A DNA stretch of 64,000 nt from Acidobacteria bacterium RIFCSPLOWO2_02_FULL_65_29 (lineage in GTDB: Bacteria; Acidobacteriota; Vicinamibacteria; Vicinamibacterales; CAVVIG01), in contig MEKT01000174.1 of the NCBI GenBank assembly GCA_001767435.1, positions 36,299-100,298 on the forward strand, read 5' to 3'. A program made the translations under genes and the position numbers. Under the pieces are notes generated by a model. The model worked only from the letters and a program-made list of their open reading frames with translations. It was not told the DNA's origin and made no database searches. This document shows, piece after piece, positions 1 through 64,000 of the stretch. Within the stretch, counting starts at the first letter, position 1, and every line of letters starts with the position of its first letter.

Positions 1-904
1 CCGCCTCGAGCGCGCGCGCTTGCGCGTCGTAATCACCGCTGCACATGAGCAGGCCGTCGCAGCCCGCCTCGATCGCCAGCACCGCCGCCTCCGGCACTGA
101 ATAATGGTTCGCGATGGCCTTCATCTCGAGGTCGTCGCTGAGAATCACGCCTTCGAATCCGAGCTCGTCGCGAAGGAGGCCGGTCAAAACTGGACGCGAC
201 AGCGTCGCGGGCCGCGTCTCGTCGAGGGCCGGCGCGAGAACGTGCGCCGTCATGATGGCGGCGACGCCGCTCTCGATCGCGGCCTTGAAGGGCACCAGTT
301 CCACGTCGCGGAGACGCTCGGGCGTGTGCTCCACGAGTGGCAGCTCGAGGTGAGAATCAGTCGCCGTGTCGCCGTGGCCGGGAAAGTGCTTGCCGCAGGC
401 CGCCACACCTTCGCCCTGCAGACCGCGAACAATGGCGCTGCCCAGGGACGCCACGTCGGCGGCGTTCTCGGCCAGCGCGCGGTCGCCGATCACGGGGTTT
501 TTCGGGTTCGTGTGCACGTCCAGGACGGGCGCGTAGTCGAGCGTGATGCCAACGGCCTGCAGCTCCGCGGCCAGCGCGCGCGCGAACCGCTCGGCGAGCG
601 CCACGTCGCCGCTTCGCCCGAGCGTTGCCATCGGCGGCCACTCCGTGAAAGGCGCCTTCAAACGCGCGACCCGACCGCCTTCTTGATCGACGCTGACCCA
701 GGCCGGCAGCTCCGGCGGACACCGCGCGGCCTCGAAGCACAGGTCGGCCAGCTGTTCCGGCTCGCCGATGTTGCGTGCGAAGAGGATGACGCCGCCCAGG
801 CCGAACTCCCGGGCGAGCGACCTGATCTCGACGGGAATCTGCTGTCCGTGGAAGCCGGCGACGAGCAGCCGGCCGATCTGGCGCCGGAGCGCGAGACGCG
901 ACAT
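1..904 (-). CDS. nagZ: beta-N-acetylhexosaminidase NagZ (glycoside hydrolase family 3); C-terminus runs off the left edge
   Basis: Absent from the ORF track because there is no stop in the window. My translation of the minus strand from ATG 904-902 gives MSRLALRRQIGRLLVAGFHG...VSVDQEGGRVARL...CGKHFPGHGDTATDSH...ILSDDLEMKAI. These are GH3/NagZ signature blocks, and no stop occurs down to position 2. Confidence 0.85.
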   Translation of the reverse strand, partial: MSRLALRRQIGRLLVAGFHGQQIPVEIRSLAREFGLGGVILFARNIGEPEQLADLCFEAARCPPELPAWVSVDQEGGRVARLKAPFTEWPPMATLGRSGDVALAERFARALAAELQAVGITLDYAPVLDVHTNPKNPVIGDRALAENAADVASLGSAIVRGLQGEGVAACGKHFPGHGDTATDSHLELPLVEHTPERLRDVELVPFKAAIESGVAAIMTAHVLAPALDETRPATLSRPVLTGLLRDELGFEGVILSDDLEMKAIANHYSVPEAAVLAIEAGCDGLLMCSGDYDAQARALEA

Positions 905-912
905 CGCAGTCA

Positions 913-922
913 AATTATAATT
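913..922. promoter_or_regulatory. palindromic AATTATAATT giving a TATAAT on both strands in the 24-bp nagZ / kinase divergent spacer
   Basis: On the plus strand TATAAT occupies 916-921, followed by 7 nt and then GTG 929. On the minus strand TATAAT occupies 919-914 and TAATTT 917-912, the latter followed by 7 nt and then ATG 904. Confidence 0.4.
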
Positions 923-928
923 CCGTCC

Positions 929-1918
929 GTGGCCATCGCCGCTTCGGCGCCGACGCGTATCGACCTGGCTGGCGGCACCATCGACATCTGGCCTCTCTAC
1001 CTCTTTCACGACGGCGCCGTCACGCTGAACGCCGCCATCAGCCTGCGCGCCCACGCGCTCGTCGAGGCTCGCAGCGACGGCACGATTGAGCTCTGTTCGA
1101 TCGATACGAGTCGACAGATCCGGGCCTCACACTGGTCCGAGCTGTCCGGCTCGAGCGATCTCCCGCTTCTGGCCCGTCTCGCCCGGCACTATCGGGTCGA
1201 CAACGTGACGCTCACGACCCGGGGCGAGTCGCCCGCCGGCGCCGGTATCGCCGGCTCATCGGCGCTGGCCATCGCCGCCTGCGGCGCGCTCGCGCGGTGG
1301 AGCGGCGCGCGGACGGACGCCGAGGCACTGCTGGAGGTGGCCATGAACGTCGAGTGCCAGGCCATCCGCGTGCCGACCGGCGTGCAGGACTACCGGCCCG
1401 CCCTGTACGGCGGCGTCGCGGCCATCGAGCTTCGTGTGGACGAGGTGCGCCGCGTAGGGCTCGACGTCGACCCGCGCGAGCTCGAGCGCCGCATCGTGCT
1501 CGCCTATACCGGCGCGCCGCGCAACTCCGGAACGAACAACTGGGAGATCACCAAGCGCCACCTGGACGGGGACCGTGGCGTGTTCGACTGCTTCGAGCGG
1601 ATTCGCGACACCGCCGCGGCAATGCGCGAGGCGCTCGAGCGCGGCGACTGGGAGGAGGTCGGCCGGCAGATCGCCCGGGAGTGGGACAACCGCAGATGTC
1701 TGGCACCTGGCGTCACCACGCCAGCCATCGAATCGCTCATCGGGGCGGCGTCGGCTGCCGGTGCCACGGCTGCGAAAGTCTGCGGCGCGGGCGGCGGGGG
1801 GTGTCTCTTCTGCTACGGCCCTCCGGCTTCGCGCGACGCGATCGCGGGCGCGCTCGAGCGCGGCGGCGCGCGGCTGCTGGACTACCGGATCGAGACCGAA
1901 GGCCTGCGCCTTGGATAA
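929..1918 (+). CDS. GHMP-family sugar kinase (HddA/fucokinase-like, COG2605-type)
   Basis: C-terminal two-thirds of ORF 104..1918. The protein-like part begins at GTG 929 (VAIAASAPTRIDLAGGTIDIWPLY). GHMP motif II is PAGAGIAGSSALAIA and motif III is KVCGAGGGGCLFCYG. The 5' part of the track ORF is antisense to nagZ. Confidence 0.8.
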   Translation: MAIAASAPTRIDLAGGTIDIWPLYLFHDGAVTLNAAISLRAHALVEARSDGTIELCSIDTSRQIRASHWSELSGSSDLPLLARLARHYRVDNVTLTTRGESPAGAGIAGSSALAIAACGALARWSGARTDAEALLEVAMNVECQAIRVPTGVQDYRPALYGGVAAIELRVDEVRRVGLDVDPRELERRIVLAYTGAPRNSGTNNWEITKRHLDGDRGVFDCFERIRDTAAAMREALERGDWEEVGRQIAREWDNRRCLAPGVTTPAIESLIGAASAAGATAAKVCGAGGGGCLFCYGPPASRDAIAGALERGGARLLDYRIETEGLRLG

Positions 1919-3629
1919 CCCCGCTGTCGGACGAATCCTTCGAGAAATCGCCGATCTGCTCGAGATCAAGCACGACAACCCGTTCAAGATTCGCGCGTAC
2001 CGGAACGCGGGCGACCTCGTCGCGAACCATCCCCACGCGGTCGCCTCGCTCGACGCCTCCGGGCTACGCGAAATCCCCGGCATCGGCAAGGACCTGGCGG
2101 CGCGCATCCTGGAGATCACCGAGACGGGCGGCTGCGCCTACCACCGCGAGCTCGTGGCCGAGTTCCCGCCCTCGGTCCTGGACTTGCTGCACCTGCAGGG
2201 TGTGGGCCCCAAGACCGTCGCGACGCTCTATCGCGAGTTGCACGTGCGTACGCTCGACGACCTCGAGCAGGCCGCCGTCAGCGGACGCGTTCGCGCCATT
2301 CGCGGCATGGGCGCCAAGAAGGAAGCCCTCATCCTGAAGGCGCTCGGGGAACGAAAACGCTATGCCGGCCGCCACTTGCTCGCCAGAGCCGACGAGGCCG
2401 CCCTTGCGCTCGCCGCGCACTTGCGCCAGCACGCGCCAGGCGCCGACATCACGCCCGTTGGCAGCCTTCGGCGCGGCTGCGAGACGTGCGGCGACCTGGA
2501 CATCCTCGCGGCGGGCGCTGATCAGTCGCTCATGGAGGCCCTGATGGCCTACGCGCCCGTCGAGCGCGTGCTCGCGCACGGCGAGACCAAGTCGAGCGTG
2601 CTGCTCGCCGGTGGATTACAGGCCGACCTGCGCCTCGTACCGAGCGAGAGCCGTGGGGCGGCGCTGCAGTACTTCACCGGATCGAAGACGCACAACATCG
2701 CGCTTCGCGACCGCGCGATGAGCCGCGGCCTGAAGCTCAACGAGTACGGCCTGTTCCGCGTGGAGGGAGACGAGCGCGTCGCGGGAGAGACGGAGGACGA
2801 GGTGTACCAGGCCCTCGGCCTCGACTGGATTCCACCCGAGCTTCGCGAAGCACGAGGCGAGATCGAAGCCGCCGAGGCGCGTCGTCTGCCGCGGCTCGTC
2901 GAGCGAGACGACTTGCGCGGCGATCTGCACACCCACACGACCGAAACCGACGGCAAGGACAGCGTGGCGGCCATGGCCGAGGCCGCCCGTGGAGCGGGGC
3001 TCGAGTACCTCGCCATCACGGATCACACCCAGTCGCTGGCCATGGCCAACGGCCTCGACGAGCCGCGGGCGCTCGCGCACGCCAAGGCCATCCGCGCGCT
3101 GGATGGGCACGGCGGCGTGCGGTTGCTGGCGGGTGTGGAATGCGACATCAGGCCGGACGGCTCGCTCGATCTCGCCGACGACTGCCTGGCGGCGCTCGAC
3201 GTGGTGGTCGCGTCCGTGCACTCGGCTCTGAACCAGGATCGACAGCAAATGACCGAGCGGTTGCTCCGCGCCCTCGAACACCCGCATGTCGACATCCTCG
3301 GCCATCCGACGAGCCGGATGCTCCTCAGACGCGAGCCATCGGCGGTCGACATCGAGGCCGTCGTGGCCGCCGCCGTCCGGTACCGCGTCGCGCTCGAGAT
3401 CAACAGCCAGGTCCATCGTCTCGACCTGAGCGACATCCATGCCAGACTTGCGCGCGACCTCGGGGCGCCGATTGTGATCTCGAGCGACGCGCACTCACGC
3501 GACGCCTTCGGCGTCCTCCGCTGGGGCGTGGTCGTCGCCAGGCGCGCATGGCTCGAGCCGCGCGACGTGCTCAACACGCGGCCCTTCGCCGAGTTCAAGG
3601 CGGCGCTGCGGCGCAATCGAGCTCGATGA
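1911..3629 (+). CDS. polX: DNA polymerase/3'-5' exonuclease PolX (Pol-beta-like domain + PHP domain)
   Basis: ORF 1575..3629. Conserved sequence starts at in-frame TTG 1911 (LDNPAVGRILREIADLLEIKHDNPFKIRAYRNA). It has HhH motifs (GIGKDLAARI, GVGPKTVATL), the nucleotidyltransferase motif GSLRRGCETCGDLDIL, and PHP motifs DLHTHTTETDG and SSDAHS. The TTG overlaps the kinase stop (TTGGATAA). Confidence 0.85.
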   Translation: MDNPAVGRILREIADLLEIKHDNPFKIRAYRNAGDLVANHPHAVASLDASGLREIPGIGKDLAARILEITETGGCAYHRELVAEFPPSVLDLLHLQGVGPKTVATLYRELHVRTLDDLEQAAVSGRVRAIRGMGAKKEALILKALGERKRYAGRHLLARADEAALALAAHLRQHAPGADITPVGSLRRGCETCGDLDILAAGADQSLMEALMAYAPVERVLAHGETKSSVLLAGGLQADLRLVPSESRGAALQYFTGSKTHNIALRDRAMSRGLKLNEYGLFRVEGDERVAGETEDEVYQALGLDWIPPELREARGEIEAAEARRLPRLVERDDLRGDLHTHTTETDGKDSVAAMAEAARGAGLEYLAITDHTQSLAMANGLDEPRALAHAKAIRALDGHGGVRLLAGVECDIRPDGSLDLADDCLAALDVVVASVHSALNQDRQQMTERLLRALEHPHVDILGHPTSRMLLRREPSAVDIEAVVAAAVRYRVALEINSQVHRLDLSDIHARLARDLGAPIVISSDAHSRDAFGVLRWGVVVARRAWLEPRDVLNTRPFAEFKAALRRNRAR

Positions 3630-3630
3630 A

Positions 3631-3891
3631 ATGACCGAGTTGAAGCTGTTGTCGGTAGACGAGAAGCTCGCCGAAATCAGACGCCTGTACTTTCAGACGA
3701 CGCGGCAGACTATTCAGCGGGATCTGGAGCGCGCGCTCGGACTCCTGAAATCGATGTCCACCGAAGAGCAGCGCGAGCGGGCGACGGTCTACATGGAAGG
3801 GCTCGCCGAGATGAACAAGGACTGGCTCAGGAGCGCTGGACGCAAGAAGGGCAAAGGGGCGAGGGCAAAGGGCAAAGGGCAAAGGGCATAG
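3631..3891 (+). CDS. hypothetical small protein (86 aa) with a Lys/Gly-rich tail encoded by a heptamer repeat
   Basis: ORF 3631..3891. Its ATG lies 1 nt after the polX stop. The helical-looking sequence is MTELKLLSVDEKLAEIRRLYFQTTRQ...; no family recognised. The last ~14 codons lie in the GGGCAWA repeat. Confidence 0.5.
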   Translation: MTELKLLSVDEKLAEIRRLYFQTTRQTIQRDLERALGLLKSMSTEEQRERATVYMEGLAEMNKDWLRSAGRKKGKGARAKGKGQRA

Positions 3892-3900
3892 GGCATAGGG
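3849..3900 (+). repeat. heptamer tandem repeat GGGCAWA x7.5 (eight G3-4 tracts with 3-4 nt loops)
   Basis: Units are GGGCAAA GGGGCGA GGGCAAA GGGCAAA GGGCAAA GGGCATA GGGCATA GGG. They lie between the convergent 86-aa ORF and the HEAT-like gene. Confidence 0.9.
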
Positions 3901-3901
3901 C

Positions 3902-4687
3902 TCATTTCTTCGACGTCGCCGCGACGACCTTCTTACGGGCGGCCACGCGCAGCGGCTCCGGGACGTTGCGATCGTTTGACAGCTGGGTCAGGTCCCGATC
4001 GTTCAGCCGGTTCATCATGTTCATCGACATGGCCAGCGGCGTCTTCGGATTCTTCGTGAGCCCGAGGACGACCCCGTAGTTCTTGGTCCACGCGCGGTTG
4101 CTCCCGATGATGCGGAGGATCTCTTCCCCAACGTTCGTCATCCGCGAAAAGGTGGCGACTTCCTGCTCGGTCAGTTTCGGGCTGCTCAGGACCGTCGCGC
4201 TGATCATTTTGTTCGGATCGCGAATGAGGATGGCTCGCATCTCGCGCGAGCCCTTCGACGCCGCCCTGAGCCGATCGGTGAAACCCATCTTGTTCAGCTG
4301 CATCGTGACGCTCACTCGGCGTTCGTCCTCGTTTGCGCCTGCCGGAGCCTCCTCTTTGACCTCGGCCTCCGTATCGACCAACGGCTGATCGGCCTCGGGC
4401 GCCGGAGTCTCGGCCGGCAGGATGCCGCGGTCCGCGAAGAACTCGCGCACGCCGATCGGGACGTCGGATCGCGCAAGAAACGCCGCCAACTCGGCCACGG
4501 GAATGCGGTTCAGCGTCTGGTTCGCCGTGTCCCTCACCTCGGGATCCGGATCGGCGAGGAGCAGCACGAGAATGCCGACTTGCTCCAACGCGCGCGGCGC
4601 CAGCGCGCCTTGCGCCGCCTGCAGCCGCACGTCGCGCGGAACGTCGCCGCGCTTGAAGAGGTCGAGCAACGGCGTGGGGGCTGTCAC
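3902..4687 (-). CDS. hypothetical protein, HEAT/ARM-like repeats
   Basis: ORF 3902..4687 with a GTG start overlapping the rodZ stop (GTGA). It has a coding-like composition and an acidic linker. The C-terminal block is ILIRDPNKMISATVLSSPKLTEQEV...LGLTKNPKTPLAMSM. No precise family recognised. Confidence 0.7.
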   Translation of the reverse strand: MTAPTPLLDLFKRGDVPRDVRLQAAQGALAPRALEQVGILVLLLADPDPEVRDTANQTLNRIPVAELAAFLARSDVPIGVREFFADRGILPAETPAPEADQPLVDTEAEVKEEAPAGANEDERRVSVTMQLNKMGFTDRLRAASKGSREMRAILIRDPNKMISATVLSSPKLTEQEVATFSRMTNVGEEILRIIGSNRAWTKNYGVVLGLTKNPKTPLAMSMNMMNRLNDRDLTQLSNDRNVPEPLRVAARKKVVAATSKK

Positions 4688-5487
4688 GGGGCTGCGAGAT
4701 GATCCTTGAAGTTCGCGAGCGTGAGGCGCGTCGTAATGACCTGTCCGGAACGGCCGAGCGGCCTGGCAGCGGCGCCGTTCAGCGTGAGCACGAGCCCGCC
4801 GGCGTCGCCCGCCGTGAGGACGAGCTCGCGGCGAACATCCAACTCCTGCCGCTCCCCTGCCTGCAGAAGGCGTGCGAGGACGCGCTGGCCGTCCACGATC
4901 GCCGACACCCAGCAGAGTGCGGTTGCCGACACGCCGACCGTCAGCCGATCGGCCGGGAACGTTGGAGCCGGCGGTGGCGCGGTCGGCGGCGCCTCGAACG
5001 CGTGCGCCGAAATGGGCAACGTGTCCGCGGCGGCTCGCGCCGGCACGGCCGGTCGTTGCTCCGCCTGGTCGTCGAGCGCACGCCCGCCGAACATGCCGAA
5101 GTACAAGACGATGCCAGCAATCGGCAGGGCGACCGCCACGAGACGGAGAATTGTCGCGGCCATGCGCCGATCGCTGTCGAGCGCCTCGCTGTCTTCGATG
5201 CGCGCCGCGTTGGGATGGCCGGCCGTCACCGAGTCGTTCGGAAAATGCGCGATGAAGTCCCGGATGGTCTCTTCCGGCTCCAGTCCCACTTCGCCTGCAT
5301 AGGCGCGGACGAAGGCGCGGCTGAAAATCCCACCTGGCAGGCGCGAAATGTCGTTCCGCTCGAGCGCTTCGAGCGCGCTCATGGAAATCTTGGTGGTGTT
5401 CGCGATCTGACGCAGCGAGACGCCCTTGCGCTCACGCGCCTCGCGAAGCGTGCCGCCAAAACCGCCAGGGTTGCGTTCGGGTGCCAT
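4684..5487 (-). CDS. rodZ: RodZ-like cytoskeleton protein (N-terminal HTH, TM segment, DUF4115-like C-terminus)
   Basis: ORF 4684..5487. The HTH is GGTLREARERKGVSLRQIANTTKISMSALEALERNDISRLPGGIFSRAFVRAYA. A single TM segment (ILRLVAVALPIAGIVLYFGMF) is followed by a C-terminal beta-rich domain. Confidence 0.75.
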   Translation of the reverse strand: MAPERNPGGFGGTLREARERKGVSLRQIANTTKISMSALEALERNDISRLPGGIFSRAFVRAYAGEVGLEPEETIRDFIAHFPNDSVTAGHPNAARIEDSEALDSDRRMAATILRLVAVALPIAGIVLYFGMFGGRALDDQAEQRPAVPARAAADTLPISAHAFEAPPTAPPPAPTFPADRLTVGVSATALCWVSAIVDGQRVLARLLQAGERQELDVRRELVLTAGDAGGLVLTLNGAAARPLGRSGQVITTRLTLANFKDHLAAP

Positions 5488-5510
5488 GGTCGAAGAACGA
5501 TCCGCTAATG

Positions 5511-6233
5511 TTAGGAAGCCTGCTCCGGGGTGTCAAACCGCGCGCGCACGCGTCGGACAGTGTCCTCGAGGGCGATCGCCCGGCACCCGGCCCAACCCGG
5601 TTCTGGCGGCGGCCCCATGAAGAGGCCAATCGCCGCCACCCCGGCGGCCCCGGATGCTGCGGCGCGCGACACCCGGTCGAGCGTCACCCCACCCACCGCG
5701 AGCACCGGCACGCCCGCGGCGCGAGCAATGGCCGCCAGGCCTTCGGGGCCGATCGGCGCCGTGCCGTCCCGACCTGCCGCTTTCGACTCGGTCGGCCACA
5801 CCGTGCCGGCAATCAGATAGTCGACGTCCGCCGCGACCGCGCCGGCCTCCTCCGGCGCATGCACCGACCGGCCGATGAGGAATCCCCGCGGCACGATCGC
5901 CCGTGCGGCGGAGGGCGATATCGAATCTGCCCGCAGGTGGACGCCGGCGGCAGCGCAGGCCAGCGCCACATCGAGCCGATCGTTCACGACGACACGGCAG
6001 CGGGTCCCGCGCGCGAGATTCACAATCTCCGACACCAGGCGCGCCAGATCCGCGGCCTCGAGATCGCGTTCGCGAATCTGCAGCACGTCGATGCCCGCCT
6101 CGATCGCGTGGGACACCTGGTCGAGCAGGCACCGGCGTGCACCGTCCCAGTCGGCGCCCTCGCCGGCTAGCCGCCGCCGGTCGGTGATCAGATGAAGAAT
6201 CAGGGGGCCCTCAGGTATCCGCGCGGTCGCCAA
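5511..6233 (-). CDS. thiE: thiamine-phosphate synthase
   Basis: ORF 5511..6233, with LHLITDRR...AIEAGIDVLQIRERDL...VVVNDRLDVALA..GVHL...GRSVH...ADYLIAGTVWPT.SK...VLAVGGV. This is the ThiE pattern. Confidence 0.85.
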   Translation of the reverse strand: MATARIPEGPLILHLITDRRRLAGEGADWDGARRCLLDQVSHAIEAGIDVLQIRERDLEAADLARLVSEIVNLARGTRCRVVVNDRLDVALACAAAGVHLRADSISPSAARAIVPRGFLIGRSVHAPEEAGAVAADVDYLIAGTVWPTESKAAGRDGTAPIGPEGLAAIARAAGVPVLAVGGVTLDRVSRAAASGAAGVAAIGLFMGPPPEPGWAGCRAIALEDTVRRVRARFDTPEQAS

Positions 6234-6471
6234 CCGTCGTGTCAGACGAGCCGATCGTGAACACGGGCGCGAGCTCCGCGAATCCCGCCAACAGATTGAC
6301 GACGCCGAGGCCGCTGACCGCGCCGCGCAGGTAGTGGTTGGTCAGTACCGGAAAGAGCGACGGCCACGCGTAGACAAAATAATTACGTTCCCAAAAAGCG
6401 GACCAGGGCAGCACGACGAGCAGAAGGCCGATCTCGACGAAAAGCGCCACGAAGACTAGACGGCGGACCAG
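6211..6471 (-). CDS. small two-TM membrane protein, hypothetical (start uncertain: CTG 6471 or GTG 6450)
   Basis: 3' part of ORF 6211..6744, whose 5' part overlaps the TPR gene. The hydrophobic sequence is (L)VRRLVFVALFVEIGLLLVVLPWSAFWERNYFVYAWPSLFPVL...GLGVVNLLAGFAELAPVF. Confidence 0.5.
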   Translation of the reverse strand: MVRRLVFVALFVEIGLLLVVLPWSAFWERNYFVYAWPSLFPVLTNHYLRGAVSGLGVVNLLAGFAELAPVFTIGSSDTTVGDRADT

Positions 6472-6475
6472 GACC

Positions 6476-8716
6476 CTACCCTCGCGCCTGAACTCTCGCG
6501 AGACGGTCGACGCGGGCGACGACGTCGCGATAGTCGCCGGCCTCGGCCTGCAGTTCAATGCAAATCGCCAGGGCCCGCGCCAATTCACCGCTGTCTTCGA
6601 GCGCCTGGGCCAGCTCGTACAGGAGTTGGTGCCCCTCCTCGGGCGTGGGCGCTGGCGCCTCGGCGGCGCGCTCGAACCACGCGAGCGCCTGCGCCAACAT
6701 GCCGCGCTTCCGGAAAACATGGCCGAGGATGGACGCAGTGGCAAAGCGAAGGCGCGGCGCCTTCGAGGCCAACTGCAGGATCGGAATGGCTTCGTCGACC
6801 TGTCCGGCCTCGAGCAGCGCGACGCCGCGCCTGAACTCCTCGTCGGAGCCGCCGAGCGGCGAGCGCTTCGCCGAGTCGTCGCGCGGTTTGGCCGACACGG
6901 CGTGGAGATGGCCAGCGGCGTCAGCGGCCGGCGGCGCGGGCTCTGGTCTCTCCGGCTTCTTCATGTCGGTCGGCCCGATCAGATCGACCTTCACACCATC
7001 CGAGCTGCTGTTCGCCGTCGGCGCGTTCTCGAGGTCCGGGGTGCCGTGCACATCGAGCGCGTTCGGCCCCGAGGCACCGGGCGTCATCGCCGCAACCGGC
7101 GGCCCGACAGCCGGCTGTCGTCGAAGCGAATCGTCGAGGTTCGACACCACCGGCGCATCGACGCTGGTCGCCGGCGCCGGTTCCGGCCCCTCCGCCAGGC
7201 ACGTCGCCGAGGGCTCCGACGTCAACTCGAACGCCGGCAGCTCCTCTCCGCGCAACGACAGGTCGGTGCTCATGAACGGCGACTGGCCACTCAGTCGCTC
7301 AGCGATGACCCCGTCGGGATCGGGGTCTCCCATGAGCACCAGCGCGCGGCGAAACCGCTCGATGTTGGCGCGGTCCCACGGCTCGCGCGCGACGAGATCT
7401 TCGGCAATGAACCGCGCTTCGAAAGCCGAGCCTGCCGTGATGTAGGCGTCGGCCAGCTGCGCTTGGGCGCTGTACATCGTGGCCTCGAGGCCGCCGTCGA
7501 CGCAGATTTCGACCAGACGCAACAGCGCAGGAATGTGATTGGGCACGCGCGTCACGAACTCCTGGATTCCGGCCGCTGCCGACGGCCAGTCCTCGGCGGC
7601 GACAGAGGCGTCGGCCGCGAGTTCCACAACCCGGAAGCCGGCGTCCGGTGTGCGTTCGGCCACCGTCCAGCCGAGCATCGCCACGTCCTGACGGCGCATC
7701 GGATCGTCGGCAAGGAGCCGGCGCGCGATCTCGACGCCTTCGTCGACCCGCCCGCCGCGCAGCCGGATCTCGGCGACCATCAGCAAGAGCTGGGGGTCGT
7801 TGCCAGCGGTCTCGGCGGTGAGATACTCGGCGGCGGTCGCCAGATCGCCACGAGCCGAAAACGCGCGCGCCAGGAGCGTCTGCAGCTCGAGATCCGATGG
7901 CTCGAGACGCGCGGCCTCGCGCAGCGCCGCCAGCGCTTCGTCGGCCTGGCCCTTCGCGTCGAGCTGGGCGGCCATGGCCTTGAACTGCGCGCTGGTGGAC
8001 GCGCATTCGCGCGCCCGCACGAAATCGCCGTTGGCCAGGTGCACCTGCAGCAGCTGCTCACGGACGTCCTGATCGTCCGGGCTGAGGAGGGCGGCCTCGC
8101 GCAGCGCCTCGATCGCCTCGGTCTGACGCCCCTTCTCGGTGAGCTCGGCCGCCAGCTCCTTGAAATCGCGCAGCGCGCCGGCGGCGTCGTTGACGTCGAT
8201 CCGGGCCCTGGCGGCGGCGAACCGCGCCGCGTAATCGGCCGGGTCGATCATGGCCAAGCGGATTCGCATCTGCGCCACGCCGCGCTGGTCGCCTTTGTTC
8301 CTCCGGAGCTCGAGCAACGTGTTCAAGTAGGCGCGTGCATCGCCCAGCAGCCCCTGGCTGCTGGCGATCTCGGTGCTCTGGAGCAGCGCGTGCTCGTGGT
8401 CGGGCTTGATCCTGAGGACCTTCTTGTAGATCGCGTGCGCTTTGGAGAGGAAGCCCTCGTCGCTCAGGCTGTCGGCGATATGGACGAACCGATCGACCGC
8501 CCTGTCGACCTGCCCGGCGCGCACGTACAAGTCGCCAAGAACATTGCCGGTGTTCCAGTCGCGCGGGAATTTTTCGACGACGCGCAGGTATTCCGCGATG
8601 GCCAGGTCAGGTTTTCCCTGGCGAAGCAGCGTTTCGGCGTTGCGCAGCACAGCCGCGCGATCGATGTCCACGGTCCAGGCTGTTGGTCCTCCCCGCGACT
8701 CGGGGAATCGCCGCAC
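6476..8716 (-). CDS. tetratricopeptide-repeat protein (746 aa)
   Basis: ORF 6476..8716. It has repeated TPR-like helices (AIAEYLRVVEKFPRDWNTGNVLGDLYVRAGQVDRAV, etc.), a disordered middle, and a C-terminal TPR block. An alternative start is GTG 8671. Confidence 0.8.
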   Translation of the reverse strand: MRRFPESRGGPTAWTVDIDRAAVLRNAETLLRQGKPDLAIAEYLRVVEKFPRDWNTGNVLGDLYVRAGQVDRAVDRFVHIADSLSDEGFLSKAHAIYKKVLRIKPDHEHALLQSTEIASSQGLLGDARAYLNTLLELRRNKGDQRGVAQMRIRLAMIDPADYAARFAAARARIDVNDAAGALRDFKELAAELTEKGRQTEAIEALREAALLSPDDQDVREQLLQVHLANGDFVRARECASTSAQFKAMAAQLDAKGQADEALAALREAARLEPSDLELQTLLARAFSARGDLATAAEYLTAETAGNDPQLLLMVAEIRLRGGRVDEGVEIARRLLADDPMRRQDVAMLGWTVAERTPDAGFRVVELAADASVAAEDWPSAAAGIQEFVTRVPNHIPALLRLVEICVDGGLEATMYSAQAQLADAYITAGSAFEARFIAEDLVAREPWDRANIERFRRALVLMGDPDPDGVIAERLSGQSPFMSTDLSLRGEELPAFELTSEPSATCLAEGPEPAPATSVDAPVVSNLDDSLRRQPAVGPPVAAMTPGASGPNALDVHGTPDLENAPTANSSSDGVKVDLIGPTDMKKPERPEPAPPAADAAGHLHAVSAKPRDDSAKRSPLGGSDEEFRRGVALLEAGQVDEAIPILQLASKAPRLRFATASILGHVFRKRGMLAQALAWFERAAEAPAPTPEEGHQLLYELAQALEDSGELARALAICIELQAEAGDYRDVVARVDRLARVQARG

Positions 8717-8736
8717 CGCGGGTCACGCGGGCACGG

Positions 8737-9357
8737 CTAGTCAATCGTATCAAACGGCGTCGGCGGGCGAAACGATCGTCGATGTGCGTCCGAGTAGCCA
8801 AACCGCGCAACGGCGTTGAGATGGTCGGCGGTCGCGTAGCCTTTGTGACGATCGTATCCGTACCGCGGGTCGCGGTCGTGCAGCGCCACCATGTCGCGAT
8901 CCCTCGTCACTTTCGCAAGAATCGACGCCGCCGCGATCGCCGCGCAGCGGCGGTCGCCGTGCGGCACGGCGCGCTGCGCCATCGGAAGATCCGGGACGCG
9001 AAACGCATCGACCAGCACGATGTCGGGAAGCGGCGTGAGCGACATGACGGCCCGTTGCATCGCTCTCAGAGAGGCCTGGTGGATGTTGATCTCGTCGATC
9101 TCGCGCGGACCCGCGGACGCGACCGCCCAGGCCACCGCCTGCCGGATGATGGCGCCGCACAGCCGCTCGCGCTCGGCGGCCGGCACCATCTTGGAATCGC
9201 TCATACCCGGGATGTGCCGAAGCGGATCCAGCACCACGGCTGCGGCGACCACCGGCCCGGCCAGACAGCCGCGCCCGACTTCGTCGACCCCGGCGACGCA
9301 GCAGAAGCCGGCACGCCTCAGCGCGTTTTCCAGCGTCCGCGTCGCCGCGATGCGCAT
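8737..9357 (-). CDS. rnhB: ribonuclease HII
   Basis: ORF 8737..9357, with motifs VAGVDEVGRGCLAGPVVAAAVVL and DSKMV...R. Confidence 0.9.
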   Translation of the reverse strand: MRIAATRTLENALRRAGFCCVAGVDEVGRGCLAGPVVAAAVVLDPLRHIPGMSDSKMVPAAERERLCGAIIRQAVAWAVASAGPREIDEINIHQASLRAMQRAVMSLTPLPDIVLVDAFRVPDLPMAQRAVPHGDRRCAAIAAASILAKVTRDRDMVALHDRDPRYGYDRHKGYATADHLNAVARFGYSDAHRRSFRPPTPFDTID

Positions 9358-9365
9358 AGGGAAAC

Positions 9366-9394
9366 GTAGAAGTCAGAAGTTACTTCCTACTTCC
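9366..9394. repeat. GTAGAAGT-CAGAAGT / TACTTCC-TACTTCC inverted word pair
   Basis: Located between rplS and rnhB. The right arm encodes the last codons of L19. The same AGAAGT word recurs at 36458-36471 and 49668-49701. Confidence 0.7.
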
Positions 9395-9742
9395 CTCCCG
9401 GCTTTCTTCTCTCTGCTCCATGCGCGCCGCCTTTCCCTTCAGGTCGCGCAGATAGTAGAGCTTGGCGCGGCGCACTCTGGCCGACCGCGTCACTTCGACC
9501 TTCTGGATCGTGGGCGAATGCAGCGGAAAAATGCGCTCGACGCCCTGCCCGAACGACACTTTCCGCACCGTGAACGACGCACGCGCGCCGCCGCGATGCA
9601 CCCCAATCACGACACCCTCGAAGATCTGGATGCGCTCCTTGTCGCCCTCGCGCACCTTCACGTGCACCTTGACGGTATCGCCCGACTTCATCGCCGGACG
9701 ATCGGCGATCTGCGGCTGTTCCACGACTTCGATGGCGCCCAT
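9380..9742 (-). CDS. rplS: 50S ribosomal protein L19
   Basis: ORF 9380..9742, with [55 protein letters not shown]. Confidence 0.95.
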
Positions 9743-9770
9743 GTTCGTGCTGCTCCTTGTCTGACTTGAC

Positions 9771-9790
9771 GGCGGGTCTGAAGACCCGCC
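9771..9790. repeat. REP-like palindrome GGCGGGTCT-GA-AGACCCGCC (GCRGGWCT-NN-AGWCCYGC family)
   Basis: Perfect 9-bp arms, located between the trmD stop (9791) and the rplS start (9742). Confidence 0.85.
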
Positions 9791-10564
9791 CTACGTCTTC
9801 TCCGGATCTGCGGCCAGCTGGCGCAGAATCTCCCGTTCCTCGTCGTCGAGCGCCGCCGACGCCAGCAGGTCCGGCCGGCGCGCCAGCGTTCGACCGATCG
9901 CCTCGCGCTTCCGCCACCGCCGGATCTCGGCGTGGTTCCCCGACAAGAGCACGTCGGGCACCTTGAGAGCCGCCGCCGGCGCCGCCCCGCCCCGCGCCAC
10001 GATCGTCAGCGCCGCCGGCCGCGTGTACTGGGGAAAGTCGAGCAGCCCGCGGCTGAACGAATCCTCGGCGACCGACCGCTCGTCTCCGACCACGCCGGGA
10101 ACGAGCCGTGCGACGCTGTCGACGATGACCAGCGCCGGCAGCTCGCCGCCGCTCAACACGTAGTCTCCGATCGAGATCTCCTCGTCGACTCTGGCCCGCA
10201 CGCGCTCGTCGACGCCCTCGTACCGGCCGCACACGATCGTGAAGCCGGGCTTGCGGCTCAGCCGCTCGGCCACCTCCTGGGTGAGCGTCGTGCCTTGCGG
10301 CGAAGTCAGAATCACCGCCGGCACTGTCTCCACCGTCGCCGCAATCGCGTCGAGCGCGCGAAAAATCGGCTCCGGCTTCAGCACCATGCCGGGGCCGCCT
10401 CCGTAGGGCACGTCGTCGACGACGCGATGCCGGTCGGTCGTGAACGCCCGCAGGTCGTGCACATGCACGGCCAGCGCGCCGCGCTCGATCGCGCGCCCCA
10501 CGATGCCGGCCGTCAGCGCCTGCTCGACCATCGCCGGAAAGATCGTGACGATGTCGATTCGCAT
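9791..10564 (-). CDS. trmD: tRNA (guanine37-N1)-methyltransferase
   Basis: ORF 9791..10621 trimmed to the internal ATG at 10564 ([13 protein letters not shown]...). Motifs are [17 protein letters not shown] and [13 protein letters not shown]. Confidence 0.9.
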
Positions 10565-10586
10565 CTCGGACGCTAACGTTGACGTT

Positions 10587-11159
10587 TCACTGCTCACTTC
10601 CGGTCGCTGGCCTTGCGGCAACCGGTTGAGACCGCGCGTTCAATTCGAGCAACCCGCGTGGGGGCGCAATCACGATGCGCCCGCCCGGCACGTCGATCGT
10701 CGTGCAAATCTCGAGCACGAACGGCACGAGCACCTCGGCGCCCGCGGCCTCGACCACCAGCCGGCTTCCGCCCGCGCCGCCCTCCACGCCTCTGACGATG
10801 CCGAGCGGCTCGCCGGCGCGAGTCTCGACGCGGCACCCCACGAGATCGTGGTGATAGTAGGTTCCAGACGGAAGCGGCGCGAGCCACTCGACCGGCACCC
10901 GAAGCTCCAACCCGGCCAGGCCGCTCGCCGCGTCCATATCCTCGACGCCGCTGACGCCGATCACGGGCCGCGCGCGGTGAAAACGCACCGTCGTCACGCT
11001 GATCGGTTCGACGACTCCGGTGCGATTGATGAACAATTCCGCGCCTGCCCGGAACCGCTCATCCGGAAAATCAGTCTCCGGATTGACGATGACCTGCCCC
11101 TTGATGCCGTGGGCCCGCGCGATTCGTCCGACGACGGCCATTTCCTCCCATTTCGGCAT
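10587..11159 (-). CDS. rimM: 16S rRNA processing protein RimM
   Basis: ORF 10587..11195 trimmed to ATG 11159 ([36 protein letters not shown]). The first 12 track codons are encoded by the ATTGCAGA repeat. Confidence 0.85.
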
Positions 11160-11189
11160 TGCAGAATTGCAGAATTGCAGAATGACAGA
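11158..11189. repeat. octamer tandem repeat ATTGCAGA x3 plus one degenerate unit
   Basis: Units are ATTGCAGA ATTGCAGA ATTGCAGA ATGACAGA, filling the spacer between the KH gene and rimM. Confidence 0.9.
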
Positions 11190-11195
11190 ACGCAA

Positions 11196-11468
11196 TCACC
11201 CTTTGTACGGACTGTCCCGTATCTCCAAGGTCACCGTCTTGCCTTCCTTTTCCCCCGCACTGGCGGCGAGCGTGCGGAGGGCGGCCGCGGTGCGTCCTTG
11301 CTTCCCGATCACGCGGCCAAGCTCGCCAGGGCCGACGAACAGTTCGATGAGCGTGGTCCCCTTGTGCTGGGACTCCCGCACCTGCACCTCGCCGGGCCGA
11401 TCCGTCAGCGCGCGCGCCAACACTTCGACGACGGCCCGGACGGCGCTCTTCTGATCCTGCGCGCTCAT
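11196..11468 (-). CDS. KH-domain RNA-binding protein (YlqC/UPF0109 family)
   Basis: 3' part of ORF 11196..11828, from ATG 11468: MSAQDQKSAVRAVVEVLARALTDRPGEVQV...ELFVGPGELGRVIGKQGRTAAALRTL. It forms an ATGA overlap with rpsP. Confidence 0.85.
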   Translation of the reverse strand: MSAQDQKSAVRAVVEVLARALTDRPGEVQVRESQHKGTTLIELFVGPGELGRVIGKQGRTAAALRTLAASAGEKEGKTVTLEIRDSPYKG

Positions 11469-11740
11469 TTCGCGGGCGCGGCCGCGGGAGCTGGAACCGC
11501 AGGCCGCGTCAGATGGCGCGCGAGGAGCGTGCGCACCGAATCGGACGGCTGCGCGCCCTTCTTCAGCCAATGCTCCACGCGCTCCGTGTCGATGTTGACC
11601 GCCGCCGGCTTGGAGCGGGGGTTGTAGTGTCCGAGAATTTCGACGAAGCTGCTGTCGCGCGCGGCCCTGGAATCGGTCACGACCACACGGAAGAACGGGC
11701 GCTTCTTGGATCCCGCCCGTCGAAGACGAATGACGACCAT
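11465..11740 (-). CDS. rpsP: 30S ribosomal protein S16
   Basis: 3' part of ORF 11465..11989, from ATG 11740: MVVIRLRRAGSKKRPFFRVVVTDSRAARDSSFVEILGHYNP. Confidence 0.95.
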   Translation of the reverse strand: MVVIRLRRAGSKKRPFFRVVVTDSRAARDSSFVEILGHYNPRSKPAAVNIDTERVEHWLKKGAQPSDSVRTLLARHLTRPAVPAPAAAPAK

Positions 11741-11804
11741 CGGCTGCACTCCTTGATACGGCTCGGGGCTCGCGACCCGAGTCGAGAATACGCTGCACGG
11801 TGCG

Positions 11805-11892
11805 GGCAGGACTGAAGTCCTGCACCACAACTCTGGCAGGACTGAAGTCCTGCGCGACAACCCTCGGGTGTAGTGCAGGTCTTTAGACCTGC
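11805..11892. repeat. three REP-like palindromes: GCAGGACT-GA-AGTCCTGC x2 (inside a 30-bp tandem duplication) and GCAGGTCT-TT-AGACCTGC
   Basis: Hairpins lie at 11806-11823, 11836-11853 and 11875-11892, all with perfect 8-bp arms, in the ffh-rpsP spacer. Confidence 0.9.
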
Positions 11893-11912
11893 CTGCCATC
11901 GAGCCCCGGGGA

Positions 11913-13274
11913 CTATCCCCGGTTGCGCAGCATCTGCATCGCGCGGCGGCGCGCGTGCTTGCCTCCGCCCGACAGCCCGGCCATGCCACCGAGCGACTTG
12001 AGCATCTTCTGCATCTGGACGAACTGCTTCAGCAGTCTGTTCACCTCTTCAACCGACGTTCCGCTGCCCTTCGCGATGCGCTTGCGGCGGCTGCCGTTGA
12101 TGATGTGTTGCCGGCGTCGTTCGTCGGGCGTCATCGAGCTGATGATCGCCTCGATGCGTGTCACCTGCGTCTCGTCGGGCTTGTTCTCCGCCAGCGCCTT
12201 CAGATTGCCCATGCCCGGCAGCATGCCGATGACCTGCTCGAGCGGCCCCATCTTCCGGATCGTCCTGAGCTGATCACGGAAGTCCTCGAGCGTGAACTCG
12301 TTCGCCCGGATCTTCTGTTCGAGCCGCTCGGCGTCCTCGACATCGATCGCGCTCTCGGCGCGCTCGATGAGCGAAAGCACGTCGCCCATGCCGAGCACGC
12401 GCGAGACGACCCGATCGGCGTGGAACGGCTCGAGGTCCTCGAGGCGCTCGCCGCTGCCGACGAACGCGATCGGCACGCCAACGACCGAGACGACCGATAA
12501 CGCCGCGCCGCCGCGCGCGTCGCCGTCCATCTTGGTCAGCACCACACCCGTGACGCCCACGCGGGCATGGAACTCGCCCGCGCTCTTGATCGCGTCCTGA
12601 CCGGTCATGGCGTCGGCGACGTACAGCAGGTCGGACGGGTCGGTCGCATCCTTGACCGCGACAAGCTCCGTCATCAGCTCGTCGTCGATGTGCAGACGGC
12701 CGGCCGAGTCGACAATCACCACGTCGAAGCCGAGGGTCGCGGCCTCGGCCACGGCGCTCTTGGCCCGCTCGACCGGATCCACCAGGCCCGCCGGGTCGTG
12801 CACGCGAACCGACGCCTGCTGGCCGACGAGATTCAGTTGCTGAATCGCCGCCGGCCGCTTCACGTCGGTCGAGACGAGCAAGGGATGACGCCCCTCTTTC
12901 GTCAGCCATTTCGCCAGCTTGCCCGCCGTCGTCGTCTTGCCCGCGCCTTGCAGGCCGAGGAGCAGAATGACCCGTGGCCGCTTCGAAGTCTGGCGCAAGC
13001 CGCCCTCGGCATCGCCGAAGAGCGCCACCATTTCGTCGCGGACGATCTTGACGATCTGCTGGGCGGGCGACAGGCTGCGGAGCACGTCCTGCCCCATCGC
13101 CCGATCGCGCACGCGGTCGACAAACGCCTTGACGACCTTGAAGTTGACGTCGGCTTCGAGCAGCGCAAGCCGAATCTCGCGAAGCGCGGTTTCGACCTTT
13201 TCGGGCGTCAGCCGGGTCCCGCCGCGGAGCGCCTTGAAGGCGCCCTCTAGACGCGAGCTGAGCGCTTCAAACAT
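11913..13274 (-). CDS. ffh: signal recognition particle protein Ffh
   Basis: ORF 11913..13298 trimmed to ATG 13274 (MFEALSSRLEGAFKAL). The GTPase motifs are GLQGAGKTTTAGKLA, DTAGR-like DSAGRL and TKMDGDARGG, followed by a Met-rich M domain. Confidence 0.95.
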   Translation of the reverse strand: MFEALSSRLEGAFKALRGGTRLTPEKVETALREIRLALLEADVNFKVVKAFVDRVRDRAMGQDVLRSLSPAQQIVKIVRDEMVALFGDAEGGLRQTSKRPRVILLLGLQGAGKTTTAGKLAKWLTKEGRHPLLVSTDVKRPAAIQQLNLVGQQASVRVHDPAGLVDPVERAKSAVAEAATLGFDVVIVDSAGRLHIDDELMTELVAVKDATDPSDLLYVADAMTGQDAIKSAGEFHARVGVTGVVLTKMDGDARGGAALSVVSVVGVPIAFVGSGERLEDLEPFHADRVVSRVLGMGDVLSLIERAESAIDVEDAERLEQKIRANEFTLEDFRDQLRTIRKMGPLEQVIGMLPGMGNLKALAENKPDETQVTRIEAIISSMTPDERRRQHIINGSRRKRIAKGSGTSVEEVNRLLKQFVQMQKMLKSLGGMAGLSGGGKHARRRAMQMLRNRG

Positions 13275-13279
13275 TGAAC

Positions 13280-13296
13280 GTGGGGCTCCGCCCCAC
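13280..13296 (-). other. 7-bp GC hairpin GTGGGGC-GGA-GCCCCAC immediately upstream of the ffh start
   Basis: The hairpin is a perfect inverted repeat. It ends 5 nt before ATG 13274, and the only GGAG in the 5' region sits in its loop and stem. Confidence 0.35.
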
Positions 13297-13563
13297 ACCC
13301 CGGCTCGGTCGCTCGCGGGGACCCCTACGCCCCGCGCCGCTCCCTCGACCTTCGACTCCGCTCAAGTCGACCCTGAGCAACGTCGAAGGGTCGCAGGCGC
13401 GCCGTGCGCGCCTTGCCCGTCATGCGGGAACGAGTACAAAATTCTCGGGTCGACCGGCATAACGGGAATCGACGACTCATCGCCCGCTAATCCGCTCTAC
13501 CGCAAACACTTATCGTAGCGGACGAGCTTCGCGGCTGTCAAACGCCAAAGAGCGATCGTGCGG

Positions 13564-14808
13564 TCACACGCTCGACAGCTTGTGTCCGAGCTTCTCCTTC
13601 TTGGTCTTCAGATAACGACGGGTCGTGTCCGACGCCGGAATCTCGAGCGGCAGCCATTCGCTGACCGAGAGGCCGTGCCCCTGAATCCCGACGAGCTTGC
13701 GGGGGTTGTTGCTGAGGAGGCGCATGGAGCGCACCCCGAGGTCGCGCAGGATCTGCACACCCATGCCGTAGTCGCGCTGGTCGGCCTTGAAGCCCAGTCG
13801 TTCATTGGCCTCGACCGTATCGAAACCCTGGTCCTGCAGCTCGTAGGCCCGAATCTTGTTGCCGAGGCCGATGCCGCGTCCCTCCTGATTGAGGTACAGC
13901 AGCACGCCACGGCCTTCGTCGGCGATGCGCTGCAGGGCCGCATCGAGCTGCGGACCGCAGTCGCACCGGATCGAGTGCAGCACGTCGCCGGTCAGGCACC
14001 GGGAATGCACGCGGACCATCACATCCCTGCCGTCGCCGATCTCACCCGTCACGAGCGCGACGTGTTCCTGCTTGTCGATCTGATTCTCGAAGACGTGGAC
14101 CATGAATTCACCGTGCGCGGTCGGGAGCTTGGCCGACGCCAATCGCTTCACCATGATTTCGGTGCGCATTCGGTACTTGATCAGGTCCGCAATCGTGATC
14201 ATCGGCAGCTTGTGCTTGCGCGCGAACTTCGCGAGCTGCGGCACGCGGGCCATGGTGCCGTCCTCGTTCATCACTTCACAAATCACGCCGGCCGGATACA
14301 GCCCGGCGATACGCGCGAGATCCACGGCCGCCTCGGTCTGGCCGGCACGCACGATCACGCCGCCGGTCCGTGAACGCAGCGGGAACATGTGTCCCGGCCT
14401 GGCCAGATCCGCCGGCCGCGTGGCCGGGTCGATCGCCGTCAGCACCGTCGCGGCCCGGTCGTTGGCCGAGATCCCGGTGGTCGTCCGGTTCTTGCCTTCG
14501 ATGGACACACAGAACGCGGTCTCGAGGCGCGAGGTGTTCTGCGCGACCATCAACGGGACGTCGAGCTCATCGAGCCGTTCGGGCGTCATCGACAGACAGA
14601 TCAGCCCCCGGCCGTAGCGCGCCATGAAGTTGATCGCCTCCGGCGTCACCTTCTCGGCGGCGATGGTGAGATCGCCTTCGTTCTCCCTGTCTTCGTCGTC
14701 CACGACGATGATCATCTGGCCGACGCGGAAGGCCGAGACGGCGTCTTCGACCCGTGCGAAGGGGTTGGACGACCGCCGCGCGCCTTTGGCGATTTCAATC
14801 TGCTTCAT
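13564..14808 (-). CDS. ribBA: bifunctional 3,4-dihydroxy-2-butanone-4-phosphate synthase / GTP cyclohydrolase II
   Basis: ORF 13564..14808, with [13 protein letters not shown] and [23 protein letters not shown]. Confidence 0.95.
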
Positions 14809-14826
14809 CGGTGCCTCTGCTGACCC

Positions 14827-15456
14827 TCAGTGTCGCACGTCACTCGCGCCGAGCGGTGACAGCGTGAGCCCGGCCAGCTCCACGGCGCGCACGACGTACT
14901 TCCCGATCATGTCGCACTCCAGGTTGACGCGGTCGCGAACCTTCAAGGCCTGCATATTGGTGTGCTCCATCGTGAACGGGAGCACCATCACGTCGAACCG
15001 GCCGCTTCCGAGTCCGGCGATCGTGAGGCTGATGCCGTCGATCGCGATCGATCCCTTCGGCACCAGATAGGGCGCGAGCGCCGGCGGAAAGGCCACCGTG
15101 AGCCAGTGACAATCGGCGTCCCGGCGAAGCTCTTCGACGTGGCCAACGGCGTCGACGTGCCCCTGCACGAAATGGCCGCCGAACCGGCCGTCGGCGCGAA
15201 GCGGCCGTTCGAGATTCACGAGCGCACCGCGCGCGAGCGACCCGAGCGTCGTCACGCGCAGCGTCTCGGGACCGACGTCGGCGTGAATCTCCGATGCCTC
15301 GGCCAGGATCACCGTCAAGCACACGCCGTTGACCGCCAGGCTGTCTCCAGCAGCCAGCTCGGCGGCCATCGGCGAGCCGATGCGCAGCCTGGCGCCGCTC
15401 GTCGTCGGCTTGCGCTCGACAATGTCGCCGACCATTTCAACGAGGCCCGTGAACAT
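14827..15456 (-). CDS. ribE: riboflavin synthase, alpha subunit
   Basis: ORF 14827..15456, with [12 protein letters not shown]...[13 protein letters not shown]...[11 protein letters not shown]. Confidence 0.9.
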
Positions 15457-16525
15457 ACCCTTCGATCAGCACATCCGGCCCGAGGGGCTCCACGCGCGCT
15501 TCGAACAGGCCCGCGGAGGAAAACGGCCGCCCGCTCAAGAACCGGAGACCCGCGGGACCCAGCGTGTGCGGCGTGACGTACAATCGCACGAAATCGGCGA
15601 CCCCTTCGTCCCACGCCGCCAGATGAATCGCGGCACCCCCCTCGAGCAGAAGCGAGCAGATCGTCCGTTCGCCGAGACAGCCGAGCGCCGCGCGCAGGGT
15701 CGCATCGGGAGCCACAACAATCGTCGCACCCCGTGCTTCGAGGCGGCTGCGCACATCTGCATGGCTGGCTCCGCCAGCCGTTGTCACGATGATGACAGGC
15801 CCTGCGTCGTGTGTCGAGAGCAGACGTGCGTCGGGCGGCGTGCGCAAGCTGCGGTCGAACACCACGCGTGTGAGCGGACGGGCGCGGTACGCGCCCCGCG
15901 CGGTCAGCAACGGATCGTCGGCGAGCACGGTGCCCACGCCGACGCCGATCGCGTCGACTTCGGCCCGCACGCGCTGAGCGTGGCGGTCGGCGGCGTCCGA
16001 GGTGAGTCGAGTCCGCCGGCCTGGCGCCTCGGCGATGCACCCGTCCCGGCTCGTGGCAGCCTTGAGCACGACAAAAGGCCGGCGCTCGCGAATCAGTGTG
16101 AAGAACGGCTGATTGAGCGTCGTGGCCGTCGTCTCGCCGAGCCCGACCTCGACCCTCACGCCGCGCTGGCGGAGAAAGGAGAAGCCCTGGCCGCGCACGA
16201 TCGGGTTCGGATCCTCGACCGCGGCGACCACCCGGGAAATCCCGGCGTCGACGATGCGGACCACGCACGGCCCCGTGCGTCCGATGTGCGCGCAGGGCTC
16301 GAGGGTGCAGTACAGCGTTCCGCCGCGCGCGCGCGTCCCCGCCGCGTCGAGCGCGCGCACTTCGGCGTGCGGGTCGCCCGCGCGCTCGTGAAATCCCTGC
16401 CCCACCACCACCCCGTCGGCCGACACCACCACGGCGCCGACCAGCGGGTTCGGACTGGTGCGTCCGCGGCCGCGGGCCGCGTGAAACAGCGCACGCGCCA
16501 TGTAGTCGGACGGGGTGAGCGTCAC
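15437..16525 (-). CDS. ribD: bifunctional riboflavin biosynthesis deaminase/reductase RibD
   Basis: ORF 15437..16738 trimmed to GTG 16525 (VTLTPSDYMARALFHAARGRGRTSPNPLVGAVVV); ATG 16501 is an alternative. The deaminase motif is HAEVRAL...CTLEPCAHIGRTGPC. Confidence 0.9.
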   Translation of the reverse strand: MTLTPSDYMARALFHAARGRGRTSPNPLVGAVVVSADGVVVGQGFHERAGDPHAEVRALDAAGTRARGGTLYCTLEPCAHIGRTGPCVVRIVDAGISRVVAAVEDPNPIVRGQGFSFLRQRGVRVEVGLGETTATTLNQPFFTLIRERRPFVVLKAATSRDGCIAEAPGRRTRLTSDAADRHAQRVRAEVDAIGVGVGTVLADDPLLTARGAYRARPLTRVVFDRSLRTPPDARLLSTHDAGPVIIVTTAGGASHADVRSRLEARGATIVVAPDATLRAALGCLGERTICSLLLEGGAAIHLAAWDEGVADFVRLYVTPHTLGPAGLRFLSGRPFSSAGLFEARVEPLGPDVLIEGYVHGPR

Positions 16526-16530
16526 GGAAT

Positions 16531-16575
16531 CCTTCGAACCGGTTTCACAACGTTTAAACCACGAAGGCACGAAGG
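16531..16575. repeat. CCTTCG ... CACGAAGG-CACGAAGG inverted word pair
   Basis: Located in the ftsY-ribD spacer. CCTTCG at 16531-16536 is the reverse complement of the CGAAGG in the two tandem octamers at 16560-16575. Confidence 0.75.
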
Positions 16576-16589
16576 TTCTTCTTTGTTTG

Positions 16590-17513
16590 TCACCATTTTT
16601 CTTCGAACAAGCCGTCCACGTACTCGTCCGCGGAAAACGGGACCAAATCGTCAATGCCCTCGCCGACGCCGACATAGCGTATCGGCAGATCGAGATCGTG
16701 GGCGATCGCCACGGCGACGCCGCCCTTCGCCGTGCCATCGAGCTTGGTCAGCACGATGCCGTTGACGCCGGCCACGTGCATGAACTCGCGGGCCTGCGCC
16801 AGGCCATTCTGGCCCACCGTGGCGTCGAGCACGAGCAGCACGTCCTGCGGCGCGCCGGGCACTTCGCGAGCCGCCACACGACGAATCTTGTCGAGCTCGC
16901 CCATCAGATTGACCCGCGTGTGCAGCCGCCCCGCGGTGTCGACCAGAATCGGATCGCGGCCCCGGGCCTTCCCCGACGCGATCGCATCGAAGACGACGGC
17001 CGCCGGATCGGCGCCTTCGCGCGCCCGCACCATATCGACGCCGGCGCGATCCGCCCAGATCTCGAGCTGCTCGACGGCCGCCGCGCGAAACGTGTCGGCA
17101 GCGCAAATGAGCGGCTGGCGCCCGTCTTTTTTCAGGAGGTTCGCGAGCTTGCCGACCGTCGTGGTCTTGCCCGTGCCGTTCACGCCGACGACGAGCATCA
17201 CGGTGGGCGCACCTGCCGATCGGGGCGCGCGACCGACGGCCGCGAAGATCGCGCGGATTTCCTGCTTCACGACGTCGCGCAGGCTCATCCCGTCGCGCGG
17301 CCGGCCCTTCACGGCGGCGAGAATCCGACCGGTGGCCGCCACGCCGACATCGGCCGAAATCAGCAGCTCCTCGAGCGCCTCCATCGTCTCGACATCAACG
17401 GCGCGCGATCGGCCCTCCGGGGCGTCGGCCCGTCGAACGATGTCTTCAAAGCGTTCGACGAGCTGCTGCTTGGTGCGGGTGAGACTCGCGCGGATCCGGC
17501 CGAACACGCCCAT
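16590..17513 (-). CDS. ftsY: signal recognition particle receptor FtsY
   Basis: ORF 16590..17585 trimmed to ATG 17513 (MGVFGRIRASLTRTKQQL). Motifs are VGVNGTGKTTTVGKLA, DTAGRLH and TKLDGTAKGG. Confidence 0.9.
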   Translation of the reverse strand: MGVFGRIRASLTRTKQQLVERFEDIVRRADAPEGRSRAVDVETMEALEELLISADVGVAATGRILAAVKGRPRDGMSLRDVVKQEIRAIFAAVGRAPRSAGAPTVMLVVGVNGTGKTTTVGKLANLLKKDGRQPLICAADTFRAAAVEQLEIWADRAGVDMVRAREGADPAAVVFDAIASGKARGRDPILVDTAGRLHTRVNLMGELDKIRRVAAREVPGAPQDVLLVLDATVGQNGLAQAREFMHVAGVNGIVLTKLDGTAKGGVAVAIAHDLDLPIRYVGVGEGIDDLVPFSADEYVDGLFEEKW

Positions 17514-17520
17514 CCGTGTG

Positions 17521-17526
17521 ATCTTA
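17521..17526 (-). promoter_or_regulatory. -10-like TAAGAT exactly 7 nt upstream of the ftsY ATG (candidate leaderless promoter)
   Basis: The minus strand reads TAAGAT-CACACGG-ATG (ATG at 17513). No Shine-Dalgarno sequence lies between them. Confidence 0.4.
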
Positions 17527-17705
17527 TCAGCCCGCGGCGAAAAGTCTGGCGTCGCACAGAGACGGGCAAGGCGTCCGGCCGGCAAGGCACGACAACCTAG
17601 TCGCGCCGGACGGCCAGCGATTTCTCTTTCGTCGTTTCACGACCACGACAGCGGGCGACGAGCCGAGGCAGATGGCGATTGTCCCCAACTGGACGGCCAC
17701 GTTGC

Positions 17706-17737
17706 CGAAAAAATGGGGAAAGGCGGCACCGCCCGCC
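17706..17737 (-). terminator. terminator-like GC hairpin + T-tract in the middle of the 455-bp ftsY-upstream spacer
   Basis: The minus strand reads GCGGCGGGCGGTGCCGCC followed by TTTCCCCATTTTTTCGG. The stem is only 5-6 bp (GGCGG/CCGCC), so the call is weak. Confidence 0.35.
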
Positions 17738-17923
17738 GCATTGGGTAGTGGGGCTGTTTGGCCGCTCGGTCGGAATGAGCAACTCGGCAGTCGGTAAACA
17801 GCACGGCGTTACTCGATATCCATCGTCGTTCGGCTGGCTGTTCGGGACGATCTCCCGCGCTCACCACGCGGTCCTCTGGATCCGACACGGCCGGCGACGC
17901 CTGAAGCGCCTTTTGGCGCCGAA

Positions 17924-17950
17924 GGACCTGCGGGACCGCGCGGACCTGCA
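17924..17950. repeat. 9-mer tandem repeat GGACCTGCG GGACCGCGC GGACCTGCA
   Basis: Three units directly downstream of the stop of the beta-lactamase-like gene. Confidence 0.75.
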
Positions 17951-17968
17951 GTTTCGCGGCGCGGCGGT

Positions 17969-18982
17969 TTATTTCTGTTCGGCGAACACGTCAGCCACTT
18001 TCAGCGCGAGTGCGGCCGTGTTGGCGTGCGCGACGTTCGACGCCACGGCAACGACGATCCCGCTGTCGCGGCGCGTCATCAGCGACATCACGCTTCCGCC
18101 TGCGAGCTGACCGTTGACGCTGTCTGCTTTCGTCGCCAGGGCGAAGCGGACGAGATCGGACGGCGTGGAATAGAACGCCATCCCACCCGCGCAGCACGCC
18201 AAGTCGCGCATGTACATCAGTCGTCGTCCACGGCGGGGATTGTTGTCATCGGATCTCGGGACGTAGAACGTCGCGCGATCGCCCGGCAATGGCTGCGCGG
18301 GGGCGGTGACACCAATCGGCCTGAGGATGATGTTGTGGACGAGCGTGAAGAGTGGGAAGTCATCTTCCGGCTCCCCGTGATGACTGGGGCTCCACTCGGC
18401 CGCCGAATCAGTGCCGGTGTTGGTCATGCCGAGGGACGCGACCGCGGCGGCGGTGACCACAGGTGCCGCGGTGCCGATGTTGAATCGAGTATCCGGTGTA
18501 ACGGGCGTCTGCGTGACGACGTCCCTCCATCCGAACCCTTCGGCCCAGACGATGCCCACGCCCATGCCGACCGCGATCGAGACTCCTGGCAGGTTCTGCT
18601 CCCCGATGGCCGCACGCACCATCGACCGCGCGCGATCGACCGCTGCCGCCCATTGTGGCGAGGGCGCCGACTCGTTGACCGACGGCAGGTCCGGCGGTTG
18701 CGCGAAGAGAGGCGCTGCTACGGTGACCGCATGGGTGAGAAATGCCGCGAACGCGGCAATGAGAACGCCGACCGCCAGTGCGGTGCGCGCGGCCCAGATC
18801 GGCAGCCGGTTCCGTGCGGTCCTCACGCCGAACAGGACCGCGGCAAGCATCAGCAGGAATCCGATGACCGCCGCGCCGGGCGCGTCGTCGGCGTTGGCGA
18901 CGTAAATGCCCATCGCGGCCATGGCCAGGCCGAGGGCGATGAGGGCGAATGCCTTCACGGGGTTCGTCACAGAGGATGTCAT
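17969..18982 (-). CDS. membrane-anchored beta-lactamase-fold (serine hydrolase-like) protein with degenerate catalytic motif
   Basis: ORF 17969..18982. It has three N-terminal TM segments, then NLPGVSIAVGMGVGIVWAEGFGWRDVVTQTPVTPDTRFNIGTAAPVVTAAAV. That pattern normally reads F.IGSxxK, but here it is TAAP. Confidence 0.7.
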   Translation of the reverse strand: MTSSVTNPVKAFALIALGLAMAAMGIYVANADDAPGAAVIGFLLMLAAVLFGVRTARNRLPIWAARTALAVGVLIAAFAAFLTHAVTVAAPLFAQPPDLPSVNESAPSPQWAAAVDRARSMVRAAIGEQNLPGVSIAVGMGVGIVWAEGFGWRDVVTQTPVTPDTRFNIGTAAPVVTAAAVASLGMTNTGTDSAAEWSPSHHGEPEDDFPLFTLVHNIILRPIGVTAPAQPLPGDRATFYVPRSDDNNPRRGRRLMYMRDLACCAGGMAFYSTPSDLVRFALATKADSVNGQLAGGSVMSLMTRRDSGIVVAVASNVAHANTAALALKVADVFAEQK

Positions 18983-19117
18983 GTGCTAACACTCCCACAA
19001 ACCGGCGTGGAAACGCGGAGGCCGCTGCCTGGTATCGAGGCCGTGCGACATTACTCTATTATGAAAAGGTCTCTGTTAAAAGGAGCAATCGCCGGGGTCG
19101 CTGGACGGCTGGAGAGC

Positions 19118-19510
19118 TCAACTGCTGCGAGTCGCTCGAATGATCGCATCCAGGTGATTGAGGTACTTCTCCAGCGCACGTCGGCCGGACGCGGTCAGCC
19201 TGTAATCAGTCCGCGGTGTGCGGCCTTCAAACGTTTTGTCGTATGAAACGTAGCCGGCGTCTTCGAGCTTGCGGACATGGCCGCCCAGGTTGCCATCCGA
19301 CGCACTCAATGCGGACTTCAACTCTGTGAAAGACAACGACATGTCGTCCGCCGCCGCCAATGCGCTGACGATGCCAAGCCGCATGCGGTCGTGGAGCAGG
19401 CGATCGAGCGAGGTCGCGATCTCGGAGGCCGGGGCGGTGCTCGGTGCCCGCGTCGAGCCCTCTCGCTGAGCCTTCGTACTGACTTGGCGCGCCGCGCTTG
19501 ATTTAGCCAC
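19118..19510 (-). CDS. winged-helix (ArsR/MarR-like) transcriptional regulator
   Basis: ORF 19118..19558 trimmed to GTG 19510, which overlaps the upstream stop (GTGGCTAA). The sequence LDRLLHDRMRLGIVSALAAADDMSLSFTELKSALSASDGNLGGHVRKLEDAGYVSYDKTFEGRTPRTDYRLTASGRRAL is a wHTH pattern. Confidence 0.7.
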   Translation of the reverse strand: MAKSSAARQVSTKAQREGSTRAPSTAPASEIATSLDRLLHDRMRLGIVSALAAADDMSLSFTELKSALSASDGNLGGHVRKLEDAGYVSYDKTFEGRTPRTDYRLTASGRRALEKYLNHLDAIIRATRSS

Positions 19511-20159
19511 CGTGATACCTCGCAATGTAAGCGCCGAATCCAACGTGCAGTCCGCCAAACCCGATCCCGAGCCAGACGTTGCCCCATTCGGGCAGTGTCA
19601 ACGACGCGGCGATCCCGGCTGCCATGAAGCACGCCCCGAGCGCGCGGACCACCGGCACGCTGAACATCCCGCCCGTGAGCACCCCGACGCCGTACAACAG
19701 CAACCACGCCGGCGCCATGACATTGAAATCCCGCATCACCCACAGGTCATAGGTGATCGCTCCGCCCGCGACAAGCGGGGCCGCCGTCCCCAATGCGAAC
19801 CTGCGCGCGTTCTTGCCGGTCAGCGCGATGCCGGCGCGCCGCGCCTTCCAAATCATCGCTGCCAGCTCAACGACAACAGCGATGGACGCAGCGCCAGGCC
19901 ACGTCGCGAGCCAGCGTTCGCCAGTCGGCTGCCGAGCGCCCACGACCGCGGCGATCAGCCCGATGACGCCCGTTACCACGCCGCCGGCGCCAGGAACGGC
20001 GGTCAAGGCTGACGAGCGCTCCATCGCAGACCGGATGTACGTGAGATCGTCTGCCGCCCGGTTGCTGATCAAGCGAGGCTGGGGCTCGGGCACAACATGG
20101 ATACTGTAGTGCAGGGAAGTGACCCACCACCCAGCATTGACCTTGTACCAGTTGGTCAT
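19503..20159 (-). CDS. hypothetical integral membrane protein (4-5 TM); true start possibly downstream of 20159
   Basis: ORF 19503..20159, with hydrophobic segments VVTGVIGLIAAVVGA, ASIAVVVELAAMIW, APLVAGGAITYDLWV, PAWLLLYGVGVLTGGMF and WLGIGFGGLHVGFGAYI. The first ~45 codons overlap a REP-like word and the putative antitoxin promoter. Confidence 0.6.
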   Translation of the reverse strand: MTNWYKVNAGWWVTSLHYSIHVVPEPQPRLISNRAADDLTYIRSAMERSSALTAVPGAGGVVTGVIGLIAAVVGARQPTGERWLATWPGAASIAVVVELAAMIWKARRAGIALTGKNARRFALGTAAPLVAGGAITYDLWVMRDFNVMAPAWLLLYGVGVLTGGMFSVPVVRALGACFMAAGIAASLTLPEWGNVWLGIGFGGLHVGFGAYIARYHGG

Positions 20160-20166
20160 CTAAGAT
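20137..20166 (+). promoter_or_regulatory. candidate vapBC promoter TTGACC-N18-TAAGAT
   Basis: TTGACC at 20137-20142 and TAAGAT at 20161-20166. ATG 20174 lies 7 nt after the -10 box. Confidence 0.45.
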
Positions 20167-20172
20167 GACCAA
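20152..20172. promoter_or_regulatory. perfect 21-bp palindrome TTGGTCATCT-A-AGATGACCAA (candidate antitoxin operator)
   Basis: The reverse complement of 20152-20161 equals 20163-20172. The palindrome contains both divergent track start codons (20159 minus, 20165 plus), so both ORFs begin with MTN. Confidence 0.6.
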
Positions 20173-20422
20173 CATGGCCATTCGCTCTCGTACAGCCCGA
20201 TACGTCAACATCGCTGAAGCCAAGGCGCGGCTGTCGGAGCTCGTCGGCAGAGCGGCCGTTGGCGAGGAAGTCGTGATCGCCAAGGATCACAAGCTGGTCG
20301 CCAAACTGGTACCGCTCCGAGCGGCACGCACACCGCGCAAGCCTGGATCGGCCAAGGGCCAGATTTGGATCGCCCCCGATTTCGACGCGATACCGCGTGA
20401 TTTCTCAAAGTACGTCAAATGA
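20165..20422 (+). CDS. vapB: type II antitoxin, Phd/YefM-like (VapB-type partner of the PIN toxin); ATG 20174 is an alternative, possibly leaderless start
   Basis: ORF 20165..20422, with VNIAEAKARLSELVGRAAVGEEVVIAKDHKLVAKLVPL followed by the tail GQIWIAPDFDAIPRDF. It overlaps the toxin start by 4 nt. Confidence 0.8.
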   Translation: MTNMAIRSRTARYVNIAEAKARLSELVGRAAVGEEVVIAKDHKLVAKLVPLRAARTPRKPGSAKGQIWIAPDFDAIPRDFSKYVK

Positions 20423-20805
20423 GGGTCTTACTCGACACACAGGCCTTCCTGTGGTGGGTCGACGAGGCTTCGCATTTGAGCTCACGCGCCCGCACAGCCA
20501 TCGCCGCGCCGGACAACGAGGTCTTCCTGAGCATCGCCAGCTGCTGGGAGATCGCCATCAAGGTGAGTCTCGGCAAGCTTCGGTTGAAGGCGCCGGCCAA
20601 GCGCTTCTTCCCCGAGCAACTGGCAGCCAACGCTTTCGAGCTGCTCGGCGTCGAGCTCGATCACGTCTGTCGGGTGGCGACGCTGCCGTTCCACCACCGC
20701 GATCCGTTCGATCGTCTGCTCGTCGCACAGGCGATCGAGGAAGACCTCACGGTAGTGTCGACCGACGAGGTGTTCGAGCGCTACGGCGTCTCACGAATCT
20801 GGTAG
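20419..20805 (+). CDS. vapC: type II toxin, PIN-domain ribonuclease VapC
   Basis: ORF 20419..20805, with MRVLLDTQAFLWW...FLSIASCWEIAIK...HRDPFDRLLVAQA...VVSTDEVF. The PIN acidic residues are in the expected spacing. Confidence 0.9.
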   Translation: MRVLLDTQAFLWWVDEASHLSSRARTAIAAPDNEVFLSIASCWEIAIKVSLGKLRLKAPAKRFFPEQLAANAFELLGVELDHVCRVATLPFHHRDPFDRLLVAQAIEEDLTVVSTDEVFERYGVSRIW

Positions 20806-21810
20806 CGCGGTGCCTTCTGTCTCCGCCTTCTGCCGCCGGACCATGAGCGCCTCGACGGCAGACCGGACGTCGGACTTCCCTTCGAGCACGGCGTACATCT
20901 GCGTGGCAATCGGCAGCTCCACGCCGTAGCGCCGGCCGAGCGCCAGCGCGGCCCCGGTCGTGTTCACGCCCTCCGCGATCATCTTCATGCCCGCGAGGAT
21001 GTCTCCGAGCGGGCGTCCTTTGGCGAGCTCGATGCCCACATGGCGGTTGCGGCTCAACGCACCGGTGCACGTGAGCACCAGATCGCCGAGCCCGCTCAGT
21101 CCAGCGGTGGTGTCGCGCTGCCCACCCGCCGCGCACGCCAGACGGGTGATTTCGGCGAGCCCGCGCGTGATGAGCGCAGCGAGCGCGTTGTGGCCGAGCC
21201 CGCATCCCTCGACGACGCCGGCGGCGATCGCGATCACGTTCTTGAGCGCGCCGCCAATCTCGACACCGACCACATCGGGCGATCCGTACAGCCGGAAGTA
21301 CGGCCCGCGGAACTCTGCCTGCACGAGCTCGATGGCCGTCCCGCTGGTCGACGCGGCCAGCACAACGGTCGGCAACCGCCGCGCGACCTCGACCGCGAAG
21401 CTCGGCCCCGACAGGACCACGACGGCGCGACCTGTGCCGAGCTCCTGCGCGATCACTTCCGACAGGCGGAGCAGCGTGTCGCTTTCGATCCCCTTGGTTG
21501 CGCTGACCACCGTCGCGTGCCGCCGGATATCGCGCGCCGCCGCGCGCATGACGGACCGCACGCCCTGCGTGGGGATGGCCGACACGACCAGGTCGGTGTC
21601 GCGCACGGCCGCGCCCAGACTGTCGGTGACTGTCACGCTCGAAGGAAGGGAGATGTCGGGCAAGTACACGGCGTTGGCTCGGCGCGCCGCGATGTCGGCG
21701 GCCAGCGCCGGATCACGCGCCCACAGCTGGACCTCGTGCCCCATGTGGGAAAGGTGCACGGCGAGCGCCGTTCCCCAACTGCCGGCCCCAAGCACTGCCA
21801 CGTTTCGCAT
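20791..21810 (-). CDS. gpsA: NAD(P)H-dependent glycerol-3-phosphate dehydrogenase
   Basis: ORF 20791..21810, with VAVLGAGSWGTALAVHL and GALKNVIAIAAG. Confidence 0.9.
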   Translation of the reverse strand: MRNVAVLGAGSWGTALAVHLSHMGHEVQLWARDPALAADIAARRANAVYLPDISLPSSVTVTDSLGAAVRDTDLVVSAIPTQGVRSVMRAAARDIRRHATVVSATKGIESDTLLRLSEVIAQELGTGRAVVVLSGPSFAVEVARRLPTVVLAASTSGTAIELVQAEFRGPYFRLYGSPDVVGVEIGGALKNVIAIAAGVVEGCGLGHNALAALITRGLAEITRLACAAGGQRDTTAGLSGLGDLVLTCTGALSRNRHVGIELAKGRPLGDILAGMKMIAEGVNTTGAALALGRRYGVELPIATQMYAVLEGKSDVRSAVEALMVRRQKAETEGTALPDS

Positions 21811-21813
21811 CCG

Positions 21814-22440
21814 TCACACCCTCGGCCGCCGCCCATCCTCGAGACGGGCAGACGCGACGGCCACTCGCCCGATGCGCCGCTCGGCGCCGTCGCGAAGCCG
21901 CGCCAGGTTGGAGCGATGCCGAAAGACGACGAGCACCGATGCGGCCGCCGCGGCGCCAACCACCGGACCGGGGCTCCCCGTGGCATAGGCCATCGCGGGC
22001 AGGGCGACAGAGGCGACGACCGATCCAACCGAGATGTACTTGGTCATCATGACACTCACGAGAAAGATCGCCAGCGCGGACGCCGTTGCGGACGGGGCCA
22101 GCACCGAGAACACGCCGCACGCGGTGGCCACGCCCTTGCCGCCGCGAAAACGAAGCCACACGGGATAAATATGACCGGCGATGGCGGCCAGGCCCGCGGC
22201 CGCCGGAACGCCGGGGCCGCCGGCATGCAGCCGCTCGGCCAGGAGCACGCTCACCGCGCCTTTGCCGATGTCGAGCAGCGCGACGAGGATGCCGGCCGCC
22301 ACGCCGGAGGCGCGCAGCACGTTGGCGGCGCCCAGGTTGCCGCTGCCAACCTGCCGCAAATCCGATCCCCAGCGCCTGGCCAGCAGAAACGCGAAGGGGA
22401 TCGACCCGACGAGATAGGCCAGGCCGATAATCAGGGACAT
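21814..22440 (-). CDS. plsY: glycerol-3-phosphate acyltransferase PlsY
   Basis: 3' part of ORF 21814..23004, from ATG 22440: MSLIIGLAYLVGSIPFAFLLAR...GSGNLGAANVLR...DIGKG...GHIYPVWLRFRGGKGVAT. Confidence 0.9.
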   Translation of the reverse strand: MSLIIGLAYLVGSIPFAFLLARRWGSDLRQVGSGNLGAANVLRASGVAAGILVALLDIGKGAVSVLLAERLHAGGPGVPAAAGLAAIAGHIYPVWLRFRGGKGVATACGVFSVLAPSATASALAIFLVSVMMTKYISVGSVVASVALPAMAYATGSPGPVVGAAAAASVLVVFRHRSNLARLRDGAERRIGRVAVASARLEDGRRPRV

Positions 22441-22988
22441 ACGAGGCGCGCCTGCGACAACCGAGTATAGGACGGTCCGGCCGGCAAGAGCCGACTCTGC
22501 ACGAGCGCCACGGCCGATACATCGACGGCGGCCACGACGCCAGGCGTCCCCAGGACGGGGCGAGGCGACCGCCGGCCGTCGCGCCACCGCGCCAGCGTGA
22601 GGTGCGGATGGAACGGTCTCTTGTCCACCGCAACGCCGGCGCCGGTCAGCTTGGCCGCCACATGCGCATGAAGGTCGATCGCCTGCCGCAAGCCATCCAC
22701 GACGCCCAGCCACAGCACTCGGGGAGCGCCGTTGGCCGGGAACACGCCAAGGCCGCCGAAGACGAGTCGAAACGGCCTCTGTCCAATGTCGGCGCTCATG
22801 GCTTCGACGAGCTTGGTGGCGTCGTCGGGAACCTCTCCGATGAACACGAGCGTGAGGTGCAGATGCTCGGATCGGACGAAACGGATCGATCGGGATTCGC
22901 CGCCTAGCGTCGACACGATCGCCTTCTGCTCGGCGTCGATCGCGACGCGCGCCTCGCCGGTCAGTTCGATGGCCGTAAACAGCCGCAT
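22431..22988 (-). CDS. thpR: RNA 2',3'-cyclic phosphodiesterase (2H family, ThpR/LigT)
   Basis: 3' part of ORF 22431..23642, from ATG 22988: MRLFTAIEL... It carries the two HxT motifs HLHLTLVF and HPHLTLAR. Confidence 0.85.
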   Translation of the reverse strand: MRLFTAIELTGEARVAIDAEQKAIVSTLGGESRSIRFVRSEHLHLTLVFIGEVPDDATKLVEAMSADIGQRPFRLVFGGLGVFPANGAPRVLWLGVVDGLRQAIDLHAHVAAKLTGAGVAVDKRPFHPHLTLARWRDGRRSPRPVLGTPGVVAAVDVSAVALVQSRLLPAGPSYTRLSQARLVCP

Positions 22989-22996
22989 CTCGAGCC

Positions 22997-24247
22997 TCAC
23001 GCACTCGCCAGCGTCAGACGCAGCAGATTCATCGCGGCCTGCGCGGCCTGGAACTTGATCATCTCTCGGCCCCCGAAGAGCCGCACCGTGCGAATCGTGG
23101 CGCGGCCGTCCACCACGACTGCGATGGCCACCGTGCCGACGGGCTTCTCCGGCGTGCCACCGCCCGGTCCCGCTATGCCCGTGATGCCGATGCCGACGCG
23201 CGTGCCGGCCCGCCCGGCCGCGCCCTCCGCCATTGCTGTCGCCACCGCCTCGCTGACGGCGCCGTGTTCGCGAATGGTCGACTCCGGTACGCCGACGAGC
23301 TCCATCTTCGAGCGGTTGCTGTAGCACACGTAGCCGCGCTCCACGTAGTCGGAGCTCCCGGACACATCCGTCAGGCGCGACGTCAACAATCCACCCGTAC
23401 ACGATTCGGCCACGGCGATCGTCAGGTGTCTCGCGCGCAGCAGGTCGCCGACCACAGCCTCGAGCGGGCGCCCATCCACGCTGTATACAGAAGAGCCGAG
23501 CACTGTTTGGAGCTCGGCGACTGCGCCGTCGAGCGCCCGATCCGCCGCTTCGCGCGCGTTCGCCGACGCCGTCAGGTGCAGCTCGATCTGCCCGAGCACC
23601 GCCAGGATTGTCGTGACGATGGGCACCTCCTGTGCCGTCCACTTCGAGTACACGGGCTGGGCGACAGCATCGACCTCCGATTCAGGCCGTCCCGTGATCT
23701 TCAGCACGCGCCGGAACAGCCCGGCGCCGCCGGCCGATGGCGCGAGCCGGTCGCGAATCACGGCGTCGAGCATCGGCGTCATCTCGCGCGGCGGTCCCGG
23801 CAGGAGCACAAACGCGGTCCGGCCGCGTTCGATCCACAGGCCGGGCGCCGTGCCATTCGGATTGTCGAGCACGGTCGCACCGCGAGGCACCAAGGCCTGC
23901 CGTCGGTTGTTCTCGGTCATCGTGAGCCCGCGCCGTGCAAACCGCTCGCCCAGCGCATCGACGATGCGCGGGTCGACGTCGAGCGGAACGTTCATGATGC
24001 GGGCGACAGCGTCGCGGGTGATGTCGTCTTCGGTGGGCCCGAGGCCACCTGTCATGACGACCAGATCGGCCCACTCGGCCGCAGCGGTCAGCACGCGAAC
24101 GAGCTCTTGCACATCGTCGCCCACCACCGCCTTGAGTCGGACGTCTCCGCCGATCGCATTCACCCGCTCGGTGATGACGAGGGAGTTGGTGTCGAGACGG
24201 AACGGCGTCAGCATCTCGCTGCCGACGGCGACGATGCAGACTAACAT
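22997..24247 (-). CDS. cinA: CinA-family competence/damage-inducible protein (MoCF-binding domain + nicotinamide-nucleotide amidase domain)
   Basis: ORF 22997..24247, with VAVGSEML...TNS..I...VVMTGGLGPTEDDITRDA and the C-terminal AESCTGGLL. Confidence 0.9.
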   Translation of the reverse strand: MLVCIVAVGSEMLTPFRLDTNSLVITERVNAIGGDVRLKAVVGDDVQELVRVLTAAAEWADLVVMTGGLGPTEDDITRDAVARIMNVPLDVDPRIVDALGERFARRGLTMTENNRRQALVPRGATVLDNPNGTAPGLWIERGRTAFVLLPGPPREMTPMLDAVIRDRLAPSAGGAGLFRRVLKITGRPESEVDAVAQPVYSKWTAQEVPIVTTILAVLGQIELHLTASANAREAADRALDGAVAELQTVLGSSVYSVDGRPLEAVVGDLLRARHLTIAVAESCTGGLLTSRLTDVSGSSDYVERGYVCYSNRSKMELVGVPESTIREHGAVSEAVATAMAEGAAGRAGTRVGIGITGIAGPGGGTPEKPVGTVAIAVVVDGRATIRTVRLFGGREMIKFQAAQAAMNLLRLTLASA

Positions 24248-24256
24248 GGCAATAGA

Positions 24257-24383
24257 TAATCGAGTAATCGAGTAATCGGGTAATTGCGTAATGGATTGAT
24301 TGGCGAATCGAATTGGCTGGCCTGTTATCTCAATGCTCCCGATCCAATTACTCGATTACCCGATTACCCGATTACCCAATTAC
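24257..24383. repeat. inverted arrays of octamers: TAATCGAG-type x5-7 (24257-24312) and CCGATTAC-type x5 (24344-24383)
   Basis: The left arm reads TAATCGAG TAATCGAG TAATCGGG TAATTGCG TAATGGAT... The right arm reads CCAATTAC TCGATTAC CCGATTAC CCGATTAC CCAATTAC. The right units are reverse complements of the left units. Located in the pgpA-cinA spacer. Confidence 0.9.
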
Positions 24384-24822
24384 CCAACGCCAGGATCCCC
24401 CTGAGGGCGACATTGGCGTACACGGCGGCCATCAGGTCGTCGGCCATCACCCCAACGCCACGGGGCAGGCGTTCGAGCCGGTTGGCGGGATACGGCTTGA
24501 CGATGTCGAACAAGCGAAAGAGCAGGAACCCCGAGCCGACCGACACCCAGCCGACCGGGTTCATGAACATCGTGACGAGCATGCCCATGACCTCGTCGAC
24601 CACTGCCGGACCAGGATCGGTGGCGCCAAAATGGCGTTCGGCAACACCGCTGGCCCACGCGCCGACCGCGAAGGTCAGAACGATGACCGCCGCCTGAACG
24701 AACAGAGACGCCGGCAGCACGAACCACAGGGCGAGCCCCGCCAGCGACCCGAACGTGCCTGGCGCAACAGGTGCGTATCCAACGCCGCAGCAGGTGGCGA
24801 TCGCGAGCGCGACGGAACGCAT
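24364..24822 (-). CDS. pgpA: phosphatidylglycerophosphatase A
   Basis: ORF 24364..24822, with GVGYAPVAPGTFGSLAG...DPGPAVVDEV.G...FRLFDIVKPYP...ERLPRGVGVMADDL. The stop codon lies inside the CCGATTAC repeat arm. Confidence 0.85.
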   Translation of the reverse strand: MRSVALAIATCCGVGYAPVAPGTFGSLAGLALWFVLPASLFVQAAVIVLTFAVGAWASGVAERHFGATDPGPAVVDEVMGMLVTMFMNPVGWVSVGSGFLLFRLFDIVKPYPANRLERLPRGVGVMADDLMAAVYANVALRGILALGNWVIG

Positions 24823-24835
24823 CGGACGCGGGTGA

Positions 24836-25711
24836 TCAGGCCGACAGGCGGACGACGCGGGTGCCCGCGCACCGATCGTGGAGTCCGCGGTGATCGCGGC
24901 TCAGGGCCGTGAGGAATCCGAGGCCCGCGGGAACCGCGAGCACGACCCACACCAAAGTTCTCAGGACTGAATGGCCGAGGTCGATCGGCGCGTCTGAACC
25001 CGTGGGCACGACCTTGATGCCCGCGGCCATCTTTCCAAGCGTCTGTCCACCCGCAGTGAACGCGATGAAATACCCGCAGTTCTGCGCGACGAGGAACGCC
25101 AACAGCGGACCTTTCGGCAGGACGGCGAAATCGGCGGCCGTCAGCCCGCAAATCTTCATGGTGAAGTAGACAACGAGGGTGTCGATGGCCAGGAGGATCG
25201 TGAGGTCGAGTGCCACGGCGAGGGCCCGGACCCCAAGGCCGGCAGGCTCGAGGTCGACACTGTCGCCGGACCACGGCGAGGGCGTTCGACCCTCGAACGG
25301 GACGGCCGATTCGGCATCGGCAGCCTGGGCCAGATCCAACATCGGGAGGCGGCTCTGCGCGCGCAGCCGGGGCACCTCGGGCGTTGCGCGCCGCACCGCC
25401 AACGGGGGCCGCGGCGGCGACGGCTTCCTGATCAGGGGTTCATCGCCGAACGGAAGCTCGGAGCCGGCCGATGCGGGACTCGTCGTGGCGCGGTCGAGGC
25501 CCCGATCGCGCCTCTGCGCCGAAGACGGTCCATCTGCTGCTGGTGCCGCCCGAACGAGGAGCGTGCAATCGTCGAGCGCGCCTTCGGATCGGACGTCGTC
25601 GCGCATCGGCAGGTCCAGAAGCTGCGGCGGCGCCAACGAGAATTCGTATCCACAGTTGCGGCAGCGATCGACCGTCTCGAACCCGATGTAGCTGCACTTG
25701 GGGCACTTCAT
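24836..25711 (-). CDS. RDD-family membrane protein with N-terminal zinc-ribbon
   Basis: ORF 24836..25711, with MKCPKCSYIGFETVDRCRNCGYEF and then a C-terminal RDD-like TM domain (RALAVALDLTILLAID...GQTLGKMAAGIKVV...GLHDRCAGTRVV). Confidence 0.8.
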   Translation of the reverse strand: MKCPKCSYIGFETVDRCRNCGYEFSLAPPQLLDLPMRDDVRSEGALDDCTLLVRAAPAADGPSSAQRRDRGLDRATTSPASAGSELPFGDEPLIRKPSPPRPPLAVRRATPEVPRLRAQSRLPMLDLAQAADAESAVPFEGRTPSPWSGDSVDLEPAGLGVRALAVALDLTILLAIDTLVVYFTMKICGLTAADFAVLPKGPLLAFLVAQNCGYFIAFTAGGQTLGKMAAGIKVVPTGSDAPIDLGHSVLRTLVWVVLAVPAGLGFLTALSRDHRGLHDRCAGTRVVRLSA

Positions 25712-26544
25712 GGAAGCGAACCGTTGCCTGTGAGCGTCTCGGGATGGGCCGCCGACGTCAGCCCGATGAGTTGTCGCTGAACGTCGGTGCGCAGCCGGAT
25801 GGCATCGACGTTCTGCGTGTCGGTCGGACGGACGTCATCGAGCGCCGTGAGCGCCTCGTGCAGATGGCCGCTCGCGGCCAACGCGCGGGCCCGCGCCAGC
25901 GCGGTCTCGCCTCGCCGCGGAATCGGCAGGCGGCCGTCCCCGGCCGTGGCCATCGCCGGCGCCGGCGGAAGAGGCGGCTCCAGCCCGACGAGCGATCGCC
26001 AGTTGACCGGATCGGTTCCCACGAGGAACACGCCGGCGGCCCCGGCGAGGCCGATGAACGCGACGACGAGCAGGAGACCCGCCCCGCTCGCGCGCGCGCC
26101 GTCCTGGCGTCGCGGCAATCGGCCCGGGGATGCGACGACCGCCGCCCGCGGCGCGACGGGGACGGCCTCGAGTCGGCTCAGACGACCAAGCACAGCCAGC
26201 GCCTCGTCGGAGGGCGCCCCCTGATTCATCGCGGCCCGCAGCAGGCGGCGGGCTTCGTCGCCCTGGCCGCGATTGAAGGCGGCGAGCCCGTTCTGCAGGA
26301 GCTCTTCGGATTCTCGCTGTTGCTCGGCAATCGCGCTGCGCGCGCGCTCGATGTAGGCGCGGGCTCTCGCGTGGCTGCGGTCGATGAAGAGCGCGCGCGT
26401 CCACACGGCGATCGCCTGCTCGTATTTCGCGGCGAAATAATGATCCAGGCCGACAAGCAGCAACTGCTCGATTTTCGCGTCGCGATCGGCCTCGAGCCCG
26501 GAATCGAGAGCGAGCGGCGCGTCAGTCCGCAAAGGATCAGACAT
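25708..26544 (-). CDS. hypothetical TPR-like protein with a central TM segment
   Basis: ORF 25708..26544, forming an ATGA overlap with the RDD gene. It has helical repeats (YFAAKYEQAIAVWTRALFIDRSHARARAYIERA) and a TM segment (LLLVVAFIGLAGAAGVFLV). Confidence 0.65.
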   Translation of the reverse strand: MSDPLRTDAPLALDSGLEADRDAKIEQLLLVGLDHYFAAKYEQAIAVWTRALFIDRSHARARAYIERARSAIAEQQRESEELLQNGLAAFNRGQGDEARRLLRAAMNQGAPSDEALAVLGRLSRLEAVPVAPRAAVVASPGRLPRRQDGARASGAGLLLVVAFIGLAGAAGVFLVGTDPVNWRSLVGLEPPLPPAPAMATAGDGRLPIPRRGETALARARALAASGHLHEALTALDDVRPTDTQNVDAIRLRTDVQRQLIGLTSAAHPETLTGNGSLP

Positions 26545-26569
26545 GCATCAAGGTGACGAGGACGGACCG

Positions 26570-26598
26570 ATTATAGTACTCGCGGATCGGCAATTCAA
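26570..26598 (-). promoter_or_regulatory. sigma-70-type promoter TTGAAT-N17-TATAAT for the TPR-like/RDD/pgpA... operon
   Basis: On the minus strand TTGAAT occupies 26598-26593 and TATAAT 26575-26570. The start codon at 26544 lies 25 nt downstream of the -10 box. Confidence 0.55.
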
Positions 26599-26815
26599 CG
26601 GTCAATTTGACGAGTCCCCCAGGCCAGAAATCTGGACGCTGAACTGTTGAGATCTGAGCTCCAACGCTGAACGCTGAGAGCTTGTGAAAGAATCACCACA
26701 TCGGCCAGATCCGTGCGCCGACATTGCTCGAACGTGCCCGGAAACGTTGTCGCGCTTGTTGGCACGCGTTGTGTACCGGGGCGACCTGTTCACGGGCCCT
26801 GAGCTCTGAGATTTC

Positions 26816-27724
26816 ATGTCTCTGATCGAATGCGTCCCCAACGTCAGCGAGGGCCGCCGGAGTGCGGTTGTCGAGCTCGCCGCTCTCACCCTTCGCGCCG
26901 TGGGCGGCGTGACCCTCCTCGACTGCTCGGCAGACGCCGCGCACAACCGGTCCGTCTACACGTTTGTCGGTGAGCCGGGGCCCATCGAGCTCGCCGTGCT
27001 GGCCCTCTTCGAGCTCGCCGTCAGCGCCATCGACCTCAGGACCCACCGCGGCGAGCATCCGCGGATCGGCGCCGTCGACGTCGTGCCCTTCGTTCCGCTT
27101 CAGAGCGCGACGATGGCCGAGTGCGTGGGCCTGGCGGAGCGCGTGGGGTCTCTCGTCGCGGATCGCTTTCAGGTGCCGGTCTACCTATACGAGGAGGCCG
27201 CGCGCACACCGTCTCGCAGGGATTTGGCCGAGATCCGACGCGGCGGGTTCGAAGGCCTGGCGGTCCGGATGAGAGAAGGCTTCATGCCCGACTTCGGTCC
27301 GCCAGCGCCCCACCCGACCGCCGGCGCCTCGGCCGTGGGCGCGCGCCGGCCGCTCATCGCGTTCAACGTCAACTTGGACACCGACCGGATCGACGTCGCG
27401 ACGGCCGTCGCCCGTGCTGTGCGCGAGCGCGGCGGTGGGCTGAGGTGGGTCAAGGCGCTCGGCGTCCGTCTGCCGAATCGCGGCATCGTCCAGGTGTCGA
27501 TGAACCTGACCAACTACGAGGGAACGCCCATCGATCGCGCGTTCGACGCCGTACGGCGAGAGACGAGTCGTTACGGTGTGGACGTCCTCGAGAGCGAGAT
27601 CGTCGGGCTGGCACCGTCAGCCGCGCTGACGGAGGAAACGGCGAACGCGGTGCGGCTGCGGGGCAGGTGGACGGAGAAGATTCTCGAGAACAGGATCGCT
27701 TCACTGCGCACCCGAGCACCCTAG
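26816..27724 (+). CDS. ftcD: glutamate formimidoyltransferase (FtcD N-terminal type)
   Basis: ORF 26816..27724, with MSLIECVPNVSEGRR...DADHNRSV.T-like AAHNRSVYTF and HPRIGAVDVVPFVP. Confidence 0.85.
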   Translation: MSLIECVPNVSEGRRSAVVELAALTLRAVGGVTLLDCSADAAHNRSVYTFVGEPGPIELAVLALFELAVSAIDLRTHRGEHPRIGAVDVVPFVPLQSATMAECVGLAERVGSLVADRFQVPVYLYEEAARTPSRRDLAEIRRGGFEGLAVRMREGFMPDFGPPAPHPTAGASAVGARRPLIAFNVNLDTDRIDVATAVARAVRERGGGLRWVKALGVRLPNRGIVQVSMNLTNYEGTPIDRAFDAVRRETSRYGVDVLESEIVGLAPSAALTEETANAVRLRGRWTEKILENRIASLRTRAP

Positions 27725-29109
27725 ACGGCCTCCTCTTCTTCCGCCCGCCTCGACGGCGCGATGCCGAAGGCCCGCATCTTCCGATAGAGGTTGCTGCGCT
27801 CCACGCCCAGGACCTCCGCCGTGCGCGACATGTTGCCCTGCTGCTCGGCGAGCGTCCGCAGGATCAGATCGCGCTCGAAGCGATCGCGAGCTTCGTGCAG
27901 CGTCAAGCGGTCGGCCGAGGGCACGACGGCATCGGGGCGCGGGGCGTCGGCCTGACGCAGAAAGGCGAGGTCGGCCACCGAGATGCACTCGCCCGGCACC
28001 ATGATCATCAGCCGTTCGATGACGTTGCGCAGCTCGCGCACATTGCCGGGCCAGGGGTAGCGCTGCAGCATGGACGTGGCAGCGGGGGCGAATTGTTTTA
28101 GGCGCCGGCCGTCTTCGCGTGCGAGCTCGGCCATGAAATGATCGGCCAGGAGCGGAATATCCTCCTGCCGCTCGCGCAGCGGCGGCACGAAGATGGGGAT
28201 CACGTTCAGACGGAAGTACAGATCCTCGCGGAACTGGCCGGTCTTGATGGCCTGCTGGAGGTCCTTGTTGGTCGCCGCCAGCACGCGCGCGTCCACTTTG
28301 ATGCGCGCGGTCCCGCCGACGGCCTCCATGGTCTGCTCTTGGAGGACGCGCAGCACCTTGGCCTGCGTCTTCAGGCTCATGTCGGCGATTTCGTCGAGGA
28401 AGATGGTTCCGCCATCAGCCACCTCGAACTTGCCGCGGCGATCGGCCACAGCGCCCGTGAACGCGCCGCGGACGTGGCCAAAGAGCTCGCTTTCGATCAG
28501 CTCCTCCGGAATCGCCGCGCAGTTCACTTCCACGAACGCATTCGATCGGCGCCGGCTCAACGCGTGGACCGTGCGGGCCACGAGCTCCTTCCCAGTGCCG
28601 TTCTCGCCGTAAATCAGCACACGGCCGTTGGTCGGCGCCGCCATGGCCACCTGCTCGCGCAGCTGGCGCATCGCGTAGCTCTCGCCCACCATCATCTGCG
28701 TGCGATCGACGCGGGCTCTGAGCGCCTGGTTCTCGGCTTCGAGGCGCCGCTGCCTGAGGGCATTGCGCACGACGAGCACGGTCTTGTCGAGCGACAGCGG
28801 CTTTTCCACGAAGTCGAACGCGCCCATCTTGATCGCCCGCACCGCGGACTCGATGTTGCCGTGACCGGAAATCAGCACGACCTGGGTATCGACCTGCCGT
28901 TCCCGGAGGCGGGCCAGCGTCGCCAGGCCGTCCATCCCTGGCAGCCAGACGTCGAGCACGATGAGATCGACCGGCCCACGGGTCACCCGTTCGAGGCACG
29001 CCTCGCCACTGGCCACGGCCTCGACGTTGTAGCCCTCGTCCTTCAGGACGCCGCTGAGCGAGCTGCGCACGCCGGGCTCGTCATCGACAATCAGGATGGT
29101 TGGCTTCAT
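27721..29109 (-). CDS. ntrX: sigma-54-dependent response regulator (NtrC family, NtrX-like)
   Basis: ORF 27721..29109. It has a receiver domain (ILIVDDE...DLIVLDVWLPGMDG) and an AAA+ domain (GENGTGKELVAR, ESELFGHVRGAFTGA). The C-terminus is a Fis-type HTH (GNMSRTAEVLGVERSNLYRKM). Confidence 0.85.
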   Translation of the reverse strand: MKPTILIVDDEPGVRSSLSGVLKDEGYNVEAVASGEACLERVTRGPVDLIVLDVWLPGMDGLATLARLRERQVDTQVVLISGHGNIESAVRAIKMGAFDFVEKPLSLDKTVLVVRNALRQRRLEAENQALRARVDRTQMMVGESYAMRQLREQVAMAAPTNGRVLIYGENGTGKELVARTVHALSRRRSNAFVEVNCAAIPEELIESELFGHVRGAFTGAVADRRGKFEVADGGTIFLDEIADMSLKTQAKVLRVLQEQTMEAVGGTARIKVDARVLAATNKDLQQAIKTGQFREDLYFRLNVIPIFVPPLRERQEDIPLLADHFMAELAREDGRRLKQFAPAATSMLQRYPWPGNVRELRNVIERLMIMVPGECISVADLAFLRQADAPRPDAVVPSADRLTLHEARDRFERDLILRTLAEQQGNMSRTAEVLGVERSNLYRKMRAFGIAPSRRAEEEEAV

Positions 29110-29125
29110 GGATCGTCACGCGCCA

Positions 29126-29191
29126 GTTGACAGTTGACCCTCACAGTCGACAGGTGCTCACGCTGTTGACTGTCAACTGTGGACTGTCGAC
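29126..29191. repeat. inverted arrays of heptamers GTYGACA x4 / TGTNRAC x4
   Basis: The left arm reads GTTGACA GTTGACC CTCACA GTCGACA and the right arm TGTTGAC TGTCAAC TGTGGAC TGTCGAC. Located in the ntrY-ntrX spacer. Confidence 0.9.
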
Positions 29192-29209
29192 TCGCCGTGA
29201 AGCCGCCGG

Positions 29210-31477
29210 TCAGCATGGCAACTCAATTGTAAATCGCGTACCCCTTGGTGTGTTGTCGCCGACCTCGATCGAGCCGCCGTGCTCCGCGATGATCCGGCGG
29301 ACGATTGCCAGCCCGAGACCGCTGCCCCGCCGCTTGGTCGAGTAGTAGGGCAGAAAGAGCTTTTCCCGCTCGGCGGCTGGAATGCCCGGACCATCGTCAG
29401 CCACGACGATGCGAACGACGTTGTTCGGCTGGTCGCGGGCGGTCTCGACCACAATGCGGCCGCGGCGCTCCATGGCCTCGATGGCGTTGTCCACGAGGTT
29501 GATGATCACACGGCGGATCTGCCCGGCGTCGAGGCGGACGAGCGGCACGTCGCCGGCGAACCGGTGCTCGATCGTCACGTCGGTGCAGATGCCGTTGTAG
29601 AGCGCCAGGCTTTCTCCGATCAGCTGATGGAGATCGGTCGGCGCCGCCTTTGGCGACGGCATCCGCGCGAACTGCGAGAACTCGTCCACCAGGCCTTTGA
29701 GCGATTCGACCTCGCCCACAATCGTGCTCGTGCACTCGTCCACCAGCGCCCGGGCGCCAGAGGGCGCGGTGGCAAAATGCCGCCGCAACCGTTCGGCCGA
29801 CAACTGAATCGGCGTCAGGGGGTTCTTGATCTCGTGCGCGAGGCGCCGCGCCACCTCGCGCCACGCGGCGACCTTCTGCGTGCGAATGAGCGGCGTCACG
29901 TCGTCGAGCACGATCACCAGGCCCTCGGGCGTGCCGCTCTCGCGGACGAGCGCCGTGGCCGCCGCCGCCAGGTGCAGTTCCTGGCCGTCCCGCTCGAGCG
30001 CGATCTCTTGAGCCGCGGGCTCCGAGCTGGCTCGGCCCGCGCCGGCCAGCCAGGCCCCAATCGGTTGCAGGTCGGGACGCTCGAAGACCGCGCGCGCCGG
30101 CTGCCCGACCGCGCGTCGATCGAGTCCGAGCAGCCGCGCCGCCGCGCTATTGATCGTCGTAATCGCCCCCGAAGAATCCATCGACACGACGCCCGTGGTG
30201 ATGCGCTCCAGAATCGTCTCGATATACCGCCGCCGGCCTTCGACTTCCAGATGCTTCCGCTCGAGCTCGATGGTCGACCGATCGACCTTCCGACGGCTGC
30301 TCGCGAGCTCGCCCGCCATCGTATTGAATGCCTCGGTCAGCGCGCCGAACTCGTCGCGGCTCTGAGGCTCGATGCGCTGGTCGAGTCGCCCGGCGCCGAT
30401 CTCGCGCGCCGCGGCCGCCAGCATCTGGACCGGGCGCGTGATGCGCTTGGCGAAGTACGACCCCATCCACGTCGCGCCAAACAGCATCAGCAGCGTGACC
30501 ATGAGAAAGATAGACAGGTACAAGCCCGTCATCGGCTGCTTCAGCACGCGGAGCTGGTTGTAGCTCTCGAACGCCTGCGTCAGGCGACGCGAGCGCGCCG
30601 CGAGATCGCCGGTCAGATAGTCGGTCGCCACCACCACACCCGTCGTTCGGTCATCCTGGTCCCGGACGACGGCCGCCGCATGCAGAAAGTCGCCCGCCGC
30701 GCCCAGCGCCTCGATGGACCGCGTCTCGAGCGATCCGCCGAGCGCCTGGTCCGCGAGACGATCGGCGGCCGCCCGGCTGTATCCCGGGGGCAGATCGGAC
30801 GCCGCCACGTCGAAGACGGGCTGCAGCCGTGCCAAGGCGCCGAGACGGTAGACCGCCACCATCTTCACGCGTTCGTCGGTCACGAGCGGCGCCAGCAGCG
30901 CCCGCAGGGGCGCCACGTCCTGGCTGGCAAGGTCCACGCCGGCCAGCAACCGCGCGATCCGCGCGGCGTTGTCGTCGATTGCCATCTGCCGCTCGTGGTA
31001 GTAGTCGGCGGCAATTTGGTTCGCGCCGGCCAGAATCTCGTCCATGGGCGCGTTGAACCACCGGTCGATGCTACTGAGAATCAGCTGGCTGCCCACGGCG
31101 AGCACAACCAGCGTCGGCACGAGCGTCATGACGAGCAGGAGCGCCACGAGCTTGGCGCGGAAGCGCGCGAACGGCAGGCCGCGGCGCCGCTCGACAACGA
31201 GCTTGACGATGTTGCGCGCGAGCACGAAGACGAGCGCCAACAACATCGTCAGGTCGGCGGCCGACAGCCCATAGAGCACGAATTCGGTCAGAAAGTCCGG
31301 CGAGAAGCTGGGGGTCCGGTTGGCCAGTAGAAGAATGGCGACGAGCACGGCCGTCAGCACGACAACGGCTGCGAGAAGGAGGGGCGTGTTATCGCGGAAC
31401 GGACGCCTGGCAGGCGGCGGCGCTGGCGCCGGCCGACTGGCGCGTCGCGGCGTGATCGGCGTGACCGTCGCAGGCAT
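29210..31477 (-). CDS. ntrY: sensor histidine kinase (NtrY-like: multi-TM, HAMP, PAS, HisKA, HATPase)
   Basis: ORF 29210..31477, with H-box LAHEIKNPLTPIQLSAERL, N-box INLVDNAIEAM and G-boxes DDGPGI and GSGLGLAIV. Confidence 0.8.
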   Translation of the reverse strand: MPATVTPITPRRASRPAPAPPPARRPFRDNTPLLLAAVVVLTAVLVAILLLANRTPSFSPDFLTEFVLYGLSAADLTMLLALVFVLARNIVKLVVERRRGLPFARFRAKLVALLLVMTLVPTLVVLAVGSQLILSSIDRWFNAPMDEILAGANQIAADYYHERQMAIDDNAARIARLLAGVDLASQDVAPLRALLAPLVTDERVKMVAVYRLGALARLQPVFDVAASDLPPGYSRAAADRLADQALGGSLETRSIEALGAAGDFLHAAAVVRDQDDRTTGVVVATDYLTGDLAARSRRLTQAFESYNQLRVLKQPMTGLYLSIFLMVTLLMLFGATWMGSYFAKRITRPVQMLAAAAREIGAGRLDQRIEPQSRDEFGALTEAFNTMAGELASSRRKVDRSTIELERKHLEVEGRRRYIETILERITTGVVSMDSSGAITTINSAAARLLGLDRRAVGQPARAVFERPDLQPIGAWLAGAGRASSEPAAQEIALERDGQELHLAAAATALVRESGTPEGLVIVLDDVTPLIRTQKVAAWREVARRLAHEIKNPLTPIQLSAERLRRHFATAPSGARALVDECTSTIVGEVESLKGLVDEFSQFARMPSPKAAPTDLHQLIGESLALYNGICTDVTIEHRFAGDVPLVRLDAGQIRRVIINLVDNAIEAMERRGRIVVETARDQPNNVVRIVVADDGPGIPAAEREKLFLPYYSTKRRGSGLGLAIVRRIIAEHGGSIEVGDNTPRGTRFTIELPC

Positions 31478-31502
31478 GCCTAGCCCCAGCCTCTACCAGT
31501 CG

Positions 31503-31961
31503 TCATTCCTTGGCGTTCAGCAGACCCTCGAGCTCGCTCATGAACTCGCCGATGTCTCGGAAGTGCCGATACACCGAGGCGAAACGGACGTACGCCACCT
31601 TGTCGAGTTTCTTCAGTTCTTCCATGACGAAGGCGCCGATGTCGGCCGTGGCGATCTCTTTCTCGGGCCGCTCCTGCAGCGAGGCTTCCACGCGATCGGC
31701 CACGCCTTCGAGCGCCGCCACGCTCACCGGGCGCTTCTCGCAGGCTTTGAGCAGCCCTCCCACGAGCTTCTGTCGATCGAACCGCTCGCGCGTCCCGTCT
31801 TTCTTGACGACCATGTACGGGATTTCATCAATCCGTTCATAGCTCGTGAAGCGCTTGCCGCACTCGAGACACTCGCGACGCCGCCGGATGACCTCGCCCT
31901 CTTTGCTTTCCCGCGAATCGACGACCTTGTCGCCAAGGTGCGCGCAGTAGGGACACTTCAT
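31503..31961 (-). CDS. nrdR: transcriptional repressor NrdR
   Basis: ORF 31503..31961. The sequence [42 protein letters not shown] (zinc ribbon) is followed by an ATP-cone. Confidence 0.95.
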
Positions 31962-31964
31962 GGG

Positions 31965-32993
31965 TCAGGCCGGACGCCCGGGATCGGCCTGATCGGCGAG
32001 CTGGCGCATGCCCGCGAGATTCAATCCTTCCTGCCCGGCAAACAGCAAACCGAGGAGCAGCGCCGGCCCGATCGACAGCGCGTGCAGCACGATGGCCGAC
32101 CCGACGGCCGCCGTGTTCGACACGCCGAAGAACATCGTCAAGCCGAGGCGGAACATCTCGTGGAACCCGCCGACCGCGCCAGGCGTCGGCACGGCGACGC
32201 CAATGACCAGGAGCGCCATCAGCAGAAACGATCCCGTGAACGGCACGGGCAGGCGAAACGCCATCGTGACGGCCCAGATACCCAAGCCGATGCACAGCCA
32301 CAGAGGAAATGACCAGACGAGCGCCCCAAGCAGGCGGCTCGGCCGGCGGATCGCGCCGAGGCCAGTGGCAAATTTCTCGCCGATGCGGCCGAGGAGTCCC
32401 GCAAGAGCCGACGGCAACACCTGCCCGAGCCGAGTGAGCGTCTGGCCGAGGCGGGCCGGATCCTTGGCCAGGAAGAAGAGCACCGCCAGCGCCGAGAAGG
32501 AAACGGCGGCTGCGGTGGCCCCGGCCCATTTGACGGCGGTGAATGCCACCTGATTCGAGGCGTCCAGATCCCGGCCGAAGATCAAGACGTACGAGGCCAG
32601 GAGCACGAGCACGGCGACGGTGTCGAGCAGGCGCTCGAGCACGATTGTAGCGAACGCACCGGTGGCGCTCATGCGCTCGTGCCGGGCGAGGAAATATGGG
32701 CGAATGACCTCGCCAGCCCGCGCTGGTAGAACACTGCTGGCCGCAAAGCCGACGGCCGTGGCGCGAAACGCGTTTGCAAACGACGTGTGACCCAGCGGTT
32801 CGAGCAAGTACTGCCAACGCCAGGCTCGAATCGCCAGGTTGATGAACATGGTGACCAGCGAAAGCGCGAGCCAGTCGGGGCGAGCGCGCATGATTTCTCC
32901 GGCCACGCCCCGCACGTCGACCTTATAGAGGAAGACGCCCAGCAGTGCGAAGGCCAGCGCCAGCACGACGATCGTACGAAAATGTGATCGCAT
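31965..32993 (-). CDS. UPF0104 / lysylphosphatidylglycerol-synthase-TM-like flippase-like membrane protein
   Basis: ORF 31965..32993, multi-TM, with NLAIRAWRWQYLLEPLG...AGEVIRPYFLA as the family-typical block. Confidence 0.75.
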   Translation of the reverse strand: MRSHFRTIVVLALAFALLGVFLYKVDVRGVAGEIMRARPDWLALSLVTMFINLAIRAWRWQYLLEPLGHTSFANAFRATAVGFAASSVLPARAGEVIRPYFLARHERMSATGAFATIVLERLLDTVAVLVLLASYVLIFGRDLDASNQVAFTAVKWAGATAAAVSFSALAVLFFLAKDPARLGQTLTRLGQVLPSALAGLLGRIGEKFATGLGAIRRPSRLLGALVWSFPLWLCIGLGIWAVTMAFRLPVPFTGSFLLMALLVIGVAVPTPGAVGGFHEMFRLGLTMFFGVSNTAAVGSAIVLHALSIGPALLLGLLFAGQEGLNLAGMRQLADQADPGRPA

Positions 32994-33065
32994 CCCCGGC
33001 GGTCTCTACTATAACGCCCTACCGGCCTCCCTGCCGCCCTGCCGCTATATCGCTGTATGTTGTTG

Positions 33066-33094
33066 TTGTCTGCGCGCGGCATCCCCTGTAAGAT
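33066..33094 (+). promoter_or_regulatory. candidate purC promoter TTGTCT-N17-TAAGAT
   Basis: TTGTCT at 33066-33071 and TAAGAT at 33089-33094. GAGGA at 33110-33114 lies 6 nt before TTG 33121. Confidence 0.4.
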
Positions 33095-33120
33095 GCCAGC
33101 CTTCCGCGCGAGGAAACCCG

Positions 33121-34038
33121 TTGCAGCTCGCCGTTCCAGTCCTGCACACCACGATCGCCCGCCACGGGCCGTCTCGACACGGCAAGGTCCGCGACATCTA
33201 TGAGTTCGGCGATCGCCTGTTGATCGTCGCCACCGATCGCATTTCGGCCTTCGACTACGTGCTCGGATCGGGCATTCCCGACAAAGGCAAGGTGCTGACC
33301 CAGATCTCGACGTTCTGGTTCGAGCGCACGACGAGGATCGTGGCGAACCACGTGCTCTCCACCGATCCCCGCGAGTACCCCGAGGAGGCTCGCCCCGACG
33401 CCGACATGCTCGCCGGGCGGTCGATGCTCGTGCGGCGGACCGCTCCGCTGCCGATCGAGTGCGTGGCGCGCGGCTACCTGTCGGGATCTGGCTGGAAAGA
33501 CTACGCGGCGACCGGAGCGGTGTGCGGCATCCGCCTCCCCGCCGGCCTCTGCGAGTCGGACCGGCTGCCCTCGCCCATCTTCACCCCGGCCACCAAGGCA
33601 GAGAGCGGCCACGATCTCAACATCGGCGAGGCGGAAGCGGGGCGTCTCGTGGGTCCATCGGTCCTCGCGCGAGCGCGCGCGCTCACGCTGCAGTTGTACG
33701 CCGAGGGCGCCGCGCACGCCGAATCGCGAGGCATCATCGTGGCCGACACGAAGTTCGAGTTCGGGTTGCTCCCCGACGACGGACGGCCCGACGAGCATCG
33801 CCTGATCGTGATCGACGAAATGCTGACGCCGGACTCGTCGCGGTTCTGGCCTCGGGACTCGTATCGGCCAGGGCGGCCGCAGCCGAGCTTCGACAAGCAA
33901 TTCGTGCGCGACTACCTCGAAGCCATCAAGTGGAACAAGCAGCCGCCCGTACCGTCGCTGCCCGACGAGGTCGTGGCGAAGACACGCGAGAAATACGTCG
34001 AAGCGTTCCGCCGGCTCACCGGCCGGGAGCTGGCATGA
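33121..34038 (+). CDS. purC: phosphoribosylaminoimidazole-succinocarboxamide synthase
   Basis: ORF 33121..34038 (TTG start, with GAGGA 6 nt upstream). Motifs are GKVRDIYEFGDRLLIVATDRISAFD and ADTKFEFG. Confidence 0.9.
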   Translation: MQLAVPVLHTTIARHGPSRHGKVRDIYEFGDRLLIVATDRISAFDYVLGSGIPDKGKVLTQISTFWFERTTRIVANHVLSTDPREYPEEARPDADMLAGRSMLVRRTAPLPIECVARGYLSGSGWKDYAATGAVCGIRLPAGLCESDRLPSPIFTPATKAESGHDLNIGEAEAGRLVGPSVLARARALTLQLYAEGAAHAESRGIIVADTKFEFGLLPDDGRPDEHRLIVIDEMLTPDSSRFWPRDSYRPGRPQPSFDKQFVRDYLEAIKWNKQPPVPSLPDEVVAKTREKYVEAFRRLTGRELA

Positions 34039-34250
34039 TAAGTGAGAAAATCGAGCGCCTCGTGGAGGAGATGGTCGACAAGGACGTCCAGTTCGAGGAC
34101 GCCGTCCGCGAATTCGAGAAGCGATTCATCAGCCGGGTGCTCGGGCGCTGCGACGGCAGCCTGACGAAGACCGCCGACGCACTCGGCATGCACCGCAACA
34201 CCCTGGCACGCAAGATGGGGGATTACAAGATCAGGAAACGGGCGGGCTAG
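34035..34250 (+). CDS. small Fis-type helix-turn-helix DNA-binding protein (71 aa)
   Basis: ATG 34035 overlaps the purC stop (ATGA), and the gene is in frame with the 3' end of track ORF 33459..34250. MISEKIERLVEEMV...FEKRFISRVLGRCDGSLTKTADALGMHRNTLARKM is an HTH_8 pattern. Confidence 0.7.
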   Translation: MISEKIERLVEEMVDKDVQFEDAVREFEKRFISRVLGRCDGSLTKTADALGMHRNTLARKMGDYKIRKRAG

Positions 34251-34256
34251 GCAGAG

Positions 34257-34283
34257 TTGGCACTCAGCCCTTGACACTGCCAA
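34257..34283. promoter_or_regulatory. second, degenerate CIRCE-like inverted repeat overlapping the -35 box
   Basis: TTGGCACTC-AGCCCTTGA-CACTGCCAA. The left arm matches CIRCE at 8/9 positions, the right arm at 6/9, and the spacer is 9 nt. Confidence 0.35.
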
Positions 34284-34298
34284 CCACCCAACTATAAT
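34271..34298 (+). promoter_or_regulatory. sigma-70-type promoter of groESL: TTGACA-N16-TATAAT
   Basis: TTGACA at 34271-34276 and TATAAT at 34293-34298 are both perfect consensus hexamers. They lie 85 nt upstream of the groES ATG and are immediately followed by CIRCE. Confidence 0.75.
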
Positions 34299-34324
34299 TA
34301 GCAGTCGCCCATGGTGAGTGCTAG
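34298..34324. promoter_or_regulatory. CIRCE operator (HrcA binding site)
   Basis: TTAGCAGTC-GCCCATGGT-GAGTGCTAG compared with the consensus TTAGCACTC-N9-GAGTGCTAA: 16 of 18 arm positions match. The position between the -10 box and groES is the expected one. Confidence 0.8.
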
Positions 34325-34382
34325 CTCGCCTGGGTCAGCCCGAAAGGCTCAATACAACCTCACGACAGACGGAGTAGACAGC

Positions 34383-34685
34383 ATGAACGTCAGACCGCTG
34401 CACGACCGAATCATTGTCAGGCGCATCGAGGAAGGCGAACAGAAGATCGGCGGCATCATCATCCCCGACTCGGCGAAGGAGAAGCCGCAGCAGGGGAAGG
34501 TCATCGCGGCCGGCAACGGCAAGACCAAAGACGACGGCAAGCGGACGCCGCTCGACGTCAAGGCCGGCGACCTCATCCTGTTCGGGAAGTACTCGGGACA
34601 GGAGATCAAGCTTGACGGCGAAGAGTACCTCATCATGCGTGAGGACGAAGTGCTCGCCGTCATCGAAGACAAGAAGAAGAAATAA
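34383..34685 (+). CDS. groES: co-chaperonin GroES
   Basis: ORF 34311..34685 trimmed to ATG 34383 (GGAG 8 nt upstream): [44 protein letters not shown]. Confidence 0.95.
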
Positions 34686-34693
34686 CCATTCGG

Positions 34694-36454
<1,761 letters not shown>

Positions 36455-36481
36455 AAAGAAGTTAGAAGTCAAGACATAGCA

Positions 36482-36524
36482 AACGAGCCCGGACGCGATC
36501 GCGTGCCGGGCTCGTTCGTTTTTT
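36482..36524 (+). terminator. rho-independent terminator of groESL
   Basis: A perfect 11-bp stem pairs AACGAGCCCGG (36482-36492) with CCGGGCTCGTT (36506-36516). The loop region is itself palindromic, and the stem is followed by CGTTTTTT. Confidence 0.85.
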
Positions 36525-36594
36525 CCTGCCCAGCCTGCTCGGCCCGCCCCGCCTGCCCTGAGCGAGCGGAGCGAGTCGAGGGCCTGCCCTCCGA

Positions 36595-37515
36595 TCAGCG
36601 GAGCGCGAAACTGAGCTCGATCGTGACCAGCACCGGCACCGGCTGCCCGAGGCGAGTGCCCGGGCGGAAACGCCATTTCTCCGCGGCCTTCACGGCTTCT
36701 CGGTCGAGGCCGAACGTCTGGTCGAGTGAGCGTACGACCTGGACGCCTGTGCACTCGCCATTCGGTTGCACGACACACTCGACCCACACCTGGCCCTGAA
36801 TCCGCGCGCGCATGGCCTCGGAGGTGTACTGCGGCTTGACCTCGTTGATCGGTACTGGCGTCGTCACGCCGTTCCCGGGCCTGTAGGTGCCGCCACCAGT
36901 GCCCCCGCCGCTGCCCGGCCCCAGTCCGGAACCGGTGCCGGGACCGACACCCGTGCCGACGCCGGTGCCCGCGCCGCCGCCGGCGCCCGATCCTTGAGAC
37001 AGCGTCGAGGGCGTCGATGCGACGTCGATCGTGCCCATCAACGTTTCGTTCGCGGCGGCCAGCGTGACCGCGGGGATGGTCAGCGCCTCGATCGGCGTCG
37101 GCTCCTCCTTGGGCTCTTCCTTCGGCGGCTCGAGAACCGGCGGCTTCTCAATCGGAATGGTGATCTTGTCCTTGCCCGGCAACTCGGCCTTGCGCGGCGG
37201 GTCGGGCATCTTGTTGCCGCCACCGCCTCCGCCGCCACCCGGGCCCGGCTCGGCGAGCCAGATGATCTGATCGCTCGGCGGCACGAGAGCAGCGACCGTG
37301 TCGGTTGAGGGCGGCGTCCAGCGGTTGGCCACGATCAACAACGCCAGCAGGCACGCGTCGAGCAGGATCGACGCGCCGACCGAAAACCCCAAGCGGGCAG
37401 GCTGGCGCTCGAACGCAAACGAGATTTCCTCGGGATGCGCGCCCGGAATGTGCACGGAAAGATGCCCGGCCGAAGCGTTGACGGTCGTCCGGCCGATGTT
37501 GGTGGTCTCTGGCAT
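36595..37515 (-). CDS. tonB: energy transducer TonB-family protein
   Basis: ORF 36595..37515. It has an N-terminal TM segment, a Pro/Gly-rich spacer, and the C-terminal TonB domain VKPQYTSEAMRARIQGQVWVECVVQPNGECTGVQVVRSLD..GLDREAVKAAEKWRFRPG. Confidence 0.8.
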   Translation of the reverse strand: MPETTNIGRTTVNASAGHLSVHIPGAHPEEISFAFERQPARLGFSVGASILLDACLLALLIVANRWTPPSTDTVAALVPPSDQIIWLAEPGPGGGGGGGGNKMPDPPRKAELPGKDKITIPIEKPPVLEPPKEEPKEEPTPIEALTIPAVTLAAANETLMGTIDVASTPSTLSQGSGAGGGAGTGVGTGVGPGTGSGLGPGSGGGTGGGTYRPGNGVTTPVPINEVKPQYTSEAMRARIQGQVWVECVVQPNGECTGVQVVRSLDQTFGLDREAVKAAEKWRFRPGTRLGQPVPVLVTIELSFALR

Positions 37516-37674
37516 GTCAGGCGAGCCGAGCCCGCGAGTACATTTTCGCCTACGCGTCCGAAGGGCTGCAACTGCAAAAAGAATGCCCCCTAGGGCGAGG
37601 CCTCTTGTTGGACGATCCCGAAGGCCATCCGGCCTGACTGTCTCAGCGCGAGTGCGACACGCGTCGCCTGGACC

Positions 37675-38133
37675 CTACACTCGGCCGGTCCAGGCGCCAA
37701 TCGCGGCGTTGCCGCCGCCGTAGGACAGCAGCACGGCCAAAGCGTCGGCGGCGCGCGGCTCGCTGTGGACCGCGACCAGCACGCCGCCGCGTGCGGTCAG
37801 CGCTTCGAAAATGCGGCCGTCGTGCGACTGAAATCCGACACGGCGCATGGTACCCGCCAAGCCGAGCTTCGCAAGATCGCCGGGCGCCGACTGAAGGGCC
37901 GGGACGAGCGGGCCACGCGCCAGCACCGCGCCCGCCGCGGCCACCTCCAGGCGCTCCCCGGCGGCGCCGAGCGCGCTCTGAATGAGCGCGGAAACCTCCG
38001 GACTGTCCTTCGCAAGGATCGTCAACGACTCGGCCGGCAACCCAGCGCGCTTGAGGGCGGCGAGGCCCTTCTCGGCCCACGAGACGTCCTGGAAAACGCC
38101 CACCGTGAATCGTCCCGTCTCGACGTCGATCAT
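37675..38133 (-). CDS. hypothetical protein (152 aa; possibly general-stress YflT/DUF1269-like)
   Basis: 3' part of ORF 37675..38319, from ATG 38133: MIDVETGRFTVGVFQDVSWAEKGLAALKRAGLPAESLTILAKD... It contains an internally duplicated module. The family assignment is tentative. Confidence 0.55.
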   Translation of the reverse strand: MIDVETGRFTVGVFQDVSWAEKGLAALKRAGLPAESLTILAKDSPEVSALIQSALGAAGERLEVAAAGAVLARGPLVPALQSAPGDLAKLGLAGTMRRVGFQSHDGRIFEALTARGGVLVAVHSEPRAADALAVLLSYGGGNAAIGAWTGRV

Positions 38134-38216
38134 GGGAGAGTAATGTATCACGTTCCTTTCGCGCGTTCGTTCACAACACGGACACAGAGGACACAACGCT
38201 GGGGCCCGACGAGAAA

Positions 38217-39380
38217 GTGAAGATCGATGTTGCCGTGATCGGCGCCGGTCCGGCGGGCGCGTGGACCGCGTATCTGCTCGCGGCCCGCGGCGCTCGCGTG
38301 GTCCTCGTCGATCCCTCACATCCCCGCGAAAAGCCGTGCGGCGGCGGCGTCACCGCCCGTGCGCTCGACCTCGTCGCTGACGGGCTCGGTGCCCTTCCGT
38401 CACTGGTCGCCATTCGCTCGGCGCGTTTCGTGGACTCGACGTCGGGCGCGTCGGTGGCCGTCCCGTTCGCCGAATCGCCCGTTCCGGCCCTCTCGGTCGC
38501 GAGCCGCGCGCAGTTCGACGCCGCGCTCGTCGCCGCCGCGGAACGGGCCGGCGCGACGCTCATCCGAGCGCGCGCGACGTCGGTCACGCGCGACGGCGCC
38601 TCATGGCGCATCGCCTGCGCGAACGGGGCCCTCCACCGCGCGGCGTCGATTGTCGGCGCCGACGGCGCCAACAGCCTGACGCGCCGACACGTCGCGCGGC
38701 CCTTCCGGCGCGATCAGCTGTCGATCGCGGCCGGGTTCTTCGCGCATGGTGCGACGAGCCGTGAGGTCGTGATCGAGCTCACGAGCGACCCACCCGGCTA
38801 TCTGTGGTCGTTTCCCCGGCCCGACCATCTGGCGATTGGCATCTGCGCGCAGGCCGACGCGGGCGTGGGATCCGCAGCCTTGCGCGATCGCGCCGCGCGA
38901 TGGATGGAGGCGGTCGGCCTCGCGCGCGGAACGCGCCTGGAACCGTACAGCTGGCCGATTCCCTCACTGTCGGCCGTGGATCTGGCCGTCCTCGAAGTTG
39001 CCGGGCCAGGCTGGATGCTGGCGGGCGACGCCGCCGGACTCGTCGATTCCATCACGCGCGAAGGGATTTTCTTCGCCCTGCAATCGGCGGGCTTTGCCGC
39101 CGACGCGTTGTCGGCGGACCAGGCGCGGGCCTGCCGTGAGTACCGCGATCGCGTGCACGCCGAGATCGGATCGGAGCTGGCGCGCGCCGCCCGCCTCAAG
39201 GCAGGCTTTTTCCGCCCAACCTTCATCCGCCTCATGATCGAGGCGCTGAGGGAAAGCGAGGCCGTCCGCCGCGTGATGGCCGATCTGATCTCCGGCGCGC
39301 AGCCCTATCGGGGCCTCAAGTGGCGGCTGGCCAAGACGTTCGAGCTGAGGCTGGCGGTCAGAGCGCTGCGGCGGCGGTAA
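38217..39380 (+). CDS. FAD-dependent oxidoreductase, geranylgeranyl reductase family
   Basis: ORF 38217..39380 (GTG start), with the Rossmann motif DVAVIGAGPAGAWTAYLLAARGARVVLVD, then KPCGGGV and GDAAGLVDSITREGI. Confidence 0.8.
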   Translation: MKIDVAVIGAGPAGAWTAYLLAARGARVVLVDPSHPREKPCGGGVTARALDLVADGLGALPSLVAIRSARFVDSTSGASVAVPFAESPVPALSVASRAQFDAALVAAAERAGATLIRARATSVTRDGASWRIACANGALHRAASIVGADGANSLTRRHVARPFRRDQLSIAAGFFAHGATSREVVIELTSDPPGYLWSFPRPDHLAIGICAQADAGVGSAALRDRAARWMEAVGLARGTRLEPYSWPIPSLSAVDLAVLEVAGPGWMLAGDAAGLVDSITREGIFFALQSAGFAADALSADQARACREYRDRVHAEIGSELARAARLKAGFFRPTFIRLMIEALRESEAVRRVMADLISGAQPYRGLKWRLAKTFELRLAVRALRRR

Positions 39381-39422
39381 GGGCCCGACGCCGGCAGGCG
39401 ATCGGCCCGCGCGGAGCCGACG

Positions 39423-39431
39423 TGGTACAAT
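39423..39431 (+). promoter_or_regulatory. extended -10-like TGGTACAAT upstream of tatA
   Basis: TGnTAcAAT ends 9 nt before the AAGGAG ribosome-binding site of tatA. Confidence 0.4.
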
Positions 39432-39453
39432 CCTCAACCGAAGGAGTCAGACC

Positions 39454-39615
39454 ATGGGTCGAATTGGACTTCCCGAGCTGGTGATCATCTTTCTCATCGT
39501 GATCGTCATCTTCGGGGCCAATCGTCTGCCGCAGCTCGGCAAGGGCATCGGCAGCGCGATTCGCAATTTCAAGGATGGGATCAAGGACGAGACCGCCGAC
39601 CACAAGGGCAACTAG
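39454..39615 (+). CDS. tatA: twin-arginine translocase subunit TatA/E (53 aa)
   Basis: Below the ORF-track size cut-off. My translation from ATG 39454 (AAGGAG 8 nt upstream) is MGRIGLPELVIIFLIVIVIFGANRLPQLGKGIGSAIRNFKDGIKDETADHKGN*. Confidence 0.85.
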   Translation: MGRIGLPELVIIFLIVIVIFGANRLPQLGKGIGSAIRNFKDGIKDETADHKGN

Positions 39616-41852
39616 CGGCGTTTCTGGCGCTCTCTCCGTCCGGGCCTCTGCTTCGGGCGTCTGCGTTCGAACCGGGGCCGCGCCGCTGATCGGTGCGGGC
39701 CCCGTTCGCCTTCCCTGACACGCTCGAGGATCTCCACCAGGCCCAGATCGATCTGCCGGAGCTCTTGGCTCACGCGAACGACCTGCACCTGCACCTTGTC
39801 GCCGAGCCGATAGGTCTTCTTCGTATTCTCGCCGCGCAGGACGTGCGCCTCCGCCTCGAACCGGTAATAGTCGTCGGCCATCGTCGACACGTGCACCAGC
39901 CCCTCGACATAGTGCTCGATGAGCTCGATGAAGAGCCCAAAGGCCGCGACGCCCGTCACGTAGCCCTCGAATTCATCGCCGACTTTGTCGGCCATGAACT
40001 TCACTTTCTTCCACTGCACGAGCTCCCGCTCCGCCTCGTCGGCACGGCGCTCCATCTCGGAGGTGTGCCGGGCGATCTCGGGTAGGTCCTCGGTGAGACT
40101 CTCGCGCGCCTCCGCGGTCAGGTGGCCCTTACGCGCCGCGCGCAGCGCGCGGTGCACCACGAGATCGGGATACCGGCGGATCGGCGAGGTGAAGTGGGTG
40201 TAGCTCGGCGACGCCAGCCCGAAGTGGCCGAGGTTCTCGGGCGCGTAGCGTGCCTTCTGCATGGTGCGCAGCATCAGAAAGGCAATCGGCTTCTCCTCGG
40301 GCTTGCCGTGGATCTTCTCGAGCAGGCGCTGAAAGTGGCGAGGTTTCAACTGGTCGAGCGGCGCGGCCAGACTGCAACCGAACCCCGAAACGAACTCCTC
40401 GAACTTCGCCACCTTGAGGACGTCGGGCGCCTCGTGGATGCGGTAGAGCGACGGCGCCGCCTCGGCGTCGAGATAGGTCGCGACGGTCTCGTTGGCCAGG
40501 AGCATGAACTCCTCGATCAAGCGGTGCGCCACGTTGCGCTCGAGCGCGATGATGGCCTCGACCAACCCGGCCTCGTCGATCACGACTTCGGTCTCGTTCA
40601 AATCGAAATCGATCGACCCGCGGCGGCGGCGCGCGTCGTTCAGCACGTGAAAGAGCTCGTGCATCAGCTCGAACATCGGCACGAGCGCCTTGTACTGCGT
40701 GATCAACGCCGGGTCGCGGTCGGTCAGGATGCCGTTGACCGCCGTGTAGGTCATGCGCTCGTCGCTGTGGATGACGCCATCGTGGAACTCCCGCCGCACC
40801 ACGACGCCACCTGGATCGATCTCCATGAAGCACGACTGGACCAGGCGATCGACGCGAGGGTTCAGGCTGCACAGGCCAGTCGCCAGTTCCGAGGGAAACA
40901 TGTGCACGGCGCGCTCGGGGAAGTACACCGACGTGCCGCGGTCGTAGGCCTCCCGATCGAGTGCGCCGCCCTCGTCCACGTAGTGCGACACGTCGGCGAT
41001 GTGCACGCCGAGCCAGTAATGGCCGTCGGCCAGCCGTTCGATCGTGATCGCGTCGTCGAAGTCGCGTGCATGCTCGCCGTCGATGGTCACCGTCAACAGG
41101 CGCCGGAAGTCGCTGCGTCCGCGGATGTCCCGCGGCGACACACCCGAGCCGAGCCGGACGGCCTCCGACACCGCCTCCTCCGAGTGCGCGTCGGGAATGC
41201 CGTACTTGCTGATGATGATCTCGTTGTCGACGCCTGGCGCGTTGATGTCACCGAGCACCCGCGCGACTCGTCCGAGCGCGCCGCGCGTCGCCGTGGGCCA
41301 GCGCGTGACCTCGACGGCCACCATCTCGCCTGCCTGGGCACCGCGCTCCTCGCCCGGCGGCACGACCACGTCGATGAGCACTCGCCGATCGAAGGGCACG
41401 ATATGCGCCCGGCCGTCCTCGCCGCGCTCGTACCGGCCGACGAGCCCGCGCGCGCCATGTTCGAGGATCCGGATGATGCGCCCTTCGGTGCGCCCGCCCT
41501 CCTTGACCCGCTCGATTCGCGCGACCACGCGATCGCCGTGGGTGGCGTCGTTCAGATGCGGGCCCGCGATGTAGATGTCGCCGCCCTCGATCGGCCGCTC
41601 CGGCACGACGAAGCCGTAGCCTGAGGGATGCGTCTGCAGGCGGCCGACGTGCAGGTCCATCTTTTCGGGAAGGCCGAACCGATGACCGCCGACCAGCACC
41701 AGGTCGCCCGCCGCGACAAGCGCCTTGAGATGACGCGTGAAGGCCGCCCGCTCGTCGCGGGGCACTTTCAGCACTTGAAGGAGCTCGCGCGCGCCGGCAG
41801 GATGGTGCACGCGCTCGCGCATGAGCAAGAGGATTCGATCTGATGACAACAT
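39612..41852 (-). CDS. rnr: ribonuclease R
   Basis: ORF 39612..41852. It has cold-shock-like N-terminal domains and an RNB domain (TIDGEHARDFDDAI...YFPERAVHMFP). An S1 domain (GDEFEGYVTGVAAFGLFIEL) and a basic tail follow. Confidence 0.9.
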   Translation of the reverse strand: MLSSDRILLLMRERVHHPAGARELLQVLKVPRDERAAFTRHLKALVAAGDLVLVGGHRFGLPEKMDLHVGRLQTHPSGYGFVVPERPIEGGDIYIAGPHLNDATHGDRVVARIERVKEGGRTEGRIIRILEHGARGLVGRYERGEDGRAHIVPFDRRVLIDVVVPPGEERGAQAGEMVAVEVTRWPTATRGALGRVARVLGDINAPGVDNEIIISKYGIPDAHSEEAVSEAVRLGSGVSPRDIRGRSDFRRLLTVTIDGEHARDFDDAITIERLADGHYWLGVHIADVSHYVDEGGALDREAYDRGTSVYFPERAVHMFPSELATGLCSLNPRVDRLVQSCFMEIDPGGVVVRREFHDGVIHSDERMTYTAVNGILTDRDPALITQYKALVPMFELMHELFHVLNDARRRRGSIDFDLNETEVVIDEAGLVEAIIALERNVAHRLIEEFMLLANETVATYLDAEAAPSLYRIHEAPDVLKVAKFEEFVSGFGCSLAAPLDQLKPRHFQRLLEKIHGKPEEKPIAFLMLRTMQKARYAPENLGHFGLASPSYTHFTSPIRRYPDLVVHRALRAARKGHLTAEARESLTEDLPEIARHTSEMERRADEAERELVQWKKVKFMADKVGDEFEGYVTGVAAFGLFIELIEHYVEGLVHVSTMADDYYRFEAEAHVLRGENTKKTYRLGDKVQVQVVRVSQELRQIDLGLVEILERVREGERGPHRSAARPRFERRRPKQRPGRRERQKRR

Positions 41853-41860
41853 CTCGAGGC

Positions 41861-43180
41861 TCAGGCCAACAGGACTATTTGAAGGTCGCCGACGTTGGTG
41901 CCGGTCGGCCCCGTGTGCACAAGGTCTCCGATGGCGTGAAAAAACGCGTAGGAGTTGTTATCGGCGAGAAAGCGCGACGGGGGGGCGAGACCGGCGCGTT
42001 CGGCACGCAGCATGGTCTCCGTGTCGACCAACGCGCCGGCGGCGTCGGTCGGGCCGTCGATGCCGTCGGTGCCGACGCTGGCGGCCGCCGCCCACCCGAG
42101 CGACGCCAGGGGCTCGGCCGCCGACAGCGCGAATTCCTGGTTCCGGCCGCCCCGGCCCGAGCCGGTGACGCGAACCGTCGTTTCACCGCTCGACACCACG
42201 CACAGCGGACGCGCGGAAGTCGCCGCCAGCGCCGCGATCGCCTGGAGGTGCGCGGCGGCCGCGTCCTTGGCGAACCCCACGACCGGCGCATCGAGCGCAT
42301 GGGTCTGGTACCCGAGTCGCGCCGCCTCCTCCGCCGCACCGCGCATCGCGTCGTGGCGGCCGCCAATCACGCGAGTCTCTGCTCGCGCCAGGCGGCGGTC
42401 GCCCGGCTTGGGTGTCTCCGGCAGGTCGCCCGACCGACCGCGCGAGAGCCGCGTCACAACCGCCTCCGGATAAGCATCGGCGCCGTTGAAGCGCTGTAAC
42501 ACGTCCAGCGCCTCGGCGAAGGTGGAGGGATCGGCCACGGTCGGCCCCGATCCGATCACGCTCGGGTCGTCGCCGACGACGTCGGAAATGGCCAGCGCCG
42601 TGCACGGGGCCGCGGCACCCGCCGCGAGCCAGCCGCCCTTGACCGCAGACAGGTGCTTGCGCACCGTGTTGAGCGCGTGGATGTCGGCGCCCGCCTTGAG
42701 CAGCGTGTCGGTCGTCTCCCGCTTGTCCTCGAGCCTCAGCCCGTCGGCGGGCACCGCCATCAGTGCCGAGGCGCCGCCCGACAGCAGCACGAGCAGCTCG
42801 TCGCCGGCGCCGGCCAGGCCCGCCACCGCCAGCGCGCGGCGACCCCCGCGTTCGCTTCCGCCGGTCGGCATCGGATGGCCGCCTGCGATGCATTCGATGC
42901 GCGCGCCCCTCGCCAGATCCTCGTGGTCGAACATGAACGACGAAGTCAGCTCCGGCGTCACGACCACGCCGCCCTTGACGCGACGGCCCGCCGATCGCAT
43001 CGCCGCGGACGCCATCGCGGGCGCCGCCTTGCCCGCCGCGATCAGCCACACGCCGGCTTCACCGGTTTCAGGCGCCATCGACCACGCGCGCTCGACCAGC
43101 CGTCCGGCATCGACCGCACGAAGAGCGGCCCGGACGATGGCGAGGAGATCGGAACGAAGAACGTCGAGGGACTGCTTCAG
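41861..43180 (-). CDS. glycerate kinase / hydroxypyruvate reductase-like (DUF4147 + MOFRL domains); start probably non-canonical (CTG 43180); track ORF starts at ATG 43078
   Basis: ORF 41861..43078 contains IAAGKAAPAMA...LSGGASALM and VVSSGETTVRVTGSGRGGRNQEFAL. The in-frame upstream translation LKQSLDVLRSDLLAIVRAALRAVDAGRLVERAWS looks like the family N-terminus. It contains no ATG, GTG or TTG. Confidence 0.8.
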   Translation of the reverse strand: MKQSLDVLRSDLLAIVRAALRAVDAGRLVERAWSMAPETGEAGVWLIAAGKAAPAMASAAMRSAGRRVKGGVVVTPELTSSFMFDHEDLARGARIECIAGGHPMPTGGSERGGRRALAVAGLAGAGDELLVLLSGGASALMAVPADGLRLEDKRETTDTLLKAGADIHALNTVRKHLSAVKGGWLAAGAAAPCTALAISDVVGDDPSVIGSGPTVADPSTFAEALDVLQRFNGADAYPEAVVTRLSRGRSGDLPETPKPGDRRLARAETRVIGGRHDAMRGAAEEAARLGYQTHALDAPVVGFAKDAAAAHLQAIAALAATSARPLCVVSSGETTVRVTGSGRGGRNQEFALSAAEPLASLGWAAAASVGTDGIDGPTDAAGALVDTETMLRAERAGLAPPSRFLADNNSYAFFHAIGDLVHTGPTGTNVGDLQIVLLA

Positions 43181-43461
43181 TGCGTGTGCTTGGGATCGGA
43201 CCAGGCAGAGAGCCCGGTGACGACATCGAATTTCTTGAGCAGAGAGCTGACCACCCGGTCGGCGTCGTCTTTCGCGCAGAGATGCTCGAGCTGGCTCATG
43301 ATGCGGGTCAGCGCCGCCTCGACGTCGGTTATCGCATCCTCAGAATAGTAGGGACGCTGCTGCTGCAGACAGCGATGGTGCTTGATGAACTCTTCTCGGT
43401 AAAACTCGGTGATGGGGTGCCGCGCGCTGATAGGCCTCGAGTCGGTCACGAAGCGTGGCAT
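43177..43461 (-). CDS. hypothetical protein (94 aa), no family recognised
   Basis: ORF 43177..43461 (ATG start). Third-position GC is coding-like and the composition is balanced (MPRFVTDSRPISARHPITEFYREEFIKHHRCLQQQRPYYSEDAITDVEAALTRIMSQLEHLCAKDD...). Its TGA overlaps a CTG of the glycerate kinase frame. Confidence 0.55.
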   Translation of the reverse strand: MPRFVTDSRPISARHPITEFYREEFIKHHRCLQQQRPYYSEDAITDVEAALTRIMSQLEHLCAKDDADRVVSSLLKKFDVVTGLSAWSDPKHTH

Positions 43462-43545
43462 GCAGATCCTCGAGAAGGGTGAATCGTCCGACTGACCTAT
43501 CCAGTGTAGTGCCGCTCGAAAATGCCTGTCAAGATTCCCGGTCGC

Positions 43546-44436
43546 TCACGAGTCACGGCCGCCCGAGGCCACGAGCCCCCCGAAGCAGCCGACGAGCATG
43601 CCGCCGGCCAGCAGCACCAGGCACAGCTCGAGTGACAAGAAACGTACCGACGACAGGTTGACAGCCGCCGCGAGCGGCATCAAATAGCGACCGCGAATGG
43701 CCAGGAAGACGGTGGCCAGCGCCGCCAGCGCCAGGGCGGCCCCCATCCCGCCCTGCAGCACTCCCTCCATGATGAATGGGCCCCGGATGTAGGCGTCCGG
43801 CGCCCCGACGAGCCGCATGATGTCGATTTCGTCACGCCGCGCGTACAGCGCCAGCCGGACCACGTTGGCCACGGTCAGCGCGGCCGCCACCGTCAGGAAC
43901 GCCCCGAGCACCAGCCCGACCCCTTGGAGCACGTTGACCGCCGCCAGCAGGCGATCGAGCCACTGCCGGTCGTAGCGCACGTCGACCACGCCCTCGCTCC
44001 GGCGCAGGCGCGCGGCAAGCTCGTCGACCGCGTCTTGCGATCCGGGCGTGGTGTGCAGACGCACCTCGTAGGACGCCGGTATCGGATTGTCGCCCACCGT
44101 CTCGGCGGCCGCCGCGAGATCGGCAAACGTCTGCTTGAAGCGTTCGAGCGCCTCGAGCTTCGTAACGAACCTGAAGCTGACGATGAGTGGGCCCGGGGCG
44201 AGCATGGCTTCGACCGCCGACCGCATCTCGGGGGTGGTCTCGTCATCGATGTACACCGACATCTCGGCGGCGCGGCTCCACTCGGCGCCGAGACGCTCGA
44301 GGTTCGAGGTCGCCACGAGGAATGCGCCGAGCACGAACAGGGCGACGGCGATGGTGGCGGTGGACAGCAGGCCCGAGGTGCGCCCGCGCCACAAGCTGGC
44401 GAGGGCTTCGTCGAAGGCGTACTGCAGGGCGCGCAT
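43546..44436 (-). CDS. ftsX: cell division permease-like protein FtsX
   Basis: 3' part of ORF 43546..44727, from ATG 44436 (TGATG overlap with ftsE): MRALQYAFDEALASLWRGRTSGLLSTATIAVALFVLGAF..., with four TM segments and a periplasmic loop. Confidence 0.85.
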   Translation of the reverse strand: MRALQYAFDEALASLWRGRTSGLLSTATIAVALFVLGAFLVATSNLERLGAEWSRAAEMSVYIDDETTPEMRSAVEAMLAPGPLIVSFRFVTKLEALERFKQTFADLAAAAETVGDNPIPASYEVRLHTTPGSQDAVDELAARLRRSEGVVDVRYDRQWLDRLLAAVNVLQGVGLVLGAFLTVAAALTVANVVRLALYARRDEIDIMRLVGAPDAYIRGPFIMEGVLQGGMGAALALAALATVFLAIRGRYLMPLAAAVNLSSVRFLSLELCLVLLAGGMLVGCFGGLVASGGRDS

Positions 44437-45158
44437 CAGACGATCTCGACGATCTGCCCGTGGTCGAGCGTAATGGCGCGCCGGCCGACGCGGCGGATGA
44501 GCTCGCGGTCGTGCGTCGCGACGACGACGGTCGTGCCGCTGGCGTTGATCTCGCGAAACAAGTTCATGATTTCCAGTGAGAGATCCGGATCGAGATTGCC
44601 CGTCGGCTCGTCGGCGAGCACGAGCTGCGGATCGTTGACGAGCGCGCGGGCGATGGCGATGCGCTGCTGTTCGCCGCCCGACAGCTCCTCGGGGAGCGAG
44701 TTCATGCGATGCTGCAGGCCGACCCATTTCAGCACTTGGAAGGTCTTCCGCTGCTGCACGGCCGCCTGTACGCCGAGCACCCGCATGACGAAGGAAACGT
44801 TCTGAAACACCGTGAAGCGCGGAATCAGCCGGAAGTCCTGAAACACGAATCCGACCGACCGGCGATACGCCTGCACCTGGCTGTAGCTGAGATCCGCCAG
44901 GCTCCTGCCCGCGACTTTCAGCTCGCCCTCGCTCGGCAGCTCCTCGCGCAAGAGCAGCCGCAGCAACGTCGACTTGCCGGCGCCGCTCGGGCCGGTCAAG
45001 AACAGGAACTCGCCCTTGTCGATTGTGAGTGAAAGGTCACGCAGCGCATGGACGCCGCGGCTATAGAGCTTCGAAAGCTTGGAAGTCTCGATCAGGGCCT
45101 TCAGTATAGCACGCAGGGCTGAGAGGGCGGAGTCCACAGTTGACAGTCGACAGTTCAC
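44436..45158 (-). CDS. ftsE: cell division ATP-binding protein FtsE (start uncertain: GTG 45158 lies inside a repeat; family alignment suggests CTG 45095)
   Basis: ORF 44436..45158, with (L)IETSKLSKLYSRGVHALRDLSLTIDKGEFLFLTGPSGAGKSTLL, LSGGEQQRIAIARAL and [12 protein letters not shown]. Confidence 0.9.
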   Translation of the reverse strand: MNCRLSTVDSALSALRAILKALIETSKLSKLYSRGVHALRDLSLTIDKGEFLFLTGPSGAGKSTLLRLLLREELPSEGELKVAGRSLADLSYSQVQAYRRSVGFVFQDFRLIPRFTVFQNVSFVMRVLGVQAAVQQRKTFQVLKWVGLQHRMNSLPEELSGGEQQRIAIARALVNDPQLVLADEPTGNLDPDLSLEIMNLFREINASGTTVVVATHDRELIRRVGRRAITLDHGQIVEIV

Positions 45159-45205
45159 AGCGCGGTCAACCGCCCACTGTTGACTGTTAACTGCTGACTG
45201 TCGAC
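45132..45205. repeat. second copy of the heptamer-array element (GTCCACA GTTGACA GTCGACA GTTCACA / TGTTGAC TGTTAAC TGCTGAC TGTCGAC)
   Basis: Located in the gatB-ftsE spacer. It shares GTCCACAGTTGACAGTC with the reverse complement of 29162-29191. Confidence 0.9.
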
Positions 45206-45212
45206 TTCGCCG

Positions 45213-46670
45213 TCACCGATCAGCATCAAGCCTTTTCCTCAGCAGGTCATTGACACGCTTCGGGTTGGCCTTTCCCCGCGTCGCCTTCATCACCTGGCCG
45301 ACGAGAAATCCGAAGGTGGCCGCCTTTCCAGCGTGGTACTGCGCGACGGCGTCTCCGTTCTCCGCCAGCACCCCGGCGATCAGCTCGGCGATCTGCGCGT
45401 CGTCGTCGATCTGCGCGAGCCCTTCGTCGCGTACGATGTCGTCGGCGGAGCGGCCTGACTGAAACATCGTCTCGAACACGCCCTTGGCCATCGCGCCACT
45501 GATGGCGCCCTTTTCGACGAGTGCCAGCAGGCTCGCAAGAGCTGCTGGTGAGAGGGCAGACCTCATCTGAGCGACGCCAACTCGCGCCTCGTTGATCTTG
45601 GCCCGTACGGCGCCCAGCACCCAATTCTTTGCCTCTCTGGGGTTCGCCTGGTGGCGAACCATCTCCTCGAAGTAGCCGTCCAGCCCGGGCTCGATCGTCA
45701 GGTTGACGACGTCGAGTCTCGCGAGCCCGTACATCTTTTCCAATCGCCGACGTTTCGCAGCCGGAGCCTCGGGCATCGCCTCGCGAATCTCCTTGACGCG
45801 GGCATCGTCGAGAACGAGGGGTGGGAGATCGGGTTCTGGAAAGTAGCGATAATCATGCGCGTGTTCCTTGCTCCGCATCGACACCGTCGTGTCACTGTCC
45901 GAGTCCCACAGGCGCGTCTCCTGCAGGATCGGCTCGCCGCGGCGAAGCATCTCTGCCTGTCGTTCGATTTCGTAGTCGAGGGCCCTTTCGAGAAATCGAA
46001 ATGAATTCAGGTTCTTGACTTCGACCTTCACGCCGAGACTCTCGCTGGACAATTGGCGGATCGACACGTTCGCGTCGCACCGAAGGCTTCCCTCCTCCAT
46101 ATTGCCGTCGTTCACGTCCATCGCCATCAGGAGCTCGCGCAGATATCCAAAGAACGACGCCGCTTCCTTGGCCTGACGCAAGTCGGGTTCGGTCACGATC
46201 TCCACAAGTGGCGTGCCGGCGCGATTGAGATCGACGTAGCTCCGACGCTCGGAATCCGCAAAGCCTTCGTGAAGCAATTTGCCCGCATCCTCTTCGAGAT
46301 GGACCCGGGTGATCCGAATGTCGCGTTCGGGTCCCCAGTAGTCGGCATTCGCCTCGATGAGTCCTCGCTCCGCCAGCGGGCGCTCGTACTGCGAGATCTG
46401 ATAACCCTTCGGCAGGTCCGGATAGAAATAGTTCTTGCGGGCGAAGATCGATGTCGGATTGACGCGGCATCCGAGCGCCAGCGCCGCACGGATGCCGAAG
46501 TCGACGGCCGACCGATTGAGCACGGGGAGCGCACCGGGAAACCCCAGGCACACCGGGCACACGTGGGTATTGGGGGGCGCGCCGAACGCCGTGCTGCACC
46601 CGCAGAAGATCTTCGAGGCGGTCCGAAGCTGCGCGTGAATCTCGAGCCCGATGACGGCCTCGCAGGTCAC
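45213..46670 (-). CDS. gatB: Asp-tRNA(Asn)/Glu-tRNA(Gln) amidotransferase subunit B
   Basis: 3' part of ORF 45213..47486, from GTG 46670 (GTGA overlap with pckA): [52 protein letters not shown]. Confidence 0.9.
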
Positions 46671-48232
46671 GCGCGAGGCCCCGCCTCGCGGACCGCCGAG
46701 GCCACGCCCTGTTCGAACGTCCGGAAGTTGTCGACGAACATGCGCGCGAGCCTGGCCGCCTGTCGATCGTAGTCGGCGCCGTCTGCCCACGTGCCGCGCG
46801 GGCGCAACAGGTCGGCCGGCACGTCGGGACACGCGGAGGGAATGTCGAGATTGAACACCGGGTCGCGCGCGAAGCCGACCTCGTCGAGCCCGCCGGCGAG
46901 CGCCGCGTTGATCATGGCGCGCGTCAGCCGGATCTTGATGCGGGTGCCCACGCCGTACGGACCGCCGGTCCAGCCCGTGTTCACGAGCCAGACGCGCGCG
47001 CGATGCTGCGCGATGCGCTCGCCGAGCATCCGCGCGTACCGGCCCGCCGGCAACGGCAGAAACGGCGCTCCGAAACACGCGCTGAACGTCGCCTTGGGCT
47101 CGGTGATGCCTTTTTCGGTGCCGGCCACCTTCGCCGTGTAACCCGACAGGAAGTGATACATCGCGGCGTCCGGCGTCAGTCGCGAAATCGGCGGGAGAAC
47201 GCCGAAGGCGTCGGCCGTGAGCATCACGACATGCGACGGGTGACCGCTTTGTCCGCCGGGCACCGAGTTGTCGATGAACGCAATCGGATACGCGGCGCGC
47301 GTATTCTCGGTGAACCGATCGTCGTCCAGGTCGAGCTGGCGCGTGACCTCGTCCACGACGACGTTCTCGAGAACCGTGCCGAACCGGCGCGTCGTGGCAT
47401 GAATCTGCGGCTCGGCCTCCGCCGACAGCCGGAAGGTCTTCGCGTAGCAACCGCCCTCGAAGTTGAACACCCCGCGCTCGCTCCACCCGTGCTCGTCGTC
47501 GCCGATGAGTCCCCGACCAGAATCGCTCGAAAGCGTCGTCTTGCCCGTGCCCGACAGGCCGAAGAAGAGCGCGACGTCGCCCGACCGCCCGACGTTCGCC
47601 GAGCAGTGCATCGGCAGCACGTCGCGAAGCGGCAGCAGGTAGTTCAGGGCGCTGAAAATCGACTTCTTGATCTCTCCGGCGTAGCTCGTGCCGCCGATGA
47701 GCACCAGCCTGCGGCTGAAATCGAGCGCGATGACCACGTCGGCACGGGTGCCGTGCCGCGTGGGATCGGCCTTGAAGCTCGGAATGTCGACGACCGTGAA
47801 CTCGGGAACGTGCGACGGCGCAGCCGGATCCGGATCCGCGATGAAGAGGTTGCGGGCGAAGAGACTATGCCACGCGTACTCGGTGACCACGCGAATCGGG
47901 AGTCGATACTCGAGGTCCGCGCCTGCATAACAGTCCTGGACGAACAGCTCGGCGCCGCGAAGCGCCGAGGCGAAGTCGCGCTCGAGCACGTCAAAATGGG
48001 CGACGGTCATGGGACGGTTGACCGCGCCCCAGTCGATGGCCGCCTGGCTCGACGGCTCTTGCGCGATGAATTTGTCGTTGGGGGACCGTCCGGTGTGCTG
48101 GCCGGTGCGACACGACAGCGGGCCGTCGGCGCCGATCACGCCCTCGCCGCGCCGAACCGCCTCTTCGTACAGAGCGGCCGCCGAGAGGTTGCGCTTGATT
48201 CTGGCGCCTAAGCCGTGAATGTCCAGAGACAT
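46667..48232 (-). CDS. pckA: phosphoenolpyruvate carboxykinase (ATP)
   Basis: ORF 46667..48328 trimmed to ATG 48232 ([26 protein letters not shown]). Motifs are TGRSPNDKF and [13 protein letters not shown]. Confidence 0.9.
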
Positions 48233-48346
48233 ACGTCGAAGCGTGGAATCGTACTCGGCCGCTCCGGGACAAGTCAATGAACGGGGGCGAATCCCTCCCA
48301 GGTGCGGTAGACTGTAAACACTCGACAATCTTGATCGTAATGACCT

Positions 48347-49033
48347 ATGAGTGACTCCCGAACCGCACGCAACGAACCGTCCCTCGAGGCAGCGATCGCG
48401 TCCGATGGGGCACGCAGCCGCCAGACGGACGTTCCAGCGATTTCAGACGACACGCGGTTGGCGGTCGAGATTCGGGGCCTCGTCGCGGCGGGCGACATGG
48501 CCCTCGCGCGCGATCGCTTTGCCGGCATCGTGTCGGCGCACCAGCGTCGGGCCGTGCGCATCGCGTATCAATATCTGCGTGATGCCGCCGAGGCCGACGA
48601 AGCCGTGCAGGACGCGTTCGTCAAGGCCTTCCTTCACATCAGCTCGTATCGCGAGGCGTGGCCGTTCGAGGTCTGGTTTACCCGCATCCTCATCAACGGC
48701 TGCCTCGACCGCCACAAGGCGCGCGCACGGCGCGAGCGCTGGTTTGTCCCGTCCGAGGAAGCGAGCGGCCTGGACCAGGCGCGCTACGCGGCCGTCATCG
48801 CGCCCGATCAGAACCCAGAAGCGCGGCTGCTCGCGCGCGAGCGCCGCACGCGCCTGGCCAAAGCCATTGGCCATCTCGACGGCCGCCAGCGGCTGGTCTT
48901 CACTTTGTGCCACTATGGCGATCGGACGCCGCGGGAAGTGAGCGCCATCACGGGCCTCAATGAATCGACCGTGCGGGTCCACTTGTTCAGGGCCGCACGC
49001 AAATTGCGCGGTCTTCTTGGAGGCACCTCGTGA
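48347..49033 (+). CDS. ECF-type RNA polymerase sigma factor
   Basis: ORF 48347..49033. Region 2 is [51 protein letters not shown] and region 4 is [38 protein letters not shown]-like. Confidence 0.85.
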
Positions 49034-49662
49034 TTGGCCGTGCACGCCATCTCCACGACGACCGCCTCTTTTCGTGCTACGTGGCGGAACAAAGCGGCGA
49101 GCACGTCGATTCCCCAGCGGCCGAGCACCTGGAGGCGTGTGCCGGGTGCCGCGCGCGTCTCTCGGACCTTGCCAGGTTCATGGACGGCTTGCGCACCGAC
49201 GCTGAGACCGAAAGCGACGCCATCTTCACGCCGGAGGAGCTTCGCGCGCAGCAGCAGCACATTCTGCGGCGCATCGAACACCTGGGGCAGCCGGCTCGCG
49301 TGCTGAGCTTCCCGGCCCGGCTGGTTCGCCGTCACTTGACGCGCGTCGGCGCACGCATCGCCCCGCGCTGGGCGGCGGCGGCGGCCGCCGCCGGCCTGGT
49401 CATAGGCGTGGGCGTCGGCATCCTCGTCAATTTCAACGCGCCATACCGCGCGGAGGGGCCCGCCCCGTCGGTGATGGCGGTGGCTCGCCCGTCGCGCGCA
49501 GAGGCCCCCATCATCGCGGTCAGCGGCCCGGGCACGGCGGCCGACGACGACGCGTTCCTGTCGGAAATCGAAGCGGTGCTCCGTGGTCCCCACAATCAGG
49601 AACTGCTGCTCTTCGATGCGCTCACGCCCCGCGAGTCGGAGATCCTGGCTGGCCTCCGATGA
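49030..49662 (+). CDS. putative anti-sigma factor (zf-HC2-like motif, single TM)
   Basis: ORF 49030..49662, overlapping the sigma gene by 4 nt. It has the HLEACAGC motif (H-x3-C-x2-C) and a TM segment (AAAAAAGLVIGVGVGILV). Confidence 0.65.
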   Translation: MIGRARHLHDDRLFSCYVAEQSGEHVDSPAAEHLEACAGCRARLSDLARFMDGLRTDAETESDAIFTPEELRAQQQHILRRIEHLGQPARVLSFPARLVRRHLTRVGARIAPRWAAAAAAAGLVIGVGVGILVNFNAPYRAEGPAPSVMAVARPSRAEAPIIAVSGPGTAADDDAFLSEIEAVLRGPHNQELLLFDALTPRESEILAGLR

Positions 49663-49667
49663 ACGTC

Positions 49668-49701
49668 AGAAGTGAGACGTTGGAACGAAGTTCTCACTTC
49701 T
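49668..49701 (+). repeat. perfect 10-bp stem hairpin AGAAGTGAGA-N14-TCTCACTTCT
   Basis: Located between the anti-sigma stop (49662) and the ispH ATG (49720). Confidence 0.85.
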
Positions 49702-49719
49702 AACTTTCCGTCATCTCTG

Positions 49720-50916
49720 ATGGCGTCTCTCATCTTCCGCAAGGGCCTCGACCTCAAGGCGGCCGTCGCCGGCATGCTGGCCGAGAGCTATCACAGCGAC
49801 ATCATCGAGCGCGTCAAGGCCGCCGACTTCACCTACCGTGTCGGTCGACTGACCGTGCACCTGGCGCGCGAGTTCGGGTTCTGCTACGGCGTCGATCGCG
49901 CCGTCGACTACGCCTATCAAACGCGCCGGCGGTTCCCGGACCGCGCGGTGTACCTGACGGGTGAGATTATTCACAACCCGCACGTCAACCAGCAGCTGCG
50001 CGCCATGGGTATCCAATTTCTGAGCGATGGCCGGCGCGCCATCGAGGCGCTCGGCGCCCCAGACGTCGTGATCCTCCCCGCCTTCGGTGTCACCGTCGCC
50101 ACGCTGGAGCAGCTCGATCGGCAGGGGTGCACCCTCATCGACACCACGTGCGGCTCGGTGCTCAATGTCTGGAAGAACGTCCGGCGCTACGCCGAGAGCG
50201 CGTGTACGTCGGTGATCCACGGCAAGGTGTGGCACGAAGAAACGCAGGCCACCGCGTCGCAGGCCGTGGGCTACGGTGGGCGCTACCTCGTGGTGTTCGA
50301 TACGCGCGAGACCGGCGAGGTCTGCGACTACATCCGCCAGGGCGGGAGTCCAGCCGCCTTTCTCGCGAAATTCGTGAACGCCGTCTCACCGGGGTTCGAT
50401 CCCGACCGGGATTTGCAGCGCATTGGGCTCGCCAATCAAACGACCATGCTGATGTCGGAGTCGCTCGACATCGAGCGCATGTTGAAGGCCGCGATGACGG
50501 ACCGCTACGGCGAGCGTGCGTTGGCCGACCACTTCGAGGCGTTCGACACCATCTGCAGTGCGACACAGGACCGCCAGGACGCGGTGGTGGCGCTGCTTCG
50601 CGATCGGCCCATCGACCTGATGATCGTGATCGGCGGGTACAACAGCAGTAACACGGCCAACCTCGCACGTATCTGTGCCGGGTCGCGTCCGACGTTTCAC
50701 GTCGCGGAACCCGACTGCCTCGTGTCGGCCGCCGAGATTCGGCATCGGCCCGCGGGCACCAAAGGGGAGGTCACGACCACGGGCTGGCTGCCGTGGAAAG
50801 GACCGGTCGCCGTCGGGCTGACGTCGGGGGCATCGACGCCCGACAACCTCGTCGGCGCGACGATCGCCAGACTCGAGGCGTTCTGCCACGGGGACGAGTT
50901 CGCTAAGTCGTTATGA
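49720..50916 (+). CDS. ispH: 4-hydroxy-3-methylbut-2-enyl diphosphate reductase (long-form IspH/LytB)
   Basis: ORF 49672..50916 trimmed to ATG 49720, because the first 16 track codons lie in a 10-bp-stem hairpin. Motifs are FGFCYGVDRAV, GEIIHNPHV, DTTCGSV and VIGGYNSSNT. Confidence 0.9.
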   Translation: MASLIFRKGLDLKAAVAGMLAESYHSDIIERVKAADFTYRVGRLTVHLAREFGFCYGVDRAVDYAYQTRRRFPDRAVYLTGEIIHNPHVNQQLRAMGIQFLSDGRRAIEALGAPDVVILPAFGVTVATLEQLDRQGCTLIDTTCGSVLNVWKNVRRYAESACTSVIHGKVWHEETQATASQAVGYGGRYLVVFDTRETGEVCDYIRQGGSPAAFLAKFVNAVSPGFDPDRDLQRIGLANQTTMLMSESLDIERMLKAAMTDRYGERALADHFEAFDTICSATQDRQDAVVALLRDRPIDLMIVIGGYNSSNTANLARICAGSRPTFHVAEPDCLVSAAEIRHRPAGTKGEVTTTGWLPWKGPVAVGLTSGASTPDNLVGATIARLEAFCHGDEFAKSL

Positions 50917-50978
50917 ACAAATGACTTAATAGTATCGAGTTTTGGCCGATGGCGGCCGATGAAAATTGTGTGACCTGC

Positions 50979-51005
50979 GAAACGCTTCGGGTCGTACCAT
51001 CGTAT
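50979..51005 (+). promoter_or_regulatory. candidate ECF-sigma-type promoter GAAAC-N17-CGTAT upstream of the Spy-like/efflux genes
   Basis: GAAAC at 50979-50983 and CGTAT at 51001-51005, 34 nt upstream of ATG 51039, within an unusually AT-rich spacer. Confidence 0.3.
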
Positions 51006-51038
51006 TTCCAGAAGAACAGTGATTTCAGAGGTTTACGC

Positions 51039-51566
51039 ATGACTTTGTCCTTCGCGCGCCGGGTGCTGGCTCTTGGGCTTCTGGCCGGCTTCCTCCTGGT
51101 CGACCTCTCGGCCAGCCAGTCGTCGCAGGCGTTCTTCTGGTGGCGATCCGAGGAGTTCAAGAAGGAGCTCGGACTCTCGACCGATCAGGCCTTGAGGATC
51201 GACAGCATCCATCAAAGCACGTTGCCCGAGCTTCGGCAGGAACGGGACGAGCTGAACACGTACGAGGCGAAGCTTTCGAGGCTGCTCGAGTCGAGCACCG
51301 ACGAGGCCCTGCTCGCGCGCCAGATCGATCGGGTCGAAACGGCGCGCGCCAACGTGAACAAAACGCGCTCGCTGATGCTCGCGCGCATCCGGCTGGTGCT
51401 GAACCCGGAGCAGCGCGCGCGATTCAAAGTGATGGCCGAGCGCCGGCAGGGGCAGCAGAACTCACGGCAGCCCGCGCCGGAGGGTCGCCGCCAGCCTGGC
51501 GATCGCGGCCGGCAGTCGAACCCCACCCCCAACACTGGCAACGGCAGCAGCCGTCCGGGTCGCTAA
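51039..51566 (+). CDS. periplasmic Spy/CpxP-like (LTXXQ-motif) protein
   Basis: ORF 50949..51566 trimmed to ATG 51039. It has a signal-like MTLSFARRVLALGLLAGFLLV, helical LTXXQ-like motifs (LSTDQALRIDSIHQ, LNPEQRARFKVMAERR) and a disordered basic tail. Confidence 0.65.
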   Translation: MTLSFARRVLALGLLAGFLLVDLSASQSSQAFFWWRSEEFKKELGLSTDQALRIDSIHQSTLPELRQERDELNTYEAKLSRLLESSTDEALLARQIDRVETARANVNKTRSLMLARIRLVLNPEQRARFKVMAERRQGQQNSRQPAPEGRRQPGDRGRQSNPTPNTGNGSSRPGR

Positions 51567-51599
51567 CCCGGCGTAGAGCTCATCATCGAGGCACCATCC

Positions 51600-53294
51600 A
51601 TGAGACGCACGAATGCAGTTGTCGCCTCGGCGCTGGTCGCCGCGGTGCTGTTTCCGGGAGCGCCCGCGCGGGCGCAGGTCTCGGAGGCGCGCCTGCGGGA
51701 GTTGATCAGACAGGCCGCCGATGCGACGAAGGAGCCGACGGGCTCCGGCGATCCGCAAACCGCCGTCGCCGCGCAGGAGCAGGGACCAATCGTGCGGCTG
51801 ACGCTGGACGAGGCGGTTGCGTTCGCGCTCGACCGCAACCTCGACATCCGCGTGCAGCGTCTGAATCCTGAGCTGCAGGACATCGCGCTCGCGAGCGCGC
51901 GCGCGTTCTACAGTCCCTCGCTGACGTCCGCGGTCAACCGGTCGAACACCGTCGGCACGCCGAGCAGCCAGCTGCAGATCTCGTCGGGAGGCAAAGGCGT
52001 CACGCAGGACCGGCTGGTGTACAACGCCGGCCTCACGCAGAACGTGGCGTGGGGCGGCGGCCTCCTGACGGCCACCTTGAACAACAACCGCAACGTGAGC
52101 GACAGCAACAACGCGCTGTTCAACCCCCAGTACAATGCGAACTGGCAGTTCGTCTTCACGCAGCCGATTCTGCGCGACTTCAAGATCGACGCGCAACGGC
52201 GCACGCTTGCCGTTACCAAGATCAATCGTGATGTGTCGGACATTCAGCTTCGCGCCTCGATGACCAATCTGGTCTCGAACGTGAGGAACGCCTACTGGGA
52301 CTACGTGTTCGCGACGCTCGCCGTTGAAGTCGCCGGCCAGTCGCTCGCGCTCGCCGACAAGCTGGTGGCCGACAACCAGACGCGAGTCGAAATCGGCACG
52401 ATGGCGCCGATCGACGTCGTGCAGGCGCAGGCCGAACAGGCCACGCGCCGCTCGAGCCTCGTGACGGCCCAAAACACCAGGCGGACGGCCGAGCTGACGC
52501 TGAAGCGATTGATCGTGTCGGGCACAGACGATCCGAATTGGAGCGTCACGCTCGAACCGGTGGATCGCCCCGACTTCCAGCCGGATCAGGTCGATCTGGA
52601 AGCGGCGATTCGGCGCGCGCTCAGCGAGCGCACCGACGTCGCGATCGCGAAAAAGAGCATCGAGAACAACTCCACGACGCTCGGCTACCTGCGCAACCAG
52701 GCGCTCCCGGTCGTCGACGCGCAGGTCACCTACGGCGTACAGGGGATTGGCGGCACCCAGCTCCTGCGGTCGAATTCCGGAGTGCTTGGGAGCAGCTTCA
52801 CCACCGTGCCCGGCAGCATCGCCGACGCGTTCTCGTCGCTCTTTCGCAGCCAGTATCCGAGCTGGACGGTCGGTCTGAACGTCACCTACCCCATCGGGAC
52901 CAGCACGCAGGGCGCCGCGGTCGCCCGCGCCCGCGTCCAGCTGAGCCAGGTCGAGGCGCAGATCAAGCAAATCGAGCTGCAGGTGGCGACCGAAATCACC
53001 AACGCGGCCATCACCCTGCGCAACACCGCCGAGTCGGTGCAGGCGGCGCAGGCGGCGCGCGAGCTGTCGCTCCGGCGGCTCGAGGCCGAGCAGAGCAAGT
53101 TCGAGGTCGGCATGTCGACCAACTACCAGGTCGTGCAGGCGCAGCGCGATCTGAACGATGCGCGCAACAGCGAGCTCCGGGGCATCCTGAACTACCAGAA
53201 GGCGCGCGTGGAGTTCGAGCGCCTGCAGCAGACCACGCTGCAGAACACGAACATCACCGTCATCGCCGCAGGCGGCGGCGCGGGCGGAGCGTAA
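51600..53294 (+). CDS. TolC-family outer membrane efflux protein
   Basis: ORF 51600..53294. A signal peptide is followed by two repeats of the OEP pattern (LTLDEAVAFALDRNLDIRV...; LEAAIRRALSERTDVAIAKK...), both of coiled-coil/beta-barrel type. Confidence 0.85.
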   Translation: MRRTNAVVASALVAAVLFPGAPARAQVSEARLRELIRQAADATKEPTGSGDPQTAVAAQEQGPIVRLTLDEAVAFALDRNLDIRVQRLNPELQDIALASARAFYSPSLTSAVNRSNTVGTPSSQLQISSGGKGVTQDRLVYNAGLTQNVAWGGGLLTATLNNNRNVSDSNNALFNPQYNANWQFVFTQPILRDFKIDAQRRTLAVTKINRDVSDIQLRASMTNLVSNVRNAYWDYVFATLAVEVAGQSLALADKLVADNQTRVEIGTMAPIDVVQAQAEQATRRSSLVTAQNTRRTAELTLKRLIVSGTDDPNWSVTLEPVDRPDFQPDQVDLEAAIRRALSERTDVAIAKKSIENNSTTLGYLRNQALPVVDAQVTYGVQGIGGTQLLRSNSGVLGSSFTTVPGSIADAFSSLFRSQYPSWTVGLNVTYPIGTSTQGAAVARARVQLSQVEAQIKQIELQVATEITNAAITLRNTAESVQAAQAARELSLRRLEAEQSKFEVGMSTNYQVVQAQRDLNDARNSELRGILNYQKARVEFERLQQTTLQNTNITVIAAGGGAGGA

Positions 53295-53345
53295 ACAGTC
53301 CTGCGTGAATCAGACCACGATTAGGCGACGGAAACGATCATCAAC

Positions 53346-54710
53346 ATGAAGCGTTCGATCATTGTCATTGGGCTCATGGCGCTGGGCGCCGGCGCTGGGG
53401 CTTACTACTTGCGGAGCGGCGGCGCCTCCGAGGCGGCGCAGCCGGCCGGATCCACCGGCGGTCGGGGCGGCGGCGATTTTGGCGGCGGCTTCGGCGGGTT
53501 CGGGGGGCGCGGAGGCGGCGGGCCCCGTATGCCGATGACGGTCGAAACCGCCGCGGTCAAGCGCGCCGACATGTCCTCGGAAATCACCGTGGTCGGCAAT
53601 CTGATTGGCGCCGCGACGGTCGAAGCCGTCGCCAAGATCAATGGCCGGCTCGACGACATCTTCGTGCGGATGGGCGACCGCGTGACGAAGGGCCAGAAGA
53701 TCGCAAAGGTCGAGGACCGCGAGCTCCAGGAGCAAATCAAGCAGGCGGAGGCGTCGTTTGAAGTGTCGGCGGCCACGATCCGTCAGCGCGAAGCCGACCT
53801 GCGGCTGGCGCAAACCAACCTGGACCGCTCCAAAAACCTCTACGATCGCCAGTTGATTCCCAAGCAGACATGGGACGACACCGACTCGCGTTACCAGGCG
53901 GCGCTGGCGCAGCTCGATCTCGCACGGGCGCAGTACTCGCAGGCGCAGGCGCGGCTCGATGAGCTGAAGATCAACATCGCCAACACCACGATCTTTTCGC
54001 CCGTCAGCGGGTTCATCGCCAAGCGCACGCTCGACCCCGGCGCCTGGGTGACGCCGAACTCGGCCTTCATGTCGATCGTGGACATCACCCTCGTCCGGCT
54101 GGTGGCCAACGTCGTCGAGAAGGACCTGCGGCGCATGAAGCCGGGACTGCCCGCGCGCGTTGAAGTGGACGCGTACCCCGGGGAGACCTTCGCGGGCCAG
54201 GTGGCGCGGGTCTCGCCCGTGCTCGATCCGGCGACGCGCACGGCCCAGATCGAAGTCGAGATCCTCAACCCGCTGTTCCGGTTGAAGCCGGGCATGTATG
54301 CCAAGGTGAACTTCACGGTCGAGCACCGGGAAAAGACGCTCGTCGTGCCGACTGCCGCCCTCGTCGATATGGGCGGCAACCGGGGTGTGTTCCTGCCCGA
54401 CAAGAACGATCAGGGCGACATCGCCACGTTCAAGAAGATCGAAGTCGGGCTGATCGATCAGAACCTGGCGGAAGTGGCGTCGGGGCTGACCGAGGGCGAA
54501 ACCGTCGTGACGACCGGCGCGGGCGCGCTTCGCCAGGGCGACCGCATCGTGCTGCCGGGCCAACCGCAGCCGGGTGCGGGCGCGGGAGCGGCCGGGGGCC
54601 CGCGTGGGCGTAGCGGCGGCCGCGGCGGCGCCGGCCGCGGCGGGCGCGGCGTCGCAGGTCGCGGCGCAACGGGCGGCCCTGGCGGCAATGCCGGCGGCGG
54701 GCGATCGTAG
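53346..54710 (+). CDS. efflux RND transporter periplasmic adaptor (MFP/HlyD family) with Gly/Arg-rich N-proximal and C-terminal tails
   Basis: ORF 53346..54710. It has an N-terminal TM segment, a lipoyl/barrel-sandwich pattern (GRLDDIFVRMGDRVTKGQKIAKVE...IFSPVSGFIAKR), a coiled-coil hairpin, and GGRGGGDFGGGFGGFGGRGGGG plus RGG-type tails. Confidence 0.85.
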   Translation: MKRSIIVIGLMALGAGAGAYYLRSGGASEAAQPAGSTGGRGGGDFGGGFGGFGGRGGGGPRMPMTVETAAVKRADMSSEITVVGNLIGAATVEAVAKINGRLDDIFVRMGDRVTKGQKIAKVEDRELQEQIKQAEASFEVSAATIRQREADLRLAQTNLDRSKNLYDRQLIPKQTWDDTDSRYQAALAQLDLARAQYSQAQARLDELKINIANTTIFSPVSGFIAKRTLDPGAWVTPNSAFMSIVDITLVRLVANVVEKDLRRMKPGLPARVEVDAYPGETFAGQVARVSPVLDPATRTAQIEVEILNPLFRLKPGMYAKVNFTVEHREKTLVVPTAALVDMGGNRGVFLPDKNDQGDIATFKKIEVGLIDQNLAEVASGLTEGETVVTTGAGALRQGDRIVLPGQPQPGAGAGAAGGPRGRSGGRGGAGRGGRGVAGRGATGGPGGNAGGGRS

Positions 54711-54763
54711 TCGATCGTCCTCGAGACGTGGGCAGGCAGCACCAGGCTGCAGCCAGTTGTATC

Positions 54764-54809
54764 GCGGGACTGTAGTCCCGCCGGACATGTAGTGAGGGAC
54801 TTTAGTCCC
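54764..54809. repeat. two REP-like palindromes GCGGGACT-GT-AGTCCCGC and GGGACT-TT-AGTCCC
   Basis: The palindromes lie at 54764-54781 and 54796-54809 in the MFP-RND spacer. The second is preceded by TGTAGTG, as is the copy at 11869. Confidence 0.85.
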
Positions 54810-54832
54810 GCGGGATCGTCAGGAGCTTTCGT

Positions 54833-57994
<3,162 letters not shown>

Positions 57995-58004
57995 GCGGTC
58001 GCGA

Positions 58005-59858
58005 TTGATGAAAAAAGCGTTCCTCACCCTGGTCATTCTCGGCGCGTTCGGCGGCGGCGGCTACGCGTACTACAACTACCGCAAGACGCCGCCGGCGCCG
58101 ACCGTGATGACCGCGGTCGTCACCCGCGGCGACATCGCCGACACGGTCGGCGCTACCGGGACCCTGCAAGCGGTCACGACGGTGCAGGTCGGCACCCAGG
58201 TGTCGGGCATCGTGCAGGACCTGTACGCAGACTTCAATACCCTCGTGAAGAAGGGGCAGATTATCGCGCGTCTCGACCCCTCGGTGATCCAGACGCAGAT
58301 CGAGCAGGCACGCGCGAACCTGCTTCGCGCCCAGGCCGACGTCGAACGCCTGCGGGTCACCGCCGACGATGCGAGGAACAAGCTGAAGCGGGCGCAGGAA
58401 CTGTCGGCGAGGAGTCTGATTCCGGCCACCGAGCTCGAGACCGCACAGGTGAACGTCCGGTCCGCCGAGGCGCAGATCAAATCGGCCGAAGCCTCGGTCG
58501 TCCAGTCGCAGGCGTCGCTCAAGCAAAACGAGGTCAACCTCGAGCACACCGTCATCACCGCGCCCATCGACGGGCTCGTCATCTCGCGCAACGTGGATCG
58601 CGGGCAGACGGTGGCGGCGAGCATGCAGGCGCCCACGTTGTTCGTCCTCGCGGCGGACCTGACGAAGATGCAGGTGGTGGCCAACCTCGACGAATCCGAC
58701 GTCGGGCGCATCCGCCCGCGCCAGCACGTGACCTTCCGCGTCGACGCCTACCCCGCCGAGGATTTCACGGGAATCGTCACCCAGGTGCGGCTTCAGCCCA
58801 TCATGCAGCAGAACGTCGTGACCTACGCGACGGTCATCGAAGTGCCAAACCCGCAGTTGAAGCTCAAGCCGGGCATGACCGCGAACGTCAACATCGAGAT
58901 CGCGCGACGCAACGACGTCGTCCGCGTGCCGAACGCCGCGCTCAGGTTCCGGCCGACGAACGAAATCTTCGCGGCCCTTGGACAGGCACCGCCCGAGACC
59001 CCGCCGCGCGATCCAGCCGGGCGCGGACGCGGCGACGGCGCCGCCCCGGTACCGAACGGCAATCCGTCGACGGCGAATCGCCCCGCGGAACCCAGACTTC
59101 CCTCGAGCACGGCGCTCTCCGCGAGCGGTTCGACGCCGCCCGCGAGGAGCGGAGCGGCCGGCAACCGGCCTGCAGCCGACGAGCGCGCGGAGACGGCGCC
59201 AACGCCGGCGGCCCAGTTTCCAGTGCTCTCGAATCCACAAGGTGCAGTCACCGAAGGCGAAGCTCCGACGTCTTCGGATCGAGCAAGCCGCAACGGTTCA
59301 GCGCGTGGCGGATCTGGCGGCGACACGGCAGAAGGCGGCGCGTTTGGTGGCAACGGTCGAGGCCGCGGCGGACGCCAGGCCCTGTCGCCCGAGGAACGCG
59401 AGCAGATGCTGCAACGGATGCGCGCGCGCGGATTCGATCCGTCGGCGGCCGGCGCAAACGGCGCCACTCGAGGCGGTGGCCGCGCGAACGGGCAGCCGGC
59501 CCAGCCCCAGGCCACGCCTCTTGCCGACCGCGCGACCGGCGCCACCACGATCGACGCGCTATTCGGTCCGCTGCCCGTCACCGAGACGCGCGGCCGCGTC
59601 TGGCTCTACGTGGACAAGCGGATCAAGCCCGTCCAGCTCCGCCTCGGCATCTCGGATGGACAGGCGACAGAACTGATCGAGGGCGATCTCGAGCCGGGCA
59701 CGGAAGTCGTCACCAACGTCACGACCGGCACCGAGACGCGGCCGACGCCCCAGGGCGCTTTCCCGTTCCTGGGCCAGCCGGGCCGCGGCGGGTTCCCCGG
59801 TGGACAGGGCGGCGGCAATCGCGGCGTCGCGGGCGGCAACGGACGAGGAGGGCGATAA
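58005..59858 (+). CDS. MacA-like periplasmic adaptor (HlyD family) carrying a ~190-aa low-complexity insertion
   Basis: ORF 58005..59858, with VTRGDIADTVGATGTLQAVTTVQVGTQVSGIV...GQIIARLD, a coiled-coil, ITAPIDGLVISRNVD, and the beta-barrel VVTYATVIEVPNPQLKLKPGMTANV. The insertion (aa ~325-515) precedes the distal domain. Confidence 0.85.
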   Translation: MMKKAFLTLVILGAFGGGGYAYYNYRKTPPAPTVMTAVVTRGDIADTVGATGTLQAVTTVQVGTQVSGIVQDLYADFNTLVKKGQIIARLDPSVIQTQIEQARANLLRAQADVERLRVTADDARNKLKRAQELSARSLIPATELETAQVNVRSAEAQIKSAEASVVQSQASLKQNEVNLEHTVITAPIDGLVISRNVDRGQTVAASMQAPTLFVLAADLTKMQVVANLDESDVGRIRPRQHVTFRVDAYPAEDFTGIVTQVRLQPIMQQNVVTYATVIEVPNPQLKLKPGMTANVNIEIARRNDVVRVPNAALRFRPTNEIFAALGQAPPETPPRDPAGRGRGDGAAPVPNGNPSTANRPAEPRLPSSTALSASGSTPPARSGAAGNRPAADERAETAPTPAAQFPVLSNPQGAVTEGEAPTSSDRASRNGSARGGSGGDTAEGGAFGGNGRGRGGRQALSPEEREQMLQRMRARGFDPSAAGANGATRGGGRANGQPAQPQATPLADRATGATTIDALFGPLPVTETRGRVWLYVDKRIKPVQLRLGISDGQATELIEGDLEPGTEVVTNVTTGTETRPTPQGAFPFLGQPGRGGFPGGQGGGNRGVAGGNGRGGR

Positions 59859-59861
59859 CCC

Positions 59862-61079
59862 ATGTCTCCCGTCATGACGTTCCGGATCGCGTTCAAGGCG
59901 CTTGGGCGTAACAAGATGCGCACCGCGCTCACGATGCTCGGCATGATCATCGGCGTCTCGGCCGTGATCACGCTCGTCGCCATGGGCCACGGCGCGACGT
60001 CGGTGATCGAAGACCAGATCAAGGGCGCCGGCACGAACATGATTACCGTGAACGCCGGCAACTTCACGCAAGGCGGCGCGCGCGGCGGATCGGGCTCGGC
60101 GACGTCGCTCACGGTTGAGGACGCCGACGCGATCCGGGAGGAAGTACCCGGCGTGCAGTACCTGTCGGCCGGCGTCCAGAATCGCTATCAGGTCGTCGCC
60201 GGCAATCAGAACTGGTTCACCCGCATCCAAGGGACCGACGTCGATCTTCCGCTCATTCGCGCCTGGCCGACGCGCACGGGTACCTTCTTCAGCCCGCAGG
60301 ACGTCACCAGTGCGGCGAAGGTCGCGGTGCTCGGCAATACCGTGAACACACAGCTGTTCGGCGAGGGCGAAGACCCCGTCGGCCAGATCGTCCGCATCCG
60401 CAATCAGCCGTTCCGCGTGATCGGCGTGCTCGCGTCCAAGGGCCAGGGCATGGGCGAGGACAACGACGACCAGGTCCTCGTGCCCTACACGACGCTGCAG
60501 AAGAAGCTGATGGGGACGACCCATCTCCAGAACATCACGATTTCGGCGGCCTCGGCCACCGAGACGTCGAAGACGGCCGATGCGATTGCGGTGCTGCTCA
60601 GGAGCCGCCACCAGATCGTGCCCGGCCAAGACGACGATTTCATGGTCCGCACCCAGGAGGAAATGGCGGACCTGCGCACGCAGGCCATGGGCACCATGAC
60701 GACGCTTCTGGCCGGCATCGCCGGCGTGTCGCTCATCGTCGGCGGGATCGGCATCATGAACATCATGCTCGTGTCGGTGACGGAGCGGACGCGTGAGATT
60801 GGGCTGCGCATGGCGATCGGCGCCAAGGGACGGGACGTGCTCCTGCAGTTCCTCGTCGAGGCCATCTCGCTCAGTCTGCTCGGCGGCGGCGTCGGCATCG
60901 CGCTCGGCTTCGGCATCGCCGAGGGCATGTCCCGCTGGATGTCGTGGCCGGCCGAGGTGCCGCCCGACGCGGTCTTCATGGCCTTTGGTTTTGCCGCGGC
61001 GACGGGAATCTTCTTCGGCTTCTATCCGGCGCAGAAAGCCGCACGTCTGGATCCGATCGACGCCCTGCGGTTTGAATAG
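59862..61079 (+). CDS. MacB-type ABC transporter permease (MacB periplasmic core domain + FtsX-like TM domain)
   Basis: ORF 59862..61079, with FRIAFKALGRNKMRTALTMLGMIIGVSAV and the C-terminal GGIGIMNIMLVSVTERTREIGLRMAIGA...PAQKAARLDPIDALRFE. Confidence 0.9.
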   Translation: MSPVMTFRIAFKALGRNKMRTALTMLGMIIGVSAVITLVAMGHGATSVIEDQIKGAGTNMITVNAGNFTQGGARGGSGSATSLTVEDADAIREEVPGVQYLSAGVQNRYQVVAGNQNWFTRIQGTDVDLPLIRAWPTRTGTFFSPQDVTSAAKVAVLGNTVNTQLFGEGEDPVGQIVRIRNQPFRVIGVLASKGQGMGEDNDDQVLVPYTTLQKKLMGTTHLQNITISAASATETSKTADAIAVLLRSRHQIVPGQDDDFMVRTQEEMADLRTQAMGTMTTLLAGIAGVSLIVGGIGIMNIMLVSVTERTREIGLRMAIGAKGRDVLLQFLVEAISLSLLGGGVGIALGFGIAEGMSRWMSWPAEVPPDAVFMAFGFAAATGIFFGFYPAQKAARLDPIDALRFE

Positions 61080-61088
61080 TGAATGAAT

Positions 61089-61168
61089 CATCTGGTCATT
61101 GGGTCATCCGGTCGGTGATTGAGCACAATCCAACGCAATCAGCGACTCGATGACACGATGACCCGATT
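61089..61168. repeat. inverted arrays of octamers CATNNGGT x3 / ACNCGATG x3
   Basis: CATCTGGT CATTGGGT CATCCGGT (61089-61112) faces ACTCGATG ACACGATG ACCCGATT (61145-61168). Located in the spacer between the MacB permease and its ATPase. Confidence 0.85.
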
Positions 61169-61180
61169 CGTCTGGACAGC

Positions 61181-61942
<762 letters not shown>

Positions 61943-62047
61943 TAGGCTGAGCCCGTCTAAGCCGTTGACGCGTGTGGGAGTTACGCTCGAGTGCCACGGC
62001 GCGAGAGCCTCAGCGAGCGGGGGTGGGGCCCCGCGAGCATCGAAATA

Positions 62048-62608
62048 ATGACATCGGCTGTGGCGACGTTGACCGGCGAGGCCATTGAAACCCGGGCGGG
62101 GCGGAGTACCGATGTGGCGCTGGCCGCCGCTGGAGACGGATCCGCCTTCGAGCGGATCTATCGAGCCCACGTCGCCAGGATTCACAGCCTGACCCGCCGG
62201 ATGCTGGGCACCGATATGGCCGACGAAGTCACCCAGGATATTTTCGTCCGGGCATGGCTGAAGCTGGGCACGTTCCGTGGCGAGTCGGCATTCAGCACCT
62301 GGCTGCACCGCCTGGCGATCAACATCGTGATCGAGCGCCGTCGTTCGCTTGCCCTGTGCCGCGAGCGGACGATCGACGACCCGACCGTACTGGAACTGGC
62401 CACGGTCCCGGCGGCGCGAGCAGATCTTCGAGTCGATGTCGAGCACGCCATCGAACAGCTGCCGCCCGGCGCGCGCGAGGTGTTCGTGCTGCACGACGTC
62501 GAAGGCTACAAGCACCGCGAGATCGCGGAGATGCTGGAGGTTGCGACCGGCACGTCCAAGCGGCAGCTGCACCGCGCGCGGCTGTTGTTACGAGAGCAGT
62601 TGGGGTGA
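62048..62608 (+). CDS. ECF-type RNA polymerase sigma factor
   Basis: ORF 61991..62608 trimmed to ATG 62048. Region 2 is ARIHSLTRRMLGTDMADEVTQDIFVRAWLKLGTFRGESAFSTWLHRLAINIVIE and region 4 is VFVLHDVEGYKHREIAEMLEVATGTSKRQLHRAR. Confidence 0.85.
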   Translation: MTSAVATLTGEAIETRAGRSTDVALAAAGDGSAFERIYRAHVARIHSLTRRMLGTDMADEVTQDIFVRAWLKLGTFRGESAFSTWLHRLAINIVIERRRSLALCRERTIDDPTVLELATVPAARADLRVDVEHAIEQLPPGAREVFVLHDVEGYKHREIAEMLEVATGTSKRQLHRARLLLREQLG

Positions 62609-62611
62609 TGC

Positions 62612-63280
62612 ATGAGCAGGCATGAACCGTGGGTCGATCAGCTCTCGGACTTTCTCGACGACGAGCTGCCCGACGATGAGCGGGCGGCCGTTGAATCGCA
62701 TCTGGCGTTGTGCGCCGAGTGCACGGCCACGCTCGCCGCGCTGCGACGCGTCGTCGCGGGTGCCTCTTCGCTCGCCTCGCGCGCGCCCGAGCGCGACCTC
62801 TGGCCGGGTATCGCCCTGCGCATGACCGGGCCCGCGCGGCGGGTGTCGTTCACGCTGCCCCAATTGGCGGCGGCGAGCCTGCTGCTGGCGACGCTGTCGG
62901 GCGGCGCGGTCGCGCTCTTCCTGTCCGCACGTGACCAGAATCCGGGAGCGAACGCGGCGGTGCCCGCGGTGGACATCGTCCAGCCGGTCGAATCGAGTCT
63001 CGACGGTCTCGCACTGGCCGTGAGCGTTGCCGACGCGCAGTACGACGCGGCGGTGGCCGACCTCGAGCGGGCGCTCGAAGGCGGGCGCGGACGTCTCGAC
63101 GAGATCACGGTTTCGGTGGTCGAGCAGAACCTGTCGATCATCGATCGCGCCATCGCGGAAGCGCGCAGCGCCCTCGCCGCCGATCCGTCGAACGGCTACC
63201 TGAGCGGGCACCTGCTAGAGGCGCGGCGACGGAAGCTCGACTTGCTGCGGCGGGCCGCGGCGCTCACCGAGGCGAACTAG
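62612..63280 (+). CDS. putative anti-sigma factor (zf-HC2), single TM
   Basis: ORF 62612..63280, starting 4 nt after the sigma stop. It has HLALCAECTATL (H-x3-C-x2-C) and a TM segment (LAAASLLLATLSGGAVALFL). Confidence 0.7.
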   Translation: MSRHEPWVDQLSDFLDDELPDDERAAVESHLALCAECTATLAALRRVVAGASSLASRAPERDLWPGIALRMTGPARRVSFTLPQLAAASLLLATLSGGAVALFLSARDQNPGANAAVPAVDIVQPVESSLDGLALAVSVADAQYDAAVADLERALEGGRGRLDEITVSVVEQNLSIIDRAIAEARSALAADPSNGYLSGHLLEARRRKLDLLRRAAALTEAN

Positions 63281-63289
63281 AGGATCCAG

Positions 63290-64000
63290 ATGGTGGCATA
63301 CGTACTTGCGGCGGCGCTGGCGCTGGCAGTCCAGACCGATCAGACGGTCGCCGTCCAGAAGGGCACGCGGCTCGACATCAGCAACTTCGCCGGCGAAGTG
63401 GTCATTCGAACGTGGGACCGCGACGCTGTGCGGGTCGAGGCCGAGCACTCGGAGCGGGAAACCGTGGAGATCCGCCCTGGCGCCCAGCGGCTGGTCATTC
63501 GCGGGCGGTCTCGCTCGGGCAACGCCCGCTCGCTCGACTACACGCTCTCGGTGCCCAGGTGGATGTCCATCACGGTGACTGGCACGTACAACGACGTGAC
63601 GATGGAGGGTGTGGGAGGCGACGTCAGCGTCGAAACCACGCGCGGGGAGATCGACGTCAGCGGCGGCAACGGATTCATTTCCCTGAAATCGGTGCAGGGC
63701 GACATCTCGCTGAGGAACGCGAAGGGCCGCATCGACATCTCGAACGTCAACGAGAGCATCCAGTTGGCGGACGTCAGCGGCGACGTGACGGCCGGCACGA
63801 CCAACGGCGATATCTTCCTCGATCGGATTGAATCGGCCAACGTCGACGTCTACACCGTGAACGGCGACATCTCCTACGACGGCTCGATTCGGGACAACGG
63901 CGCGTACCGGATCACGACGCACAACGGCACGATCGGCGTTGCCGTGCCAGACAAGGCGAACGCGACGCTGAGCGTGCGCACGTATGGCGGCAGCTTCAGG
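63290..64000 (+). CDS. DUF4097-like beta-repeat protein (putative adhesin fold); C-terminus runs off the right edge
   Basis: Absent from the ORF track because there is no stop in the window. My translation from ATG 63290 begins MVAYVLAAALALAVQTDQTVAVQKGTRLDISNFAGEVVIRTWDRDAVRVEAEH. It continues with repeated G(D/N)(V/I)xV units (GGDVSVETTRGEIDVSGGNGFISLKSVQGDISLRNAKGRIDISN...). The frame is open to 64000. Confidence 0.7.
   Translation, partial: MVAYVLAAALALAVQTDQTVAVQKGTRLDISNFAGEVVIRTWDRDAVRVEAEHSERETVEIRPGAQRLVIRGRSRSGNARSLDYTLSVPRWMSITVTGTYNDVTMEGVGGDVSVETTRGEIDVSGGNGFISLKSVQGDISLRNAKGRIDISNVNESIQLADVSGDVTAGTTNGDIFLDRIESANVDVYTVNGDISYDGSIRDNGAYRITTHNGTIGVAVPDKANATLSVRTYGGSFR

Follow-up and report, generated by a model that had tools for sequence, protein, structure and literature searches.

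Tandem words of seven or eight nucleotides occupy operon spacers of the 64,000-nucleotide stretch of DNA analysed here (the window), which comes from a Vicinamibacterales (Acidobacteriota) genome of the Rifle aquifer. Most of the arrays consist of two inverted arms of about four units (~31 nt) that form a long imperfect hairpin between two genes, and repeats of this kind have been described before in cyanobacteria and Xanthomonas. The arrays look like fast-evolving, dispensable filler, not a new type of regulatory element. We consider it somewhat probable that they are hepta- and octanucleotide microsatellites of the STRR type: locally evolving add-ons at the level of DNA that are tolerated and dispensable rather than dedicated regulators.

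Anatomy and distribution of the arrays

Arrays were detected with TRF, which recovers all of those in the first-pass annotation bar two plain hairpins. The tandem words are real and, as had been claimed, strongly intergenic: 15 of 20 arrays with periods of 7, 8, 14 or 16 lie inside the 8.2% of the window that is non-coding (binomial p=6e-13), and 13 arrays fall in spacers, where 200 dinucleotide shuffles give a mean of only 0.37 (maximum 3). Nine arrays have an inverted two-unit partner, compared with a mean of 2.1 (maximum 4) in whole-window shuffles. A period of 7 nt predominates among the non-coding periods. The words are indeed richer in AT than their surroundings, with an array GC of 0.36-0.66 versus 0.67 in the flanks.

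The first-pass annotation had assigned at least ten spacers to one architecture. When this is defined as a tandem array, a loop, an inverted tandem array and a significant fold, it is found in full at only five loci (24248, 29110, 34686, 45112 and 61080), and the remaining listed loci comprise two mini versions, one plain hairpin, two tandem-only arrays and one unsupported case (17924). The expectation that the spacers would fold better than shuffled controls likewise held for the five main loci but not for 3847, 11158, 16526 and 17924, which have no significant fold.

The spacer between the genes identified as pgpA and cinA (24248-24395, minus strand) contains arrays of the 8-nt word GTAATCGR, with about five units at 24344-24392 and, beyond a loop of 54 nt, roughly 4.5 inverted ones at 24257-24292. 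The former array covers the last eight pgpA codons and the stop (24364-24366), and the latter stops 10 nt ahead of the cinA ATG; the 46-nt arms are 80% complementary (fold E -66.9, RNA z -8.1). Two further hairpins are built from GTYGACA heptamers. That of the ntrY-ntrX spacer (29110-29209, minus strand) has about four units per arm (~29121-29152 and ~29163-29192) around a loop of 11 nt, with z values of -1.5 for the sense and -4.4 for the antisense strand. Its counterpart between gatB and ftsE (45112-45212, minus strand) has 4+4 units in arms at 45131-45160 and 45176-45206 and a loop of 18 nt; the called ftsE GTG start (45137) falls inside the last unit, and the fold (45125-45212) has a z of -6.4. 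In the groES-groEL spacer (34686-34831, plus strand), TCRGCNN units of period 7/14 at 34690-34724 are matched by inverted CTGANAG units at 34779-34819, giving 26-nt arms that are 85% complementary (z -4.7), and the SD sequence GGAGAA comes after the 3' arm. The fifth element, between genes for a MacB-type permease and an ABC ATPase (61080-61180, plus strand), pairs TCATCNGG x3.2 at 61088-61113 with inverted CGATGACN x3 at 61144-61167 (z -3.8).

The lesser loci are more varied. The mini inverted array at 9368-9394 (minus strand) consists of 2+2 units without a loop, AGAAGTC AGAAGTT / ACTTCCT ACTTCC, and its rplS-side arm encodes the final codons of L19 and the stop at 9380-9382 (z about -2). 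Between ftsY and ribD (16526-16589, minus strand) lies a weaker mini member, CCTTCGTG x2 with a single inverted CGAAGG, whose fold is not significant (z -1.5). The plain 10-bp hairpin AGAAGTGAGA...TCTCACTTCT (49668-49701, plus strand; z -2.3/-3.3) carries the word AGAAGTN without tandem repetition and lies between ispH/lytB and an unannotated gene that follows an ECF sigma factor. Neither inverted partner nor fold (z ~0 to -1) was found for the two tandem-only arrays: GGGCAWA x7.9 (3847-3901, plus strand), which fills the gap between convergent genes and supplies the last codons and stop of an 86-aa ORF that is unsupported and has no Pfam match, and ATTGCAGA x3.2 (11158-11190, minus strand), which lies between a KH-domain gene and rimM and resembles GAATTGC in L013. 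A tandem AGAAGTT AGAAGTC that was absent from the original list (36457-36470, plus strand) sits between the groEL stop and the canonical groEL terminator (36485-36513 plus a T-run). That arrays reach into stop and start codons was correctly noticed, as the pgpA and L19 stops, the called ftsE start and the tail of the 86-aa ORF attest. The GC-rich 9-mer GGACCTGCG x2.9 (17924-17949, unstranded) was rejected as a member of the class, having no inverted partner and no significant fold (z -0.9). The window also contains a separate family of small palindromes, REP/BIME/MITE-like, at 11806-11892, 9771-9790 and 54764-54811.

Turnover and possible selection at shared junctions

Comparison with syntenic relatives reveals two patterns: inheritance of an array with changed copy number and a drifted word, and complete gain or loss of an array at junctions whose genes overlap in relatives. 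Copy-number change between orthologous spacers is seen at pgpA-cinA, where GTAATCGR is present in the window, L202, L205 and L210 as 3-5 units with differing loops. The word is missing from L203, L209 and L211, and in L207 the two genes overlap. The PgpA C-terminus, G-N/T-R-V/A-I-G, is preserved though encoded by array units. The groES-groEL word (CTGAGAG) is common to the window and L205 at the same junction and is missing from L202, L203, L207, L210 and L211, and AGAAGTN occurs downstream of groEL in five genomes (the window, L005, L202, L205 and L210), the word drifting among them.

The ntrY-ntrX element is missing from the closest syntenic relatives (L202, L203, L205, L207 and L210), in which the junction measures 0-28 nt or the genes overlap. 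At gatB-ftsE, the full 101 nt is missing from L214, whose GatB is 85% identical, with blast breakpoints at 45213 and 45111. These absences, like the overlap of pgpA and cinA in L207, suggest that such elements are dispensable and were recently gained. At the 49668 site, L214 has only a tandem AGAAGTC AGAAGTG without an inverted arm where the window has a hairpin. The arrays, the gatB-ftsE element among them, are identical in L212, a 99.995% identical contig assembled independently from another sample, so they are not hypervariable.

The same junctions may also be filled by unrelated words. The ntrY-ntrX junction holds other words in L002/L209, L005 and L208 (in all, arrays in 5 of 11 relatives and four unrelated words); at groES-groEL, unrelated words are found in L013, L016, L019 and L035, and five Acidobacteriota have arrays there whose words are unrelated. 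Such occupancy resembles selection for a hairpin at these positions, or hot spots, and it counts against a reading as tolerated microsatellites. So do the under-use of divergent spacers (85 elements lie in co-directional, 20 in convergent and 10 in divergent spacers) and a sharply peaked arm length with correlated arms. Arms cluster at about four units (~31 nt); paired arms in high-GC loci measure 30-34 nt in 56% of cases and seldom more than 36 nt, arms of at least six units make up 7% of paired versus 20% of unpaired arrays (p=0.027), and arm lengths within a pair are correlated (Spearman 0.50, p=0.0015).

The shared junctions and the narrow, balanced arm lengths also speak for functional RNA punctuation, in which the structure of long stems in intercistronic or 3' UTR positions, and not their sequence, would be selected to provide RNase III processing sites, barriers to 3' exonucleases or translational coupling. 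The strong folds relative to shuffles and the placement of most elements between co-directional genes, beginning at or near a stop codon and finishing at a start, point the same way, and there is precedent in the literature: transcript stability or translational coupling has been proposed for the STRR hairpins described between hupS and hupL (PMC2670836), and most Xanthomonas repeats are transcribed (PMC4692102). We nevertheless consider this explanation unlikely. Close relatives possess the same operons without the hairpins, some with overlapping genes, and the sense strand has no G-U advantage: of 85 co-directional elements, 47 have the better fold on the sense and 36 on the antisense strand (p=0.27), and the better-folding strand of the five window elements splits both ways. 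Neither unit-register covariation nor compensatory register between the arms was found. Nor are the arrays terminators, promoters or known RNAs, since no U-tract follows the 3' arms, none of the promoter- or terminator-like sites called in a scan of 24000-43999 falls on an array there, and the arrays have no match in Rfam.

A recurring vocabulary of words

The first-pass annotation held that each locus has a different word and that only GTYGACA recurs. Neither statement stands. AGAAGTN occurs at three window loci (9368, 36457 and 49668), and GTYGACA at two, with over 120 metagenome contigs also containing it; the words GGGCAAA, AGAAGTC, CACGAAG, ATTTMAG and GAACTGA are likewise met again at loci that are not orthologous. 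GGGCAWA is repeated x7.9 in L129 as well, an unrelated contig, clear inverted arrays of CACGAAG/CTTCGTG are present in two spacers of L208 and in L205 and L203, and cyanobacteria-like contigs contain CAGTYAA arrays. Words recur within the window, at non-orthologous loci of relatives, and in unrelated genomes and phyla. Such recurrence is not predicted by pure local slippage and argues against the main reading. The earlier proposal of local generation is supported in so far as local evolution plays a large role: orthologous arrays keep their word and change copy number.

An alternative is that each word represents a family spreading by copy-and-paste, either as MITE- or REP-like elements or through ectopic conversion. 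In its favour, each of the two GTYGACA hairpins of the window was gained as a whole 4+4 element in its lineage, and their 5' arms agree at 28 of 31 positions. Dozens of contigs with a GC of 0.59-0.70 have the same 4+4 GTYRACA hairpin, in which GTCGAC is often the outermost unit (26 of 44 outermost positions in 22 listed elements from contigs of GC at least 0.59). Dispersal of this kind is rather unlikely, however, given that the loops and flanks of word copies are unrelated, that unit number and variant order vary, and that the copies have neither terminal inverted repeats beyond the word nor target duplications. Moreover, 315 arrays comprise 130 distinct heptamers, several arrays are plainly inherited and drift in place, and an unsystematic look noticed no transposase or RAYT in the window.

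The predominance of the 7-nt period and the preference for four units might instead reflect a DNA or RNA platform bound by an oligomeric protein with a 7-nt register (cf. HutP and the cold-shock proteins; CspB binding to heptamers has been discussed, PMC4679880), or a cruciform or G-quadruplex element, and GGGCAWA does fit the G-quadruplex-capable pattern (G3N4)n. We regard this as highly improbable: dozens of unrelated words coexist in one genome, a palindromic core is not a general feature, and no candidate protein was identified. The four-unit preference is also seen for words that lack G-richness and hence cannot be put down to G-quadruplex formation. Chance low-complexity sequence or assembly artefact is effectively refuted for the main loci by the excess over shuffles, the intergenic bias, the arrays identical in L212 and orthologous arrays in several independent MAGs, even though 17924 and 16531 do no better than shuffles.

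Known relatives and a proposed origin

The arrays had been put forward as an undescribed class, yet their architecture has been published for the GGGAATC heptamer repeats of Xanthomonas, likewise a high-GC host (Rehm et al. 2015; PMC4692102). There, four units are preferred, and two arrays are convergent (inverted) in 70-75 cases; about 90% of the repeats lie in intergenic DNA, chiefly between co-directional and seldom between divergent ORFs; arrays adjoin or overlap stop codons; and location is kept in close relatives while length and sequence vary (PMC4692102). Every one of these sequence-level traits is also found in the acidobacterial arrays. The difference is that Xanthomonas uses one G-rich word, read via G-quadruplex, whereas the acidobacterium uses many, most of them not G-rich and only GGGCAWA at 3847 resembling GGGAATC, and that 8-nt units are also used in this acidobacterial host.

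The likeness to the STRR repeats of heterocystous cyanobacteria, recognized at the outset, is also supported: these have 7-nt units, several words per genome, an intergenic or intercistronic location and hairpin potential. The STRR3 word of Mazel et al. 1990 is reportedly CAACAGT, which by rotation gives the CAGTCAA unit of the window. The Nostoc heptamers ATTGCGA (csR4) and TTGTCAG (PMC2408588) resemble ATTGCAGA and CAGTTGA of the acidobacterial arrays. STRR repeats differ in host phylum and base composition, and cyanobacteria-like contigs contain mostly long tandem-only arrays, in contrast to the acidobacterial rule of inverted pairs of about four units. The TAACTGA repeats of Beggiatoaceae, cyanobacteria and Bacteroidetes are intergenic heptamers of 2-6 units that contain stop codons and abut start or stop codons, their spread across phyla being unexplained (MacGregor 2015; PMC4679880). 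Their word is akin to ACTGATT and CAGTTAA of this analysis. They differ in having one dominant word, in being nearly always direct (one inverted case) and in lying mostly just upstream of starts. REP/BIME and MITE elements are likewise intergenic, hairpin-forming and present in many copies; the arrays, by contrast, are internally periodic and have no family consensus beyond the 7-8-nt word.

If the arrays are indeed STRR-type microsatellites, a short word at a junction would have been multiplied by replication slippage and its inverted copy made by strand switching. In the turnover that follows, units would be added or removed and the word would drift, and often the whole array would disappear. 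Such inserts would be tolerated because a self-complementary sequence folds back and so keeps the upstream stop near the downstream start, and units of 7-8 nt could supply stop and start codons in all frames at cistron junctions and 3' ends. The instability of long palindromes may set the ceiling on arm length. In mRNA, the arrays would form stems of 25-45 bp within operons and 3' UTRs, upstream of true terminators, as is the case for the arrays near groEL, and these stems may incidentally influence processing or stability.

Tandem arrays at housekeeping gene junctions

The window has a GC content of 63-70% and belongs to an ENA metagenome scaffold of 71.9 kb (ANAN16-1_SAMN03842439 scaffold_507). 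For its GatB there is a fully identical (100%) protein, which in NCBI bears the name of an 'Acidobacteria bacterium RIFCSP...' MAG, and the nearest relatives of its GroEL are MAG proteins of the Vicinamibacterales (Acidobacteriota), at 83-87% identity. A rough gene map built from GC3 assigns 91.8% of the window to coding and 8.2% to intergenic sequence, and no tRNA genes were found in it. The genes flanking the loci singled out by the first-pass annotation form ordinary housekeeping operons: ffh-rpsP-KH-rimM-...-rplS-rnhB, ftsY/ribD, pgpA-cinA, ntrY-ntrX, groES-groEL, gatB-ftsE-ftsX, and a MacB-type ABC system.

That annotation held that at least ten spacers share one architecture, in which a short word repeated in tandem is usually followed by its repeated reverse complement. 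The tandem words are real: TRF recovers arrays at the loci proposed, and their unit is that expected of STRR-type repeats, 7 nt and in some arrays 8 nt, in at least two to three head-to-tail copies. The anticipated intergenic enrichment also holds within the window, as 15 of 20 arrays of period 7, 8, 14, or 16 lie in its 8.2% non-coding part (p = 6e-13), and the window spacers contain 13 arrays compared with a mean of 0.37 (maximum 3) when these spacers were shuffled 200 times with dinucleotides preserved. The common architecture, on the other hand, is found in only about half of the loci, and the original finding is real but over-extended.

When an inverted partner is counted only if it comprises at least two units and lies no more than 150 nt away, five places in the window qualify: pgpA-cinA (24257/24347, RNA z -8.1), ntrY-ntrX (29124/29163, z -1.5 for the sense and -4.4 for the antisense strand), groES-groEL (34690/34779, z -4.7), gatB-ftsE (45131/45176, z -6.4), and the MacB-type ABC system (61088/61144, z -3.8). 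The words used are GTAATCGR, GTYGACA, CTGANAG, and TCATCNGG. In all five elements the fold greatly exceeds that of shuffles in stability, whether computed for RNA or for DNA, so the expectation that folding would surpass shuffled controls stands for the paired loci; it fails at 16526-16589 (two units and one inverted unit, fold not significant), at the tandem-only and unstructured arrays 3847-3901 (GGGCAWA) and 11158-11190, and at 17924, which is indistinguishable from chance. The element at 9368-9394 is a miniature of 2+2 units, and that at 49668-49701 is a plain hairpin. Across all loci together, 60 inverted pairs were counted; the median length of their loops is 40 nt.

Two further properties were described correctly at the outset. 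The arrays, with a GC content of 0.36-0.66, are AT-richer than their surroundings, and several run into stops or starts: the last eight codons and the TAA of pgpA are made of array units, the stop of L19 (rplS) sits within the AGAAGT/ACTTCC mini-hairpin, the called GTG start of ftsE falls inside the last GTYGACA unit, and the tail of an 86-aa ORF is GGGCAWA. Among all elements, 85 lie between co-directional, 20 between convergent, and 10 between divergent genes.

A second, separate family is made up of small palindromes that have GC clamps and share a conserved centre (GGACTGAAGTCC, GGTCTTTAGACC, GGTCTGAAGACC, GGACTGTAGTCC), located in spacers singly or in twos and threes (9771-9790; 11806-11823, 11836-11853, and 11875-11892; 54764-54781 and 54796-54811) and also found in the groES-groEL spacers of the relatives L002 and L209. 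The 163-nt spacer 11750-11912, which holds three of them, folds with a z of -6.1. These look like a true REP-type element of the Vicinamibacterales. Upstream of groES, a perfect sigma-70-type promoter (TTGACA-16-TATAAT, 34271-34298) is joined at its last base by a CIRCE-like inverted repeat (TTAGCAGTC-N9-GAGTGCTAG, 34298-34324), an arrangement that would imply control of groESL by HrcA. The 259-nt 'spacer' 20160-20418, directly upstream of a 128-aa ORF (20419-20805), could hold a small uncalled ORF, the two together being a candidate toxin-antitoxin pair.

Vocabulary and arm length across genomes

The view that the word differs at each locus does not survive. AGAAGTN occurs at three places in the window (9368, 49668, and 36457, the last overlooked in the first pass) and GTYGACA at two, and words recur in other genomes. 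The two GTYGACA elements have like arms and different loops and were rejected as transposed copies; the 'ATGCTGA' upstream of both is the native, conserved end of ntrY (ELPC*) and not part of the element. Words that recur at non-orthologous spacers of Vicinamibacterales relatives include CACGAAG/CTTCGTG, GAACTGA/TTCTCAG, ATTTMAG, GGGATTA/TTAGGGC, and AGCTGAT. STRR3, which Mazel and co-workers reportedly described in 1990 as CAACAGT, overlaps with this vocabulary.

A scan of metagenome contigs for CAGTTRACAGTCAACAG matched at least 120 stretches. Among the matches listed, contigs of 59-70% GC have the architecture of the window, in which a loop of unrelated sequence (10-104 nt) is usually flanked by 4+4 GTYRACA units, the outermost often being GTCGAC, and contigs of 35-48% GC, which look cyanobacterial, carry long tandem-only arrays adjoining other heptamer arrays. 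One high-GC contig, L129, also contains a GGGCAAA x7.9 and an AGAAGTC x5 array; this and other Ga0156018 contigs share no DNA homology with the window and are not orthologous to it. Inverted arrays are found chiefly in Acidobacteriota and also in NC10 and Omnitrophota contigs. In all, 315 arrays represent 130 distinct canonical heptamers, and in a 1.39-Mb sample of loci picked solely by GroEL, not by word, 7 is the most frequent period once multiples of 3 are set aside, with 43 arrays compared with 11 of period 8, 6 of period 5, and 2 of period 10. The idea of a palindromic core, a 6-bp palindrome plus 1 nt (GTYRAC+A, CAGCTG+A, ATCGAT+G), is not general: with GTYRAC words excluded, it applies to 1 of 65 paired arrays, compared with a null expectation of 10%.

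Several individual arrays deserve mention. Telomere-like G-rich heptamers (TTAGGGC/TTAGGGA/TTGGGGA and GGGATTA/GGGATTG) occur at non-orthologous spacers in the relatives L202 (7658-7702) and L002 (7034-7070 and 17528-17566); the GGGGATT word of Nostoc and the GGGAATC word of Xanthomonas are similar. Among the metagenome loci L082-L201, CAGTYAA arrays in contigs of low GC and cyanobacteria-like character (for example L092, L100, L110, L179, and L200) directly adjoin TAGTCAT, TTGGGCA, TTGGTAA, or TTGTTAT in composite multi-word blocks. The largest such element seen is a 256-nt convergent spacer of the relative L005 (940-1195), in which nearly the whole sequence consists of heptamers of the ATCGATG/ATCGGTA type facing either way, with an RNA fold of -122 kcal/mol. 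Downstream of groEL in the relative L211 (1557-1941), GTCGCAA/GTCGCTA arrays are followed by a canonical terminator and then by about six copies of a 21-nt-period unit (GCGACGCGGACCAGCGACTTA), which may be a higher-order repeat made from heptamers.

Arm length is constrained. At loci of at least 0.58 GC, 56% of paired heptamer arms measure 30-34 nt and few exceed 36 nt, a peak whose left side is partly a TRF detection limit for imperfect arrays; the sharp fall above five units is real. Between four and five units are held by 59 of 100 paired arms, and arms of at least six units make up 7% of paired and 20% of unpaired arrays (p = 0.027). Within a pair, one arm tends to match the other in length (Spearman 0.50, p = 0.0015). 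The four-unit habit extends to GTYGACA, GTAATCGR, ATTTCAG, GAACTGA, and other words incapable of forming quadruplexes; the preference is thus independent of G-richness. Many arrays (29163-29192, 34690-34819, 45131-45160, and several in relatives) score as about two copies of a period of 14, with alternating A and B variants, which hints that four-unit arms come from doubling twice in succession and not from the slippage of single units.

Gain, resizing, and loss in syntenic relatives

Syntenic loci were drawn from NtrX homologues 86-91% identical to that of the window (L202, L203, L205, and L207-L211) and from a GroEL scan (L002 and L005). Comparison of orthologous spacers for copy-number change, as had been proposed, revealed it at pgpA-cinA, where the GTAATCGR word is common to the window, L202, L205, and L210, with 3-5 units per arm and a loop of 0-54 nt. 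At the same junction, L203, L209, and L211 have no array, and in L207 the genes overlap. The CTGAGAG/CAGCTGA word of groES-groEL is confined to the window and L205; this spacer contains inverted heptamer arrays of unrelated words in L013, L016, L019, and L035 and is 10-40 nt long in many other relatives. An AGAAGTN array between the groEL stop and a canonical terminator is present in the window, L005, L202, L205, and L210, and its word drifts.

The ntrY-ntrX spacer is just 0-28 nt in L202, L203, L205, L207, and L210, and where an array is present, the words are GTYGACA in the window, GGTTCNN in L002 and L209, TNRGGCA in L005, and CCACGAAG 8-mers in L208. Array lengths in L208 (ENA ERZ25039588 contig_17466) need caution because most of its genes (groEL, cinA, ntrY, and others) are fragmented, which suggests a frameshift-rich long-read assembly. 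The loop of the window element (CAG-CGTGAGCAC-CTG) was considered as a relic of a small spacer hairpin in L203 (CCTG-CGTGAGAAA-CAGG); the likeness is suggestive only, because the match is 7 nt and MAFFT placed the L203 sequence elsewhere.

At gatB-ftsE, the entire 101-nt element is missing in L214, a contig whose GatB is 85% identical. L214 also has tandem AGAAGTC AGAAGTG where the window carries AGAAGTGAGA...TCTCACTTCT, a difference that would represent the birth of an inverted arm. The arrays appear stable on short time scales, to judge from one comparison between consensus assemblies, in which L212, a contig from another sample with 99.995% identity to the window over 20.4 kb, carries the arrays unchanged. 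Since the arrays are identical there and lie between cistrons, not in a promoter or reading frame, they were rejected as contingency-locus (phase-variation) SSRs.

Kinship with known repeats and probable origin

The closest described system is the GGGAATC heptamer repeat of Xanthomonas, with 70-75 convergent pairs per genome, ~90% intergenic, and a preference for ~4 units; it is enriched between aligned and depleted between divergent ORFs, lies within 50 bp of a stop codon or overlaps it, and is conserved in place with 'extensive length and sequence variation' among close relatives (PMC4692102). All of the sequence-level traits recur here (~4 units, inverted pairs, co-directional setting, stop overlap). 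Most Xanthomonas copies are transcribed, and the four units were attributed to a G-quadruplex (PMC4692102). Whereas Xanthomonas uses one G-rich word, the window uses many, of which GGGCAWA (3847-3901) alone has G3 tracts; a G-rich, quadruplex-forming word is not a trait of the five paired elements, and the G-quadruplex explanation is weakened because the four-unit preference holds in words unable to form such structures. STRRs are built from 7-bp units, with several different words in a genome, and the hairpins they form between the hupS and hupL cistrons have been proposed to act in transcript stability or translational coupling (PMC2670836); the Nostoc words TTGTCAG and ATTGCGA (PMC2408588) overlap the window vocabulary. 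The original STRR definition specifies a heterocystous cyanobacterial host, whereas the host here belongs to the Acidobacteriota. As with TAACTGA repeats (PMC4679880), the cross-phylum spread of words is unexplained. The arrays fail to qualify as REP/BIME, MITE, intrinsic terminators, or Rfam families, and a literature search of incomplete coverage turned up no account of them from the Acidobacteriota. They had been put forward as an undescribed class; they are in fact STRR/Xanthomonas-type heptamer repeat pairs in a new phylum and with a broad vocabulary.

With moderate confidence, we regard the arrays as microsatellites of hepta- and octanucleotide units, able to form hairpins, whose origin and turnover take place at the level of DNA. 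Three observations count in favor of the alternatives: the same junctions are repeatedly colonised by different words, arm length is narrow, and vocabulary is common across genomes. A role as functional RNA punctuation seems to us unlikely. Hairpins selected as RNA should fold better on the transcribed strand because G-U pairs are usable, and of 85 co-directional elements the sense strand is stabler in 47 and the antisense in 36 (p = 0.27), with the five window elements split both ways. Arm-arm covariation, in a low-power test, gave a unit-by-unit identity of 0.856 compared with 0.867 when unit order was permuted; because permutation leaves arm complementarity undiminished, there is no fixed, compensated pairing register. 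No T-run follows the 3' arms of the window elements, which excludes intrinsic (Rho-independent) terminators, and the array after groEL lies upstream of a canonical one. A promoter- and terminator-like scan of 24000-43999 called no sites on arrays, and the TTGACA within GTTGACA, having no -10 box at proper spacing and no call there, was rejected as a promoter. Rfam gave no matches anywhere in the window at gathering score and, at E<=1, only two unrelated sub-threshold matches elsewhere in the window.

That the words belong to dispersed copy-and-paste families is distinctly unlikely. REP/BIME elements share an imperfect palindrome of 20-40 nt, and the diversity of words (130 in 315 arrays), with unrelated loops and flanks even among GTYRACA elements, does not fit this; no RAYT (TnpA-REP) transposase was noticed among the annotated window genes. 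Nor do the elements have the terminal repeats and conserved interior of a MITE, as the loops of 10-104 nt are unrelated and the flanks are not duplicated. Protein- or structure-based DNA or RNA platforms are very improbable.

If the arrays are indeed microsatellites turning over in DNA, a word at a gene junction would multiply by the established process of slipped-strand mispairing and acquire its inverted copy by strand switching of the kind established for quasipalindromes, after which the array would be resized, drift in sequence, and often be lost. Such arrays would be tolerated at these junctions because a self-complementary insert may loop out and keep stop and start close together, units of 7-8 nt can provide stop and start codons in all frames, and promoter-bearing divergent spacers are avoided. 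Long palindromes are unstable in an SbcCD-dependent manner, and the upper limit on arm length would fit this.

A further and quite doubtful reading is that a word-independent mechanism brings each arm of 7-nt-register arrays to ~4 units (~31 nt) in several phyla, acting in Acidobacteriota, in Xanthomonas, and in some contigs of NC10, Omnitrophota, and cyanobacteria-like character, and favors a shared vocabulary (CAGTYRA, GGGNANN, ATTGCGA-like, AGAAGTN). If true, there would have to be a factor dedicated to making or reading the arrays, for instance an enzyme of templated synthesis or strand switching, or an oligomeric protein that binds nucleic acids; the hairpins would be genuine operon punctuation rather than filler, and the four-unit preference in non-G-rich words would overturn the G-quadruplex explanation offered for Xanthomonas.

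The role of heptanucleotide repeats (STRRs and long SSRs) has been an open question since 1990. The present arrays add a third phylum, unrelated to the others and consisting mostly of uncultured members, to those with this architecture, and their quantitative habits are those of Xanthomonas. The arrays matter for the annotation of acidobacterial MAGs because they supply stops and starts and alter gene ends (pgpA, rplS, and ftsE). The syntenic relatives capture the birth, resizing, and loss of elements at junctions that otherwise have overlapping genes, and they offer natural pairs, with and without the element, in which effects on operon expression can be assayed.
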